From: a virus
Lineage: Duplodnaviria > Caudoviricetes
Strand: one strand, 5' to 3'
IMG/VR virus record: IMGVR_UViG_3300035158_000136
Coordinates: 1-60,442 of that record
Length of the DNA: 60,442 bases
In this document: positions 1 through 60,442 of the stretch, in pieces
Position numbering within the stretch: the stretch's first letter is position 1
How the letters are laid out: every line of letters starts with the position of its first letter
The notes under the pieces: generated by a model
Database searches by the model: none
Told to the model about the DNA's origin: nothing
Seen by the model: the letters and a program-made list of their open reading frames with translations, nothing else
Translations under genes and position numbers: made by a program

Positions 1-278
1 AATATATTTCACTGTGCGCAATCATGTGCGGCGGTAGCAGTGGTGCGGATTGTTCTGATTTTGACGATTTTGAGTTCTTTGAGGGCCTTGAGGATTCTGT
101 CGATTTTAACAAATGGCCGTCTGTACGGGTTCTTCTGAATGTTCCTTTTGATTATAGAATCAGACGTGTTGCATTTTCGCAACATACACTTGGCGAATCC
201 GCAGAATCCGCATAACCGATTATAACGATTGTAACGATTTCTGGCTAGACAATTATATTATATAGGCGCGCGACGCGC

Positions 279-430
279 GAATCGACGTAAGTCCTTTGAT
301 AGCAACAACTTACGTCGATTCAATAGGCGCGCTTTGGCGTGTGAATCGACGTAAGTCCTTTGATAGCAACAACTTACGACGAGCGCTTAGGGCGCGGAAA
401 ACGTAAGTCCTTTGATAGCAAGGACTTAGG
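279..430. repeat. Three-copy palindromic repeat array (core TAAGTCCTTTGATAGCAACAACTTA), locus A
   Basis: Copies at 279-321 (perfect 14-bp arms GAATCGACGTAAGT/ACTTACGTCGATTC around a 15-nt spacer), 343-381 and 401-430 (TAAGTCCTT-TGATAGC-AAGGACTTA). Confidence 0.95.
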
Positions 431-721
431 ACGTGAATCGTTATAACCGAATCACAATTTTGGAAATTTACTTTGACTTTCCGGCAGAATCGTTATAACC
501 GGACGCCTCGCGCTGTGGGTATGGTAGGATACAGTAGGCGCAGCCTACCGCGCCGCAATTGGGGTTGATACCATGCGAAAAACTCAACTCAACCGACAAA
601 ACCCGCAAAGCCGTTACGGTCGGCAAAATCCTGCTGAGTTCAAAATCAGAACATTAGGTGGGCAATCCCAATTGCACCGATCGTATCGTTTTTGAGTTTC
701 GTATCAATTGGAGAAGTTACG

Positions 722-1741
722 ATGAGTAGCACGAAAGTTACGAAGTTGGTGGATTTCTCGGATCTGTACCTTGAAGGGAATGTGCGGACTGAAGCGTGTG
801 AAGCGATTCCGCATATGGTGCAGAGTTTGCGGAGAAACGGGTTCAAGCCGAATCATCCGCTTGTCGTGTCTGAGCGGGATGGCCGATTTCTCGTGTTGTG
901 CGGGAATCGCCGGAAGAAGGGATTGGACTGGTTGGCCGAAAATGACGATTCTGAGTATCGTCGCATTCTCGGCGAGTTCAACGGTAAAATCCCTTGTATC
1001 GTTCACAAGGGTTTGACCGAAGAAGAGGAAATTCTGCTTCGTGTCGATCATTCCACCGATGAGGATCGTGTCGGTCTTGACGAATGGAGTCAGTTTTTAG
1101 CGATTAAACAGCTTGTGCGGGCTTTCACGGCTGAATCGCAGGAACGGATTGCAGAGAAACTCGGGATTTTCCACAACAAAGGGAAAAACAAGGGAAAGCC
1201 GAATCGGTCATATGTGCAGACTCGGGTGGATCTGGCGCGTCTGCCGGTTTTCGTGCAGGAAGAGATTAGGAAGCTCATGCAGGAAGGGAAGGATGCAACG
1301 CCTGTGCGGATTAGTGACATTAAGAAACTCAAGACCGTCTACAATGACGAATATGCCGATTATCCCGACGGCGACGGTCCTGAGTTCAAAAAGGCTTGGG
1401 AGGGTATTGTCAATCCTGAGCCGAAGGCCGAATCTGCCGACGGCGATAAGGTGGAACCTGCCGATCTTTCCGTCAAGTCCGCCTTTGAACGTTCTCAGGC
1501 TTGTAGCAGTCGCCTGCTTGGGCGGGTTCTACTGGCTGTGACGAATCAAGGGAAGGATGATCTGGTTGCGCTGGATGCGCAGGTCTTGCAGGCTGAGACG
1601 GATTCGCAGATCCTTGCCGATATTGCCGAATATCTTGGCGAGAACGATTACGCTCAGCTTGTCGATGCTGCCAGAAATGCGCGTGTTGAGCGTGAGGCGC
1701 AGGATGCCGAGAATGCGGAGACTGCCGATTCCGCCGAGTAG
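722..1741 (+). CDS. ParB-like protein 1 (ParB N-terminal/CTPase-like domain + HTH)
   Basis: NVR..., PLVV, LCGNRR (GxxR box), HTH SQERIAEKLG...RSYVQTRVDLARLP. The ATG at 722 follows GGAGAAG. Confidence 0.8.
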   Translation: MSSTKVTKLVDFSDLYLEGNVRTEACEAIPHMVQSLRRNGFKPNHPLVVSERDGRFLVLCGNRRKKGLDWLAENDDSEYRRILGEFNGKIPCIVHKGLTEEEEILLRVDHSTDEDRVGLDEWSQFLAIKQLVRAFTAESQERIAEKLGIFHNKGKNKGKPNRSYVQTRVDLARLPVFVQEEIRKLMQEGKDATPVRISDIKKLKTVYNDEYADYPDGDGPEFKKAWEGIVNPEPKAESADGDKVEPADLSVKSAFERSQACSSRLLGRVLLAVTNQGKDDLVALDAQVLQAETDSQILADIAEYLGENDYAQLVDAARNARVEREAQDAENAETADSAE

Positions 1742-1759
1742 GCCGGATGTGCCGGCATC

Positions 1760-1800
1760 AGGCCGGCTAGTCCGATTATCCGGGCTGGCCGGCCTATTTC
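1760..1800 (+). terminator. GC-rich hairpin after ParB-like gene 1
   Basis: AGGCCGGCTAGTCCG...CGGGCTGGCCGGCCT followed by ATTT; the U-tract is weak. Confidence 0.45.
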
Positions 1801-1821
1801 CGTTTCTACCGATTATTCCGT

Positions 1822-2622
1822 CTGAGTTCAAAATCTTTCCTAGAATCTTGGGGCCGGGCTGGTCGGCGGACTGGGATGGCGCCGGGAATGAACGTAGGCC
1901 CCAACGGGCCGTCTTCGAAGCCACTCATGGCAGCGCCCCCCCCCCAAATACAAGGGAATGAACAAGGTCAACCCCAGCGCGGCTCCAAAACCGGGTTCTC
2001 CGGCGAAGTCTTCAGGTTTTCCTCCCTGAAAGATCCGGGGTATCCAACCATTTTGTATTGCTGGGTGACGACGGCGCAGTTTTGATAAGGCCTCGGCTGC
2101 AGGCCTCGATGGCATTGCAGGAACAAGGGTCGATCCGGCCAGGCCGTTTCGCCTCCTTCCAGCAACGGGAGAAGGCTAATTCCGTCAACAACGGGATCCT
2201 GCGGCACGCCCACGTCGGCGGCATCCATCAGCGTCGGCAGAATATCGATGTGACTGGCGACGCGATCACAGGTCCGACGCGACGAAAGCCGTCCGCGCCA
2301 TTGCACGAACAGCGGCACGCGGATTTTGGCTTCGTAGATGGTTCCGCTTCGCAGGCCCGCGTTGTATCCGTGTCCCGGACCGTCGTCGCTGGTGAAAACC
2401 ACAAGCGTGTTTTCCCGCAAGCCGAGCTTCTCCAGCCGGCCCAACAGGCGTCCGAAGTTGTCATCGTAGTTGGTCACCATGGCGTAGACATTGGCTTGAG
2501 CATCACTCAGTCCAGCGCTCTGGTACGGCTCCTTGTACCGGTTGGGAGCTAGCGGGCCAACGACGGATTCGCGGGCTGTATGGCCGACGTTGGCTGAGTT
2601 CAAAATCTTTCCTAGAATCTTG
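1822..2622. repeat. 29-bp direct repeat flanking a foreign insert
   Basis: CTGAGTTCAAAATCTTTCCTAGAATCTTG is identical at 1822-1850 and 2594-2622. Confidence 0.95.
1968..2603 (-). pseudogene. Internal fragment of a bacterial arylsulfatase (sulfatase family)
   Basis: YAMVTNYDDNFGRLL, NTLVVFTSDDGP, YEAKIRVPLFV, SHIDILPTL and DGISLLPLL are typical of the C-terminal half of sulfatases. The N-terminal CxPxR motif is absent and the SDNG and GxKG motifs are degraded. Confidence 0.85.
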
Positions 2623-2714
2623 CCCGAATCTTGCCCTAGTCCCTTGACCTAGCTTTCCCTTGACCTATCCTTTTATAGTGGACAAGAGAAATCACAAGAC
2701 AAAGGGAAACGAAA

Positions 2715-2798
2715 ATGACGATTATCCTGATTGCTCTGGCCGCTCCGATCGTAGGGATCATTCTGATTAGTTCGACGTTTTCCAGTCCTGCCCGATAG
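2715..2798 (+). CDS. Tiny hydrophobic peptide (27 aa)
   Basis: MTIILIALAAPIVGIILISSTFSSPAR, with a purine-rich leader AAAGGGAAACGAAA. Confidence 0.35.
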   Translation: MTIILIALAAPIVGIILISSTFSSPAR

Positions 2799-2878
2799 TA
2801 GGGATTTTGACGGGCGCGCAGAGTCTGCCAATTGTTACTGTAAAATCGCACTTTCGTGGTTTATCAAATGGGAGGATT

Positions 2879-3025
2879 ATGATGTATGAACTGCTTGTGC
2901 TGATCGCTGATGATTGCACCGATTATGTGCCCTGCGCTAGTGAGCGCGATGTTGCGGATTATCTCAAGTTTGCCAAGAGTATCGGTCAGCCGGTCTTGAG
3001 GATTAGGGCGCTAGTGCCCATTTAG
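2879..3025 (+). CDS. Small hypothetical protein
   Basis: GGAGG RBS immediately upstream of the ATG at 2879. Confidence 0.5.
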   Translation: MMYELLVLIADDCTDYVPCASERDVADYLKFAKSIGQPVLRIRALVPI

Positions 3026-3060
3026 CCGATACTCCGGGACGTGCCGATTCTGCGGGATAG

Positions 3061-3102
3061 AAGAATCGTGAGTCTTGCATCAAGATTCACGATTCTTTTT
3101 TT
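3061..3102 (+). terminator. Rho-independent terminator
   Basis: AAGAATCGTGAGTCTTG-CAT-CAAGATTCACGATTCTT followed by a T-run. Confidence 0.75.
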
Positions 3103-3524
3103 ATTTACTACACGTAGCACGTGTAGTGATTATATAACATATGCGGGGCGTGTCGATCGTAGGGCTTATCCATATCTAACGATAAGAAGGATCGTAGCAT
3201 CATGCGTTACCATCGGTATAACCGTCAGAATAATGAATACCGATACCATACTCAAGATCAGTAGATCCGCGATTCCCGATACAGGTGGGTTAATCGTTAC
3301 AGACCAAGTTACCGCTACAACTATAAAACCACGTATCCCTATCGTGTCTGATGGACGTCAAAATTTTTCAAAGGTCGAAGCATCGTGAATCTTAGATCAT
3401 TGAGTATAAAATCAATTCAAGCCTCATGAATCACATAGCGAATAGGGGAGGGAGGGTTTTTCGCAATCTACCAAAAAGGTACCGGACCTAAGATTCATGA
3501 TACCGAATCTCGGCAAACTTTATT

Positions 3525-3566
3525 TTCTGCGCAACATTTAGTCATTTCTGGGCTATAATAAGGTAG
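3525..3566 (+). promoter_or_regulatory. Phage-type promoter for the packaging/structural operon
   Basis: TTCTGC-GCAACA(3531-3536)-17 bp-TATAAT(3554-3559)-AAGGTAG. The same architecture occurs twice in 37425-37775. Confidence 0.75.
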
Positions 3567-3612
3567 AAGGTGTCTAGAGGGTAGCGACAGAAACTTGCCG
3601 AGATTTGGTATC

Positions 3613-4173
3613 ATGGAACTTGAACGCTGGAAGCATACAGACGGCATCAATGCCCGTTGTGATTTTAATCTCAATGACGGGCAAAGGTGTGGCAACAAGG
3701 CCGCACCCGGCGTTTCCAGATGCCCACTGCACGGAGCCAACAAGCAACAAGCCGCGCAAGAGAACCGAAGCAAACGCCAATACCGGCTTGCAAAATTTCA
3801 ACAGCGCGTTAACGAGTTCGCGGACCATGACCGCCTAAAATATTTGAACGAAGAAATTGGTATCTTAAGGCTCCTTCTTGAGGAGCGTTTGAACGCGTGC
3901 GAAGACTCACATTCAATGATTTTACAATCAGGTCCGATCACGGACCTTGTTGTAAAAATCGAAAAACTTGTGGCGTCGTGCCACAAGTTAGAGTCTCAAC
4001 TTGGCGGTCTATTAAGTAAAGCGCAGATCAAGAATATTGCAGCGAATTGTATGCAAGCGGTTGCGGACGCTGTTGGCGTATTTGCAGAAGAGCAACAACT
4101 AAGTGATGAGCAAGTGGGCAACCTACTCGAAAAGGTAGCCCAAGGTATCCTCGAACACACAGGAGAACTCTAA
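3613..4173 (+). CDS. Putative terminase small subunit (N-terminal Zn-finger, HGGxSTG-like)
   Basis: RC...QRCGNKA...RCPLHG motif followed by helical/coiled-coil sequence. It is the first gene of the packaging operon. Confidence 0.55.
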   Translation: MELERWKHTDGINARCDFNLNDGQRCGNKAAPGVSRCPLHGANKQQAAQENRSKRQYRLAKFQQRVNEFADHDRLKYLNEEIGILRLLLEERLNACEDSHSMILQSGPITDLVVKIEKLVASCHKLESQLGGLLSKAQIKNIAANCMQAVADAVGVFAEEQQLSDEQVGNLLEKVAQGILEHTGEL

Positions 4174-4376
4174 TGTTCAAGTGGATCAAAGGCGCTCTCA
4201 AAAGCAACACGGTTCAGTTTAATGGTGCCGCGGCGATTCTCTGGTTCCTGGAAGTCCTGGGACAGACCAACTTCATCAGCGACGACAGTCAGTACAGCGC
4301 GCTGTTGGCCGGCATCGTGGCTCTCGTGAACATCGTATTGCGCTTCAAGACCAAGAAGGCGCTGCCCGAACGCTAA
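4173..4376 (+). CDS. Holin-like small membrane protein
   Basis: 67 aa, two hydrophobic helices, basic C-terminus (NIVLRFKTKK). Confidence 0.55.
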   Translation: MFKWIKGALKSNTVQFNGAAAILWFLEVLGQTNFISDDSQYSALLAGIVALVNIVLRFKTKKALPER

Positions 4377-4421
4377 AGACCGCAGGTTTCTTCCTGATTT
4401 TAAGATCAAGAAAGTGAGACA

Positions 4422-4724
4422 ATGAGCCTGATTCAAGCCGATCGCACGTTGGAACCGCTCGAATTCGAGCAATTCGAGAATGTTACCGGCTCGGTCCAAC
4501 GACTCAACGCTCCGAACAAAGCTACCTATGCCTACATTCAGGCGCAGGGCGGCGATATTCGGTGGCGGGATGATGCCGGTGAAGTGACGGCCACTGTTGG
4601 CCACATTCTCGCAGCGGGCGACGACTTGTGGTTCACGGCCGATCTCAAGAAGTTCACGTTCATTCGTGAAAATGCGGAAACTGCAACAACCGATGTTTCA
4701 GTGAGTTACTATGTACCGCGCTAA
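4422..4724 (+). CDS. Small beta-rich protein, paralogue 1 (RWRDD motif family)
   Basis: IRWRDDAGEVTATVGHIL; the motif is shared with 5111-5380 and 5377-5667. Confidence 0.75.
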   Translation: MSLIQADRTLEPLEFEQFENVTGSVQRLNAPNKATYAYIQAQGGDIRWRDDAGEVTATVGHILAAGDDLWFTADLKKFTFIRENAETATTDVSVSYYVPR

Positions 4725-5095
4725 CCGATGCCGCACTCGATACTTCGATGTGCGTGAACCAAAAGAGCAGCCTGATCCGCTGTTCGCTAATTTGGTTCAT
4801 GAATGGAACATGGAAGAATCGAGCGGCACGCGGTATGACGCCGTAGGCGACCTTGATATGTGGGCCGCCATCCGGTCGGGTTGGTTTCAGTGTCAAGTTT
4901 CCTGACGGCGGTACTTCTTATCTTTATCGAACAACGGCTCTCAATCCGGGTAACAATAATTTCCACATTCTTGGTTGGCTAAAGTGGCACGCGACGACTC
5001 AAAACACCGAAAATGGATTGTGTATGGTCCAGCGAAGTCTCATTACCCAGAAGGTTGGCAATCAACCTGGGACGACGATCACAAACGCTACATAG
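4711..5095 (+). pseudogene. Frameshifted/truncated LamG (concanavalin A-like) domain gene
   Basis: LVHEWNMEESSGTRYDAVG in one frame continues as GRVGFSVKF...LNPGNNNFHILGWLKW in another; the frame change is near 4860. Confidence 0.5.
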
Positions 5096-5110
5096 TACCG
5101 GCGGACTGAC

Positions 5111-5380
5111 ATGAGTGTAATGCGAGCCGAACGTCGAATGGTTCAAACGGGTTTCGAGACCGTAACAAACGGTTTTCTGAATCCTCCGACCAACACTGAA
5201 TACGTCATCGTTACCGCTGACATTGGTGGCGACGTCCGTTGGCGTGATGATGGCACCGCTTCAACAGCCACGGTAGGCCACATTATCTATGCGGGTAAGT
5301 CTTTCCGTTATAAGGGCAAGATCAACCGCTTCTACGTCTTCGGCACCGCTGCCGTAACATATTATGCGCCAGACAAATGA
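5111..5380 (+). CDS. Small beta-rich protein, paralogue 2
   Basis: VRWRDDGTASTATVGHII. Confidence 0.75.
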   Translation: MSVMRAERRMVQTGFETVTNGFLNPPTNTEYVIVTADIGGDVRWRDDGTASTATVGHIIYAGKSFRYKGKINRFYVFGTAAVTYYAPDK

Positions 5381-5667
5381 CCATCATTGCAGAAGCCAAG
5401 TACCAAGTTCTCGGTTTCGAGCAGCTCGAATTGTCAACCACGCCCAAGAGCCTGGCTGTACCGAACGGCGCTGCTTATGCCAAGATTCGTGCTAACCTGT
5501 TCGACAGTCGTTGGCGCGACGATGGCACCGATCCTACCAATACAGTTGGACATATTCTTTACGAAGGTAAGACTATCACTTACATCGGCGACCTTCGCAA
5601 GATGCGATTTGTAAGCATTCCAGGGACATCGTATGTAAGCATCACTTACTACATCATTATCGGGTAA
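5377..5667 (+). CDS. Small beta-rich protein, paralogue 3
   Basis: SRWRDDGTDPTNTVGHIL. Confidence 0.75.
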   Translation: MTIIAEAKYQVLGFEQLELSTTPKSLAVPNGAAYAKIRANLFDSRWRDDGTDPTNTVGHILYEGKTITYIGDLRKMRFVSIPGTSYVSITYYIIIG

Positions 5668-5671
5668 CGCG

Positions 5672-6523
5672 ATGGCACTCCGCGGTACGCAACAAATCGT
5701 TGAGGCCGTCGCACTTGGTAGTGAGGGCAAACTCAGGGGAACTCGACAGCAAGTCGAGATTCTGACAGCCGAAGGCGCTGTTGAGGGTGAACTCAGAGCG
5801 ACACAGCAAGTTGTCGAGTCGGCAGCAGGCGGAACAGGCCACCTAAGAGCTTCAAGGCAGCAAGTCGAAGTCATCGCAAAAGACCCGCTTGCGGGTGAGC
5901 TTCGAATCACGAGACAAGCAGCGGAGTACCTTTTTGATGCGGCCGGTGGTGATCTTAGAATCACTCGTCAAGTTGTTCAAGTTCTTGCTGGCATTGCAGA
6001 AGAGGGCCAACTAAGACTGAGCAGACAAGGCGTTGAGGTCATCTCCGCGACAACCAATGGCGTCCTTCGAATTTCAAGACAAAGCCTTGAGATTTTAGCA
6101 GAAGCAATAGGAGGTAATCTCAGAGTTTCACGTCAGGCTGTTGAGTACATCCATGAGCCCGTTGCAGGTGAAATAAGAATCACGAGGCAAGGTGTTCAAT
6201 ATCTTTTCAAAGTCACAGGCGGTGAGCTTCGAGTCACAAGACAAGCAATCGAATATCTTCACAAACATCCATCTCTTGGCACTGCACGTATTTCGAGACA
6301 AAGCGTTCAAGTTTTATTTGGTCCTTCAGTTGAAGGCGCTGCTAGAGTTTCAAGACAGGCGGGTGAAGTCCTTTCGGTAGCATTAGAAGGTGACATGCGG
6401 GTCACGAGACAAGCTGTCGAAGTCCTAAGTGATGCCGCACCACCTACACCAGTCGTGCACGTTGGCCAGTTTCGTCGCCAAAAGCGGCGAAGGATGAAAA
6501 TGCTCCCTCGAAGAGGAAGGTAA
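5672..6523 (+). CDS. Tandem-repeat protein (14 x G-x-LR(I/V)(T/S)RQxVE(V/Y)L), probably virion-associated
   Basis: Repeat of ~18-20 aa; the N-terminus MALRGTQQ is shared with the tail gene at 28433. Confidence 0.8.
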   Translation: MALRGTQQIVEAVALGSEGKLRGTRQQVEILTAEGAVEGELRATQQVVESAAGGTGHLRASRQQVEVIAKDPLAGELRITRQAAEYLFDAAGGDLRITRQVVQVLAGIAEEGQLRLSRQGVEVISATTNGVLRISRQSLEILAEAIGGNLRVSRQAVEYIHEPVAGEIRITRQGVQYLFKVTGGELRVTRQAIEYLHKHPSLGTARISRQSVQVLFGPSVEGAARVSRQAGEVLSVALEGDMRVTRQAVEVLSDAAPPTPVVHVGQFRRQKRRRMKMLPRRGR

Positions 6524-6524
6524 C

Positions 6525-7145
6525 ATGCGATCTATTTTTCTCGCGATGCTGCTACTTGTGGCCTTTCCGGCGTATGCAGCAGACGCACCGACCCCAGCCG
6601 TTGCTGATATCGTGTTGGAAGCCCCTGAAACGGGCTCAATTGGTGAACTGATCAGGCTAGACGCGACCAAAAGCAAGTCTGAGGAGTTAGTTTGGGACAT
6701 CGATCCTGAGACATCAGACTTTGAGGCCGTCGGCAAGCGTGCTTTTCTGTCTTCTCGAACGCCTGGACGCTACCTTGTTCTGATCGCGGGCGTTGCGAAT
6801 GGCAAACCGGTACTCAAGAAGCACGAGGTTGTCATCGAAGGTGCTACGCCGACCGGTCTTGATTCTAAAATCAAATCCTGGCTTGGTCAGGTCCGGTCAG
6901 AAAATGGTAAACAGGAGGCCCTCCAGTTAGCAAGCACCTTTCGAGCCCTTGCAAATGCCGAAATTGCACCAGACAAGATGCTCGAAGCCACCGCAAGGGC
7001 GACCAATCAGACGCTTGGTGACTCGCTTGAGGCGTGGAAACCGTTTTTAGACAGCCTTGGTGCATATTTAGATGCTGCTGAGATCACGGATTACCCAGCC
7101 ACGTATCGAGCAATCGCCGATGCCATCGAGAAGGCAATAAAATGA
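6525..7145 (+). CDS. Exported protein (Sec signal peptide, PKD/Ig-like then helical domain)
   Basis: MRSIFLAMLLLVAFPAYA signal with AxA cleavage site; LIRLDATKS...LVW is a PKD-like pattern. Confidence 0.65.
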   Translation: MRSIFLAMLLLVAFPAYAADAPTPAVADIVLEAPETGSIGELIRLDATKSKSEELVWDIDPETSDFEAVGKRAFLSSRTPGRYLVLIAGVANGKPVLKKHEVVIEGATPTGLDSKIKSWLGQVRSENGKQEALQLASTFRALANAEIAPDKMLEATARATNQTLGDSLEAWKPFLDSLGAYLDAAEITDYPATYRAIADAIEKAIK

Positions 7146-8140
7146 ACCGTCGAGGCTTCTTAGGGCTGCTATCGGCCTTAGCTTTTGCTACCCCGGCAAG
7201 GGCTGAGGAAGAGAATAAGTTCTTTGGGGCACTCAAACCGGCTTTCAAGTCGAGGCGCATCCCTTTTAGACGAGCATTTGGACATTTCAAAGGAATTAGC
7301 AAAGGTCAAAAGGCATTTCTCTGGAAATATCTCGAAATTATCCTTGGAGCACCACTCAAACCTCACAAACAAGGTGGAGAGGGCGATTGCGTTGGACATG
7401 CAGCTAGTTTGGGCGTCGATATCCTGGCCGCTTGTGACTTGTTCATGCGTTTTGAGCCCGAAACATGGAAGGCTAAATCCAGCGTCGAGATGATCTACAC
7501 TGGAAGCCGAAATGAAATCGGCGGAGGCGACCTTGAGGGACGAGCAGGCAGCCACGGCGAGTGGGCCGTCAAGTTTTTGAGTCAATACGGCACTCTGCAC
7601 CGTCAAATCTACGCTTCTGGTGACAATTATCTCGATTTACGTGGTTACGATGTCGTTCGCTCATACAAGATGCGGGATTTGGGCGTACCTGACTGGCTGG
7701 AGCCGAAAGCTAAGCAACATCCGGTCAAGACTTACTCCAAAATCCTGACCGTACGAGACGCTTTCGATTCAGTCTTTGTTGGGCAGCCAGTGATTTTATG
7801 CTCAACATACGCTTTCCATGATACTCGGGATAAGGACGGATTTTGCAAGCCTTATCTGAGCACATGGAACGGAAATCGTTGGCGTGGTCGCTGGTTCCGT
7901 AAACAGTGGTGGCACGCTCTGTTGCTGGCAGGGTTCAAAGACGACAGCCGCCCAGGCGGATTGATTTTGAACTCACATGGAGCGTGGAACGACGGCCCAA
8001 CAACTTACGGTCAACCGCCAGGATCGTTTTGGGTCGATGCCGAATACCTTGAATTGATGTTGAAGGATTGGGAAGACTGCTATGCGATGTCGGCATATGT
8101 AGGCCATCCTCAACGCATGCTCTCGCACAAACTCTATTGA
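7142..8140 (+). CDS. Papain-like (C1 family) cysteine peptidase with twin-arginine signal
   Basis: MNRRGFLGLLSALAFATPARA signal; oxyanion Gln and catalytic Cys in KQGGEGDCVGHA, His in WWHALLLAGF, Asn in LILNSHG. Confidence 0.8.
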   Translation: MNRRGFLGLLSALAFATPARAEEENKFFGALKPAFKSRRIPFRRAFGHFKGISKGQKAFLWKYLEIILGAPLKPHKQGGEGDCVGHAASLGVDILAACDLFMRFEPETWKAKSSVEMIYTGSRNEIGGGDLEGRAGSHGEWAVKFLSQYGTLHRQIYASGDNYLDLRGYDVVRSYKMRDLGVPDWLEPKAKQHPVKTYSKILTVRDAFDSVFVGQPVILCSTYAFHDTRDKDGFCKPYLSTWNGNRWRGRWFRKQWWHALLLAGFKDDSRPGGLILNSHGAWNDGPTTYGQPPGSFWVDAEYLELMLKDWEDCYAMSAYVGHPQRMLSHKLY

Positions 8141-8152
8141 AGGAGCTATGAT

Positions 8153-8581
8153 GTGGCTAAGATTTTGGCTTGCATTGCGATCTGCTTGGCTTGCCTTCAA
8201 GGAGGGCAATATCTCCAAGTTGAAGAGCAAAATACGCTTTTGCGTGAACTTTCTGGACAGAAAGTTGTGCCGCCGGAAGGACTCGAAGAATACGCAGAAC
8301 TCTGGGAAAAGAACACCATCGTCGGATTCGCCGCGGACTGGTGTATTTGGTGCCCGGCGCAGAAGGTTAATTGGTCGGCGCTCAAGAGGAAGGGATACCG
8401 ACTGAAAGTCTATGATGTAGACAAACACCCAGATCTGTACGCCTACTTCCGCGACAACGGAGTCACAGAAGGAATACCCTACACTGCGACATTCGTTGAG
8501 GGTGAAATCAAACACCGATTCAAAGGTGTGATCAACTGGCGTCGGATCGCAAAGAAAGCGGAGGATTGTAAGAAAGAATGA
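8153..8581 (+). CDS. Thioredoxin-family protein with N-terminal export/membrane signal
   Basis: GFAADWCIWCPAQ CxxC motif, DVDKHPDL, and GIPYT cis-Pro loop. Confidence 0.8.
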   Translation: MAKILACIAICLACLQGGQYLQVEEQNTLLRELSGQKVVPPEGLEEYAELWEKNTIVGFAADWCIWCPAQKVNWSALKRKGYRLKVYDVDKHPDLYAYFRDNGVTEGIPYTATFVEGEIKHRFKGVINWRRIAKKAEDCKKE

Positions 8582-8961
8582 AACGACGCACATTCATCAC
8601 GACCATCATGGCTTGCGGCCTTGCGGCTACACCGGCTGCGGCCGCTGTTTACCGTGGACCTTTCTATAGATTGCGATTTCGAAAAGCTCTCAAGCGAGTC
8701 ATTCGCGAGAAGCGAGCCGAAGCTCGGAGAAAGCGGAAAGAGGGCGAGATCACGGCTGCCCAGTACGACACGCTTGTCGCTGGTTTCGACAAGAAGGTTG
8801 CGTACAACGGTCGAGTTGCGACGGTCGCCGATCACGTCATGGACGAGTTGGACGTAGAGCTTTCCTGGTGGGAGAGCATCTACAACTGGATCATCGAAAA
8901 CTGGGACGAGATTCTTGCCTTGTTATTGAAACTCGTTCCTCTACTCCTCCTATTGCTTTGA
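8578..8961 (+). CDS. Basic protein with Tat-like signal and hydrophobic C-terminal anchor
   Basis: MKRRTFITTIMACGLAA; C-terminus WIIENWDEILALLLKLVPLLLLLL. Confidence 0.65.
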   Translation: MKRRTFITTIMACGLAATPAAAAVYRGPFYRLRFRKALKRVIREKRAEARRKRKEGEITAAQYDTLVAGFDKKVAYNGRVATVADHVMDELDVELSWWESIYNWIIENWDEILALLLKLVPLLLLLL

Positions 8962-8968
8962 GGGTATC

Positions 8969-9238
8969 ATGGCACGAAAGCGAAAGTTTGAGTTCGAAGC
9001 ATTTGAGGGCCTTTGTGATGTCTATGTCGAGGGCAATAAGGTCTTCGATTGCCACAATGCTCGGCACGGACAAATTTACCTTCACCTTGGCCAAGACTAT
9101 CCTGCCGAGCAGGTGACGATTGAGCCGCACGATCCGCGAGTCCCCATCCAGACGGACATTGTTGATGGTGAACCAGTACCGAAGGAGGAAGAGAAACCGA
9201 AGCGTCCGCCGACGCTTTCGGAATTACGACAGGGGTAA
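8969..9238 (+). CDS. Hypothetical protein
   Basis: GAGGG RBS; packed between neighbouring genes. Confidence 0.6.
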   Translation: MARKRKFEFEAFEGLCDVYVEGNKVFDCHNARHGQIYLHLGQDYPAEQVTIEPHDPRVPIQTDIVDGEPVPKEEEKPKRPPTLSELRQG

Positions 9239-9250
9239 GGAGGCGTTATC

Positions 9251-10888
9251 ATGCACGCTCTGGAGCAGGTATTTGCAGAAGTCTTCGCATCGGGTCTAAA
9301 ACGAAAAAGTGTGAAAACGTGCTCGCGATGGGCACAATCATACCGCGTACGTAAGGGACAACCATTCGGATTCGACCTGCATCCCTGGTCCAGAGCGATG
9401 CATGATTCGTCCGCGCCATTCAATGTCGGCATGAAGGCCGCACAGATGGCGTATACTGAGACTATGCTCAATCGTTCATTCTTCAAGATGGACATTGAGC
9501 AAGCCTCGGTACTTTATGTTTTTCCGAATCAAACACCAGACGCCTCAAACTTCAGTGCTGATCGATTTGATGCCGCATTAGACGAAAGTGAACATCTGCG
9601 TCGGATGTTCTCAGACGTTAAGAACGTCGGACACAAACGAGCAGGAGCAGCAAGTCTTTGGATCAGAGGATCGAGAAGCCGTAGCGGTTTGAAAGGTATC
9701 GATCCTGGCTTCGTCGTACTTGACGAAGTTGATGAAATGGATCAGGAGAAGATCCAGCTTGCTTTTAGACGTACAGATGGTCAGTTAGTCTCACAGATTT
9801 GGTGCATTTCGACACCAATTATCCCGGAGACGGGTGTTCACCAGATGTACCTGCAAACGACGCAGGAATCATGGTACTTCACTTGTCCGGTTTGTTGGAA
9901 AGATATTACACTGACTTATCCCGAATGCTTCGTGCTCATCGGGGAGAGTTTGCTTGATCCTAGAATCAAAGAGTCGCATATATGCTGCCCTCTTTGCAAG
10001 AAAAAGATCGAGCATGAGGATAAAATCAAAAGCCAGGTTGAGACAGGTCACTGGATTCCAAAGTTCGAAGGGCTGGAGAGGCGTGGATTCTATATCAATC
10101 AGCTTTCAAGCTGTGTGAAGACACCCGACAAGTTTGCAGCCACGGTGATTGAGGCTGAGACAAATCCGTCGGCTGAGCAGGAACTTTGGAATTCACTGGT
10201 CGGAATGCCGCATGTGGTGGCAGGAGCCCAGATTGAGGATCATCATTTTGACGATTGCTATGTCAAACGTCGGATGGATGATAAGCCACCCAACTACAAA
10301 ATCACAACGATGGGTTGCGACGTCGGAAAATGGCTACATTATGAGGTAACTGGCTGGCGTATTCCCAAGATGGGACCAGACCTCAATATGTTGGCTGAAG
10401 GCGAAATCATCAAGGTCGGAAAGGTTCAAAGATTTGAAGAACTTGCAATAATCATGCGAGAATATCAAGTCTTCTTTGCGGTCTTAGACAAGCAACCAGA
10501 AGAACGAGCCGTTTACGAATTTTGTTGTCGATTCTGGGGCCGAGTAAAACGTTGCCATTACGCTCGGGGAATCGGCAGTAAGAAGATGGTTGTAGCCGGT
10601 GCGGATGATGAACATCTCATCAGTGTTAATCGGACATTTTGGCTTGATACGAGCCTCGGTCGCGTCCGTTCAAAGCGATTGAAATTGCCGATTGATCTGC
10701 CAGGAGAGTATCGAACACACCTGAAAAATCTCGTGAAGAAATATGAAGAAGATGCGAGTGGCGATGACGTGTCGAAGTATATAAAGCGTGGTCCAGACCA
10801 CTACGCACATGCGAGAAACTATAGCGAGATGGCTCTACCACTGGCCGCGACTGTTGCAACAAACCAGAATATTCGGAGTTTCCTGTAA
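9251..10888 (+). CDS. Terminase large subunit, lambda GpA-type
   Basis: GMKAAQMAYTE (GpA KSAQxGxTE-like), Walker B VVLDEVD, ISTP motif, CPxC zinc motifs, nuclease MGCDVG and DHYAHA. Confidence 0.9.
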   Translation: MHALEQVFAEVFASGLKRKSVKTCSRWAQSYRVRKGQPFGFDLHPWSRAMHDSSAPFNVGMKAAQMAYTETMLNRSFFKMDIEQASVLYVFPNQTPDASNFSADRFDAALDESEHLRRMFSDVKNVGHKRAGAASLWIRGSRSRSGLKGIDPGFVVLDEVDEMDQEKIQLAFRRTDGQLVSQIWCISTPIIPETGVHQMYLQTTQESWYFTCPVCWKDITLTYPECFVLIGESLLDPRIKESHICCPLCKKKIEHEDKIKSQVETGHWIPKFEGLERRGFYINQLSSCVKTPDKFAATVIEAETNPSAEQELWNSLVGMPHVVAGAQIEDHHFDDCYVKRRMDDKPPNYKITTMGCDVGKWLHYEVTGWRIPKMGPDLNMLAEGEIIKVGKVQRFEELAIIMREYQVFFAVLDKQPEERAVYEFCCRFWGRVKRCHYARGIGSKKMVVAGADDEHLISVNRTFWLDTSLGRVRSKRLKLPIDLPGEYRTHLKNLVKKYEEDASGDDVSKYIKRGPDHYAHARNYSEMALPLAATVATNQNIRSFL

Positions 10889-12702
10889 TGGCCGACAAGA
10901 AAAAGTTCAGCATCCAGAATTCCGTTCACCCAGAGTATTTGGAACGCTCTGCGGAATGGGATAAATTCCGGTACGTGATGAAGGGCGGCGAAGACTTCAT
11001 CGAGCAGTATGTGGAGCAATTCTGCGATGCCGAAGGGACTCCTGATTTTAACCGCAGAAAACGGATCACGCCCATCGGCGGTTTTGCCAAAGCGGCGGTC
11101 ATGGATGTGAAAAACTCGATTTTTCAACGTATGGGTGCGATCAAACGCACGGGTGGGACAGAAAGCTGGCACAGAGCAACGAACCAAGGCAAGCTCGGCG
11201 GTGTCGATCTTGAAGGATCGACAATGAACCACTTCATCGGCACCAAGGTCTTGCCCGAGCTTCTAGCGATGGGTAAGGTTGGCGTTTACGTCGATAATCA
11301 TCGTATCAACGAGAAACGTACACTACGAGACAAGCAGGAGCAACATCCGTATCTGTATACGTTTGTTGCGGAAGACATCCGAAACTGGGAGTATTTCCTC
11401 AGAGGGTCTGAACTTCGGCTCGCGCAAGTTTTGCTCCGGGTAAGAAGCGAAATCAAAGAGACATACTACGGTATGTACGCCGATTACGCTGAACAGTACC
11501 GGCACTACTACATTGACAGCGAAGGCATTGTTTGGTGCCAGACGTACAACGCCGAAGGGTCGCAAACGGACATTTATGGCGATCCGAGCAATCCTGAGCC
11601 GGTTGAGCTTGAACTCAATGAGATCCCATTCGTTATTCTTGAGCTACAGTCGTCACTCCTACAGGACATTGCGAATCATCAAATTGCCATAACGAACATG
11701 GAATCGGCCGACGTGGCATATGCGCTGCGATCGAACGTTCCGTTCTACACGGAGCAATTTGACCAGAAGTTTGAAGCTGCTCAGAATATGAGCAACGAAG
11801 ATTATTACAATGTCCACGAGTATGACGAGGACAATTCGGACCAGGAGCAACGACCCGACAATCCGAAGACCATCAAGGTTGGTTCGACGGATGGTCGGCG
11901 TTACCCGATTGGTGTTGATCGTCCTGGCTTCATCCACCCGTCATCTGAACCACTTCAGATTTCGATGGAGAAGCAGAAAGCCCTCAAGGATGATATCCGT
12001 ACACTCGTTAACTTGGCTGTTGCGAACACGCGATCACGATTCGCGTCAGCCGAATCAAAACAAATGGATGAACGTGGTTTGGAATCGGGCCTCTCGGCCA
12101 TTGGTTTGGTGCTTGAGCATGGCGAAAGACGTGTTGGTGAGTTATGGTCTGATTATGAGGATTCGAGGAAACCATTGACTGTGCGGTATCCTGAGCGCTA
12201 TTCTCTTCGTTCAGACGAGGATAGGCGGAAAGATGCTGAACAACTTTCTAATAGCTCTTCCGATGTTGCTTCTCCTACATTCAGGAAGGCCATTCAAAAA
12301 GAAATCGCCAGCATCCTGCTTGGAGGAAAGGTCTCTGACGAGGAGTTTGACAAAATTATTGCCGAAATCAACGATTCACGATATCCTACCGCCGATCCGG
12401 AGCAAATCCGATCGGACGCGGAAATCGGACTCGTCTCAAGAGAAACGGCGTCCCTAGCTCGTAATTGGCCCAAAGGTGAAGCCGAGAAGGCCAAGAAGGA
12501 GAAAGAGGATGCTGAACTCATGAGAATGAAAGCACAGAGTAAGGGTTTCGGTGAGACCGATAATCCTGGTGCTCGCGGTTTGGAGGTTGACTCAGAGGGG
12601 GCAAAACTAGAAAAGCAACAATCACAAGACCCTGAGAATGATCCCGACGGCAAGCGGCGGGTGAGGGGTCGTGACAAGAGGAGACGAAAGAATGGCGGCT
12701 AA
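10888..12702 (+). CDS. Portal protein
   Basis: 604 aa directly after TerL; HPEY...W...RYVMKGG N-terminus, SAESKQMD motif and helical content typical of portals. Confidence 0.8.
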   Translation: MADKKKFSIQNSVHPEYLERSAEWDKFRYVMKGGEDFIEQYVEQFCDAEGTPDFNRRKRITPIGGFAKAAVMDVKNSIFQRMGAIKRTGGTESWHRATNQGKLGGVDLEGSTMNHFIGTKVLPELLAMGKVGVYVDNHRINEKRTLRDKQEQHPYLYTFVAEDIRNWEYFLRGSELRLAQVLLRVRSEIKETYYGMYADYAEQYRHYYIDSEGIVWCQTYNAEGSQTDIYGDPSNPEPVELELNEIPFVILELQSSLLQDIANHQIAITNMESADVAYALRSNVPFYTEQFDQKFEAAQNMSNEDYYNVHEYDEDNSDQEQRPDNPKTIKVGSTDGRRYPIGVDRPGFIHPSSEPLQISMEKQKALKDDIRTLVNLAVANTRSRFASAESKQMDERGLESGLSAIGLVLEHGERRVGELWSDYEDSRKPLTVRYPERYSLRSDEDRRKDAEQLSNSSSDVASPTFRKAIQKEIASILLGGKVSDEEFDKIIAEINDSRYPTADPEQIRSDAEIGLVSRETASLARNWPKGEAEKAKKEKEDAELMRMKAQSKGFGETDNPGARGLEVDSEGAKLEKQQSQDPENDPDGKRRVRGRDKRRRKNGG

Positions 12703-12925
12703 CTACCCGACGAGTGTTTGGGACGGTACTTCTGACAGCCGACCCAATGCTGATGTGTACCGTGCTCCCGACGCGGCCGACTATGCTCAGCTGCGTGCGG
12801 AAGTGGAGGCGATTCAAACGCAATTGGTTCCCTTGGGGATTCCCGCGAATGGCGTGCTTCCGACGTCCAACCCGGGCGCTGGCAAGCTCTGGAACAACAC
12901 CAACGTCGTCAATGTGGGTACCTAG
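12692..12925 (+). CDS. Small virion protein (WDGxSxxRP motif)
   Basis: SVWDGTSDSRP...RAPDAADY resembles the N-terminus of the next ORF. Confidence 0.65.
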   Translation: MAANYPTSVWDGTSDSRPNADVYRAPDAADYAQLRAEVEAIQTQLVPLGIPANGVLPTSNPGAGKLWNNTNVVNVGT

Positions 12926-12934
12926 GTTTGAAAC

Positions 12935-13429
12935 ATGTCTATCAATACGATTTGGGATGGGTCGAGTGAAACACGCCCCGATCCCAGTGTATTACGAGAA
13001 CCAGACGCATATGACTACCGCCGAATTGTTCGTGAACTGCAAGAGACACAAGAAACCGTAATCGAAGCGATAGAGCTTGCATACGCAATTGCGGCGGTAG
13101 ACATTGCTTCTGGCAATCTCATTACAGTGAATGGGAGCGGTGAGGTTGTTCTCGCTGATTTTAGAATCAGCGGCGTGGTATCAGGGATGGCCATACAGGA
13201 CGTAAAGATTGGCGATGGAGTGCCTTTCATACGGACTGGCCGCGTACATCGCGAGGATTGGACGTCAATCATTGGTAATCCGAAACTTGAAGCAGGATCG
13301 GAATACTTTTTGGATTACGATGGTTTCATGACAACAATGCCGCCAACCACTGGCTACGTTGTCAAGGTAGGACAGGCTATAACGCCTGAATTGTTCAGTT
13401 TGTTGATTTTCAACTCAGTGAGGTTATAA
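12935..13429 (+). CDS. Head fibre/decoration-like protein (DUF2190-like fold)
   Basis: VVLAD...VSGMA...TGRV...L.AGSEYFL...G.MT...P...GYVVKVGQA pattern. Confidence 0.6.
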   Translation: MSINTIWDGSSETRPDPSVLREPDAYDYRRIVRELQETQETVIEAIELAYAIAAVDIASGNLITVNGSGEVVLADFRISGVVSGMAIQDVKIGDGVPFIRTGRVHREDWTSIIGNPKLEAGSEYFLDYDGFMTTMPPTTGYVVKVGQAITPELFSLLIFNSVRL

Positions 13430-13899
13430 TGGCAACAAAGAAACCACTAGTCCTGACGAATGGCCAGATCGAGCAGTTGCAAGATGGCGACCAGATCGAT
13501 CTTCGTAATACCGTTCCAAGGACTAACGACGATGGTGCTAACCCGATTCCGATTTGTACTCCTGTCTATGCGGTCTCTGCAACCAATGTTGACAAAGCCC
13601 AAGCGGACGCGCAGGGTACGATTCGTGTCAAGGGGCTTGCTGCGGAAACCATTGCGGCCGCAGGATCGGGTGAGATTATGGTTGATGGTATCCTTGAAGC
13701 GACGACGGGCGAATGGGATACGGTCACAGGTGAAACCGGCGGACTTACGCCAGGAGCAAACTATTTCCTCGATGCAGCCTCCGCTGGAGAATTGACTCAG
13801 ACCGCGCCGAGCGGTGCCGGCGAATTCGTCGTGCGCGTGGGTCACGCTCTCTCCACGACTGAGTTTGAAATCGAGATGCAACAGCCGATCAAGCTGTGA
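13429..13899 (+). CDS. Head fibre/decoration-like protein, paralogous to the previous gene
   Basis: KAQADA...VKGLA...LTPGANYFL...GELTQTAP...VVRVGHA. Confidence 0.6.
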   Translation: MATKKPLVLTNGQIEQLQDGDQIDLRNTVPRTNDDGANPIPICTPVYAVSATNVDKAQADAQGTIRVKGLAAETIAAAGSGEIMVDGILEATTGEWDTVTGETGGLTPGANYFLDAASAGELTQTAPSGAGEFVVRVGHALSTTEFEIEMQQPIKL

Positions 13900-14318
13900 G
13901 TGGTCTTGAACCGCTTGCGATTGTTGCCGGCCAAATCGAAAATGTTGGAAAACGACGCACTCAAATTAGTAAAATCAACATTGGACCACGAGAAACAATC
14001 AACGTTTCAGGTGCTGTTGCTGTACCAGACGTCATAAACACTTCTTCATGGGTTCGCATTCGCGGTACTGACGCTACGCGTACGACAATTCAGACGATTC
14101 TTGGTGGTGAAGACGGTGATCTTTTGTTCGTGAATGGACGGAACATTCGCATGATGGGCGGTGGAAATCTCCGCTTACAAGGTGCGTTTAACATGGATGG
14201 TTCGATGATGATTGTTTTCATCTACCACGGGTCGAACAATTACTGGTTTGAGTATAGCCGCAAACAGATAGCTAACGAGGTAAGTCATGGCTTACTACGG
14301 AACTCTAGTCGCCGCTGA
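13896..14318 (+). CDS. Hypothetical structural protein
   Basis: GTGA overlap with the upstream gene; the N-terminus PLAIVAGQIE resembles PLVLTNGQIE of 13429. Confidence 0.6.
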   Translation: MSGLEPLAIVAGQIENVGKRRTQISKINIGPRETINVSGAVAVPDVINTSSWVRIRGTDATRTTIQTILGGEDGDLLFVNGRNIRMMGGGNLRLQGAFNMDGSMMIVFIYHGSNNYWFEYSRKQIANEVSHGLLRNSSRR

Positions 14319-14748
14319 TCTTTACTTCAATGAGCGTCTGCACATCTTTGCATGGGAAGACGCGACTGAAGATCAACGTGAACGTGCTTTGGCTGAGGCT
14401 TCTCGTCGAATTGATCGGCTGAAGTTCCGTGGTGAAAAGGCCGATTCGACTCAGGAATTGGAATGGCCACGTGCCAATGCGATCGGTTTCGAAGATGACG
14501 AAATTCCCGAAGCTGTGAAGATTGCGACCTACGAATCTGCATACGCATTGCTGGACGGTGTAGATCCAGACCAAGAGTACGAGAACCTGGCTGCAGTGGC
14601 CGAAGGTTACAGTAGTGCGCGGACAACCTACTCTCGCACCACTGTCCCCGAGCATTTTGTTGCCGGAATTCCGAGCGCACTTGCTTGGCGGTATTTGAAA
14701 CCGCTTCTTGGCAACACGAGGGGAATCCGATTAAGTAGGGTATCTTAA
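14287..14748 (+). CDS. Head-tail adaptor/connector
   Basis: YYGTLVAADLYF...W...ALAEASRRIDRL.FRG.K...Q.LEWPR...IPEAVK.A pattern of phage adaptor proteins. Confidence 0.7.
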   Translation: MAYYGTLVAADLYFNERLHIFAWEDATEDQRERALAEASRRIDRLKFRGEKADSTQELEWPRANAIGFEDDEIPEAVKIATYESAYALLDGVDPDQEYENLAAVAEGYSSARTTYSRTTVPEHFVAGIPSALAWRYLKPLLGNTRGIRLSRVS

Positions 14749-14758
14749 GGATACAGCT

Positions 14759-15625
14759 ATGCACTTTGATCTTATGCTCAATCGGGCACGTTTTGTTGGT
14801 TTCGATGGTGACGGTGGTGACGGCGGAGCCGGTGGTGGTGACGGCGGAGCCGGCGGTAGCGGTGGTGGCGATGGCGGTGGAGGCGACGGTGGTGCCGGTG
14901 GTGGCAGTGGCAAGACATACACGCAAGAAGAATTTGATTCTCATATGGCCGGTCTTCGCCGGAAGTATGAGGAGCAAGGCAGGCAAACTCAGCGTGAACT
15001 GGCTACCCAACTGGCCGAGGCGAGAAAGAATTCGTCGCTCTCCGAGGAAGAACGGACAACTCTGACCAAGCGAATCGAGGAATTAGAGAATCAATACCTC
15101 ACGGACAAGGAAAAGTCCGATCGAGCAGCGAAAGCAAAGCAGGAGGAATACGACAGTACGGTACAGAACCTCACAACCGAGCGAGATCGCTGGCGTCGTG
15201 ACTTTGAGCACGAGACCGTGAGGAACCTGATTGTCGCTTCTGCTGCGAAGAACAAAGCATGTGATGCGAGTCAAATTGCAGCGATCGTTGGACCGATGAT
15301 TGAGTTCAAAGATGTTGTGGATGATGCTGGACAAAACACTGGCCAAGTCGCTCCCATAGTCAAGTTCCCCGACGTTGACACGGAGAGCGAGAAGCCCATT
15401 ACCATGGAATACTCCGTCGAAGAGGCGGTGAAGCGGATGACCGAACTTCCGCAATACTTCAACCTGTTTGAAGACACCATGAAGTCTGGGCTCGGTGGTC
15501 AGGGTAGTTCAGGAACTCCGAAGGGCAAAATCGACGTGCGAAAGCTCGCTTCGGAAAATCCAGCCGAATATCGGCGGCTGCGTAGAGAGAAACCGGAGCT
15601 TCTCTACGGCAGTATGGAGCGATAG
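14759..15625 (+). CDS. Capsid scaffolding protein
   Basis: Gly/Asp-rich linker, KTYTQEEFD motif and coiled coil; directly upstream of the capsid gene. Confidence 0.8.
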   Translation: MHFDLMLNRARFVGFDGDGGDGGAGGGDGGAGGSGGGDGGGGDGGAGGGSGKTYTQEEFDSHMAGLRRKYEEQGRQTQRELATQLAEARKNSSLSEEERTTLTKRIEELENQYLTDKEKSDRAAKAKQEEYDSTVQNLTTERDRWRRDFEHETVRNLIVASAAKNKACDASQIAAIVGPMIEFKDVVDDAGQNTGQVAPIVKFPDVDTESEKPITMEYSVEEAVKRMTELPQYFNLFEDTMKSGLGGQGSSGTPKGKIDVRKLASENPAEYRRLRREKPELLYGSMER

Positions 15626-15682
15626 TCCGGGATCGTTTGATTTCAAAATCAAGTTTGTCCCGTGAAAACAGTGAGGACTGCA

Positions 15683-17101
15683 ATGTACGTTCTTGGAAAA
15701 GCACGCTTTGTCGGTTACGACAACAGCCTTGATGCTTGGGTGCCTGAGGTTTGGGCACAGGAAACGTTGGCCATTCTCGAAGAGAACATGGTCATCGGCA
15801 ATCTCGTTCACCGTGATTTCTCTGATGAAGTCAGCGAATTCGGTGATGTTGTTAACACGCGACGTCCGAATGAGTACGTTGCGAAGCGTAAGGGTGCGAA
15901 TGACGACGTAACGGTTCAGGCGTCTTCGGCGACAAACGTCGCGGTCGAGCTGAATCAGCACGTCCACACGTCGTTCACGATCAAGGATAGCGAGCAGAGC
16001 CTCAGCTTCCAGGATCTGATCCGTGTGCACCTGAACCCCGCCGCGTTGTCGATCGCTCGAAAGATCGACCGCATTCTCATGAACCAGGTCTACCAGTACC
16101 TGGGGAACGCCGTTGGCGACCTGGAAGGTCTGAATGTTACGAATGTCAAGCGCACGATGCTTGAACTCGGCCAGAAGATGGACGAGAACAAGGCATGGGT
16201 GGACGGCCGTAACTTGATCGTCGCTCCCGCGACGAAGACCGACATCTTGGAGCTGGATCTGTTCAACGCTGCCGACAAGATTGGCGACGACGGGACGGCT
16301 CTGCGCCGGGCCAGCCTCGGTGAATTGCTCGGCTTCAACGTTGTGATGGCTCAGAACACGCCCAGCTTGCTGGCGGCCTCCTTGGAGACGCTTCAGGCTG
16401 ACGAGCTGTCCGCGGACGCGGCCGCTGGTGCTACCGTGATTTCGGTGGACAGTGGTGCTGGCTTCGCGGTCGGTGAGTACATCACGCTTGAAGGCGATCT
16501 CATGCCTTACCGGATCACTGGTATCGCTACCAATGATCTTACCCTCAACCGTCCGCTGCGTGTTGCCGTTCCGGCTTCGGCTTCCGACATCCAACAGACC
16601 TCGACGGGTACTGTGGACTTGGCTGGCCACGCTGGTGTGTCGGCTTACCCGGCTGGCTACGACAAGGAAATCCAGGTCGATGGCACTGGCGTTCCTTACG
16701 AAGGTCAGTTGGTGAGCTTCAACACCGCCGGTACGCCCAACGTCGCGCTGTCGGGTGAGTACGGTATCGTCGATGTGACGAGCCTCGGTGGTGGTAAGTA
16801 CCACATCGAATTGGATCGTCCGCTCGAAACGGCGATTGCCGATGGTGACGTTGTGGGTTACGGTCACGCCGGCTCTTACAACTTCGCCATGCACCGTAAC
16901 GCTCTGGCGATGGTAATGCGACCGCTCGCTCCTCCGCGTCGGGGTGCTGGTGCCATCAGTGGTACGGCCACCTTCAACGGTTTGGCCATGCGTACCACGA
17001 TCAGCTACGAAGGTCGTGGCCAGGGTCACCTGGTGACGATGGACGTGCTGTTCGGCTCCAAGGTGCTCGACACGAACTTGGGTGCTTGCATGCTTGGCTG
17101 A
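15683..17101 (+). CDS. Major capsid protein (P22 coat-like HK97 fold with insertion domains)
   Basis: PEVWAQE.L..L...V...V.RDF...FGDVVN, LARKID-like helix, G.LLGF.V, C-terminal MDVLFG.KVL. Strong codon bias; GTGAGGA RBS before the ATG at 15683. Confidence 0.9.
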   Translation: MYVLGKARFVGYDNSLDAWVPEVWAQETLAILEENMVIGNLVHRDFSDEVSEFGDVVNTRRPNEYVAKRKGANDDVTVQASSATNVAVELNQHVHTSFTIKDSEQSLSFQDLIRVHLNPAALSIARKIDRILMNQVYQYLGNAVGDLEGLNVTNVKRTMLELGQKMDENKAWVDGRNLIVAPATKTDILELDLFNAADKIGDDGTALRRASLGELLGFNVVMAQNTPSLLAASLETLQADELSADAAAGATVISVDSGAGFAVGEYITLEGDLMPYRITGIATNDLTLNRPLRVAVPASASDIQQTSTGTVDLAGHAGVSAYPAGYDKEIQVDGTGVPYEGQLVSFNTAGTPNVALSGEYGIVDVTSLGGGKYHIELDRPLETAIADGDVVGYGHAGSYNFAMHRNALAMVMRPLAPPRRGAGAISGTATFNGLAMRTTISYEGRGQGHLVTMDVLFGSKVLDTNLGACMLG

Positions 17102-17112
17102 TCTTGTCTGAG

Positions 17113-17153
17113 GCCGCTCCCGCCCGTTTAGGCGGGCGGGAGTTGGCTTTTTT
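17113..17153 (+). terminator. Rho-independent terminator after the capsid gene
   Basis: CTCCCGCCCG-TTTAGG-CGGGCGGGAG followed by TTTTTT. Confidence 0.85.
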
Positions 17154-17169
17154 CTCGAAGGAGCCTAGC

Positions 17170-17406
17170 ATGAGTAACACCGAAGCTGACATTGCTGTTA
17201 TCAAGAACGAAGTCAAAAACATGCACGAGAAGCTGGATGCAGCGCTCGAAGCTGTTTACGGTTCTGATAGCAAGCCTGGTCTCGTGATTGACGTCGATCG
17301 TTTGAAGCAGAGTGATGCTCGGCGGACGTGGTTGATTCGTACCTTGGTTGCTGCGATGGCTGCTCTCGGTCTGCAAGGCTTAGCCGCACGATTCGGATGG
17401 TTCTGA
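17170..17406 (+). CDS. Small coiled-coil protein with a C-terminal TM helix (XhlA/holin-like)
   Basis: AAGGAG RBS; coiled coil followed by WLIRTLVAAMAALGL. Confidence 0.6.
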   Translation: MSNTEADIAVIKNEVKNMHEKLDAALEAVYGSDSKPGLVIDVDRLKQSDARRTWLIRTLVAAMAALGLQGLAARFGWF

Positions 17407-17407
17407 A

Positions 17408-17911
17408 ATGTCACAGCCTCAGAGAAATACACGTTTCATTCGTCGTGTCCTGTATAGCTTGAAAAGGCGATACGGGGGTAAGGTGACATTCCATCAAAGC
17501 AACGAAGGTAACAACTACCGAACCGGAAAGAAATCTGTTTCCAAAGATGTTTGGCAATTTAACCATGTAATCGTTCTCCCTTCTGTTCAAAGCACCAAAT
17601 TCATTTATGATTTGTCTTTTATCGCAAACAACAAAGAATTCACAATGGGAGGCTTCTTTGACACATCAAAACGTAAATTGATTTTAGACGCAAGAGATGC
17701 AGATCGTCAAGACTACGAACCGAAACAGCGTCACTACTTTACGTTGGATGGTAAGCGTTGGGAAGTGACCGAAGTGCATAAATTTGAATTTAACACCGGC
17801 TGGTTGATAGTCGGGACTGAAGTTACTGGAGCACCTATTCGAGAAGTTCACATGGAAAAAGCACGTAACCGTGCGATCTTCTCAGATGGTGCGAGTGTGG
17901 AGGTATTGTAA
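17408..17911 (+). CDS. Head-closure/head-tail joining protein
   Basis: Gene position and a beta-barrel-like pattern (FTLDGKRWEV). Confidence 0.55.
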   Translation: MSQPQRNTRFIRRVLYSLKRRYGGKVTFHQSNEGNNYRTGKKSVSKDVWQFNHVIVLPSVQSTKFIYDLSFIANNKEFTMGGFFDTSKRKLILDARDADRQDYEPKQRHYFTLDGKRWEVTEVHKFEFNTGWLIVGTEVTGAPIREVHMEKARNRAIFSDGASVEVL

Positions 17912-18399
17912 TGACCGTCCAAGGTAATCCAGACTGGGACCGGTGGATCTTTGCTACGATGTCGGGGGACTTCGCGCAGCAGTTCGACACCGATCACCAA
18001 GTCTTTGTTGAGGGCACGCACAGAGGGCTGCCCGATGATACGGAATTAGTCGAGTTCCGTTTAGACGGTCCAGACCAGAAGCAGCCTAGTAAAGGCTACT
18101 TCATTCTTGAGTGTGAAATCAATATTCTCTGCCGCTCATACATGGACGATGATGACTTCCATAAAATGCGTAAGTTGGTCGGCGAAGTCAAATCCTGGCT
18201 TGGCCAAGACCACTGCATCTACCGCTACGGGGACGGGCCGAATGACGACGATTCACTCCTCGGCACTTTGCAGTTGAAGAATCGGGGGCCTAGAAACACG
18301 GTGCGTGTGAACCATTTTGGTCAGATCGACCAAAAGTACCGTGTCGAAGAGGCAACCGTTGCAGCGTCTTTTGAGATTCATCTCAACGAAGGAGACTAA
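17911..18399 (+). CDS. Tail terminator-like protein
   Basis: Acidic 162-aa protein immediately before the tail tube gene. Confidence 0.55.
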   Translation: MTVQGNPDWDRWIFATMSGDFAQQFDTDHQVFVEGTHRGLPDDTELVEFRLDGPDQKQPSKGYFILECEINILCRSYMDDDDFHKMRKLVGEVKSWLGQDHCIYRYGDGPNDDDSLLGTLQLKNRGPRNTVRVNHFGQIDQKYRVEEATVAASFEIHLNEGD

Positions 18400-18400
18400 C

Positions 18401-19534
18401 GTGGAATTTCTTCGATCTGAACCTCGTTTGGTCGCCTACGCTCCGATTGACCTGAAAGACGCCATCGTCCGTCTGAAAGATGGATTTGGAAACAGTACCT
18501 ATAGCCCGACGGTGGATTCCGGTGGCGCGTCTCAGGGCGCATCGTCGGTCCCGCTTACCGAGGCAACGATGGGATTGACTGTTCCCGTTGGCGCTCACGT
18601 CATGTTCGCAGGCGACACCCAGAAGTACGATGTCACTGGTCGGTCGATCAATGCCACGGGTGAGGATGAAGTCCAATCCCTGGCGTCCATCGCTTCGACC
18701 AGTGGTACGTGGACGCTTAACATCACACTGCCTGGCAACAGTGCGGTAGCGGCTACGCCGATTGATTTCGACGCTACGGCGGCCGAAATCGAAACGGCAA
18801 TCGATTCCGCTTGTGCTGGCCTGTCGGTGAATGGTGTTGCGTTTACGGCCGGTGACATCAGTTGTGCTGGTGGCCCGATCAATACGGCAGCGGTTACGCT
18901 GACGTTTGACGGTGCCAGCGTTGACAAGTTGCCGATTGATGCGTGTACGACTGCTGACGTCAGTCTCAGTGACTCGACGCCGCCTGTTGTGTCCGAGACC
19001 AATGGTGGTGTTGAAGCTGGGGCGACGGATAGCATTACGATTTCGCCGACTCTGCAGATTGCGTTGTCCGGTAGTGAGGTTGTCACCTTCATGCCGATTG
19101 AGCTTGAAATCAAGGTCGGTGAAGGTAATCTGACTTACGACGAAAATCGTGAGTTGGAAATCATCCGCGATCGTGGCCAATTGGACACGTACCGTGAGGG
19201 TGATGAGCAGCCGATGGATGTGTCCTTCGATTTCACGTGGGAATTCCTGTACGCGATCTCCGGTGCTACCACGCCGACGATCGAACAGGCGTTGAAGAAG
19301 GTCGGCCCCGCCTCGACGTGGACGTCTTCGAATACGGATGATCCTTGTGCCGCGTACGTCGTGGACATCGAGATCATCAACGCCCCGGATTGTGGCAACA
19401 TTTTGCCGGAAGTGATTCGACTGCCGAAGTTCTTCTACACGCAGTTGAGCCACGACGGCGATGCGGCCCAAGTGTCCGTCACCGGACAGTGCAATGCGAA
19501 GGAAGCCGTGATTACGCGAACTGCGTCGTACTGA
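18401..19534 (+). CDS. Major tail tube protein with inserted decoration domains
   Basis: GTG start after GAAGGAG; strong codon bias; followed by a terminator and the chaperone gene. Confidence 0.75.
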   Translation: MEFLRSEPRLVAYAPIDLKDAIVRLKDGFGNSTYSPTVDSGGASQGASSVPLTEATMGLTVPVGAHVMFAGDTQKYDVTGRSINATGEDEVQSLASIASTSGTWTLNITLPGNSAVAATPIDFDATAAEIETAIDSACAGLSVNGVAFTAGDISCAGGPINTAAVTLTFDGASVDKLPIDACTTADVSLSDSTPPVVSETNGGVEAGATDSITISPTLQIALSGSEVVTFMPIELEIKVGEGNLTYDENRELEIIRDRGQLDTYREGDEQPMDVSFDFTWEFLYAISGATTPTIEQALKKVGPASTWTSSNTDDPCAAYVVDIEIINAPDCGNILPEVIRLPKFFYTQLSHDGDAAQVSVTGQCNAKEAVITRTASY

Positions 19535-19543
19535 GTTTGATCT

Positions 19544-19581
19544 CAGAGCAGCCCGCATCGGGCGGGCTGCTCTGGGTTTTT
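19544..19581 (+). terminator. Rho-independent terminator after the tail tube gene
   Basis: CAGAGCAGCCCGC-ATCGG-GCGGGCTGCTCTG followed by GGTTTTT. Confidence 0.85.
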
Positions 19582-19603
19582 ATCCTTAGTCAGGAGCTAT
19601 AAG

Positions 19604-20077
19604 ATGAAGCTGAAAGGCAAGAAACCAGGCACAAACATTGAAATGATCATCCTTCCTCGTGGCGGCGAGGATCTCGTTTTCCATGCGAAGGCGATCGACA
19701 GTTTTGATGAATTCGAAAAACTTTGCCCGCCGCCTGAACCGCCGAAGAAAATCCTGCCCGGCGGTGAGAAGATCGAGAACCCACAAGACCCCGAATTCCT
19801 GAAGTCAATGGACAACTATGGTGCCAAGCGTCTTGGCTATATGGTCGTCAAGGGTTTGGCCGAAGGTACGCCGGATCTTGAGTGGGAAAAGGTCAAGCTC
19901 GACAACAACACCACATGGCACTTGTTCCGTGAGGAACTCCGTGAGTCAGGTCTCAGTGACGTTGAAGTCAATCGCCTGGTCGCCGGTGTCATGAAGGCGA
20001 ATAGCCTCAGCGAAATCGCGATCGAGGAGGCAAGGAGACGTTTTTTAGCTTCTCAGCAGGCTCAAGACGAAAGCTGA
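19604..20077 (+). CDS. Tail assembly chaperone (gpG-like)
   Basis: Located between tube and tape measure genes; slippery site near the 3' end. Confidence 0.8.
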   Translation: MKLKGKKPGTNIEMIILPRGGEDLVFHAKAIDSFDEFEKLCPPPEPPKKILPGGEKIENPQDPEFLKSMDNYGAKRLGYMVVKGLAEGTPDLEWEKVKLDNNTTWHLFREELRESGLSDVEVNRLVAGVMKANSLSEIAIEEARRRFLASQQAQDES

Positions 20078-20280
20078 TCATTCCTGACGGGCGTACGATG
20101 CACTACGCCGTCTTTCGGGCCTGCGAGAGATTCGGTTTGAAACCTTGGGAAGATTGGGAGGGTCTCCCAAAATCGGTCAAGGAAGACCTCATCGGTTATA
20201 ATCAAATTCGAGAACATGAAGAACTCGATGTTTTCAACAAGTTCCTCAACAACCTTGTTAAGATAATGAGCAAGCGATGA
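20041..20280 (+). CDS. -1 frameshift extension of the tail chaperone (gpGT-like)
   Basis: T TTT TTA at 20041-20047; the -1 frame is open from 20044 and in frame with ORF 20098-20280. Confidence 0.8.
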   Translation, partial: FFSFSAGSRRKLIIPDGRTMHYAVFRACERFGLKPWEDWEGLPKSVKEDLIGYNQIREHEELDVFNKFLNNLVKIMSKR

Positions 20281-20741
20281 GGTTTCGAGGCACATATCGA
20301 GGCATTGATTTTGATCTCAATAAGTACACTTCTGTACTCGATGAGAGAATGCGCGAACACCTTGAAGAGGGGGCGAGGCTTTGGATAGAAGCAACAACGG
20401 GTCGTGTTCCGCTCTGGTCGGGCATGGCCCGTGCTTCTCTCCTTAAGATTTCGCAATTGGTTAGCGGGCGAATCGCTTTAGCTCCATTGAAGGGTAAGAG
20501 TCGTATTCCGCAGGGAACTAGACTTGGCGAAGCGGAGTTGACAGCAAAGTTTCCTGATTATAAAATCGAAATAGCGACGAGAGTCGAACACTACGTCATT
20601 CAGGAAGATAGAAACGTAGGAAAAAGTAAATCAGCACCTTGGCGATCGTTCAGTGCTGGTGCGGATGCTTTTATCGCGTACGCCGGTTCTATAGGTCTGC
20701 CTCCAGTCGTGTTCCGACGAAAGCTGATTAAAAAGGTTTGA
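20277..20741 (+). CDS. Tail completion/HK97 gp10-like protein
   Basis: RVPLWSGMARAS resembles the P.DTG.LR.S motif. Confidence 0.55.
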   Translation: MRFRGTYRGIDFDLNKYTSVLDERMREHLEEGARLWIEATTGRVPLWSGMARASLLKISQLVSGRIALAPLKGKSRIPQGTRLGEAELTAKFPDYKIEIATRVEHYVIQEDRNVGKSKSAPWRSFSAGADAFIAYAGSIGLPPVVFRRKLIKKV

Positions 20742-20742
20742 C

Positions 20743-23700
20743 ATGGCTGACGAAATCAGAACAGAACTAGGCTTTGAAGCCCAAGCAGCAATCGCAACGC
20801 TGACCCGTATGAAAGCGGAGTTAGATGCGTATAATGCTGCTATGGCTGCGGCGGCAACGTCTACTGGGAGATACAACAGATCAGGTGCGCAGTTTGACAA
20901 GACCGCGGCCAGCGCTGCCAGTTCAATTCGAACTCTGTCGGCTGAGGCACAAAACTTCAATAAGACTGCCGGTGCTGGTGTAGGACAGACAACTGTCCTG
21001 TATGACCAGTATGGGAATGTTCTTTCAACTGTTGGCAAAAAGCAGAAAGAAGCTGCTAGCAGCGCTGACGATCTTGGCAACCGTCTTGAGGATGCGGGCA
21101 GGAAGGGTCGAGAATCCGGCAAAGCGGTTCTCTTGACTTGGCAGTCTGTCGCCAGAATTTTCGCCATTCAAACAATTCACCGATTCATCACGCTGGTTAC
21201 GGACGCCTTTGCGGACGGTCTCAATGATGCCCGTGCTTATCAGGTGTCATTGGCTGAAGTCCAGACCATTGGTAAGGATCTTAACCTTAGCCTGACCGAG
21301 TTGGACGATAGAGTTCGGAGTCTTTCGGAGCAATTTGCACAACCGCTCGAAGTGGTGTCCGAAGGTCTCTATCAAACTTTATCGAACCAAGTGGCTGATG
21401 GTGCGCAGGCGTTTGAGTTCCTTGCAACGGCCAATAAGTTCGCGGTAGCAGCTGTAACTGATACGGGTTCCGCCGTGAACCTGCTGTCTTCGGCCATCAA
21501 TGCTTATGGCTTCTCTGCGGCTGAGGCAGACACCGTTGCTGGTAAATTGTTCAAGACCATCGAATTGGGTCGTATTCGTGGTGAAGAGTTCGCTAATACG
21601 TATGGACGTGTTCTTGTTCTCTCGTCACAGCTGGGTGTTTCGTTCGATGAAGTGAACGCTGCTGTTGCAACCTTGACCGTTCAAGGTTTGAAATACAATG
21701 AAGCGTTCACGCTTATCAACAATATCAATTTGAAATTGATCCGACCCACCGAGGCGCTACAGGAAACCTTCAATGAAATGGGTGTGGCTAGCGCTGAAGC
21801 TGGTATCCAAGCATTCGGTTTCTCTGGTTTTCTGGAGCAATTGACGGATCGTGCCGGAGATTCTGCTTCTGAAATCGGTGAATTATTCAACCGAGTTCGA
21901 GCAGTTCGCGGTGTTCTTGGTTTGGCTGGTAATGCTACCGAGAAGATGGTTAGTAACTTGAAAGAGTTGCAAGCAGCTGGTGAAGTTGACTTACAAGAAG
22001 CGTTCGATACCATTTTCGAGACAGACGCCAAACGTTTCGAGCAGGAAATTACAAGGATTCGAAACGTCTTTGTTTCTTCGTTTGGTCAAGGGGCTATCCG
22101 TACGCTCAATGCATTCTTTAACGCTTTCGGTGGTGGTCCTGAGACGATCCAAGCTCTCACGAGTGCTATCGTGGTTGCTGGGGCCGCGTACCTCAACTTC
22201 TCAATCGGCATCATCACTAGAAATACGCTTGTGTCCTTGTCTTTCAAGGGCTTGTTAGCGTCCGTTGTTAAGGCGCGCATTGCTCTTATGTCATTCCTGG
22301 CGACACCGTTGGGTGCGGCTTTGGCTATCGGTGCGGCTGTCGCTGCGATCGTGGTATCAATCAACAACATTCGTAACGCTGCGAAGCGAGCGGCTGAGGA
22401 GGTTAAGAAGGAACAAGAGGAACTCTCTAAGATCGCTTTGACTGAGGAACGGCTCCGCCAGAAGGCAGCTGAAGGTTCTCAGCAAGAGATTCTTTCCAGT
22501 ACGCAGAGATTCTTGCAGGAACGACAGAAACTGTGGCTGCAAGATGCTCGTTTCGCTGAAGAACTGCAAGACGCAGTTTTCGGTAGCATTGCGGATCAGG
22601 TTGATGATCGTCTTGGTGCCTACGAATCTTTCGTTCAAGGCATTCGTGACGTGTCGGCCGACGCTGCGGATAATATCAGAGATTTGCAGCAGCAATTGCT
22701 CGGAGCACAATTTGCTATTGAGAAATTCAATTTTGATCGTAGCCTCAGAGGTTTGAACGACCAACAGAAAATCTTCAAGCAGATTGAGCGATCACAGAGT
22801 CTGCTTGGACAGTCCGCTGCGGCGTTGCAACGTGGTGACGCCAAGCGTGCGGAAGAGTTGCGCAAGCAGGCTGAATCCGTTGCGAAAGAAGCTCTTAGCA
22901 CCGCAGATACGTCTAAGAATCGCGCCTCCATTTTCCGAGCCACACAACAAGTACAACGCGCACTTGCACAACAACAACGAATTATCGAAGAACAGATCGA
23001 GAAGGAACAAGAACAAGTCCAAATTGCGGATAAAATCAGAGCACAAGAGGAAGCGCGAAGAACACGAATTGAAGTATTGCAGCAGAAAATCAAAGAACTT
23101 ACCGACATTGTTGAGAAGGGTGAGGTCAAACCAGATATTGACCTCGACACGATTCGAGATCAGGTCGGCAAACTAACAAAGCAGCTCGATGCAGAACTTG
23201 AGGCTGCTGGCAAGAATGCTCGAATTCTTGAAGCATACGACCCGGATGTCGGTGCGCTTCGACAGAAATTCCGGGAGGCTTTCCGTGATCCGATTACAGG
23301 GATTGAGATTGATCTCACTGACGTTGTTGACATTAACCTTCAACGAATTCTGAACAAACTCAATGCACAAGCTGATGCAATTCCCGATAGTCAGAAACTT
23401 GCTTTTGAGAAATTGACTGGTGTCGAGATCGGTGCACGGGGCTTCAAAGATGCACAAGAGGCACTGCCGGAAATTGAGAGGGATCTCGAACGCGCCAAAA
23501 CAGCCACGCAAGATATAATTATTGCAACGAAGGATTGGACAAATGCCCTAACAGATGCGCGCACAGCGGCCGTTGACGTTGTTGATACGGCTATCCAGAT
23601 CGGACGACAAACGTTTGCCCGAGCAGATCCAAAAGCAGGATGGTTCTCACCACAATTTTGGACGGCATTAGCCTCTCAAGTAGCCAACACTGGTCGAACA

Positions 23701-24546
23701 CTTGCCTTTAACGCAGGAATCTTCAAAGAAACAGAATTTCAAGCACTTGATCCTGTACTCAAAGGTATTGTCACCCGATTTATTCAGTTTCAACAAGTCG
23801 CGGAGAAAGCACTTTCAGCCGAAACTTTTGACGCATCTGCTGCCGCGGAGGCCACGCGATCGTTGCGTGATCTTGCCAATGAAGCAGAAATGCGCGGATT
23901 CCCTGATCTTGCAAAACAGATTCGGGAAGCAAGTAGCGCGCTTGGGACCATTGTTACCGAGGCCGAGAAGGCGGCTGGTCTCCAAGTTGTGGCTGAGACA
24001 CTGACTCCGCTTGAGGATAGAATCAAAGCCGTTGGCGAGGCATTTGGACAGCAGTCTACTAAGGCTCAAGACGCTGGTACTGCTGGTCAGAATGCTGGAC
24101 GAGTTGCTGCTTCCGGGCAGGCGGCTCTTAAAGGCGCAGTCGAAGACACCAATGCCAGTCTACAACGGCAAATTGACCTTCAAAGTCAGGCTGGAGCCGC
24201 ACAGAACAGGGCTTTTGGCGGCTTAATGCGTCGCATGGGCGGTCTGGCCTATTTACAGGAAGGCGGAATGCCAGCGGGTACCGATAGACTTCCAGCTATG
24301 CTTTCAGCCGGTGAGTCTGTCAATACTGCTGCCGCGACTCGTGATTTCTTCCCTCAGATTCAAGCGATGAACGCTGGCATCAGACCAGTATTCCGCGATC
24401 AGGGTGGGGAAGTCACGAACGTTGGACCTATAAGCATTAGTGTCTCGGAAACCACTAATGCTCGCGAAACTGCTCGCGAAATCATGAAGCAGTTCAAACG
24501 TGAGACGAGACGCTCAACTTACAACGCAAGGAGAACTGGTCAATGA
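20743..24546 (+). CDS. Tape measure protein (TP901-like core)
   Basis: 1267 aa, Ala-rich and helical; EGLYQTLS, LFKTIELGR, and C-terminal GTD.LPAMLSAGESV. Confidence 0.9.
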   Translation: MADEIRTELGFEAQAAIATLTRMKAELDAYNAAMAAAATSTGRYNRSGAQFDKTAASAASSIRTLSAEAQNFNKTAGAGVGQTTVLYDQYGNVLSTVGKKQKEAASSADDLGNRLEDAGRKGRESGKAVLLTWQSVARIFAIQTIHRFITLVTDAFADGLNDARAYQVSLAEVQTIGKDLNLSLTELDDRVRSLSEQFAQPLEVVSEGLYQTLSNQVADGAQAFEFLATANKFAVAAVTDTGSAVNLLSSAINAYGFSAAEADTVAGKLFKTIELGRIRGEEFANTYGRVLVLSSQLGVSFDEVNAAVATLTVQGLKYNEAFTLINNINLKLIRPTEALQETFNEMGVASAEAGIQAFGFSGFLEQLTDRAGDSASEIGELFNRVRAVRGVLGLAGNATEKMVSNLKELQAAGEVDLQEAFDTIFETDAKRFEQEITRIRNVFVSSFGQGAIRTLNAFFNAFGGGPETIQALTSAIVVAGAAYLNFSIGIITRNTLVSLSFKGLLASVVKARIALMSFLATPLGAALAIGAAVAAIVVSINNIRNAAKRAAEEVKKEQEELSKIALTEERLRQKAAEGSQQEILSSTQRFLQERQKLWLQDARFAEELQDAVFGSIADQVDDRLGAYESFVQGIRDVSADAADNIRDLQQQLLGAQFAIEKFNFDRSLRGLNDQQKIFKQIERSQSLLGQSAAALQRGDAKRAEELRKQAESVAKEALSTADTSKNRASIFRATQQVQRALAQQQRIIEEQIEKEQEQVQIADKIRAQEEARRTRIEVLQQKIKELTDIVEKGEVKPDIDLDTIRDQVGKLTKQLDAELEAAGKNARILEAYDPDVGALRQKFREAFRDPITGIEIDLTDVVDINLQRILNKLNAQADAIPDSQKLAFEKLTGVEIGARGFKDAQEALPEIERDLERAKTATQDIIIATKDWTNALTDARTAAVDVVDTAIQIGRQTFARADPKAGWFSPQFWTALASQVANTGRTLAFNAGIFKETEFQALDPVLKGIVTRFIQFQQVAEKALSAETFDASAAAEATRSLRDLANEAEMRGFPDLAKQIREASSALGTIVTEAEKAAGLQVVAETLTPLEDRIKAVGEAFGQQSTKAQDAGTAGQNAGRVAASGQAALKGAVEDTNASLQRQIDLQSQAGAAQNRAFGGLMRRMGGLAYLQEGGMPAGTDRLPAMLSAGESVNTAAATRDFFPQIQAMNAGIRPVFRDQGGEVTNVGPISISVSETTNARETAREIMKQFKRETRRSTYNARRTGQ

Positions 24547-25268
24547 ATCAGCGTCAAATAGAGCGCAGAAAGCGATTCGCTGCAATGCGCAGACGACAAT
24601 TGGAGCGCGAGGAGCGGCAAGATCCGCAGCAGCGCGCCGAATGTGTTGTCGGTAAGACACCACGTGGGCCGTGGGGCGGAGATCCAAATCGAAACCAGCG
24701 TCATCGCTGGGTTGATCAACCCATGTTCCAGGGTGGTTCATTTGCTGTCGAGCACATTCGTGATGGCGAAGTGATTGGACGACATGAGTTCCCCAATGGC
24801 ATCGTCAATGAGGGACTCAACAACAACCTGAACGTGTACTTTGACAGTGGTACGCAGCGTACCGCTTGGTACATGGGTTTGATCGATAATTCCGGTTATT
24901 CGGCTCTCGATGCGACGGACATTTACGACGACATCAATCAAGTCGGTAACGGTTGGGATGAGTTCGACGACTACACCGATGCTAACAACGGTGACAGTGC
25001 GACAACTCGTCCCGAGTGGCCACCGGATGCGGCCTCCGGCCAGTCAATTACCAACACCACGACCAAGGCCATTTTCGACATTACGGCCTCGGGTACGGTG
25101 AAGGGTATCTTCATTGCCGGTGGTACGAATGCGCAGACGAAAAATGACCATACAGCCGGAACGGCCAATACGTTGTGGTCAACGGCTTTGTTCAGTGGTG
25201 GCGATGTGACGGTTCAGAACGGTGACCAGTTGAAGGTGACCTACACGGTCAACGCTTCGACTACGTAA
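24543..25268 (+). CDS. Minor tail/baseplate-proximal protein
   Basis: NGIVNEGL...WYMGLI...TVKGIFI...GDQLKVTYTV pattern seen in siphophage minor tail proteins. Confidence 0.65.
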   Translation: MNQRQIERRKRFAAMRRRQLEREERQDPQQRAECVVGKTPRGPWGGDPNRNQRHRWVDQPMFQGGSFAVEHIRDGEVIGRHEFPNGIVNEGLNNNLNVYFDSGTQRTAWYMGLIDNSGYSALDATDIYDDINQVGNGWDEFDDYTDANNGDSATTRPEWPPDAASGQSITNTTTKAIFDITASGTVKGIFIAGGTNAQTKNDHTAGTANTLWSTALFSGGDVTVQNGDQLKVTYTVNASTT

Positions 25269-25285
25269 TCACTGAGCCTAAAATC

Positions 25286-25322
25286 AAGCCGGGGTAGGCT
25301 CACCACCTACCCTGGTTTCTTT
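25286..25322 (+). terminator. Probable terminator/hairpin
   Basis: GCCGGGGTAGG-CTCCACCA-CCTACCCTGGT followed by TTCTTT. Confidence 0.55.
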
Positions 25323-25340
25323 CCAAAATGGAGAGTGATC

Positions 25341-26372
25341 ATGACCCTGCTTTGGATCGAAGGTTTCGAAACATATGGCGATACCGATGGTGTTGCGCCT
25401 GATGGTATGGAAGAACGTTACTCTTCCACTTATCGTATTGATTTTACGGACATTGAAGCAGGGCGCATCGCTGGCCATCGTTGGTACACGAACACGAGTT
25501 CCGTTCCGTATATTCGGACCAAGAGTTTTGGGTCCATTACGGAATGGATTGTTGGGTTTGCTTTCAAAGCAGAGCAACTCAGCAACATGAAGATCATGAC
25601 CACGTTCGAACCTGGTGCTCTTGAAGGCGTCAATTTGAGATTAACCGCAGCCGGGGAATTTGCGGTCTATCGTCTCAATAGCTTGTTGGGAACGACCAGT
25701 GGTATTAGTCTTTCGGCTGATACGTGGTGTTATCTCGAATTACGTTGCTTGATCCATAACACTGCCGGTGAGGTTGAACTCAAAGTCAATGAGACACAGG
25801 AGCTTAACCTCACTGGTCAGGATACTCGTCGAGGCGGTATTGCCGAGACGAACCAATTCCAATTCCAAGGAAGCTCGACGTATCCCAACAATTTCAGTTT
25901 CGATGACATTTATATCCTGACTACGACAGGAAGCAATAACAACGACTTTCTTGGAAACTCGCGTGTTGACGCGATATTCCCGAATGCCGCTGGTGATGCA
26001 TCTGACTTTACACCCGATTCCGGTTCAAACTATGATCGAGTGGACGAGAATCCGCCTGACGGTGACACCAGTTACGTTGAATCTAGTACGGCCGGACACC
26101 AAGACCTTTACAACTATGAGTCTGTGTTGGCCGGAACGGTCGGCATCAAGGGTATTCAAATCAATACTGAATGTCGAGAGACGGATGCTCAGAACTACGA
26201 TTTGAAAACGCTCGTCAAATCTGGTGCAACGACGGATGCGGACGCCGGTCAGTCGATTGGTACAACGAGCTACAAATCGTTGCATCGAATTGTGGAAGAA
26301 GATCCAAATACGTCCGCTGCCTGGACCGCGGGCGGAGTCAATAACGCACAATTCGGTGCGGAGGTCGCTTAA
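25341..26372 (+). CDS. Lectin-like (LamG/ConA-type) tail protein, paralogue 1
   Basis: LLWIEGFE...DTWCYLEL...ELKVNE...FDDIYI...NNDFLG...AQFGAEV. Confidence 0.7.
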   Translation: MTLLWIEGFETYGDTDGVAPDGMEERYSSTYRIDFTDIEAGRIAGHRWYTNTSSVPYIRTKSFGSITEWIVGFAFKAEQLSNMKIMTTFEPGALEGVNLRLTAAGEFAVYRLNSLLGTTSGISLSADTWCYLELRCLIHNTAGEVELKVNETQELNLTGQDTRRGGIAETNQFQFQGSSTYPNNFSFDDIYILTTTGSNNNDFLGNSRVDAIFPNAAGDASDFTPDSGSNYDRVDENPPDGDTSYVESSTAGHQDLYNYESVLAGTVGIKGIQINTECRETDAQNYDLKTLVKSGATTDADAGQSIGTTSYKSLHRIVEEDPNTSAAWTAGGVNNAQFGAEVA

Positions 26373-26374
26373 TC

Positions 26375-27403
26375 ATGGCTCTTCTCTGGATTGAAGGCTT
26401 TGAGGCTTTTAACACTGCCGGTAACATTCCTAGCACAATGACTAGGAAATACGCGGCCACCAACCGTGTGAGTAATACACACATTGGTGCTGGTCGTGTA
26501 GCTGGCTTGGCGTGGAAAGCTGATACTAGCGCAGTTCCGTATATCACGACCAAGGATCTTGGCGGTACTATCACTACGATTATCGTAGGATTTGCTTTTA
26601 AAGCTGAGAGACTATCTTCGCAGACGTTTCTGAAATTCTTCGAGACTGGTTCCGTAGCCGGTATGGAATTGCGTCTTAATTCTTCCGGTGCGCTTTCTGT
26701 ATATCGGACGTCAACGCATCTTTCGTCAACGGCCAGTGGTATAATCTCTGCGAATACTTGGTACTATATCGAGTTTAAGTACACTATCAATAACACGACC
26801 GGCAGCTATACACTCAAAGTCAACGAAGAACAACTCATCAATGAGACAAGTAAGGATACGCAGCAAGGTGGCACCGCGGATATTGACGCCGTAAGGTTCC
26901 AAGGAAGTGCTCTTTACCCAGATAACTTTTGGTTCGATGACGTCTACATCTGCGATGACAGCGGCTCCGTCAACAATGATTTTCTTGGGAACTGCCGAGT
27001 CGATGATCTTTTGCCGAATGCGGCTGGTGATCAGACTGATTTTACCCCCAGCGATGGTTCAAACTATGCCGCAATGGATGAAGTGCCGCCCGATGACGAC
27101 ACGACGTATGTTGAATCTTCGACATCCACAGATCAGGATCTCTACAACTACACGTCGATGCCGACGGTGGGTACGATTCATGGCGTCCAGATCAATACGA
27201 TGGTTCGGGAAACCGATGCCTCTGATTTTACACTCAAAACGTTGATCAAGACCGGAACGACGACAAGCGCCGACTCGGCACAGGCGATTGCTGGTCAAAC
27301 CTATGAAGTATTACGCAGGGTCGCAGAGCAAGATCCTGACACATCGTCCGCCTGGACTGAGAGTGGCTTGAATGGTGCTCAATTCGGCCTGGAGGTAGGT
27401 TAA
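26375..27403 (+). CDS. Lectin-like tail protein, paralogue 2
   Basis: Same motif series (NTWYYIEFK, FDDVYI, AQFGLEVG). Confidence 0.7.
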   Translation: MALLWIEGFEAFNTAGNIPSTMTRKYAATNRVSNTHIGAGRVAGLAWKADTSAVPYITTKDLGGTITTIIVGFAFKAERLSSQTFLKFFETGSVAGMELRLNSSGALSVYRTSTHLSSTASGIISANTWYYIEFKYTINNTTGSYTLKVNEEQLINETSKDTQQGGTADIDAVRFQGSALYPDNFWFDDVYICDDSGSVNNDFLGNCRVDDLLPNAAGDQTDFTPSDGSNYAAMDEVPPDDDTTYVESSTSTDQDLYNYTSMPTVGTIHGVQINTMVRETDASDFTLKTLIKTGTTTSADSAQAIAGQTYEVLRRVAEQDPDTSSAWTESGLNGAQFGLEVG

Positions 27404-27405
27404 TC

Positions 27406-28428
27406 ATGGCTCTTCTCTGGATCGAAGGTTTCGAGGGTTTTGGTACTACTGGTGCGCCGCAAGGCGTAGAAGAGAAGTACCTTGAAACTCATCGAATCAG
27501 CTTCACGGTACTCGACACAGGCCGTTTGGCGGGTTATGCCTGGAAATCAACCACCAGTTCCAATCCGCAAATCACAACAGAGCATCTCGGTGGTGCTTCA
27601 ACTATCGTTGTCGGCTTTGGCTTCAAGGTGAACAGGGTTGTCAGTAACCTCAGTATTTTTGAATTCTATGAGCCAGGCAAAACTTTGGGAATGAATCTCC
27701 AGATCATTGGGGATGAACTCAGAGTTCGACGCGGCAGCACAACTCTTGCCACCACGTCTACGCTCAATCTCCAGGTTGATACTTGGTATTACATCGAGTT
27801 CAAAGTCACAGTCCACAACTCGGCTGGTGCTTACGAACTTCGAGTCGATGAAACAACGGAGTTAAGTGCCTCAAGTATTGATACACAGGCAAGCAGTTTC
27901 GCTCAAATTGATCTTGCAAAATGGATTATGCCGTCGTCTTCTCTTGACCATATGTGGTTTGACGACATTTATATCTTGGACAACTCAGGTTCAAACAATA
28001 ACGATTTCCTTGGGAAGTGTCGTGTTGATGGGATTCTTCCAGACGCTGCCGGTGATCAGACTGATTTTACCCCCAGTGCTGGTGCGAACTACGCGGCAAT
28101 GGATGAAAACCCTGACGATGGCGATACGACTTATGTGGAGTCGGATACAGCGACTGATCAGGATCTCTACAACTACGCTTCAATGCCTGCCAGTATTGGC
28201 GGTGTCAGAGGCGTTCAAATCAATACGCTGGCAAGGTTGACTGACGCAGAGAGTTTCGACCTCAAAACACTTGTCAAGTCTGGAACGACAACGGACGCTG
28301 ATTCAGGTCAACCGGCAACGAACGACTACCGTGTACTGCGACGAATTGTTGAAGAAGATCCTGACACATCTGCACTCTGGACCGAGAGCGGCATCAATGC
28401 GGCCCAATTTGGCCTTGAAGTAGGATAA
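27406..28428 (+). CDS. Lectin-like tail protein, paralogue 3
   Basis: Same motif series (DTWYYIEFK, FDDIYI, AQFGLEVG). Confidence 0.7.
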   Translation: MALLWIEGFEGFGTTGAPQGVEEKYLETHRISFTVLDTGRLAGYAWKSTTSSNPQITTEHLGGASTIVVGFGFKVNRVVSNLSIFEFYEPGKTLGMNLQIIGDELRVRRGSTTLATTSTLNLQVDTWYYIEFKVTVHNSAGAYELRVDETTELSASSIDTQASSFAQIDLAKWIMPSSSLDHMWFDDIYILDNSGSNNNDFLGKCRVDGILPDAAGDQTDFTPSAGANYAAMDENPDDGDTTYVESDTATDQDLYNYASMPASIGGVRGVQINTLARLTDAESFDLKTLVKSGTTTDADSGQPATNDYRVLRRIVEEDPDTSALWTESGINAAQFGLEVG

Positions 28429-28432
28429 GATC

Positions 28433-29683
28433 ATGGCTCTTCGTGGCACGCAACAAGTCACTGAAGCCGCGGCTGGCGGTGCGGGTAAACTGCGCGGAAC
28501 TCGGCAAATTGTCGAGATTTTGACCTCGCAGAAAGAACCGATCAATAAGAGTATTTCGCAGTCTCTGATTTTCTCTCAGAGCGCCAGCGCCGATACCATT
28601 CAGAAGACGGTTGCTCAGAGTCTCGAATTCAGCCAGTCTACGGCTATTGCGTTCAAACTCAGTGTTGCTCCGTCCGCACAGGCTCTACAATTCGGACATA
28701 GTGCTGGGTCCGATCGTGTTTCAAAAGAAGTGTCACAGACACTTCAATTCTCACAGTATGCATCTGACGGTATTCCGATTGAAGAGAGTCTCACACAGAG
28801 TCTTGTTTTCAGTCAAACCGCAACGCCAGGACTTTACGCATCAACAACTACGCAGTCACTTGTCTTTACTCAGAATGCTGCTGCTGGTAAAATCATTCCT
28901 GGCGGTATTGAGCGAAGCACATCCAGCAACTTAGTATTCTCACAAACTGCAACAGAAGTTAAGATTCTTGCGACGGCTACGGCTGCGGCAGGAACTAGTG
29001 GTCTTGTCTTTAGTCAGTATGCTGGCTTCCCGACTGAAGTCCAGATCCCACACTCGATCATCTTTTCGCATGTTCTCAATGTCGAGGTTGATCGTCTTGT
29101 TGAACACACGGTGGTCTTCACGCAGGATCAAATTGAATATAATCACGATGCGGTAAGAAGTGCTTCAAACGGCCTTGTTTTCACGCACTCTTTTGTGTAT
29201 ATTGACGATGTAAGCCTCTGCACCTATGATCCTAAGGTCGGAGCAAACAATGATCCAAATGCGCCGACGCCGCCGTCTGCAACGGCTCCGACGCTCACGA
29301 GACAGAGCACAGTAACTCTATTTTATCCGACTGTCAGCCCGACAGTTACGGTTGAAATTAGAGCACCAAATCTCGGCGATCGCGATAGATTAAGTCAGAT
29401 GCGGATTCAGCGTGAATCACGAGGCGGTACGCTGCAAATCTTTGCTGATCCGACGTGGCCGAAGCTGCAAATCCTGGCATTGCAGTTCATGGGGTTGACT
29501 GAAGGCGAAGCACTGGAAGTGCAAAGTTTCTTCATTTCCACGCTGGGACAAACAGTTGGATTCACCGATTGGGAAGGACGAACGTGGCACGGTATTATTG
29601 TGACACCAGATGAGCCCTTTATTCGTAACGGACGAACGTGTCGTGTAGATATTTCCTTCGAGTTTGAAGGTGAGTTACAATGA
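28433..29683 (+). CDS. Repeat-containing tail protein with C-terminal distal-tail-like domain
   Basis: Two MALRGTQQ-type repeats, ~11 QSLxFSQ repeats, a Pro/Thr linker, and a C-terminal domain paralogous to 29680-30081. Confidence 0.7.
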   Translation: MALRGTQQVTEAAAGGAGKLRGTRQIVEILTSQKEPINKSISQSLIFSQSASADTIQKTVAQSLEFSQSTAIAFKLSVAPSAQALQFGHSAGSDRVSKEVSQTLQFSQYASDGIPIEESLTQSLVFSQTATPGLYASTTTQSLVFTQNAAAGKIIPGGIERSTSSNLVFSQTATEVKILATATAAAGTSGLVFSQYAGFPTEVQIPHSIIFSHVLNVEVDRLVEHTVVFTQDQIEYNHDAVRSASNGLVFTHSFVYIDDVSLCTYDPKVGANNDPNAPTPPSATAPTLTRQSTVTLFYPTVSPTVTVEIRAPNLGDRDRLSQMRIQRESRGGTLQIFADPTWPKLQILALQFMGLTEGEALEVQSFFISTLGQTVGFTDWEGRTWHGIIVTPDEPFIRNGRTCRVDISFEFEGELQ

Positions 29684-30081
29684 GCGTAAGATTTGGCGGT
29701 CCATATCCAGGTGTCCAAACATACGTGTTCCTTCCGAATCCTGAGTTTGGGGACTCGGAAGGTTACACAATGGACTTGGATCGTAAGCGTAGTATGGATA
29801 ATACGCTATACACGTATGTCAGATCAAAGGACGGCCGGAAGCGCCTACAGATGCGATTTCGCATGACTCGCATGAAAGCGCTTGAGTTTCGGGCGTTTCT
29901 GCTCGCTTATTATCGAACAAAGATCGAACTTCTCGATCATGAGGATCAGCTCTGGATTGGGTGGATCACAACGAATCCAAACGAGTTTGAGAACGCTAGT
30001 TATTTTGCCTCGCCCAATCCGGGCCTGACCGGTGAAACGTACGCAAGTATCCAGATTGAATTTGAGGGAACGAAGCAATGA
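29680..30081 (+). CDS. Distal-tail-like protein
   Basis: LPNPEFGD...W.G.I.T...IEFEG; upstream of the hub gene. Confidence 0.6.
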   Translation: MSVRFGGPYPGVQTYVFLPNPEFGDSEGYTMDLDRKRSMDNTLYTYVRSKDGRKRLQMRFRMTRMKALEFRAFLLAYYRTKIELLDHEDQLWIGWITTNPNEFENASYFASPNPGLTGETYASIQIEFEGTKQ

Positions 30082-33000
30082 GAACAATCTCAGCCAATGG
30101 CTTAGCAAAACTGGCCGAGAAACAGGGTACGGAACCCGTTATCATTCTCGAAGTGCAATGGGCTGATGATGCCTCTGTGATGCGATATGGCGACACTGAA
30201 GTCCCTGGAGAAAGCGTCAGCGGCACCATTCTGGAAGTCGGTGGCCTTGATAATGTGATCACTATTAGCGGTGTGTCGCAAGGCACCGTAGGTGACTCGC
30301 AGCAATTGACCTTTACGCTTGATGATACTGATGGCAGCGTCAAGAATATCCTTGACCAGACTGACGTACACAAGCGGCCAGCTTGGGTGTATCAATGGTA
30401 TAAGGGTCTTGATTTCTCTGATCGATTTCTTCTCTTCAAGGGCCTGATCTCTAGTCCAATCGAATGGCATGAGGGCGACCGCACTGTTCGATTCGACGTG
30501 ATGCAACAGATCGAGGATATTGAGTATGGTTTCTCGATCGAGCAGGGAAATTTCGAGTACGTTGACCCTTCATTGATTGGCAAGGCATGGCCTCTCTGTT
30601 TCGGAACGCCGATCCATGTTCCCGCTCTCCGTACGCGCTCGCCGTACACCGGCATCTTGCAGACGCCGTTCGGTATCGCTGATTTTACACTCGCTGCACG
30701 ACTTGAACAGTTAAAGAGTGTTTGCTGCCCTCTTGTGTTCCGAGGATTCCATATCCGGCTAACGCTGTCTGGTCAGACGGCGCATACTGTCTTTATGCCT
30801 GAGCCGGGCTGCTATTGTCGTAAGAAGGGGACAATTGCAGAGTGGGAGGCTGAGCTAGCGCTGCAAAACAGCTACTCAATTCAGCCGGGACAGACGCTCC
30901 AAATCATCAATGGGGAGCTGTTTCCGCAGAACCAGATCATCAACATCAAGGTCTGTGACGCGGCGGTTCTTAGAGGGACGTTCGCTGGCAAGACATTCAC
31001 CGTGCTTTCGGCGACACACCCGCAGGAGTTTGAACTCACAGTTCCTCCTGTCAAGTCGCGAACGGTCTGTGCAGTGCGGTCTTTGAATCTATTGAACCCA
31101 GGCGGGTTCGCCGGTGGCGATATCCCACAATACGCCTCACGTGACCAGGTTCTGTTTCACATCACGCGATGCGGTGAAACAGATGATAGTCACGGTCTAG
31201 GTTGGGAGTACCTTGCGACGTTCCCGCACGCGGATTTCTATTGGGCGGAGCCGGGCTGCGAGGTAGTCCTGGTCGGGAACGAGGAAATTCCGTACATCTG
31301 CAACATTCTGCCTAGCACCATTTTGCGTGTGGCGGCGTACCGCACGTTCCCGGATACTGGCGTCAGACAGCTTGTGTCGGTGCCGACCAGTCGGTACACC
31401 ACGAGGATTACCGATTTCGGCGGTTACAACGTCACCGAGGTCGTTATGAACAAGCCCTTGAGCCGGTACGGCGAGGGTTATGAGGACGACATTTATGTAA
31501 CGTTGACGTCAAGTGTCGGACCAAACACCGTTGACATTTTGATCTGGCTGATCAACAAGTATACGTCGTTCAGTTACGACTCAACGACGTTCAACGCTGT
31601 CAAGACGAAACTGACAGAGTATCCGATGCACTTCCCGTTACTGGACCGTGGCAATATTCTCGATTTGCTTCGAGATATTGCTTTCCAGGCGAGGTGCGCG
31701 CTTATCCTCCGAAATGATACGTTTTATCTTATCTACTTGAGTGAAGAACCGTCTTCTGATTTTACAATCAATGAGACTGATGTCCTACCGGAAACGTTTG
31801 TGCTTTCGCACACTGAGACGGAAGAGCTTGTCACCAAGTTTGTTGCAAGATGGAAACATGATCACGCGATCGACGATCCCAACACTGCAATTTACCGGTA
31901 CAATGTGGCGCGCTATGGGACTCAGGAGCAGGAATTCGATTTCTTCGCTCTTGACCACATACAGCTTGTTGAAAAGACGGCTACATTTTGGCTGATTCGT
32001 ATGGCCAACACTTGGCGCAAGATTCAATGTCGAACGCCATTGACGAAGCTGCAAGCTGAAGTCTTCGACATTGCCAGCGTAACGCTGCCAGATTTTTCAC
32101 TGAGCACAATAAAATGCATTGTAGAGGAGGCTACGTACAATTCCGAGAATCACGAGATTGATTTTGTTCTCTGGACACCAGTTCGATCTGGAGAACAAAG
32201 TGCTTACGATTTTGCGTGGCCTGCCAACATTGATACTACACTCATTTTCCCGACCATCGAGGATCATCAACAAGGCAAGGCTGGCGGTAGTGGCCCGAAT
32301 GTTGATGTCGAGCCGCCGGGAAGTCACCCACTGGCCGCACCGCAGGGATTCACAGCACACTTCCAGACCACGAACTGTGGTCGGCGTGCTGGTGTTGCGC
32401 CCATTACGCCTCCTGGTGATCCTGGCAACCCGTACTGTCGGCCGGACCAGGGAGACTCGCAGCCGTCCGACCAAGATGATCAAGCGCCCACGAAAGAGGT
32501 ACCGGGCTCCGGTGAGACTGATGTCGGCACCGCTAAGAACCCGATCGGAGCACGTAGCTCTGAAATCATCGACGTGGAGCAAGCGCTCGCTGAGCAGGAA
32601 GCGCAGAGTCAAGGCAACACGAACGCCAACAATCCCAACTCGGGCGATGGTGGCGGTGGTGACGGTGACCAAGACCCAATGGACAGCTTGCCGGAAGAGC
32701 CACCTGACTGCTCGGCTGGTGTGAGATTCTGCGTCTCTGACGTGGGTATCGTTAAGAAAGAAGACGATACAATCTCAGCCGAAGAAGGCGATATGGGTCA
32801 AGCCCTTGGCTTCGGTGTGATCGACGTTGCTGAGAAATGTTCGAATATCTGGTTCAACTCGCGAGAGGCGGCCGACGCTTATGGTGCAGCTCTCAAGGAA
32901 TTGGCCAATTCGTACAATGCAACTGTTGGTCAGCCGTGGATTGTGGGCGCGCTAAGTGGTCGATTGACTCTGATCGACAAGTGGGGACCGGAATGTGAAG

Positions 33001-33098
33001 AGCCGCCTGAGGATGAGCGTGCTATGAACGCCGGTAGCCGACCTGGTGACCCGCAACGATGGGAAGATATCAAAGACATCAACGACGAATGGCTATAG
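30078..33098 (+). CDS. Tail tip/baseplate hub protein
   Basis: 1006 aa; N-terminal EPVIILEV...LTFTLDDTDG...FKGLI...IGKAWPLCFG pattern; last large gene of the tail module. Confidence 0.7.
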   Translation: MRTISANGLAKLAEKQGTEPVIILEVQWADDASVMRYGDTEVPGESVSGTILEVGGLDNVITISGVSQGTVGDSQQLTFTLDDTDGSVKNILDQTDVHKRPAWVYQWYKGLDFSDRFLLFKGLISSPIEWHEGDRTVRFDVMQQIEDIEYGFSIEQGNFEYVDPSLIGKAWPLCFGTPIHVPALRTRSPYTGILQTPFGIADFTLAARLEQLKSVCCPLVFRGFHIRLTLSGQTAHTVFMPEPGCYCRKKGTIAEWEAELALQNSYSIQPGQTLQIINGELFPQNQIINIKVCDAAVLRGTFAGKTFTVLSATHPQEFELTVPPVKSRTVCAVRSLNLLNPGGFAGGDIPQYASRDQVLFHITRCGETDDSHGLGWEYLATFPHADFYWAEPGCEVVLVGNEEIPYICNILPSTILRVAAYRTFPDTGVRQLVSVPTSRYTTRITDFGGYNVTEVVMNKPLSRYGEGYEDDIYVTLTSSVGPNTVDILIWLINKYTSFSYDSTTFNAVKTKLTEYPMHFPLLDRGNILDLLRDIAFQARCALILRNDTFYLIYLSEEPSSDFTINETDVLPETFVLSHTETEELVTKFVARWKHDHAIDDPNTAIYRYNVARYGTQEQEFDFFALDHIQLVEKTATFWLIRMANTWRKIQCRTPLTKLQAEVFDIASVTLPDFSLSTIKCIVEEATYNSENHEIDFVLWTPVRSGEQSAYDFAWPANIDTTLIFPTIEDHQQGKAGGSGPNVDVEPPGSHPLAAPQGFTAHFQTTNCGRRAGVAPITPPGDPGNPYCRPDQGDSQPSDQDDQAPTKEVPGSGETDVGTAKNPIGARSSEIIDVEQALAEQEAQSQGNTNANNPNSGDGGGGDGDQDPMDSLPEEPPDCSAGVRFCVSDVGIVKKEDDTISAEEGDMGQALGFGVIDVAEKCSNIWFNSREAADAYGAALKELANSYNATVGQPWIVGALSGRLTLIDKWGPECEEPPEDERAMNAGSRPGDPQRWEDIKDINDEWL

Positions 33099-33108
33099 GA
33101 GAACAGCA

Positions 33109-33432
33109 ATGGGTTGTGGCGGTTGTAATCAACAAAAAGACGTACCACGAGACGCTCCGGTTTCCCGAAAGTCGTTCGTGGTACGTCCCGATGGGAGTCT
33201 GCTTTTTGACGGCATTGCGCCGAATATGGGTGGCTTTGCGCACGACCCTAATAATCCACGACGCCTGATTCCCGATATACGTCCGTGCAAGTTTCGGATT
33301 GTTGCACCGTATTTGTTGCAGAATGGCAAGTACACTGTTATGAGTAAGTGTAACCATCCTGATTCTGAAATCAGAAATCAGGATGTGAACATGGAAATCT
33401 GCAAACAATGCAAGCTACCGGATCTGGCGTAG
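33109..33432 (+). CDS. Cys-rich small protein
   Basis: MGCGGC...C...C...CKQC; AGGAG RBS. Confidence 0.6.
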   Translation: MGCGGCNQQKDVPRDAPVSRKSFVVRPDGSLLFDGIAPNMGGFAHDPNNPRRLIPDIRPCKFRIVAPYLLQNGKYTVMSKCNHPDSEIRNQDVNMEICKQCKLPDLA

Positions 33433-34056
33433 CACCATCCGTTTATACACTTCTCCGGTAGCGATGCAATCTTGAAGCGCATCGTGGGCTCCATGATTCT
33501 TGATGTCAAGCTGTGAACAAAGATACGCTAGGTTTGATTTCGGGAATGGGGCCTTGTGCTGGTGAGTTGTCATCGGATCGTGGTAGTGTGCGTCGTTGAG
33601 ATATTGTGCTGTCGGTAAGGTGTCCCGATACCAGGGATGGAAAATTGAGTCATAGGTCTTCGGACCAAGCCAGTCGATTATGAACCCACGGTCGAAAACC
33701 CAATTCTGAGCCACCGGGGCGAGCTTTTTACCTTCTGGTAATAGCGCGTCCCGTTTCTGCGTATCTGTTTTGAGAGCTTCAAACCAATCGTCGAACATAT
33801 CGGCAGCGTCGAAAGGATCAAGAGCCCGTTGTTGTAACTGAGCGAACTTGAGACGGTTGACCTTGAGCGCCTTAGGGTCGATATTCTCAGGTCGCTTCGG
33901 CTTCATGTCCACGTAAAATGGAAGGACGCGCTTATCCGGTTCTAGAAATTCGTTCAAAATCAGAACACAGACTTGTACGACATCATGGTGACCGGGTATG
34001 AATCCGGTCGTTTCGACATCGACAACGGCCAACAGGTTTCCGTTTAGGTGGATCAT
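33415..34056 (-). CDS. DEDDh 3'-5' exonuclease (DnaQ-like)
   Basis: VDVETTG, AQNWVFD, HDALQD. Confidence 0.9.
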   Translation of the reverse strand: MIHLNGNLLAVVDVETTGFIPGHHDVVQVCVLILNEFLEPDKRVLPFYVDMKPKRPENIDPKALKVNRLKFAQLQQRALDPFDAADMFDDWFEALKTDTQKRDALLPEGKKLAPVAQNWVFDRGFIIDWLGPKTYDSIFHPWYRDTLPTAQYLNDAHYHDPMTTHQHKAPFPKSNLAYLCSQLDIKNHGAHDALQDCIATGEVYKRMVLRQIR

Positions 34057-34607
34057 AGGACATAATCCTCACACAAAGTCACAGCCTGAGCGTGTAAGTC
34101 AGGCAATGAGCCATTGTTGCACACGATGGCATCCCAGTCAGACCATTCATCGAGTTCAGTCTCACGAGGATCATCGTCAAGAGGGCCTTCACGGTCGATT
34201 CTGACCAGAACGCCACCAGCCTCTCGGACGGCGTAACCTTCGTTGCGATAGCCCAAATCTTTGATCAGCAAAACATCGACCCCTTGGTCGGTTTTTGTGA
34301 TGTAGTGTATCCAAGTTGGGCCATAGACTTCACGCATTTTGTTGCCGACGCCGATCCAGAGATCACGTGGTGTTTGGCCGATGGCGGGTAGTACGATTTC
34401 CTTTTCATTGTAGTGAGTCTCGTAGTACACACCACGCTGGAGACCGGCCCAACCGTATAGTTGGTAAGCCACGTCTTTGAGTTTATCCGCAAATCCTACT
34501 TTCCGCACAGTGCAACCATCACAGTTGATCTGAAGATGGTTCAACATGAAGTTGCAGAGAGTGTCTTTGCCACGACTTTTCTTATGTCCAACAGCGACGA
34601 TTTTCAT
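34053..34607 (-). CDS. Deoxynucleoside monophosphate kinase
   Basis: GHKKSRGKDT P-loop, FADKLK, TPRDLW..VG..MRE, D.GYRNE. Confidence 0.85.
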   Translation of the reverse strand: MKIVAVGHKKSRGKDTLCNFMLNHLQINCDGCTVRKVGFADKLKDVAYQLYGWAGLQRGVYYETHYNEKEIVLPAIGQTPRDLWIGVGNKMREVYGPTWIHYITKTDQGVDVLLIKDLGYRNEGYAVREAGGVLVRIDREGPLDDDPRETELDEWSDWDAIVCNNGSLPDLHAQAVTLCEDYVL

Positions 34608-37282
34608 TGTACCAATTTATCTCCATCTAAGACCCAAGGAGTTTCATTGTCTGGTCTCGTTGAGTCCAGACTCACGTTTCCGATATAGAATTTGGCTTTA
34701 TCCTTCATGTTGCGGCCCTTCGGGAATCGCCTCGGCAATTCTCGTCCCACCCGGATTTTGGTCCAGTTGCCCGCTTCCTCAGCGTCAAGCCAATTGAAAA
34801 AGGTTTCCCAAAAGATTTTATACTCAGTCATGGAACCTGGAATGTGGAAACAACATTCCTCAATGAATAATTCCAGAGCGTTCATGTTTTTGCGTGAGGT
34901 TTGTTTCTTTTCTTGCGTCTCTATGATTGGAATACTGAGCCTAGAATTTGACCGCGGTAGCTCAACGGCCATCAACGCACCGAGGAAGTCTGAAGCCTCT
35001 TTTTCCAGAATGCTCATAAGTTGAACTTTAGGAATGAGTTCAGCCTCAGTCAGTGGGCGCATGTGGCACATTGTTATGCGCGTGTCACCTGGGAAGATTG
35101 GACAGTATGATTCATAGTTTGCGCATTGGACCCAGTGTGTAGTGTTAACGATGTGGTAAGGCGTTTGGTTCTTTTTGTGGATTGGCAGAAGCTCGGCCAT
35201 GACCCAATCCTTCATTCGATTCCTGGCCTGCTTATGCTGAGACAAGTCAACTTCTTCCACGACGCAAAGAACGGCGTTTTCAAGTTCGCCGTTGAAAGCT
35301 GAGTTTGAAGTCAAAGCAGCGTCCGCCCGCGTATAACCCTTTGTCATAAGCAGGCTGATTGCTTCGTGAAACGTTGATTTTCCTGTATTTTCCTCCTCTG
35401 AAAAGAAGAATAAATAAGGCAGGTGCTCCGTTGGTTTTTGAAACAACGATGCGACCCATAACTTGAGATACTCACCACCCGTCAGGATGCCATTCGTTTG
35501 GCACCAAGGGTGTTTTTCTATAGTCTTTGTGAGCCCAGCGCCCGCGTGATCGAGAACACGAGTCCAGGTCGGATGTATGAATGGTTCATCCAGTTTGGGT
35601 TTGAACTTCAACTGTGCAGCGCCGCGGTTCCACTGGCGGTCGCCGGGGAATTCGTCTTCAAATGGCTTGTTTACTAACGTCCAGCCGCGCATGACACATT
35701 GACCGAGGATTGTGCTAATCTCACGGTCGTTGAAGTTCAGTGATTTCAAACTCAATTTGACATGGTTCAACGGTTCCGTTTGCCAACCACCGCCAGCGTT
35801 GATGACCCAGCCAAAGTCATCACCACCGTCTGTGATCAAGTGACGAACAACGTCGTCATAATTGCCCGTTTCAGGTTCAGTGACCGGCGTAACTTTGGTA
35901 TTATAGATACGTTTCCACCAACCTTTGTCTTCGCGCCATCCTGACATATCACCACCATTATCTTGGGATTCGCGTTTGACCTCAACGATCAAACGGCCAT
36001 CCTTTTTGTGATGTTTCAGGATAGTACGACGACCGGCTGCCCACGGCGGTAGACTAACATTTGCTCCGAGCGACGTGGCTACGGATTTTGCGACTTCGGC
36101 TTCCGTAAATTCAAAACCGCCTTGTTCAGTTTCAACGCCATCGTGCGAGCGTGAGGCTGTTTTGAGATCCGGTTCTTGATTATAGAAGCAGCGAGTATAA
36201 CCCGTGCCGTCCTGCTCCCATGATGCGTGTTCGCCTACACCTGGGGTGTAACGACGCACGGTCCACGCTCCCTTGCGTAGCGGGAAAGCGAAACAGTTAT
36301 GATCGGCTCCACGTTCCTTGCCTTGTGCGACTGTTTCAAAGATCCCTTTGAGATCAAGCTCAGTATGTGCCTTTTTGAGATCAGCGGTGTGGCAGACCAT
36401 CATCCAGTGATCCTTGTCCCACCACCATTGAGCGTTATTGTCGTCCAAAAATGATTGTAATCTCAAATGCGCACTGTCGAGCTTGATACGCGGGCGCGTG
36501 CCGCATAGTTCCTCGAACTCGTCTATCTCGTCTTGTTCAACGTAACGAGGCAGACATTTGCGACGATTGCCACGAACAACGTCAATGTGATCTTTCCAGT
36601 TGGCTGGAATCTCACGTAAGATGGAACCTTTCTTAATGAGTTTAAGCCCATCGGTGTCCTTCATCTTGCGGTGCCAGACCCACATATTCCCACCGCAGGC
36701 GTCGAGTTTGCTTTGAAAATCAAACCCGGTTTTAGCGGAGAGCATACCGAGAATCGCACGTGCGAGCGCAGCGTGTTCGGTGTGGTTGGCGGTAGCAACC
36801 GACAAGAGAAACGTGTAGAAGTGGATTCCTTTCCCAGACGTTGAGATGCGAACCGTGATCCAAGGAATCGACATAACGGCGTTCTTAACTGCTTCCAGTT
36901 CTTCTGCCGTCAGTCCTTGTTTGTGATTCGCAACAGAGTCAAAGTCGTAAGCAACCCAGATACTCTGTTTCTTGACCCAGTTCCACCCGGTCATTCCAAT
37001 CCCTTCGGCGTGCAAACCCAGAGGCCAAGATTGTTTTTTGGGTTTGTACTCAGGATTGGTCTTTGCTTTGTAGGGAATACGATACGATTTCCAGATTAGA
37101 GCTGGATCGTCAGGATCGGCCCATCCGTTCCATTGGCGGCCTTGGTACTCCCCAGTGATTCTGACACCACCATCTTGGGCGGCATTGACCTGGACTTCCA
37201 TTTCCGCATTATAAAGAGCTGCTAAGTCAGCGTGAGTGTTGGCCTCAAGGAAAACCTTGATAGCCTCGGTCTGCAACGGCAT
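34604..37282 (-). CDS. Primase-helicase (AEP-like N-terminus + SF3/D5-like helicase)
   Basis: DFD and STSGKGIH primase motifs; ENTGKST Walker A, VVEE Walker B, CAN motif C. Confidence 0.85.
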   Translation of the reverse strand: MPLQTEAIKVFLEANTHADLAALYNAEMEVQVNAAQDGGVRITGEYQGRQWNGWADPDDPALIWKSYRIPYKAKTNPEYKPKKQSWPLGLHAEGIGMTGWNWVKKQSIWVAYDFDSVANHKQGLTAEELEAVKNAVMSIPWITVRISTSGKGIHFYTFLLSVATANHTEHAALARAILGMLSAKTGFDFQSKLDACGGNMWVWHRKMKDTDGLKLIKKGSILREIPANWKDHIDVVRGNRRKCLPRYVEQDEIDEFEELCGTRPRIKLDSAHLRLQSFLDDNNAQWWWDKDHWMMVCHTADLKKAHTELDLKGIFETVAQGKERGADHNCFAFPLRKGAWTVRRYTPGVGEHASWEQDGTGYTRCFYNQEPDLKTASRSHDGVETEQGGFEFTEAEVAKSVATSLGANVSLPPWAAGRRTILKHHKKDGRLIVEVKRESQDNGGDMSGWREDKGWWKRIYNTKVTPVTEPETGNYDDVVRHLITDGGDDFGWVINAGGGWQTEPLNHVKLSLKSLNFNDREISTILGQCVMRGWTLVNKPFEDEFPGDRQWNRGAAQLKFKPKLDEPFIHPTWTRVLDHAGAGLTKTIEKHPWCQTNGILTGGEYLKLWVASLFQKPTEHLPYLFFFSEEENTGKSTFHEAISLLMTKGYTRADAALTSNSAFNGELENAVLCVVEEVDLSQHKQARNRMKDWVMAELLPIHKKNQTPYHIVNTTHWVQCANYESYCPIFPGDTRITMCHMRPLTEAELIPKVQLMSILEKEASDFLGALMAVELPRSNSRLSIPIIETQEKKQTSRKNMNALELFIEECCFHIPGSMTEYKIFWETFFNWLDAEEAGNWTKIRVGRELPRRFPKGRNMKDKAKFYIGNVSLDSTRPDNETPWVLDGDKLVQ

Positions 37283-37424
37283 ATTTATCTCCCATCTCCC
37301 GGACCCTACTGATTCTTAACTCAGAACATTAAGGATTGAGTTTGAACTCAGAGGCGAAGATGGGAAATTGAGTTTGAACTCAAGAACTCAAATCAGTGTT
37401 TTATGTGTTTAGATAGAATGGTTG

Positions 37425-37470
37425 TCTAGACTATTATAGCCCAGTTTACACGAATTGTTGCGCAGAATTT
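37425..37470 (-). promoter_or_regulatory. Phage-type promoter driving the primase operon
   Basis: On the minus strand: AAATTCTGC-GCAACA(37461-37456)-17 bp-TATAAT(37438-37433)-AGTCTAG. Confidence 0.75.
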
Positions 37471-37695
37471 TAAGTCCTTTGATAATAACAACTTACGTCG
37501 AATTACAGGTTACATATTTTCTGTATTGCCCGTATGCTTTCAACTCAACTCAATAAAATATATAGCAGTAAGTGGCGCGACATAACCTGTAACTTTGCAC
37601 CTAAGTCCTTTGATAGCAACAACTTACGACGTAACTAAAAACACTAGTCAATTTAACAGGCGACGTAAGTCCTTTGATAGCAACAACTTACGACG
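37471..37695. repeat. Three-copy palindromic repeat array, locus B
   Basis: TAAGTCCTTTGATA(GC/AT)AACAACTTACG at 37471, 37602 and 37666; same unit as 279-430. Confidence 0.95.
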
Positions 37696-37730
37696 ATTCT
37701 TCGCGTTCGTGTATATAATATAATTGAATA

Positions 37731-37775
37731 AAATTCTGCGCAACAATTCGCGATTTTCGGGCTATAATAGAGTAG
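37731..37775 (+). promoter_or_regulatory. Phage-type promoter driving the ParB2/replication operon
   Basis: AAATTCTGC-GCAACA(37740-37745)-17 bp-TATAAT(37763-37768)-AGAGTAG. Confidence 0.75.
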
Positions 37776-37906
37776 CGGGAGGATTTCCATTCAGATGGAA
37801 TTCTGAGTTGAGTTTTTGAAACCGGCAACTTGAGTTCAAACTCAGAAAATGGAAACGACCTCCAAGACGTTTTGAGTTTCTTTTCAATTTCATGGGAGAA
37901 CTAAGT

Positions 37907-38893
37907 ATGAGTGGAACCACAGCAGTAGTTCCCATCTCCGACATTCGACCGAATCCGGTCGCCCTCCGCTCCGTTGATCGAGAGTCCGAAGACTATATCC
38001 AACTCCGGGACTCGATCGCCGATCCTTCGATCGGTATTCTGAACCCCATCAACGTTCGTGAGCGAACCGAAGACGTTGAAGGGACCACCGTTACGTTTTA
38101 CGAGATCATCGACGGCCTGCACCGGTACACGGCTGCTTCTGAGGTTGGACTCAGCGAGATCCCCGTCCTCGTCAAGAATCTTGACGAGACCGAGGCTCAC
38201 TTGGCTCAGATTATCGGCAACGCGATGCGTGTCGAGACGAAGCCGGTCCAGTACACGAAGCACTTGCAGCGCATCATTTCGGCCAACCCGACGTGGACGA
38301 TGGTCGATCTGGCGAATCGTGTTCACCGGAGCCCGACGTGGCTGAGCCAGCGTTTCAACTTGCTCAAGTTGGAGCAGCAGGTCCAGGCTCTCGTTGATGA
38401 AGGCAAGATCGCGGTATCGAACGCCGTTGTGTTGGCGAAGCTGCCTCACGAGGAGCAGATGAACTACATTGACGGTGCGATGTCCATGCCGACGACCGAG
38501 TTCGGCCCGCTCGTGACCACCCGCCTGAAGGAAATCAAGGAAGCCGAGAAGAAGGGTAAGGAAGCGAGCAAGCCTGAGTTCAAACCCACGGTTCGACTTC
38601 GCAAGAAGACCGATATTGAGTCTGAACTCGCCAGCCGCACTGTCGTGTCCTCGCTGGTCGCTGACTGCGACACCAAGGAAGACGCGGCTTACCTCGCCCT
38701 TCAGTGGGTGCTGAATCTTGATCCTGTCAGCGTGCAGGTGCAAGAGGCTGCTTGGAATGAGCGGCGTCAGCGTATCGAGGAAGAGAAGGCCAAGCGGAAG
38801 GCCGAGCGCGAAGAGAAGAAGGCGAAGGAAGCCGCCGAAGCCGCCGCGAAGGCCAAGGAAGAGTACGAGGCCAAGCAGGCAGCGCAAGACTGA
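37907..38893 (+). CDS. ParB-like protein 2 (ParB N-terminal + HTH + Lys/Glu/Ala coiled-coil tail)
   Basis: IRPNP..LR, GILNPINVR, YEIIDGLHRYTAA, GL.EIPV; HTH TMVDLANRVHRSPTWLSQRFNLLKL; strong codon bias. Confidence 0.9.
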   Translation: MSGTTAVVPISDIRPNPVALRSVDRESEDYIQLRDSIADPSIGILNPINVRERTEDVEGTTVTFYEIIDGLHRYTAASEVGLSEIPVLVKNLDETEAHLAQIIGNAMRVETKPVQYTKHLQRIISANPTWTMVDLANRVHRSPTWLSQRFNLLKLEQQVQALVDEGKIAVSNAVVLAKLPHEEQMNYIDGAMSMPTTEFGPLVTTRLKEIKEAEKKGKEASKPEFKPTVRLRKKTDIESELASRTVVSSLVADCDTKEDAAYLALQWVLNLDPVSVQVQEAAWNERRQRIEEEKAKRKAEREEKKAKEAAEAAAKAKEEYEAKQAAQD

Positions 38894-38909
38894 TTTCCAT
38901 CTCCCGGGC

Positions 38910-38953
38910 GCGGCCTGTGCGGCATGATGCCGCGCAGGTCGTTGCTTTTCTTT
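38910..38953 (+). terminator. Rho-independent terminator
   Basis: GGCCTGTGCGGCA-TGA-TGCCGCGCAGGTC followed by a T-rich tract. Confidence 0.75.
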
Positions 38954-39001
38954 GCCGGTTTCATTGGGTTCTTCTTTTAACCTTTCACTTCAGAGGTACA
39001 A

Positions 39002-39676
39002 ATGTCAGAAGACAAAGCTCTCGTTCCTGTTGAGTCTCTTGGTGGTGAAATGATTGCCGCGGATCAGGCGTTGCTGAACGACGTCGCGTCCGGCGGTACG
39101 TTCCTTCCCTATGTTCAATTGTTCACCACGAAGAGCAGTGCCGTCGCTGAGGGTAAAATCAGTGGCGGCAACTACGGTATCGTCCGCGACGGCAACATTA
39201 CTGATCTCGGCAAAGAGATCGATGTTGTCATCTTCGTTGTACGTGCTCGTGCTTTCCAGAAAGAAGAAGACGGCGAAATCACCGTCGTCTACGACACGGC
39301 TGATCCCGAGTACGTTCGTATCAAAGAACTCCAGGCCAGTGGCGTCGTTGGCGCAATGTGCGGCCCCGAGTTCCTTGTCTGGGTTCCTTCCGAGAACGTC
39401 TTTGCTACGCTGTTCTGCGGCTCCAAAACGATGAAGCGTGCGGCCCGCAAGTTCAGTCCGTTCCTCGGTGGAAAGGCGTGCAATCTCAAGTCTCGCCTGA
39501 TCGACAACGGAAAGTACAAGTGGCACGGACCCGTCATCGGTGCTTGTTCCGCGCTCCCCTCCGTTCTCCCCGACCCTGATGCGGTCGAGGATGAGATTCA
39601 GCGTTTCAAGAATCCTCCGAAGCTCAGCCCCGGTGAGAAGGTGGATGACAGCGACAAGGAGGACGTTGAGCGCTGA
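39002..39676 (+). CDS. Putative ssDNA-binding protein
   Basis: FLPYVQL...G.Y pattern, acidic C-terminus, strong codon bias, replication-module context. Confidence 0.5.
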   Translation: MSEDKALVPVESLGGEMIAADQALLNDVASGGTFLPYVQLFTTKSSAVAEGKISGGNYGIVRDGNITDLGKEIDVVIFVVRARAFQKEEDGEITVVYDTADPEYVRIKELQASGVVGAMCGPEFLVWVPSENVFATLFCGSKTMKRAARKFSPFLGGKACNLKSRLIDNGKYKWHGPVIGACSALPSVLPDPDAVEDEIQRFKNPPKLSPGEKVDDSDKEDVER

Positions 39677-40206
39677 TGTATGACGACCGAGTTGCTCCTA
39701 TTGCGTTGACAAATGTTGCTTGGCAACAATATCTACAAGTATGTACGGAGATACTCGGTCGTAGTCCTGCTAGGGGTACTGATGCTTCGCCCTCGAAGTT
39801 ATCCGACCTGGCTAAGTATGCGGCCAGCCTTGCTGAGTTCAAAATCGGTAAGGAAGTGGACGCCAAAGCACAGCTTAGGCGTCCAGGCCCGTATCTTCAG
39901 CATCTGTTCTTCTCGTTCATGGTCCTGAGTTCAAACTCAGTGATCTTGGAAATTGCTGAAAATACGAACCTGGACACTGTTTCAACGAAAGCTGACAAAC
40001 AACGACTTGCAATTGTTTCTGGAAATTTGGGCGAATGGCGACAAGCAGTGCTGACGTGCTGCTCTGAGAATGCACCCAAACGATTGCGTGCGCTGTTCAA
40101 CCAAATCAAAGCTATGTTCGAGAAACTTGGCTTTAGTGATGTTTGGCATGACTATCGGCAGAAATCACTCTCAGATGGAACCTTGATTCTAGAATACAAA
40201 ATATGA
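39676..40206 (+). CDS. Degenerate ThyX-like (flavin-dependent thymidylate synthase fold) protein
   Basis: LQHLFFSF resembles ThyX LEHxxFxF; IVSGNLGEWRQAV...C...A...LRAL resembles TxNxRxWxH; RHRxxSxxxxSxR is absent. Confidence 0.45.
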   Translation: MYDDRVAPIALTNVAWQQYLQVCTEILGRSPARGTDASPSKLSDLAKYAASLAEFKIGKEVDAKAQLRRPGPYLQHLFFSFMVLSSNSVILEIAENTNLDTVSTKADKQRLAIVSGNLGEWRQAVLTCCSENAPKRLRALFNQIKAMFEKLGFSDVWHDYRQKSLSDGTLILEYKI

Positions 40207-42161
40207 AAACAATCGAGACGAAGCTCGCCCTAGGGAAGCGCTGGTTTCCTGTGAAACTGGTGTATGTCGCAGATCGAATCTTCTTTCTCGCAGGATTTAG
40301 TAAAAAGTTAAATGCTGAAATCAAGATGATGGAGGGTCATGCGTACCACGGGTACGAGGGCGCTCCGCATCGTGATTTCGTTCTCAAGACTTTTGGCCGT
40401 GACAAACTCTGGTCCGCAAAGGATACGCAGCATAACGCTTTCCAACTGGCTTATCTTCAGGGTCACAAACCGTATGCCAGGTACAAGCAGGATTTGATTG
40501 AGACCACGATGGTTCGTGATTGTCTCATGAGCCATCAGTGTACCGCAGTACGTTTCTTTCTGACTCGCAAGCAGTGTATCCTAGCTGGCGAAATGGGCGT
40601 CGGCAAAACTCTATCCGAGATCGAGGCTCGCGAACAGGCTGATCCACATGGTTGCTGGTACGTCGCCCCGCGATCTGCTCTGGATGCCGTTGATCTTGAA
40701 CTCAAAAAGTGGAACGCCAGAATTCGACCGGAAATGATGACCGACAGAGGCTTGGTCAAGCGTATCCGGGAACTCGAAGGCATGGACATTGTTCCGCCGC
40801 AGTGGTTGACTCTGGATGAGTCGTCCATGTATAAGAATCCAACGTCGCAACGATCCCAGGCCGCGTACATGATCGCATGTGCAATGCGAGAGTATTGGGG
40901 AGACGATTGCTACATTGTCCTGATGACGGGCTCTCCAGCACCCAAAAGTCCACTGGATTGGTGGATGCAGTGCCACATCGCTCGTCCGGGTTATTTGATT
41001 GAGGGAGATTACAACAAACTACGAAGTCGCTTGGCCGTTGTGGTTGAACGCGATTTTGGTGCTGGTGCGTTTCCGCACATCGAGACATGGAAAGATCGAG
41101 ACGGTATATGTGACGTGTGTGGCAAGGAAGAAGGCGCGCCGGAGCACAATTCTGAGATGGCTCAGTTCTGCGATGACGAAGATGTCGCTATCCATGATTT
41201 CACACTCGCAGTCAATGAGGTTGCAAAATTACACCGCAGAATGAGCGGCCTTGTTCTAACGCAATTCAAGAAAGATTGCGTAGACTTGCCCGACAAGCGT
41301 TATGACAAGATACATCTTGAACCCACGAAGAAGCTCATCCAGATTGCTCGGACTATTGCCTCGACGGCTCCAAGCGTTGCTGAAGCGTTGGTCCGCCTTC
41401 GAACGCTATCTGACGGCTTCCTGTACGACCAGGAGAAGACAGGTGTTGAGACCTGCCCAATTTGCGAGGGCAAAAAGGAAATGATGGATTGGGTTATCAA
41501 ACCCGAGTTTGAACTCAATCTTCCACCGTTGCAACTCGATGAGTCCGAGGATGACTGGCGAGAACGACATTTTGATCGTAAACTCATTGAGTGCATTCGT
41601 TGCAGTGGTAGGGGTGAGGTAGACACGTTCACACGCTTCGCGAAAGAAGTTCAGTGTCCGAAGGAGGATGCCCTACGTGATCTGATTGAGCGACACGCAG
41701 AGGTTGGACGCTTGGTCGTGTACGCAGGATTCACTGGTTCCGTCGATCGCTGCGTCCGAATCTTCGAAGACATGAAGTGGGAAGTCTTCCGTTGGGACGG
41801 CCGTGGGAAGCATTGTTCTATTCCAGATGTCAACCCTCTTGAGTTATTCCAAAGCAATGACAATCGGAACATTGGGTTTGTTGGTCAGCCTGGTGCTGCT
41901 GGTATGGGTCTTACGCTCACTGCGTCGCCTTCGTGTGTGTACTGGTCGAACACTTTTAACGCTGTTGATCGGATACAGAGCGAAGATCGCATTCACCGCG
42001 TTGGTATGGATACTGTACGCGGTGCTACCATTATTGATCTTTTTCATCTACCAACAGATTACCTTGTTTATCAAAACATAGAGGAGAAGAGGGCGAGACA
42101 GGATCTAACAATGGGTATCGACATCTCAATGGCTCAAGTCTTGGAGAGTCTTAATGACTAA
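40203..42161 (+). CDS. SNF2-like SF2 helicase with Zn-finger insertions
   Basis: EMGVGKT, LDES, MTGSP, GMGLTLT, QSEDRIHRVG. Confidence 0.9.
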   Translation: MKTIETKLALGKRWFPVKLVYVADRIFFLAGFSKKLNAEIKMMEGHAYHGYEGAPHRDFVLKTFGRDKLWSAKDTQHNAFQLAYLQGHKPYARYKQDLIETTMVRDCLMSHQCTAVRFFLTRKQCILAGEMGVGKTLSEIEAREQADPHGCWYVAPRSALDAVDLELKKWNARIRPEMMTDRGLVKRIRELEGMDIVPPQWLTLDESSMYKNPTSQRSQAAYMIACAMREYWGDDCYIVLMTGSPAPKSPLDWWMQCHIARPGYLIEGDYNKLRSRLAVVVERDFGAGAFPHIETWKDRDGICDVCGKEEGAPEHNSEMAQFCDDEDVAIHDFTLAVNEVAKLHRRMSGLVLTQFKKDCVDLPDKRYDKIHLEPTKKLIQIARTIASTAPSVAEALVRLRTLSDGFLYDQEKTGVETCPICEGKKEMMDWVIKPEFELNLPPLQLDESEDDWRERHFDRKLIECIRCSGRGEVDTFTRFAKEVQCPKEDALRDLIERHAEVGRLVVYAGFTGSVDRCVRIFEDMKWEVFRWDGRGKHCSIPDVNPLELFQSNDNRNIGFVGQPGAAGMGLTLTASPSCVYWSNTFNAVDRIQSEDRIHRVGMDTVRGATIIDLFHLPTDYLVYQNIEEKRARQDLTMGIDISMAQVLESLND

Positions 42162-43437
42162 GTTCGAGAAACAACACTCCGATGAGCTGGTCGCTGCGGC
42201 AGCGGCCAAAGTTGCAAACGGAATGTCGATAGCTCAGGCAGCGCGTGAAGCTGAGATGCCTGTGTCATCGCTGAGTTACCGCTTGAACAAGATGGGTGTC
42301 TTCAGTAGAGGGGAGACACAAAAGAAGCAAACGAAAGCTGATTTGCCTGAGTCTGAACTCGGAATTGTGAATGAGCTAGAAGGCCGGATTCATCTGATGC
42401 AGGATGAACTCCGTGTCACGAAGGCTCAACTATCCGCAGCTCAAAAGAACCAGATGCTTTTGAAAGCTCTGGGAGAGCAGCTTCAGGAATTGGCACAACC
42501 GATTCCGCCACCATATCCATCCTGGCAGAAGTTAGTCAAAGGCCCTGTTAAGGAATCATGTGCTCTACATTTGAGCGACGGACATCATGATTCTGTGATC
42601 CTACCGCACCGTGTTCAGGATTTGGAGCGTCACGACTTCAATGTAGCAATGGCTCGCGGCGAGAATCTTGTCGATACGGTCTGTGATTTTACCCGCAATC
42701 GGATGGTGGGTTATGAGTTCAATACGCTTTGGGTTTTGGCCTACGGCGACCACACAGGCGGTGAGATTCATCGAGCCGTTGAACACAGTCATTTCGGCAA
42801 CATGATGAGGAATTGTTTGGCGATTGGTCAGTTTCATGCTCAAATGATCCGTGATCTCTCGGAGTGGTTCCCCGAGGTTAAGGTTCTGTATCTGAGTGGC
42901 AACCACGGCCGTCGCAAGGATGTTCGGAAGAAAGATTACCAGGCAGCCTGGGACAGTTGGGATTATCTGATCGCTGAGACATCACGTTCGTATTGCAAGG
43001 ATTTGTGGAACGTTGAATTTTTGATTCCAGACTCATTCTCCGCCGTCATCGAAATCGAAGGATTCTACTTCCACACTTCGCACGGCGATGACATTCGTGG
43101 TTGGGCTGGCGTGCCTTGGTATGGTATTGAACGCAAGACACGCCGACTCATGGCCCTGAACGCCGCCCATGATCGAAGGATCGACTACTACTGTATGGGC
43201 CATTTCCACACGCTCGGAACGCAGCAAGCGTTGAAGGGTGAGACTATAATCAATGGGGCCTGGATCGGGACTGATCCTTATGCCTTTAACAGCTTGGACG
43301 CATACAACGAGCCCATGCAGTTGTTGCATGGCGTCCACGAAAAACGCGGCATGACGTGGCGTTTGCCTATCAAGCTCCGCCGTGAAGTGGAAACACCTGA
43401 GCGTTATAAAGTTTCACTCGCATCGCCAGAGGGTTAA
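42154..43437 (+). CDS. HTH + coiled-coil + calcineurin-like metallophosphoesterase
   Basis: LSDGH, GDH, SGNHGR, HGD, GHFH; N-terminal SIAQAAREAEMPVSSLSYRL HTH. Confidence 0.85.
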   Translation: MTKFEKQHSDELVAAAAAKVANGMSIAQAAREAEMPVSSLSYRLNKMGVFSRGETQKKQTKADLPESELGIVNELEGRIHLMQDELRVTKAQLSAAQKNQMLLKALGEQLQELAQPIPPPYPSWQKLVKGPVKESCALHLSDGHHDSVILPHRVQDLERHDFNVAMARGENLVDTVCDFTRNRMVGYEFNTLWVLAYGDHTGGEIHRAVEHSHFGNMMRNCLAIGQFHAQMIRDLSEWFPEVKVLYLSGNHGRRKDVRKKDYQAAWDSWDYLIAETSRSYCKDLWNVEFLIPDSFSAVIEIEGFYFHTSHGDDIRGWAGVPWYGIERKTRRLMALNAAHDRRIDYYCMGHFHTLGTQQALKGETIINGAWIGTDPYAFNSLDAYNEPMQLLHGVHEKRGMTWRLPIKLRREVETPERYKVSLASPEG

Positions 43438-43438
43438 A

Positions 43439-44371
43439 ATGGACAACAACTATGAAGTACATGAGATTCCGATGGCTGAGATCCATTCGGATCAGGATTT
43501 CAACTGTCGTGGATTTATTGCTCCGATGGATGTTCATTCGCTTGCGAAGGATATTGACCAAAACGGTTTGCAGTTTCCGATCGCCGTGCAGCCAGCCGAA
43601 GAGATTGCGGACGAGTTGCCGGACGGAAAATGTTACAGAATTGTTGCCGGTCACAGACGACACCGTGCTTTTGAGATTCTTCGCAGAGATGTCATTCCGG
43701 CGATGATCAAACGTGGGCTCACGGAGGTTCAAGCTCGGGTGTTCAACCTCAGCGAGAACCTCCAACGGGCCGAACTCAACATTTTGCAGGAGGCGAAGGC
43801 GCTCCTCAAGCTCAAGGAATTGGGTCTTGTGCAGGAAGCGGCTGCGGAAGCTGTTGGGCGCACTCGATCTTGGGTGCAGATTCGATACAATCTGTTAGAA
43901 CTGCCGGAAGTGATTCAGGAGGAAGCTGCCGCGGGTCTTTTGAACCAGGCGCAGATTAAGCAGATTTACGGACTCAAGGGGACATCTGATGACCCGACGA
44001 AGGTACAGGAAGCGCAGTTTGCTGCTGTCCGGGCAATCAAGAATGCTCTGCTTCGTGGTGAGAAGGGAATCAGTGTCGCGAAGAAACCAGAAGCAGACCC
44101 CTACAAGAAGAAGCGACGAGCGAAGAATGAAGTTCAGGACATGATTCACCACATTGGTAAATCCGGTCCCGGCTTTGGCTTCGCTACACGTTGCCTGGCT
44201 TGGGCGAATGGTGAGATCAACACGGCTGAGTTGTATCTCGAAATCAAACACCAATGCCAGGAGATTGGAAAATCTTATGTCATTCCTGTTGCTGCGTTAG
44301 AGCAACAGAGCGCCGAGGTGGCAACTCCAGGCGACTGCAGCGCCCCTCTCTCGACGGAGAGTTGTACCTAG
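43439..44371 (+). CDS. ParB/Spo0J-like protein 3
   Basis: GLQFPIAV, YRIVAGHRRHRA, NLSENLQRAELN; HTH VQEAAAEAVGRTRSWVQIRYNLLELP. Confidence 0.9.
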   Translation: MDNNYEVHEIPMAEIHSDQDFNCRGFIAPMDVHSLAKDIDQNGLQFPIAVQPAEEIADELPDGKCYRIVAGHRRHRAFEILRRDVIPAMIKRGLTEVQARVFNLSENLQRAELNILQEAKALLKLKELGLVQEAAAEAVGRTRSWVQIRYNLLELPEVIQEEAAAGLLNQAQIKQIYGLKGTSDDPTKVQEAQFAAVRAIKNALLRGEKGISVAKKPEADPYKKKRRAKNEVQDMIHHIGKSGPGFGFATRCLAWANGEINTAELYLEIKHQCQEIGKSYVIPVAALEQQSAEVATPGDCSAPLSTESCT

Positions 44372-44386
44372 TCACGACGGTGGCTA

Positions 44387-44446
44387 GAGGCCAGCGGCGG
44401 GACCGGGTGCCGAAAGGGCATGGTCCCGCCGCAGCCTCGGCTTTTT
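44387..44446 (+). terminator. Long GC hairpin/terminator after ParB3
   Basis: GAGGC..GCGGCGGGACC..TGCC-GAAA-GGGCA..GGTCCCGCCGC.GCCTC followed by TTTTT. Confidence 0.7.
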
Positions 44447-44477
44447 GAACTTTGGAAGATGTGGTGTCTTCCCTTTT

Positions 44478-44549
44478 AGGGCTCTGCCAGTAGACAAGCC
44501 GCGGATGTCAGCTTAGAAGTGCAGCCTGGTGTAGTCAGGCCAGAGCCCT
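44478..44549 (+). ncRNA. tRNA-shaped element lacking an anticodon loop
   Basis: AGGGCTCTG/CAGAGCCCT acceptor-like stem, GACA..TGTC D-like arm, GCTT-AG-AAGT stub, GCCTG-GTGTAGT-CAGGC T-like arm. Confidence 0.45.
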
Positions 44550-44551
44550 TT

Positions 44552-44624
44552 GGGGCGTTAGTGTAGCGGTTAGCACACGGGGCCTTCAACACCGTATCAG
44601 TGGGTTCAAATCCCCTACGCCCCA
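44552..44624 (+). tRNA. tRNA, probable Glu (TTC), atypical
   Basis: Acceptor GGGGCGT/ACGCCCC, D arm GTGT-AGCGGTTA-GCAC, anticodon arm CGGGG-CCTTCAA-CACCG (one mismatch, C at position 33), GGTTCAAATCC T loop; no encoded CCA. Confidence 0.7.
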
Positions 44625-44641
44625 CTTGGTCCAAAGTGGGT

Positions 44642-44707
44642 GGGAGTGTCGTCTAACGGTAGGACATCACCCAGGTGAAAATGCTGGTTCAATTCCAGTC
44701 ACTCCGC
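44642..44707 (+). ncRNA. tRNA-like RNA/pseudo-tRNA with collapsed anticodon loop
   Basis: GGAGTG/CACTCC acceptor, GTC-TAACGGTAG-GAC D arm, TCACC-CA-GGTGA arm, GCTGG-TTCAATT-CCAGT T arm. Confidence 0.7.
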
Positions 44708-44732
44708 GACCCACATTTTGAGGTTAAAATCA

Positions 44733-44900
44733 ATGACAGCTTATATGAGATTGTCGGTTGCGATCTACAATTCGGTACGGACACCAAAAGAGATAGCCGA
44801 GATTTTGAAGGAAGCCTTGAAACACGAGGAAGAAATTGAGATTTTGGTTGATGAACACACCGGGGAATGTTCCGAAGATTTCTGTCTGGAGCACAGTTGA
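44733..44900 (+). CDS. Small hypothetical protein
   Basis: GAGG RBS; TGATG overlap with the next gene. Confidence 0.5.
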   Translation: MTAYMRLSVAIYNSVRTPKEIAEILKEALKHEEEIEILVDEHTGECSEDFCLEHS

Positions 44901-45118
44901 TGGAAAAAGACCTGTTCGATTGGGAAGATGTTGATATCATTGACGAAGGTCATCTTAAATTTTACCGTTGCCGACTTAAAGTTGGACTTGGAAATTTCAA
45001 GCTGGACATGGTTGTTCCGATAATCGAAATCAATTTCGACAGCGGAACAATGATCCTTTACGAAGCAGACGGTCAACAAATCTCAGAACACAAGCTCGGA
45101 CTCACAATCAAAATATGA
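44900..45118 (+). CDS. Small hypothetical protein
   Basis: Overlapping stop/start on both sides. Confidence 0.6.
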   Translation: MEKDLFDWEDVDIIDEGHLKFYRCRLKVGLGNFKLDMVVPIIEINFDSGTMILYEADGQQISEHKLGLTIKI

Positions 45119-47403
45119 TCTACTTCGATACTGAAACTTGTGGACTGCACGGCATGTGCGTCCTGATTCAATATGCCGAGGATGATGGTCCGGTTGTCCT
45201 GCATCATGTGTGGAAGCGGCCGATCCAAGAGACTTTGGAGCTGATCGAGTGGTTCTGCGAGAATGAGGTTTGTGGGTTCAATCTCACGTTTGATTGGTTC
45301 CATATTTCCAAACTCTATACGACCTTCAGCTTGTTCCATGACTACGATGCTTTGCCAGAGGATCACATTGAGGAACTGGCCGTTCTTGAAGAACGAGCAC
45401 GGACCTAAGGACTTTGCATCAAGCCGAAGGCCGCACTGGATCTGATGCTGCACGCCCGCAAGGGACCGTACCAGTGTCTCATGGCGCGAAAGGATATTCG
45501 AGTCAAGCGAGTTCCGTCCATCATGGCGGAGCGTCTGCGTTCTGAATTAGCAAACCGAGTTCAACTCGACGGTATTTACTTCAACAATCGGAAAGACCCG
45601 ACCGCTCCACAGTGGAACATTGCCGACAACGAAGACAGAGACGGGAACAAAGATCCTGAGTTCCGAGATATTGTACTCAAGTTCAAGCCGGACATGAGTC
45701 TAAAATCTCTCGCACAACATTTGCTCGGGGTAAAGGAAGAGTTAATTTTCAAGTTCACGGATGTTGATCCGCCCGCAAAACTGAGACCATATGAGGGAGG
45801 AGAAAATGGCGGATACGCGCCTTTTGCCTTGACTTGGGGTCGTCCTGGTCGATGGAATGGTACATGGCCAGAGGTCATTAAGTTCCATATTGATCATTGG
45901 CGGTATAACGAACTTGCCCAACGATACGCTACGAATGATGTCATTTACACGCGCGGTCTTCACAAACACGAGAAGTTTGCCGATGCTGTGGCCGGTGACG
46001 ATGATTCTGAACTCGCGTGTATGGTCGGCGCTGTAAGGTGGCGTGGGTACGCGGTTGATCTCGAAAAGGTCAAAGCCCAAAGATCCGACGCCCTTGTTCG
46101 TGCTGCCAAGGCTCCCATTGCCCCGACTGCGGTGAAACGCTGGCTCGGGGAAGTCATGGATGAGGATGAAATCAAAATACTTGATCTCCGAGGCACCAAA
46201 GATGTGGTGCTAGAAGAGATCGGCGGTAAGCTGGACGAAGAAACCCAAAAATTCACGGACTATTGGGAAGATGAAGAAGGAAACCCACACCCAGTCGCTG
46301 AGCGAGCACGAGCCGTCAGGGACGCCCGTAAAGCAAAGAAAGAGGTTGAGCTTTATGACAAGCTCATCCAAGCAGGGAGATTTCACGCATCATTTGTTGT
46401 CATCGGAACGCTTTCAACCCGGATGTCAGGCGCTGATGGTCTTAATCCGCAAGGCATCATAAGCTCGGAATACGTGAGAAGTTGCTTCACACTTGCTGAC
46501 CTTGGTATGCAGCTTGATGGTGGCGACTTCTGGTCCTTTGAGGTTGTTATCTCTTGTGCCGTTTACAAAGACAAAGGTCTTGAGGATGATCTCAAAAGTG
46601 GCAAGAAGATTCACGCTTTACTCGCTCAGAGCATTTACCCGGATCTTGATTATGATACTGTCATGCGTTCTAAGGGTGCAAAGTCGGGTATTGACTACTA
46701 TACTCAAGGAAAACGAGCAGTCTTCGGTTTGAACTATGGTGGCGACGCTAACACACTTGTCAATCGACTTGGTGTAACGAAGGAAGCAGCAGAAGAAACA
46801 TTCGACCGATTCTACAAACGATATCCGGGAGTTGAAAAAGCACGCAAACAAGTCATTGATTGGTTCTGCTCGATGCGTCAACCGGGTGGAATCGGCAGCA
46901 AGGTTATATGGCATGAACCACGAGACTACATTGAATCACTCCTCGGATTCCGACGGTACTTCACCCTCGAAAATCAAATATGTAAGGCCCTATACGACCT
47001 TGCCAACGACCCTCCTGACGAATGGAAGCAGGTCCGTATCAAGGTTGTGCGTCGAGATCGCGAGCAAACGGCTTCAGGCGCATGTCGAAGCGCTCTTTTT
47101 GGCACGGCCTTCGGATTGCAAGGCAACAATATGCGGGCTGCTGCAAACCACGTCATCCAGTCTACTGGGGCGGGGATTACGAAAGCAGTCGAGCGCAGAG
47201 TTTGGGATCTACAACCTGCGGGCGTGGCTCCTTGGCTCGTCGCTCCTATGAATGTCCATGACGAGATCATGGTTGCCGCTGATCCTAAAATCAGTAAACA
47301 AATCACTCGAACCGTTAAAGAAGAAGTCTCACGCTACGTTGACATTATTCCTCTGATTAAAATCGAATGGGAGGAAGACTTACAATCATGGGCGGAGAAA
47401 TAA
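45115..47403 (+). CDS. DNA polymerase, family A, interrupted by an in-frame TAA at 45406-45408
   Basis: ExoI FDTET and ExoII GFNLTFD in the 5' part; ExoIII YATND, motif A DFWSFE, motif B KRAVFGLNYG and motif C VHDE in the 3' part. Both ORFs are in the same frame. Confidence 0.9.
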
Positions 47404-47615
47404 ACGCAGAGGCTTGGTACGACCACTTAAACTCTCTTGCAAGTCTCCTTGAGAGCTTGATAGAGAAAAGCGCATACGTTCCTCTCGGACCAGCAGATGG
47501 CAGTTTATATTGCCAGCTCTGCAATACGTTTGAACAGTATGCCAAAACGATGGAGGATTCGTTTCGTGAGAACCAAGGACGCGGCGGTACAAATCCAGAT
47601 GGAGGTTCGACGTAG
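47388..47615 (+). CDS. Small hypothetical protein
   Basis: GGAGG RBS; contains CxxC. Confidence 0.45.
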   Translation: MGGEINAEAWYDHLNSLASLLESLIEKSAYVPLGPADGSLYCQLCNTFEQYAKTMEDSFRENQGRGGTNPDGGST

Positions 47616-47898
47616 GACATTGAACCTCAGAGCCATTAAGCGAGTAGTCGAACAGTACAATTTCCGAGAACTCTGGGAATCATCGACGAAAGACGATCGT
47701 GAGTGGCTCATTGGCGCAATCGAAGAATGTGATATTGAGGGCGTTCGTGCGTGGATGCGAGAACGCAGTCTTGAGGATAAGACCAAACAGGAGTTGGTTG
47801 ATCTGGCCCGTTATCATGGCATCCCGAACTACAGTCGGATGCTGAAGTATGAACTTGTTGAGGCATTGACCAGTAATGGCAAAACAAGCACGCGCTGA
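47599..47898 (+). CDS. Protein with C-terminal Rho N-terminal-like (helix-extension-helix) domain
   Basis: LEDKTKQELVDLARYHGIPNYSRMLKYELVEAL. Confidence 0.7.
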   Translation: MEVRRRTLNLRAIKRVVEQYNFRELWESSTKDDREWLIGAIEECDIEGVRAWMRERSLEDKTKQELVDLARYHGIPNYSRMLKYELVEALTSNGKTSTR

Positions 47899-48280
47899 TG
47901 TCGAGAAACTTTTGAAGTCGATCGCATCACTATTGAAACTTGCGGGTATCCCAAAGCATCAGATCAATGTTGCTCAGGGTCCGCGGTACAACTCCAGCCA
48001 CTTCGCACGTGCGTTCGACTGGTTGCATGAGTTCAAACTCAGTGAAGAGTTTGTCGGTTTGCAGGAAGCATGGGACTTACGTCCGCCGGATGTTTGGGCG
48101 CATTACGAGTTGATCGGTGTTGAGGGTTTGGCGGAACAGTTGATTCTCGAAAAAGCGAAGAAGGCAGTACAGACTCGTTGGCGACAGAAACGACCCCGTA
48201 TGTTTGGTCCGAACAGGAGTATCAAAGATGGCAAGAACGACAGGCGTCAACGCGGCGCGCATCAAGGCAGTCCTGTATAG
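47876..48280 (+). CDS. Hypothetical protein
   Basis: ORF in an operon-like run. Confidence 0.55.
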   Translation: MAKQARADVEKLLKSIASLLKLAGIPKHQINVAQGPRYNSSHFARAFDWLHEFKLSEEFVGLQEAWDLRPPDVWAHYELIGVEGLAEQLILEKAKKAVQTRWRQKRPRMFGPNRSIKDGKNDRRQRGAHQGSPV

Positions 48281-48482
48281 CTGCCGGTTCAAGCCGACCG
48301 ATCCCGGTCCTATGAGAATTATTGCAGACGTTGGCAATCCTGTGTATTATCGCCAACGCGTTTGTGAATTGCTGAAAACGCTGGACGCTGAGGATTGTGA
48401 TAAGGAATCGGGTAACGCGGTCATGCGTCAGTGTATCTCGATTTTGGCGTTAGCGATTGCGGAGAGTGAAATCAACGAATAG
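48228..48482 (+). CDS. Hypothetical protein
   Basis: AGGAG RBS before the ATG at 48228. Confidence 0.55.
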   Translation: MARTTGVNAARIKAVLYSCRFKPTDPGPMRIIADVGNPVYYRQRVCELLKTLDAEDCDKESGNAVMRQCISILALAIAESEINE

Positions 48483-48523
48483 TGGTCCAATGGACCTAAA
48501 AACTTTAACCTTGGAGAAATCCT

Positions 48524-49015
48524 ATGAAGATTCAATCTGGTGACTACTGGTCGCGCGTTTCTTTTGGCAAGGTTCTTGAAGTTGGCGGCGGTAGCGTCGT
48601 TGTTCAGAATGAGGATGGACTCGAATGGAGCATCAGCCGTGACATCTTTGACAAGGAGTTCACGGTTGCGGATGCTTACAGTTCTGAGGGCCAAGATTCA
48701 CGAACCCGCATCCTGAAGAAGATACTGGAGTATCCGCGCACCGCGATCACGATTGCCTTTCGGAAGAAGGTGGAACCGAAGACCGTCATCGAAGCTGCGT
48801 TGGCGGCCGCAGATGAAGGCGACTTGAAGAAGGCTATTCGCAACGCCATGAAAGGTGAGTTGCGAGTCATGAAGGGCCGTCACTATGGGGACTTTGATGT
48901 CCACGGTCGTCTGAAGGTCGTCGATATGGAAGACCCGAAACGGATTTTGAAATCAGTTGATCCTCGTACTATCGAATGGGCCATTGTTAATGGCGTCAAG
49001 TACGAGGTCAAGTAG
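48524..49015 (+). CDS. Hypothetical phage protein
   Basis: GGAG RBS; C-terminal VDPRTIEWAIVNGVKYEVK, SH3-like pattern. Confidence 0.7.
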   Translation: MKIQSGDYWSRVSFGKVLEVGGGSVVVQNEDGLEWSISRDIFDKEFTVADAYSSEGQDSRTRILKKILEYPRTAITIAFRKKVEPKTVIEAALAAADEGDLKKAIRNAMKGELRVMKGRHYGDFDVHGRLKVVDMEDPKRILKSVDPRTIEWAIVNGVKYEVK

Positions 49016-49016
49016 C

Positions 49017-49721
49017 ATGGTTAAGATCGGGAAAATCCGGGCTGCGAAAGGGCCAGAAGCTAAGATTCAGAGCAATATCATTCGCTATCTTCGGATGCGC
49101 GATTGGTTTGTTAGATCCACTCACGGCTGTGCCTACCAGTCCGGTTTTCCCGATCTTTTTGCTGCTAAACGCCGTTACGGTCCACGATGGATTGAAGTCA
49201 AAAACGTAAAGAATTACAAGTTCACAGACGCACAACTTGATACTTTTCCTAAGATTTCAGCTTGTGATGTAGGAATCTGGGTGCTTCAAGAGGCAACCGA
49301 TGATTCCTATGAACGCTTATTCAAGGCACCAAACTGGGCAACCTACTTACAGGTTGCCAATCCGTATGCGCGGTTCCGTGCGAAGAAAGAAAAACCGAAA
49401 CAAGACTTACGAAAAGCAGGGCATGGGCCAGAGCGCGCTATACAAGATGAGATCATTGAGGCACTGACCCTAGATGGGTGGTTCGTGCTCGAAACCTTTG
49501 GTTCGTTGTTTCAGAGCGGGTTTCCTGATCTGTATGCTTGCAAACGGGGAGAAGGGCAACGCTGGATCGAAGTCAAGCAGCCCAAAGGGTACAAGTTCAC
49601 AGGCAGACAGTTGGAAGTTTTTCCGAGAATGCAAGCAGAAGGTGTTGGTATTTGGATTTTAACCTCAGGCGATCAATTAAGCCTGATTCACGAACCCCCG
49701 AATTGGCACAGGTTTCTATGA
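49017..49721 (+). CDS. Tandem two-domain VRR-NUC (PD-(D/E)XK) nuclease
   Basis: Two copies of GPE..IQ..II..L...W.V...QSGFPDL.A.KR..G.RWIEVK...YKFT..QL..FP...GIW.L. Confidence 0.85.
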   Translation: MVKIGKIRAAKGPEAKIQSNIIRYLRMRDWFVRSTHGCAYQSGFPDLFAAKRRYGPRWIEVKNVKNYKFTDAQLDTFPKISACDVGIWVLQEATDDSYERLFKAPNWATYLQVANPYARFRAKKEKPKQDLRKAGHGPERAIQDEIIEALTLDGWFVLETFGSLFQSGFPDLYACKRGEGQRWIEVKQPKGYKFTGRQLEVFPRMQAEGVGIWILTSGDQLSLIHEPPNWHRFL

Positions 49722-50194
49722 ACAAGCCAGAGCATATCCAGTGGGCATTCTGTCTTATCAAGCCAGACGCAATCGAGCGCGGCATGATTGGGAGGATATT
49801 CTCCCGCATTGAGGATGCGTTCCTGCAAATTGACATGATGCAGATGCGCCACAAGACGGCGGCATGGGCTGAGAAACATTACGGTATTCTCAACGATCAG
49901 CCGTTCTTTCCTGATCTTGTTAATTTCATGACGGTTCGCCCGATCATCGGTTTCGTTGTTTCGGGACCACATGCGATCAGTCGTTTGCGTAAGCTAGTTG
50001 GTGACACAAAGTCGTGGCAGGCCGCGCCTGGGAGTATAAGGGGCGATTGGGGAAGTTTCCCAGCCATGTATAACCTGATTCACGTTTCAGAGTCTCAAGA
50101 AGAGGCACCGCGTGAACTAGCGTTATTCGTTGACATCAACACTGATAATGTGGCGCAGGAGATCAAAGATGCCAGTCAACCGGTGCCAGAGTAA
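49718..50194 (+). CDS. ndk: Nucleoside diphosphate kinase
   Basis: LIKPDAIERG.IG.I, HY...PFF..LV.FM, R.LVG.T, PGSIRGD, NLIHVSES (catalytic His), RELALF. Confidence 0.9.
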   Translation: MNKPEHIQWAFCLIKPDAIERGMIGRIFSRIEDAFLQIDMMQMRHKTAAWAEKHYGILNDQPFFPDLVNFMTVRPIIGFVVSGPHAISRLRKLVGDTKSWQAAPGSIRGDWGSFPAMYNLIHVSESQEEAPRELALFVDINTDNVAQEIKDASQPVPE

Positions 50195-50357
50195 CGGCAA
50201 ACCCGGTTTCAAGTGGGGTGATAGCGGTAAATGTTACACCTACACGCCGGGCAACACGCAATCGAGAGTTCGTGCTCGTCAAAGAGCGGAAAAGCAAGGT
50301 CGCGCGGTATCAATCAGTAAGGCTCGGGAAGCCGGGCACCAGATCCCGAAGAGGTAG
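50169..50357 (+). CDS. Small basic phage protein
   Basis: MPV.RC...GKPGFKWG.SGKCYTY...A.KQGRA; AGGAG RBS. Confidence 0.65.
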   Translation: MPVNRCQSNGKPGFKWGDSGKCYTYTPGNTQSRVRARQRAEKQGRAVSISKAREAGHQIPKR

Positions 50358-50361
50358 TATC

Positions 50362-50847
50362 ATGGCCGTTGGTATCTTTCTTGACCTGTCGGACTTGTAC
50401 CACAGGGTAAATCGGAAGTTTGGGAAGAAGCTCAATTTCTCATCCGTCCTCGAAGTATTGAACGAGGAAGGCGATGTTGAGGAGCTTCATGCCTATGGTA
50501 TACAGCGCAACAACGAGGCTTCCGGTTTTATCACTTGTCTTCAACGGCTTGGATTTCAAACTCATTTCAAGTATCCTGAGATCATTCGCTGTGGCGATCG
50601 TGAGCTGAAACGCTCAAATTGGGAATGTGGGATTGCCTGTGACGTGTTTCGTTTCGTGCAGACACGTTTGGAAATATTCAAAGATGAAAAGGTGATTCTA
50701 GGCACCGGAAGCAATATCATGTCGCCACTTGCGAAATATCTCACCGAGACGGATCTTGAGTGTGTTGTACTGTGCTGTGGTGTCGGAAAGGAACTTCGGC
50801 ACCACGCATCGAGAGTCATCGAAATAACGGAGGATCTCCTTGAGTAG
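50362..50847 (+). CDS. NYN/LabA-like PIN-fold protein with degenerate active site
   Basis: GIFLDLSDLY, L.AYG, LQRLGF, VILGTGS...PLAKYL, L...ASRVIEI. Confidence 0.65.
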   Translation: MAVGIFLDLSDLYHRVNRKFGKKLNFSSVLEVLNEEGDVEELHAYGIQRNNEASGFITCLQRLGFQTHFKYPEIIRCGDRELKRSNWECGIACDVFRFVQTRLEIFKDEKVILGTGSNIMSPLAKYLTETDLECVVLCCGVGKELRHHASRVIEITEDLLE

Positions 50848-51022
50848 ATCGAAGAAGGGTGGGAAAGGTCCGGGCCATGAGTATTGGTCTCGCAGAGCGA
50901 ACGGCGAGGGTAAGCATCTACGCGACCCTGGACGACCGAACAAGAAAGCAATGAATCGGGCAGAGAGACATCGAGACAAGCAAAGGCTCAAAGACTATGA
51001 GATTCCGGGGACAACCGAATAG
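50840..51022 (+). CDS. Small basic hypothetical protein
   Basis: TTG start after GGAGG; SRSKKGGKGPGHEYWSRR. Confidence 0.5.
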   Translation: MSRSKKGGKGPGHEYWSRRANGEGKHLRDPGRPNKKAMNRAERHRDKQRLKDYEIPGTTE

Positions 51023-51608
51023 ATGGTCATGCAGTGTAGCCGCAGCGGCTATGGTCATGGACATTGAGATCCAAGAGCTAATTGATGGCATTGGGCACGA
51101 TGGGTCCGAGATCGTGTTTCCTGACCTACGGGAGCCGATGTGCCGTGCCGGTTTCGACATTCAGGAGATTATTGATTTTGCACTCAATTGTGGGTGGTCA
51201 ATAACTCCGATTGAAACAATCCCTGTGGTGACGTCGGACGGCGTGCAAACCCGAGAACTCTTTGAGCGAGAGAAGGCATATGCCAGAGTCGAGAACTACC
51301 TCAAGAGGTACAACGGCGTCGTCTACGGGCAAAGGTGGGACCAGAACTGGTGGCACGTTGTCGCTTGGGACAGTGAAAAGCAGCTTTGGCTTGATCCGTC
51401 TGGTCCGGTACTGCCGAAGGAAAAGCCGCCGATCAAAATCGCCACGTTCTACGTCTTTATGAAAAATGAGCACAAACTCGGACAAAGTTTCCTGAACGCA
51501 ATCGTGAACCGCGGTAGGACAGACCTGAAACCCGAGCCGGTCTTCCCTGACAAGATTGGACTCAAAGAAATGCCAGCCGCATACAAAGGGCCACCTCGCT
51601 TCGCGTAG
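50997..51608 (+). CDS. C39-like cysteine peptidase-fold protein
   Basis: QPNRWSCSVAAAAM (Q...C), HVVAWD, LDPS. Confidence 0.6.
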   Translation: MRFRGQPNRWSCSVAAAAMVMDIEIQELIDGIGHDGSEIVFPDLREPMCRAGFDIQEIIDFALNCGWSITPIETIPVVTSDGVQTRELFEREKAYARVENYLKRYNGVVYGQRWDQNWWHVVAWDSEKQLWLDPSGPVLPKEKPPIKIATFYVFMKNEHKLGQSFLNAIVNRGRTDLKPEPVFPDKIGLKEMPAAYKGPPRFA

Positions 51609-51648
51609 GCGCGGGCACGTTCAATATTTATTTTTAAGGCGCACACGC

Positions 51649-52146
51649 ATGTACGTGGATAACGCACGCAAGGCAGCTTTTATCTTACATCCGAGGGCAG
51701 CCTCGACTTCATTGTCTTCAGTATTCAACGGGATGAACCTGAAACTGGTGGGGACAAAGCATGGTGTAAGTCCTGAGATCCTTCGTCCTGATTGGAAAGT
51801 CGGATGTGTTGTGCGCAACGCATTCGACACCCTTGTTTCGTGGTATTACGTGCGACGACATTTTGAGGGTAGTTTCCACGATTGGCTGGAGCAAGAATCC
51901 GATTTCATGTGGCTTGATCGTGGAATGTTCTACGGTCTGCCATATGCGACACACGTCCTGCGATTCGAGCACCTACAAGATGATTTCGATGTGTTCTGTG
52001 ATGAGGTAGGTTGGCCTAGAACTGAGATTCCACATCGCGGCAAAGGTAAGGTCCGCGACGGTAAGCCATTCCAAGAGGTAATTCCAGGAATAGCACTTCC
52101 CGAGATCAAAATCACAGGAGACGGAGATGTTCAAGTGGCATGGTAA
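51649..52146 (+). CDS. Sulfotransferase family 2-like protein
   Basis: FILHPRAASTSL (5'-PSB-like), VVRNAFDTLVSWY (3'-PB), LRFEHLQDDF. Confidence 0.75.
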   Translation: MYVDNARKAAFILHPRAASTSLSSVFNGMNLKLVGTKHGVSPEILRPDWKVGCVVRNAFDTLVSWYYVRRHFEGSFHDWLEQESDFMWLDRGMFYGLPYATHVLRFEHLQDDFDVFCDEVGWPRTEIPHRGKGKVRDGKPFQEVIPGIALPEIKITGDGDVQVAW

Positions 52147-52303
52147 AGATCACAGTCGGTTTTGGCATTTCTGGGCGCGCTTGCTACCGCGTCCGTTGAA
52201 GCGTTGGGCGATCGTTGTCGCGACGGCTAACTACATGAGTGTTCACACGCACGTGAGTCCAGACTCGATTGATGTGATGGAACTTGTGAAATTCTACGAT
52301 TGA
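52127..52303 (+). CDS. Small hypothetical protein (58 aa)
   Basis: AGGAG/GGAG RBS; MFKWHGKDHSRFW...VKFYD. Confidence 0.4.
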   Translation: MFKWHGKDHSRFWHFWARLLPRPLKRWAIVVATANYMSVHTHVSPDSIDVMELVKFYD

Positions 52304-52328
52304 TTTCAAACTCAAAAACTCAACTCAG

Positions 52329-52388
52329 GAAAAAGAAAAAATTTTTAGTCGCTTGACAAGCGCTCAAAAATATAGTATAATAGTGTAG
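52329..52388 (+). promoter_or_regulatory. Consensus sigma70 promoter with UP element (early promoter)
   Basis: A/T-rich UP tract, TTGACA(52353-52358)-17 bp-TATAAT(52376-52381). Confidence 0.9.
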
Positions 52389-52428
52389 CCGGACTGTCGA
52401 ATTTTACTTGTCAAGTGGAGTTGAGTTC

Positions 52429-52626
52429 ATGAGTTCAAACTCAAGACACATTTTGGGAATCGGGACTGAGGTCAAACTCACAAGCAACGGTGATCTGATT
52501 GATCCTGATGCGGAACCGCAGATCGTCAAAGTCACTGGTATCACCAGGACACACGTCAACTTCAGCAACGGAGTTTCAATTAGTCATAAGGAAATCGAGT
52601 TCGCGTTGGATGCTTTTGGAGGTTAG
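52429..52626 (+). CDS. Small hypothetical protein
   Basis: First ORF after the early promoter; GGAG RBS. Confidence 0.55.
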   Translation: MSSNSRHILGIGTEVKLTSNGDLIDPDAEPQIVKVTGITRTHVNFSNGVSISHKEIEFALDAFGG

Positions 52627-52630
52627 TGCT

Positions 52631-52996
52631 ATGTTAAGCAGACGAGCGTTTTTGTATTTGCACGAGGCGGCGAAACTTGAGGTTGAAATCAATGGAATGT
52701 GCGAATCGCCGATGGATCAGCAGAAGGCTGAATGGTTGTGGCATTTCACACAACCCTACGTTTTGATCTACCATCCGACCTCGAAGCGAGGTTACTATCT
52801 GGATCGAAACTATAACTTCATCGTCGATGTTCAAGATCCGCCGATCCCAGGTGAGCCTGAACCGGGAGTACCGGAAGTCTTGACGCGGGTCATACCGCAT
52901 GAGACTGAACGCAGACACCAGGGTGCGGCCAACGGCGCACCAGAATGGGTTGACTATTACTCACCAAGCGACTTCACAACGTATTGGCTGTACTAA
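52631..52996 (+). CDS. Hypothetical protein
   Basis: GGAGG RBS before the ATG at 52631. Confidence 0.6.
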   Translation: MLSRRAFLYLHEAAKLEVEINGMCESPMDQQKAEWLWHFTQPYVLIYHPTSKRGYYLDRNYNFIVDVQDPPIPGEPEPGVPEVLTRVIPHETERRHQGAANGAPEWVDYYSPSDFTTYWLY

Positions 52997-52998
52997 TC

Positions 52999-53163
52999 AT
53001 GAAACGCAAGTGTGAACACTGTGGTAGTGACGAGGCTTTTGGAACAGTCATTCGTCTTGGCGGAATGGAATTGTTGCCGGTGCTTTGTTTTGAGTGTCGT
53101 AGTGAACTCTTCAACAAAATTGACAAAGTGATCACGACCTTCAACGAAGAAGTGACCGGCTGA
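52999..53163 (+). CDS. Small Zn-ribbon protein (54 aa)
   Basis: MKRKCEHC...LCFEC. Confidence 0.5.
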   Translation: MKRKCEHCGSDEAFGTVIRLGGMELLPVLCFECRSELFNKIDKVITTFNEEVTG

Positions 53164-53200
53164 TTTTAGAATCATAGCTGAAGATCAAAGGGATCTGAAG

Positions 53201-53704
53201 ATGAACATGCCTCGAATAGACATGCAGGCTTTATGGAGAAAGCTATCAGCCGAAGACATGGCGATTGTTCGTCGTGTTGTTCGTGATTGGAAACTCAGAA
53301 GTTCCCGCCCCAAGATCCACGATTCCGCCGAGAGCCGTTACGCTATCTACGTCTGGCGGATGGTTGCCTTCCAAATCTCACCCAATGTGCAGCATCACTG
53401 CATACCAACTACTTGCTTCTGGTATCTGCCAAAGAATACCAGTAAAGCCGTGATGCAGCGTCTTGACAGCATCGTTGATGCTATCTGTGATACGGTTCCC
53501 AACGAGGAGTGGTGGGGAATACGCGCCTGGTGCGGTCTAGACAGCTTGGAAGCTGCGGACGAACGCAAATTCTTTATGAAAGGATGGAAAAACGATGCGC
53601 GTTCGTACTTCGCTGATTCGGAGGCTCGTAAGGCTCGTTTCAAAGACTCCGCCGATCATGGTGGATTTCGAGAACACGCTGATACAGGGTCACCACCGTT
53701 TTAA
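53201..53704 (+). CDS. Hypothetical protein
   Basis: ORF in the early gene run. Confidence 0.6.
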   Translation: MNMPRIDMQALWRKLSAEDMAIVRRVVRDWKLRSSRPKIHDSAESRYAIYVWRMVAFQISPNVQHHCIPTTCFWYLPKNTSKAVMQRLDSIVDAICDTVPNEEWWGIRAWCGLDSLEAADERKFFMKGWKNDARSYFADSEARKARFKDSADHGGFREHADTGSPPF

Positions 53705-53991
53705 TGTTGCTCAGGGTTTGGGTATCCCGGTCTATGCCGAGTATCCAGACGGGTCTGTTAAGTTGATTGATGTTCTGGAGATTAAGAAATGACTATTGAG
53801 TGGTCGCCGATTGACAGTGCTGCGGAAGCGGAAGGTTGGGCTTTGAAACGTGCGTTCAAAATCAAACGACCTCAGAAAGCGCGCGGACCATCGAACAGAA
53901 GCCCACTGGCTCGCGACTATCGTTACAGCCCCAAGCGTAGGAGAGGGCCTGATTTATTGGAATTGTTGAATGTGATCGACGGGAGACCAAC

Positions 53992-54546
53992 ATGAGACTG
54001 CCGCCAAGGATTAAGAAGTCACGGCTCCCCACCGTGACTGAAGCTGTCAAGAGAGGAGACCCCGCGGCAATAAATGAAATGATCGAAGGACACATGCGAC
54101 TTGCAATGTCCGTAGTGAAACGGTGTAGAAACCGGTCAGAACTATGTTCGGTTGCCTTGTTCGCTGTAGTCAAAGCAGTTCATTACATTGCTGAGGGCAA
54201 ACTCACACACGACAGCCCAGACGCCTACATCGCAACCTTCATACACAGAGATGTGAGGAGGGCACAGAGGAGACAGGAGTACATTTCTGATAAGGATGGT
54301 TCACCGTATCTTCACTTTGACTTGCACGAGGATGACGCTGCTGGTTATACTCAGCACACGGCGGTCACAGTTGAAGAAACGGTCAATGCTATCACAGAGG
54401 ATAGAACTGACCGGGAAATAGTGGACTTGCTACAAACCGGTCACAGCGTAACTGAGATTGGACACCGTTTGGCCCTTCACAAGGGCAACATTTTCCGAAG
54501 AATCGCTGCCATTCGTAAGCGCTACAGGAGACTTGAGAATGAGTGA
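53992..54546 (+). CDS. Sigma-70-like transcription factor (regions 2 and 4)
   Basis: GDPAAINEMIEGHMRLAMSVV (region 2.1-like), AVVKAV...AYIATFI; C-terminal HTH GHSVTEIGHRLALHKGNIFRRI. Confidence 0.7.
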   Translation: MRLPPRIKKSRLPTVTEAVKRGDPAAINEMIEGHMRLAMSVVKRCRNRSELCSVALFAVVKAVHYIAEGKLTHDSPDAYIATFIHRDVRRAQRRQEYISDKDGSPYLHFDLHEDDAAGYTQHTAVTVEETVNAITEDRTDREIVDLLQTGHSVTEIGHRLALHKGNIFRRIAAIRKRYRRLENE

Positions 54547-54937
54547 CTTGTTATCGAAGTACAAAGAGACCGTCGAGAATCCGCCGAAGGCTGGTGACAT
54601 TCTCAAGACGTATGACGACTCGCCCGTGATACTGCACGTGCAGATCGAGGAAGGCAAGCCACCGTTTGTATACGGTCGAGCCTTTGTCTCCGAGGTCTTG
54701 GACGACACGCTCGGATGGTACGTTCGCGGTGAGAATGATGACCACAGCATCGGCTGGAAATGCGTGCTGATGACGCGGGCTCGCCGCGATGTCATCAAAA
54801 AGTGTGAGGTTGTGGATGATAAGGTTCGTGTCAGGTCACTGAGAGTCGTGCGACCCTCGGAGTCTGGACGTGCCCTTCTTTGCGAAGTTGAGGAGTATTG
54901 CGATGAGACTACTGGAAGTGAATCAGAGAACGGGTGA
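54539..54937 (+). CDS. Hypothetical protein
   Basis: AGGAG RBS; overlaps neighbouring genes. Confidence 0.6.
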   Translation: MSDLLSKYKETVENPPKAGDILKTYDDSPVILHVQIEEGKPPFVYGRAFVSEVLDDTLGWYVRGENDDHSIGWKCVLMTRARRDVIKKCEVVDDKVRVRSLRVVRPSESGRALLCEVEEYCDETTGSESENG

Positions 54938-55190
54938 TTTTGAACTCAACGGACAACCGATCGGCAATTACATGGAAGCTCAAGCCATCAACAGAGCAGG
55001 GATAAGAATTCTGCACAGCTTGGAGCACAACCCGTCCTACGGTGAGATTGTTGCTTGGCCGAACAGTTATGGCCCGCATCGTGTGCATCGTCTGTCAACA
55101 GTCATAGACGAGGCAACGAGCGCTTTTGTTGTGGTTCGTGACCGCTGGCAATGGGAGCCTAGACATGAGCACCGCTCGTCTGACGATTGA
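54903..55190 (+). CDS. Hypothetical protein
   Basis: GAGGAG RBS. Confidence 0.55.
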   Translation: MRLLEVNQRTGDFELNGQPIGNYMEAQAINRAGIRILHSLEHNPSYGEIVAWPNSYGPHRVHRLSTVIDEATSAFVVVRDRWQWEPRHEHRSSDD

Positions 55191-55443
55191 AGCAGTCTCG
55201 GCGATCATGGAGGTTGAAGTCAACTATCACTATTATCCACCCGAAGATCCAGGCGGCTACGGCCGATACCGTGTTCCCGGTGACGTTGAGCTTGTCAGTG
55301 TCAGGGTTCTTGAGTTCACGATCGACCAAGGCACATTCAAGCGAGAGGAAGCCAGCAACCCGGAAGCGTTGGACTTGGATGCCAACAACCATATCGCGGA
55401 TCACTGGGACAAGTACCTGGAGATACTGATCAATGAAGCATGA
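55165..55443 (+). CDS. Hypothetical acidic protein
   Basis: GGGAG RBS; VEV.YHYYP.E pattern. Confidence 0.55.
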   Translation: MSTARLTIEAVSAIMEVEVNYHYYPPEDPGGYGRYRVPGDVELVSVRVLEFTIDQGTFKREEASNPEALDLDANNHIADHWDKYLEILINEA

Positions 55444-55646
55444 TCCCAGCAAGCCGATCAGGAGCGTAGCGAAAGGATTTACTTATCGGTTGATCTCGAT
55501 GCCAGTCTCGCCGATCCTTGCCTACGCTTTTACCGGAAGTTAGGTTCTTGCTGGCAAATTGGGCGTTTGTGAGTTTTTGATCAAGGTTCTCTTGTTCTAC
55601 GTTCACGAGCGCGTTTGGCACCAGTTACCCTTCGGAAAGGAAGAAG

Positions 55647-55949
55647 ATGTTCGGCAGACGTAGAGTTGCAGAGGCAAAGCTCTCGATTGATGAGCATCCG
55701 AACACCGAGCGTCCGGTCCTGATGGCCGGCGAAGGTGGAACTTGGCGACTTATCATGGAAGTCGAAGACGTAGGTCTCCTTGAGTTTAGAATCAAAGGCA
55801 ACAATGTCAAGATGATTCTGGAGCGAGGAAACCAGATTTGCAACGTCACACCGCAAGCCTACAAACTCTTTCCCGGCCTTGAAAAAGCCGTCACTTGCAT
55901 GATCGAACGTTGGCGTTCCCTCAACATTATCGTCAAACCGGAGTCTTAA
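55647..55949 (+). CDS. Hypothetical protein
   Basis: AAGGA RBS. Confidence 0.55.
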   Translation: MFGRRRVAEAKLSIDEHPNTERPVLMAGEGGTWRLIMEVEDVGLLEFRIKGNNVKMILERGNQICNVTPQAYKLFPGLEKAVTCMIERWRSLNIIVKPES

Positions 55950-55950
55950 A

Positions 55951-56193
55951 ATGGCCGCACAATGGCAAAAGAACGAACTCAGAGAATCCATCGACGGCGC
56001 TTTTGACACCATGTCGGTGCAACAATTGTGGGCGATCACCAAGTTGTGCAAGTTCGTGCGACAGCGAGCCCGCAACAACGCCGCCTTCAACAACCTCATG
56101 AACGAACTGTTCCCGCACGCCCGATTCCGACAAGTTGAGAAGCAAAAGGAAAACGGCGAGACCTATCCTGGTCTGGAGATCACACTCAAATGA
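55951..56193 (+). CDS. Hypothetical protein
   Basis: GGAG RBS; adjacent to the previous gene. Confidence 0.6.
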   Translation: MAAQWQKNELRESIDGAFDTMSVQQLWAITKLCKFVRQRARNNAAFNNLMNELFPHARFRQVEKQKENGETYPGLEITLK

Positions 56194-56283
56194 ACTTCTG
56201 GCAACAAGACTGGTGGTGGTCCGGTCTTATCGCAACCGTGACCTGTCTCACTTTCGTATTCCTATACTGCTGGCGGAGGCGTT

Positions 56284-57813
56284 ATGAGTAGGCAGTGGTC
56301 CAAGTATCAACTAGGAGTGTTTGACTTCGTGGCCACTGGCTCCGGCAACGGCCTTGTTGAGGCCAAACCCGGCAGTGGTAAAACAACCGTAATTGAGGAG
56401 GCAATCAACCGTGTTCCCCAGGACAAGAGCGTCTTGGCCCTAGCGTTCAATCGTCACATCCGCGATGAGCTGAAGGACCGGATGGAGCATCTTGTCCACG
56501 TCACAGTGCATACGCTCAATAGCTTCGGCAACAGCGTGTGCAAACAGTTCCTTGGCTGGTACAAAGTCAATGAGAACAAACTCAGAAACATCTTGAAGTT
56601 TGACATCATGAAGCTCACCAGACAGAGCTACACGAAGGAAAACTTCAAGCGCTTCTGTCTGATTCAGGGATCAATGCTACGCATCATAGCGTTAGCGAAG
56701 GCACAAATGGTCTTCGAGATAGAAGACCTAGCGAGTAACTGGCAACAGATCGCTGACCAATTTGATGTTGAAATCCCTGACATCAATTTGAGTGTTTACG
56801 AGGGCGTCTTGCTTCAGCTATTCCAGCTTGACCAGCAAAAGACGAAGGTGATTGACTATGACGATCAAATTGCTATCCCCGTTCGTCGTGACCTTCCTGT
56901 GCCTAAGTTTGATTTTGTTTTTGTCGATGAGGCGCAGGATCTTACACCAGCGCAGATTGCACTCACGTCTAGAGCAATTGGTCCTGAGGGACGCGCTCTA
57001 TATGTTGGTGATCGTCGGCAAGCGATTTACCAGTTTCGCGGGGCGGATAGTCGTGCAATGGAGAATGTTCAAATGATGATGGATTGTCATTTGCTGCCGC
57101 TGAGTATCTGTTATCGGTGCTCGAAGGCAGTTGTGGCTGAGGCCGCACTCATTGTTCCCGACATCGAACCGTTTGAGAAATCGCCAGAAGGAGTTGTTGA
57201 CAACATTAAGGAAGATGAGTTCCGAGCACAGGCCGCGCCGGGAGACGTAGTTCTGTGTCGCACGACTGCTCCCGTAGTGCAGGAGTGTCTGAGGTTCATT
57301 CGCGAGGGTAGAAAGGCTATTGTTAAGGGTCGTGATATCGGGCACAATCTCGAAGAACTCGTTAAAACTATCTGCAAAGGATATGTGGATATGGGCGTCG
57401 AGGAATTTCGAGACTTGCTCCGAGCCTATCACGAAAAGGAAGTCGAGAAACTCAAGAGAAATGACCGCGAGGAAAAGCAGATCATTCTTGAGGATAAAAT
57501 CGACACAATCATGGCAGTCATGGAAGAATGCAACCGTGTTGTTGATATTTTCGACAAGTTTGCCGATATTTTCGGGGTTGAGTCAGACGACGCTATCAAC
57601 CTCATGACCATCCACAAAGCGAAAGGGCTAGAAGCCGATGAGGTTTTCATTCTTAGACCGGATCTTCTCCCGCACAAGCTCGCCAAGTCACCAGAGGCAC
57701 TCAGAGCCGAGGAGAACCTCAAGTATGTCGCAATCACCCGCGCCCAGACGAAGCTCCATTGGGTTAGCCCTGGTATGGCTGATCATCGGGGCGGCGTTAG
57801 TTCTCTCTGTTGA
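56284..57813 (+). CDS. UvrD/Rep-like SF1 helicase
   Basis: AKPGSGKT, VDEAQD, VGDRRQAIYQFRGA, YRC, TIHKAKGLE, YVAITRA. Confidence 0.92.
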   Translation: MSRQWSKYQLGVFDFVATGSGNGLVEAKPGSGKTTVIEEAINRVPQDKSVLALAFNRHIRDELKDRMEHLVHVTVHTLNSFGNSVCKQFLGWYKVNENKLRNILKFDIMKLTRQSYTKENFKRFCLIQGSMLRIIALAKAQMVFEIEDLASNWQQIADQFDVEIPDINLSVYEGVLLQLFQLDQQKTKVIDYDDQIAIPVRRDLPVPKFDFVFVDEAQDLTPAQIALTSRAIGPEGRALYVGDRRQAIYQFRGADSRAMENVQMMMDCHLLPLSICYRCSKAVVAEAALIVPDIEPFEKSPEGVVDNIKEDEFRAQAAPGDVVLCRTTAPVVQECLRFIREGRKAIVKGRDIGHNLEELVKTICKGYVDMGVEEFRDLLRAYHEKEVEKLKRNDREEKQIILEDKIDTIMAVMEECNRVVDIFDKFADIFGVESDDAINLMTIHKAKGLEADEVFILRPDLLPHKLAKSPEALRAEENLKYVAITRAQTKLHWVSPGMADHRGGVSSLC

Positions 57814-57987
57814 TCGCACTTGCTACTGTATCGAGTACATCAAGGACGAGAAAGTCAAGGTCGAGTGGCTCCGTCGGGAGAACTCGTTCCTCAAGGCTCA
57901 GTGCATCAGCATGAAGCGATTCATTGATTCTAAACTCAGGCCGCAGCGTCCTGGTCCTGGCACGTACCGCGATGGTAAGGTATTGAA

Positions 57988-58722
57988 ATGGGTCCATCCC
58001 TGCTAATCGTCTTGGCGACGTTAGGGCATCCTCCGGTTCATGTTCCAATACTCCCGATCCCATATCCTATTGAGTGTCGAAACAAGATCCGAGTGATTCC
58101 TCCGAATCGGGGAATCAACGCCCTGCCGAAGCGAACTTACATTAAGGTGCCGCCAAGGCCAAAATCCGATGTTGTTCCGTATTCGGTCTACATGCGGCCG
58201 AATCCGGTTATGATCCACAACCCATACGTCAAGAGGCAAGAATTTGAGAAGCTACTAAAATCAATTCCTGATCCACCGAGTCTTGATTCCTACCAACCCA
58301 AACCCGGTCAAACGTTCCTTGAGTCGTTATTTGAGGAGGAGAAGAAACCGATGCCCGAAATGTCAACCACTATCACGTTGATCCCGATCGCTGCCCACGC
58401 TTTCATCATTGAGGCGTGCAACGTCGAAGACAAGTCCAATGCCGTGGTCACGCTGCACCACGAGGAAGGTGGTGATCACTGGACCGTTGAGTTTCCACCC
58501 AAAAACAGTGTTGACCGGGAAGGCGTCAGCGTTGCGGTGACGTTCAAGTTCACGAAGAAGGAAGTCGATGATCTTCTGATCAAGAACGTACGAGACGCCT
58601 TGAAGGACGAGGGCGCTGGTGCCTCTGTGATCACGTACCAGTATGCACCGGAAGCGGGAGTACCGGAAAAGGAACACGAACTTGAGACAATCACAATCGA
58701 ACTCAAAGGCCGTGCTCGATGA
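57988..58722 (+). CDS. Hypothetical protein (Pro-rich N-terminus; a later start is possible)
   Basis: 244-aa ORF with an internal GAGGAG RBS before MPEM (~58351). Confidence 0.5.
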   Translation: MGPSLLIVLATLGHPPVHVPILPIPYPIECRNKIRVIPPNRGINALPKRTYIKVPPRPKSDVVPYSVYMRPNPVMIHNPYVKRQEFEKLLKSIPDPPSLDSYQPKPGQTFLESLFEEEKKPMPEMSTTITLIPIAAHAFIIEACNVEDKSNAVVTLHHEEGGDHWTVEFPPKNSVDREGVSVAVTFKFTKKEVDDLLIKNVRDALKDEGAGASVITYQYAPEAGVPEKEHELETITIELKGRAR

Positions 58723-59063
58723 GATTCATCCGTCTCCTCCTACGGTTTGCTGTTGCATGGTTCCGGTGGCGGTCCGCCGGAGCTGTGCGACGGCATTCCG
58801 AATTTGTGTGGTTCTTGTTCTATCGCTATTGCGACATTTGTGGGCACTATGATCCACGGTCCCGTGAATGCACATTGTGTGGATGTACTGTGAGTCCAAA
58901 CTCAGATGAGCGAAACAAACTCGTCTACGCGACCGAGCGATGTCCTGACTCCCAATTCCCCGCAAACGTGGAAGTCGATGCGAAAGGAAGACTTGTCGTA
59001 CTTGATCGCGAGATGTTGGAGGCACGCGAACAGGACGAGGATGGAAGCGGAGCAGAAGTATAG
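58719..59063 (+). CDS. Cys-rich hypothetical protein
   Basis: CDIC...ECTLCGC...K..YATERCP. Confidence 0.6.
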   Translation: MRFIRLLLRFAVAWFRWRSAGAVRRHSEFVWFLFYRYCDICGHYDPRSRECTLCGCTVSPNSDERNKLVYATERCPDSQFPANVEVDAKGRLVVLDREMLEAREQDEDGSGAEV

Positions 59064-59283
59064 GGACGACGTTGCAGCGGTCGAGCTGTATATTCAGCTT
59101 GAGGCCAAACTCACGGACGAGGAGAAAGAGTTGCTGAGCGATCATCTGAGCGACGAGTTTTGTGAGCTTGTTGTAGCTTACGACAACGGAAACTTGAAAC
59201 CGCCACAAGGCGATGTCGTTGATATGTTGCGTGTCACCGTGTTCCGTGCCGCAATCGAAGAACTCAGTACGAGGTATGTATGA
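59041..59283 (+). CDS. Hypothetical acidic protein
   Basis: Overlapping gene arrangement; GAGG upstream. Confidence 0.5.
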   Translation: MEAEQKYRDDVAAVELYIQLEAKLTDEEKELLSDHLSDEFCELVVAYDNGNLKPPQGDVVDMLRVTVFRAAIEELSTRYV

Positions 59284-59969
59284 AACGCCCATCACCGTTC
59301 CCGCAGCACGAACTCGGTTTCAGAACCGACAACAGGTGCCACCTGAGAGAAGAAATGGAACCAATCGACGCAAGAGCAAACCCGGACGGTTGGCCCACAC
59401 GACTCCAGTTCCCAATGTTGAAGGGACCGGCGGATATTCCGTGGCAAGTGGAACCCGGATACTCGGAATCCGCGCAGCGGCTTTGTACGGCTCACAGGGA
59501 ATTGGCCTACGCCGCAGCGTTTGCCAGAAACAACTTCAGCTACGCTCGGTATCTGGGTATCCACCTACCGCGTAAGAACCATCGTACTAAATCTTGGGCC
59601 AAGGTTATGACGAAGACTCGTCGAACCTTGGTAGCCGGTGGTCCGATGTCAGGTGCAATCCAGGTGCATCGTGAGTTTCTCATGTATCTGGGTGAGCTGC
59701 ACGTCCAGGTGACTCGCTGCCTTGAGAACCGTGTCAATCTGTACGGGACGTTTCTTGATCTTAGACTCACACGGCCAACCGAGCTTCGCGAGTACCTCGA
59801 CGGGAAAGATGTTCCTCAAACCAACGAAATCAACTGGTACAGTCAGTTCGATTGGGCACACTTGACATGGGAGGCACCAAACTCAGTTCTTATCAACAAG
59901 TGGTCACGTCAGGAAGACGAACAGATCAATCGTTATCACGTGGAGCTTGGAATTCATGGCAAGAGCTAA
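59280..59969 (+). CDS. Hypothetical protein
   Basis: GAGG RBS, ATGA overlap, 229 aa. Confidence 0.6.
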   Translation: MKRPSPFPQHELGFRTDNRCHLREEMEPIDARANPDGWPTRLQFPMLKGPADIPWQVEPGYSESAQRLCTAHRELAYAAAFARNNFSYARYLGIHLPRKNHRTKSWAKVMTKTRRTLVAGGPMSGAIQVHREFLMYLGELHVQVTRCLENRVNLYGTFLDLRLTRPTELREYLDGKDVPQTNEINWYSQFDWAHLTWEAPNSVLINKWSRQEDEQINRYHVELGIHGKS

Positions 59970-60237
59970 GTACATCTACTTCATTCGAGACGTCAAACAA
60001 CACCTTGTTGGAGCCTTCACGTTCAAACACGAAGCGCATCGCTGGATGATCAAAACCGGACGAACATTCAGTCATTTTGAACTCAGTCGTATGAAGGATG
60101 GTGTTCAAGACAAGGAAGAAGAGGTCATCCTTTGGGATGAAGGTTACGTAAAACAACAAAACGAGGCCGTTGACCATGTTTTCACCAACGGCCAATTCCT
60201 ACTGGAGCCGAAAGATGGGACTCCCGACGGACATTAG
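59956..60237 (+). CDS. Hypothetical protein
   Basis: MARAKYIY...VGAFTFKHE; GGAG RBS. Confidence 0.6.
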   Translation: MARAKYIYFIRDVKQHLVGAFTFKHEAHRWMIKTGRTFSHFELSRMKDGVQDKEEEVILWDEGYVKQQNEAVDHVFTNGQFLLEPKDGTPDGH

Positions 60238-60442
60238 TGCTCAGGCACCGCCGGACTCAAAATCAAAGCTACCAAATGGGGTAGCAATCGCGATCGGTCA
60301 CACTTGCAAAAGTGTTACGGATAGTATCGAACACGACGGCAAGCAAACCGATTTCACGATCCACGAAGCCGTGATGAAGGCGCTTGATGCAGGTTACAAG
60401 GCGACGGAGATCGACATAGCTGCGAAAACGCAGGTTGGGTAT

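Follow-up and report, generated by a model that had tools for sequence, protein, structure and literature searches.

Three ParB-family paralogues and a dispersed palindrome in the genome of an uncultured, probably lytic phage

ParB proteins are now seen as CTP-switched DNA clamps. Among them, KorB of the IncP-1 plasmid RK2 is a ParB-family CTPase clamp and global repressor that works with the clamp-lockers KorA and TrbA and has IncC as its ParA partner, along with a peptide that binds IncC. Its single palindromic operator is dispersed over the whole plasmid, in promoters as well as at distant positions, and the available text of PMC11790492 describes 12 sites, from which KorB slides up to 1.5 kb. 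Noc of Bacillus, a ParB paralogue that originated by duplication and works without ParA, acts on the cellular chromosome, where it binds many dispersed palindromic sites. Noc requires an N-terminal, membrane-targeting amphipathic helix. Phage-encoded ParBs with nearby sites are found in P1, N15 and the actinobacteriophages with ParABS, all of which are temperate plasmid-prophages with ParA, their sites being clustered centromeres. VirB of Shigella, BisD of ICEclc and ParT of SCP2, as far as the available descriptions go, represent ParB-family proteins reused for distant-site regulation or in a CTP-independent manner; each is a lone protein of a plasmid or ICE with few sites, and ParT retains a ParA. 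According to the available text of a survey of orphan proteins with the ParB-CTPase fold, which describes the orphan status of Noc and mentions P1, mobile elements commonly carry orphan ParBs that lack the ParA motif, lie outside parAB operons and often have a divergent Box III; those of phages are mostly fused to DUFs or methyltransferases, HTH fusions are found almost exclusively on plasmids and chromosomes, and neither a network of cognate sites nor a triplet of paralogues is described there (PMC12704722).

The DNA analysed here (the window) is the entire IMG/VR record IMGVR_UViG_3300035158_000136, which is 60,442 nt long with a CheckV completeness of 62%, and it was compared with nine related IMG/VR records (G001-G009). 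One of these, G009, is 85,110 bp long, 100% complete by CheckV and syntenic with the window, has an 89-nt terminal overlap and encodes all three ParBs. The majority of the window genes had no match in family searches. The initial annotation of a PolA-encoding phage was borne out (PF00476, 2.8e-22); the replication module is of the lytic type, and the lineage is uncultured and probably lytic. The three-ParB system of this phage is a variant of the orphan ParBs previously described on mobile elements. Like KorB, ParB2 combines ParB_N and HTH on a mobile genome of ~60 kb and is proposed to be autoregulatory, and one palindrome (family B), a candidate operator, is dispersed genome-wide, some copies shortly before start codons and others far from them. 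In contrast to RK2, the phage carries three paralogues on a probably lytic genome, its ParBs have neither a ParA partner nor the corresponding peptide, no KorA-like candidate was identified and the site density (58 in 60 kb) is ~5 times that of KorB. With Noc the phage ParBs share paralogy, dispersed palindromic candidate sites and apparent independence of ParA, and with the surveyed orphan proteins a position outside parAB operons, the lack of a ParA-binding motif and, in ParB1 and ParB2, a divergent Box III, while they carry an HTH.

ParB1, ParB2 and ParB3

The genes and the hairpins that follow two of them are:
722 to 1741, plus strand: ParB1, a divergent ParB-family protein with an N-terminal ParB fold and HTH, a 14-residue basic loop and an acidic helical C-terminus
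1760 to 1795, plus strand: terminator-like hairpin after ParB1, with 15 pairs, 11 of them G-C
37907 to 38893, plus strand: ParB2, with full ParB_N and HTH, deviant Box II (GLHR) and Box III (GNAMR) and a K/E-rich helical C-terminus
38910 to 38942, plus strand: terminator-like hairpin after ParB2, with 15 pairs, 10 of them G-C, and a T-rich tail
43439 to 44371, plus strand: ParB3, a canonical-looking ParB (GHRRHRA, ENLQR) whose conserved C-terminal region has four helices

These genes had initially been annotated as three divergent ParB-HTH paralogues, which holds for ParB2 and ParB3 by scores above curated cut-offs and for ParB1 by model fold only. ParB2 scores 44.1 bits with ParB_N (cut-off 26.3), 30.5 with HTH_ParB (22.6) and 90.2 with TIGR00180 (58.45), and the corresponding scores of ParB3 are 38.2, 34.0 and 80.4. 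ParB1 has no Pfam match, only 16.1 bits with TIGR00180 and weak PHROG matches (2.5e-6). Thus ParB2 and ParB3 lie above, and ParB1 below, the TIGR00180 score (>58.45) by which the available text of PMC12704722 defines canonical organisation. The AlphaFold2 model of ParB1, built from a 36-sequence alignment (pLDDT 93.4), matches Noc 7nfu (E 3.8e-6), KorB 8qa9, ParB 6t1f and Spo0J 1vz0 by Foldseek, in alignments of 205-239 columns that span the N-domain and the HTH. As modelled, ParB1 is a ParB-family protein despite its sub-threshold sequence scores. Noc 7nfu is the best structural match of both ParB1 and ParB3, and all three ParBs match KorB structures or sequences.

The GxxR boxes (CGNRR in ParB1, DGLHR in ParB2 and AGHRR in ParB3) and the recognition helices (RSYVQTR, PTWLSQR and RSWVQIR, respectively) are located where they had been annotated, and the Box II arginine is present in all three proteins. 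For ParB1, 114 homologues were found; Box II GNRR is invariant in 36/36 homologues and Box III is divergent (D-H-S-x-D-E-D-R). The basic insertion reported in its HTH turn, FHNKGKNKGKPN, is indeed there and is modelled as a 14-residue loop (148-161) that is flanked by helices 140-147 and 162-172 and conserved among homologues. The Box II GLHR of ParB2 is invariant in 7/7 sequences and has no Glu; neither the acidic residue of Box II nor that of Box III is present, and ParB2 may therefore not hydrolyse CTP and may not be a switch. ParB3 carries the full GxRRxRA and ENLQR motifs, with G71, R73 and R74 of its Box II GHRR invariant in 25/25 sequences, and is ~30% identical to chromosomal ParB and Noc across ~205 columns. 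The stop codon of an exonuclease gene lies 2 nt before the ParB3 start, which places ParB3 in the replication operon. The C-terminal regions of ParB1, ParB2 and ParB3 are mutually unrelated in sequence, which would suggest three separate homodimers rather than the heteromeric clamps initially considered. The nucleotide specificity of ParB-CTPase folds is unreadable from sequence or AlphaFold3, as stated in the available text of PMC12704722.

It is improbable that the three proteins are enzymes or scaffolds built on the ParB fold instead of switches, such as nickases or nucleases that cut site-specifically at the palindromes, or proteins resembling sulfiredoxins or kinases. Such a reading would fit the PHROG labels, which include "ParB-like partition nuclease" at weak scores, the deviant Box II and Box III of ParB2 and ParB1, and the finding that the fold can serve without switching (available text of PMC12704722). 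Against it, the HTH follows the N-domain in canonical order in all three ParBs (in ParB1 by structure only), Noc, KorB and ParB are matched over both domains, a Pfam search found no fused nuclease domain in the three proteins and ParB3 has complete canonical boxes. A candidate identity as a sulfiredoxin- or SerK-type enzyme is likewise not supported, as Srx and SerK match the N-domain alone and much more weakly (~90-125 columns, E 5e-4 or weaker).

Searches for ParA, integrase and host-directed motifs

No ParA-type ATPase was found in the window with PF13614 or PF01656 at E<=1, and no deviant Walker A motif in the window, G002 or G009. PF13614 had no match across G001-G009, and PF01656 none in the records on which it was run (G000-G005 and G009). 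The earlier statement that the window holds no Walker-A ParA is thus upheld. Because G009 is complete and syntenic, has the three ParBs and lacks ParA, a parA gene just outside the window, for which relatives were searched, is very unlikely. The integrase and resolvase families (PF00589 and PF00239) had no match in the window, in line with the initial report of no integrase, and neither type was found in G009; nor were relatives of ParB1 or ParB2 detected in 185,579 species genomes. Consequently, it is highly improbable that the window belongs to a plasmid-prophage with a classical ParABS system whose parA gene falls in the portion that the window lacks. The incompleteness of the window would leave room for it, and ParB-carrying environmental phages have been interpreted as phage-plasmids (25 ParB scaffolds, 13 of them with CbiA, in the available text of PMC4490671), but the ParA, integrase and resolvase results in the window and in G009, the ParA results in the other records, the missing ParA-binding motif and the lack of relatives in the species genomes all stand against it. 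With the lytic-type replication module, they also speak against the plasmid-prophage frame in which the locus had been placed.

The ParA-binding motif (L/F/I)G(K/R)G(L/F/I) was found in 0/3 ParBs, longer alternative starts included. In the alignments, ParB2 and ParB3 begin ~20-25 residues later than Noc and Spo0J, residue 8 of ParB2 and residue 6 of ParB3 aligning with residues 31 and 27 of Noc (7nfu_A), respectively, and neither has an N-terminal extension; the N-terminal peptide region is therefore missing from both, and the Noc helix region has no counterpart in them. These results do not favour the suggested hijacking of host ParA. They likewise weigh against a broader reading, that the ParBs recruit host SMC/condensin or host ParA to phage DNA or compete with host ParB and so disturb the host chromosome, as does the enrichment of sites on the phage genome itself. 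The resemblance of ParB3 to chromosomal ParB and Noc and its canonical boxes are in its favour, and we consider it distinctly improbable.

A dispersed palindrome and its candidate binder

The sites and control regions are:
635 to 60085, unstranded: dispersed family B sites, YTGAKTT-YR-AAMTCAR, 58 sites spaced by a median of 772 bp and by at most 5.5 kb
274 to 434, plus strand: family A cluster 1, located upstream of ParB1, whose three units (274-318, 338-382 and 390-434) have the 25-bp core TAAGTCCTTTGATAGCAACAACTTA
635 to 648, plus strand: family B site 87 bp ahead of the ParB1 start, within a control cassette common to ParB2
34604 to 37282, minus strand: primase (DUF5906 type), transcribed divergently from ParB2
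37283 to 37906, unstranded: divergent primase/ParB2 control region, from site scans, with a positional pattern conserved across relatives
37310, 37337, 37369 and 37831, unstranded: family B sites in the primase/ParB2 region, three of them perfect
37457-37501, 37588-37632 and 37652-37696, unstranded: family A units in the primase/ParB2 region, matches to the 25-bp core
37734-37775, unstranded: promoter-like element in the primase/ParB2 region, common to 3525-3566

Two palindrome families had been proposed as possible cognate sites, and both occur far above chance. Family B is a palindrome of 14-16 bp, its 16-bp spacer-less form being of parS-like size, and the 58 sites in the window compare with 1.6 expected. 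At <=2 mismatches there are 52 sites versus 0.70 expected, with 0/100 shuffles as high, and the 39 sites in CDS compare with 2.47 +/- 1.20 (maximum 5) in 30 synonymous-codon shuffles. Non-coding DNA, which makes up 10.5% of the window, holds 13 of the 52. The palindrome is also evident in relatives, with 60 sites of TGATTTTAAAATCA versus 1.2 expected in G002 and 30 versus 2.5 in G009, while its word drifts among them (TGAGTT, TGATTT, TGATAC; spacer of 2 or 3). Family B is thus a lineage-wide site family under DNA-level selection. As many as 31 of the 39 coding sites lie in one phase, encoding E-hydrophobic-E/K-hydrophobic, so that their placement partly reflects what proteins tolerate. Four of the six perfect sites are intergenic, three of these upstream of ParB2, and six family B sites sit 24-90 bp ahead of start codons. 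The dispersal of this palindrome at ~1 site per kb, lineage-wide, is the main feature that the initial annotation missed.

The position of the sites near ParB2 is conserved. Across 42 loci, site density in the 1 kb before ParB2 is 0.98 and 0.81 per 500 bp per locus versus mostly 0.04-0.36 elsewhere, and 29 of the loci have a site <=700 bp upstream of the gene, usually a single site between -40 and -100 together with one to three between -430 and -640. Locus L073, for instance, has sites of a different word at these very positions. Unlike a centromere, however, the palindrome that clusters upstream of ParB2 also recurs across the genome at ~1 site per kb. Family A has six matches to its core at <=3 mismatches (0 expected), three before ParB1 and three before ParB2, which have a modular 5' cassette in common; in a high-background scan (45 matches versus 29 shuffled), its strict half-site definition was found in 15/60 loci. 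No site was found in the search made for ParB3.

ParB2 is a stand-alone transcription unit and appears to be highly expressed. Its GC3 is the highest of the 56 window genes (0.73 versus 0.53 +/- 0.07) and resembles that of the major head gene, whereas its Nc is merely the 8th lowest of the 56, so that the strong codon bias once attributed to it stands by the former measure and less so by the latter. The terminator then predicted is matched by the hairpin at 38910-38942. As for a promoter of its own, the scan found no consensus sigma-70 promoter; the 42-nt promoter-like element, ending GGGCTATAAT, lies upstream of the gene.

ParB2 is the putative binder of family B, as its recognition helix correlates with the sites. 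The Gln of its W-x-x-Q-R is present in 21/21 loci with >=0.24 sites per kb, while nine loci have E, G or A in its place, seven of them at <=0.14 sites per kb; L084 and L088, with Gln, a spacer-3 word and 0.89-1.25 sites per kb, are nested within a Gln-less, low-density clade. Two loci depart from this pattern: L093 lacks the Gln and has 0.43 sites per kb, and L073 retains the old word at 0.54 per kb alongside its own word. On the tree there are three independent contrasts, ~2 in the same direction, 0 in the opposite and ~1 without change (sign test, median p 0.5), and with only three the covariation is not significant. The recognition-helix segment is least conserved in ParB2 (helix-segment versus whole-protein identity of 0.58/0.50, compared with 0.76/0.46 for ParB1 and 0.64/0.49 for ParB3). 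The helices of ParB3 and ParB1 also differ between GAGTT-type and GATTT-type genomes, and both hence stay candidate binders.

Alternatively, another phage or host protein, e.g., a global regulator, binds the dispersed palindrome, and the ParBs act only locally, for example in autoregulation or origin binding, at family A or other places. Since most window genes lack a family match, an unrecognised DNA-binding protein could be the binder; the weakness of the helix-motif covariation would agree with this, as would eight distant relatives that keep ParB2 and ParB3, in whose available DNA no dominant palindrome was detected. The perfect sites and the density peak at the ParB2 gene itself, the parS-like size of the spacer-less palindrome and a ParB2 Gln that tracks the word, one within-clade contrast included, point instead to ParB2. 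On balance we regard binding by another protein as rather unlikely.

Proposed functions and significance

We propose, at about even probability, that the three paralogues work independently of ParA, loading at specific sites in the manner of KorB or Noc and regulating or coating the DNA of the phage, and that they are closer to these two proteins than to a partition system. They would act without ParA on the phage's own genome, in a site-specific and probably nucleotide-switched manner. ParB2 would bind YTGAKTT-YR-AAMTCAR, which is densest and perfect in the promoter region that it shares with the primase gene, and from these sites it would autoregulate, control promoters in which a site precedes the start codon by 24-90 bp, that of the major head gene included, and load onto or coat the phage DNA. 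ParB1 and ParB3, whose helices are much more conserved, would act at a conserved site, for which the 25-bp core of family A is a candidate.

A more far-reaching version, possible but doubtful, is that a lytic lineage marks its own chromosome, also inside genes, with a private and fast-drifting 16-bp "identity" palindrome, and that the three ParBs divide the labour of loading, coating, compaction and expression timing. ParB2 would then be plentiful and clamp the dispersed sites, possibly without hydrolysis, and ParB1 and ParB3 would occupy the conserved 25-bp element in the control regions of the ParB and primase genes. If true, this would be a virus-encoded, Noc/KorB-like chromosome organiser that tells self from host DNA.

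The presence of ParB in environmental phage contigs need not signal a plasmid-prophage lifestyle. As to what the many orphan ParBs on mobile elements do, this phage genome offers a testable answer for one lineage. It provides a natural test set: a defined 16-bp site is present in ~60-90 copies per genome, natural site variants that differ in sequence and spacer length pair with natural variants of the recognition helix of one ParB, and two paralogues serve as internal controls. Such a set would reveal whether a virus that does not need partition has co-opted ParB clamps to organise or regulate its genome as a whole.

ParB proteins and gene content of the phage

The following features of the window are central to the analysis.

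722-1741, + strand, ParB1
34604-37282, - strand, primase gene, divergent from ParB2
37283-37906, control region between the primase gene and ParB2
37907-38893, + strand, ParB2
43439-44371, + strand, ParB3

All ParB motifs quoted in the initial annotation, which had read these genes as three ParB-HTH paralogues, are found in the translations. ParB2 and ParB3 score above the curated thresholds for ParB_N, HTH_ParB and TIGR00180 and align over ~180 residues with Spo0J, ParB and Noc, and more weakly with KorB chains. ParB3 possesses the canonical Box II (GHRRHRA) and Box III (ENLQR). ParB2 contains GLHR instead of GERR and GNAMR instead of ENLQR and consequently lacks both acidic residues; its GLHRYT is the same in all 7 orthologues. 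ParB1 falls below every sequence threshold and belongs to a family with 114 environmental homologues. Its AlphaFold2 model, built on an alignment of 36 homologues (pLDDT 93.4), is matched by Foldseek to Noc (E 3.8e-6), KorB, ParB and Spo0J over 205-239 columns that comprise the N-domain and the HTH, whereas sulfiredoxin and SerK match the N-domain only and far more weakly. What had been noticed as a basic insertion in ParB1 is a 14-residue loop that joins two HTH helices and is conserved in the homologues. The ParB3 model (pLDDT 89.5) matches the same structures as that of ParB1, with ~30% identity, and has an extra conserved four-helix C-terminal region. The C-terminal regions of the three proteins show no relation to one another. 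The GC3 of ParB2 is the highest among 56 genes, near that of the major head gene, and ParB2 forms a transcription unit of its own, followed by a terminator-like hairpin; both traits would suit a protein that is abundant and either coats DNA or acts as a global regulator.

The window, a whole IMG/VR virus record of 60,442 bp, has no end repeats, and its completeness is 62% by CheckV. It contains tailed-phage genes for the large terminase, portal, scaffold, major head protein and tape measure, together with a replication set of a DUF5906-type primase, dNMP kinase, proofreading-type exonuclease, SNF2 helicase, second exonuclease, PolA and UvrD-type helicase. Among 50,697 phage records, megablast of 37000-45000 found no close cultured phage and tblastn found no match to ParB1, while the best matches of ParB3, TerL and PolA to phage records reach only 22-36% identity (22-27% for TerL and PolA). 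Twenty further unknown genes of the window were scanned against PHROG, and none matched a regulator, a repressor or another partition protein.

Several other features of the window were recorded. PolA looks split into a 97-aa ORF (45115-45408) and a 652-aa ORF (45445-47403), both of which match a single PolA gene of 735-759 aa in the related IMG/VR records G002 and G009; the split may be real or may stem from a frameshift or an assembly error. Three tandem ~340-aa paralogues (25335-26372, 26375-27403 and 27406-28428; phrog_2448, function unknown) all match one G009 gene (25375-26391), so that a gene of the tail or baseplate region has been triplicated locally. The gene at 39002-39676, just past the ParB2 terminator, has the second-lowest Nc and a high GC3, suggesting that it is highly expressed. 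Neither Pfam nor PHROG gives a match for it; in the ESM Atlas it lies near Pam3_Gp34/DUF5895-like phage proteins (score 0.96, TM 0.76), and it is also conserved in G002 and G009. A tRNA-Glu gene (anticodon TTC) is found at 44552-44625, directly 3' of ParB3. Four copies of a ~50-nt repeat (5894-6438) lie inside the gene at 5672-6523, which thus encodes an internally repeated protein, and a 9-bp-periodic, GGT/GAC-rich repeat at the 5' end of the scaffolding-protein gene (14788-14913) encodes a low-complexity, Gly/Asp-rich N-terminus.

Absence of ParA and conservation of the ParB triplet

Neither an AAA_31 or CbiA match at E<=1 nor a deviant Walker A is found in the window. Related IMG/VR records, designated G000 to G009, were reached through ParB2, ParB3 and ParB1; no match to PF13614 is found in G001-G009 and none to PF01656 in G000-G005 or G009. 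The decisive record is G009 (85,110 bp; 100% complete by CheckV), whose two ends share a direct overlap of 89 nt, as is typical of an assembled circle. All three ParBs are present in G009, and its gene order agrees with that of the window from ParB1 across the junction as far as the replication genes. No ParA-type match, deviant Walker A, tyrosine integrase or resolvase was found in it. The absence of ParA is therefore very unlikely to be due to a cut record, and a parA just outside the window, which the initial annotation had allowed for, has no counterpart in this complete relative.

Thus, the proposal of a system with multiple ParBs and without ParA is supported by the searches of the window and its relatives, while the plasmid-prophage frame in which it was first placed is not borne out. 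Nor is there evidence for the suggested heteromeric clamps or for the hijacking of a host ParA. The ParA-binding motif (L|F|I)G[KR]G(L|F|I), as defined in PMC12704722, occurs in none of the three ParBs of the window. In alignments, ParB2 and ParB3 begin ~20-25 residues later than Noc and Spo0J. Comparison of the ParB1 and ParB2 alignments with 185,579 species genomes revealed no relative, although these scans were pattern-based and leave absence unproven. We infer that the lineage is virulent.

A metagenome scan with the ParB2 alignment yielded 137 relatives, from which 80 loci (L-numbers below) were kept. On our reading, a ParB3 orthologue is located 4-8 kb downstream of ParB2 on the same strand in 25 of 25 loci that reach at least 8.5 kb beyond the ParB2 start, some of these loci being duplicates of the same contig. 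ParB1 is ~37-41 kb from ParB2, so that it can be checked in long records only; it is present in G002 and G009, and its homologues also occur on contigs whose lengths, 47,749 and 68,227 bp, equal those of the contigs bearing the ParB2 relatives L019 and L061. The ParB triplet is a lineage trait.

Two palindrome families and their predicted ParB partners

The first of two palindrome families, family B, is dispersed over the genome. With up to 2 mismatches, TGAGTTCAAACTCA is found at 52 distinct places (58 strand matches) vs 0.70 expected, and none of 100 shuffles comes close; the form TGA-K-TT-YR-AA-M-TCA, with up to 1 mismatch among its ten fixed positions, has 58 sites in the window vs 1.6 expected. 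G and T mix freely at position 4, and the flanks contribute Y and R to give a palindrome of 16 bp. Neighbouring sites are a median of 772 bp apart. Genic sites number 39, vs 2.47 +/- 1.20 (maximum 5) in 30 synonymous-codon shuffles that held every protein sequence and the codon usage of each gene constant, which indicates that the word is selected at the DNA level. As 31 of these 39 share a single phase, encoding E-hydrophobic-E/K-hydrophobic, the sites appear to sit where the proteins tolerate them. Non-coding DNA, 10.5% of the window, holds 13 of the 52 sites, six of which are 24-90 bp ahead of start codons; ParB1, ParB2 and the major head gene are among the genes with such a site. Of the six perfect copies, four are intergenic, and three of these four lie upstream of ParB2. 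Two identical 29-nt repeats, CTGAGTTCAAAATCTTTCCTAGAATCTTG (1822-1850 and 2594-2622), lie in a poorly coding stretch 3' of ParB1 and open with a family B-like half-palindrome.

The word of the window is shared by close relatives (19 sites in 17.6 kb of L008 and 8 in 6.1 kb of L003). It is replaced by TGATTTTAAAATCA in G002 (60 sites vs 1.2 expected) and by TGAT(T/A)T-TA in G009 (30 strict sites vs 2.5). In a de novo search of 44 sequences, most had arms of TGAGTT or TGATTT around a 2-bp centre. The centre is 3 bp, not 2 bp, in L088, L084 and L062 (TGATTT-NNN-AAATCA), with 26 such sites in 20.8 kb of L088; L073 uses TGATAC, and eight distant loci show no dominant palindrome in this search. Across 42 loci, the last 1 kb upstream of the ParB2 start holds 0.98 and 0.81 sites per 500 bp per locus, vs mostly 0.04-0.36 elsewhere around ParB2 and a lesser peak of 0.56 at +2.0 kb. 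A site lies within 700 bp upstream of ParB2 in 29 of the 42 loci; the usual arrangement is a single site between -40 and -100 plus one to three between -430 and -640, the latter adjoining the divergent primase gene. L073 retains positions -75 and -536 with its own word. Between relatives, the word of the site family changes but its location upstream of ParB2 is retained. The loci with the 3-bp centre also keep the positions upstream of ParB2, a natural spacer-length switch.

The ParB2 recognition helix, W-x-x-Q-R-L/F, has a Gln that is aligned with the Asn of V-A-N-A-L in Spo0J. This Gln is found in all 21 loci with a family B density of at least 0.24 per kb and is replaced by E, G or A in 9 loci, 7 of which are at or below 0.14 per kb (L073 and L093 are the exceptions). 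It changes at least 3 times on the ParB2 tree, where L084 and L088, with Gln, the 3-bp spacer and 0.89-1.25 sites per kb, are nested within a low-density clade lacking Gln. Helix and motif covary the same way in ~2 of 3 independent pairs, in the opposite way in none and with no change in ~1; a tree-based sign test is not significant, 3 pairs being too few to reach significance. The helices of ParB3, W-V-Q-[VI]-R-[YF], and ParB1, P-N-R-S-x-V-Q-x-R, are far more constant (helix vs whole-protein identity of 0.64 vs 0.49 for ParB3 and 0.76 vs 0.46 for ParB1, compared with 0.58 vs 0.50 for ParB2). Because the ParB2 helix drifts and the other two vary far less, the drifting site pairs most simply with ParB2, which is predicted from sequence to bind family B.

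Family A has a 25-bp core, TAAGTCCTTTGATAGCAACAACTTA, with only 6 copies, 3 upstream of ParB1 and 3 in the primase-ParB2 control region. The 5' regions of ParB1 and ParB2 are built from a common modular cassette, in which family A units are combined with a single family B site and a shared, RBS-containing leader. Four of the six copies fold better than shuffles and two do not, though the cores of the latter are intact; we therefore prefer a candidate duplex binding site to a structured strand (hairpin). Among 60 loci, 15 have TAAGTCC-N11-GGACTTA units in the stretch from 180 to 470 bp upstream of ParB2, and some of these 15 are distant relatives. A loose scan gave 45 hits vs 29 in one shuffle, a background so high that meaning can be attached only to hits spaced by 11 bp and lying between -180 and -470. 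In the search for a ParB3 site, the words conserved across the lineage were only coding-segment-like or family B relatives. ParB1 and ParB3 are proposed to pair with family A because it and both helices are conserved, and this is the weakest link of the scheme. In addition, a 42-nt promoter-like element (TTCTGCGCAAC...GGGCTATAAT) stands at 3525-3566, upstream of the gene at 3595-4173, and at 37734-37775, upstream of ParB2; its copies are 81% identical, and a sigma-70 consensus scan did not pick it up.

Relation to known ParB systems

According to one survey, orphan ParBs without ParA or a ParA motif are common and enriched on mobile elements, often with a divergent Box III, and their nucleotide specificity is unpredictable (PMC12704722). 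A phage ParB without ParA is in itself not new. Functionally closest to the ParBs of this phage is KorB, a CTPase clamp that is loaded at OB sites, of which RK2 has 12, can slide as far as 1.5 kb and acts as a repressor of promoters (PMC11790492). Unlike the phage ParBs, KorB has a ParA partner and clamp-locking partners. Noc, with its many dispersed sites, is the closest ParA-independent paralogue, and VirB, BisD and ParT are further reused ParBs. In an environmental virome study, ParB-bearing scaffolds were taken as phage-plasmids (PMC4490671), a reading that the present lineage argues against in its own case.

A limited search of the literature, covering main texts, found no report of a lytic phage with dispersed ParB sites or with a ParB triplet. 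Three features are thus without a precedent found there: a set of three ParB paralogues retained throughout a large lineage of lytic type, sites at ~1 per kb that are under DNA-level selection even within genes, and a natural co-drift of site and helix. With moderate confidence, the best explanation is a KorB/Noc-like, partition-independent ParB network that would act on the phage genome.
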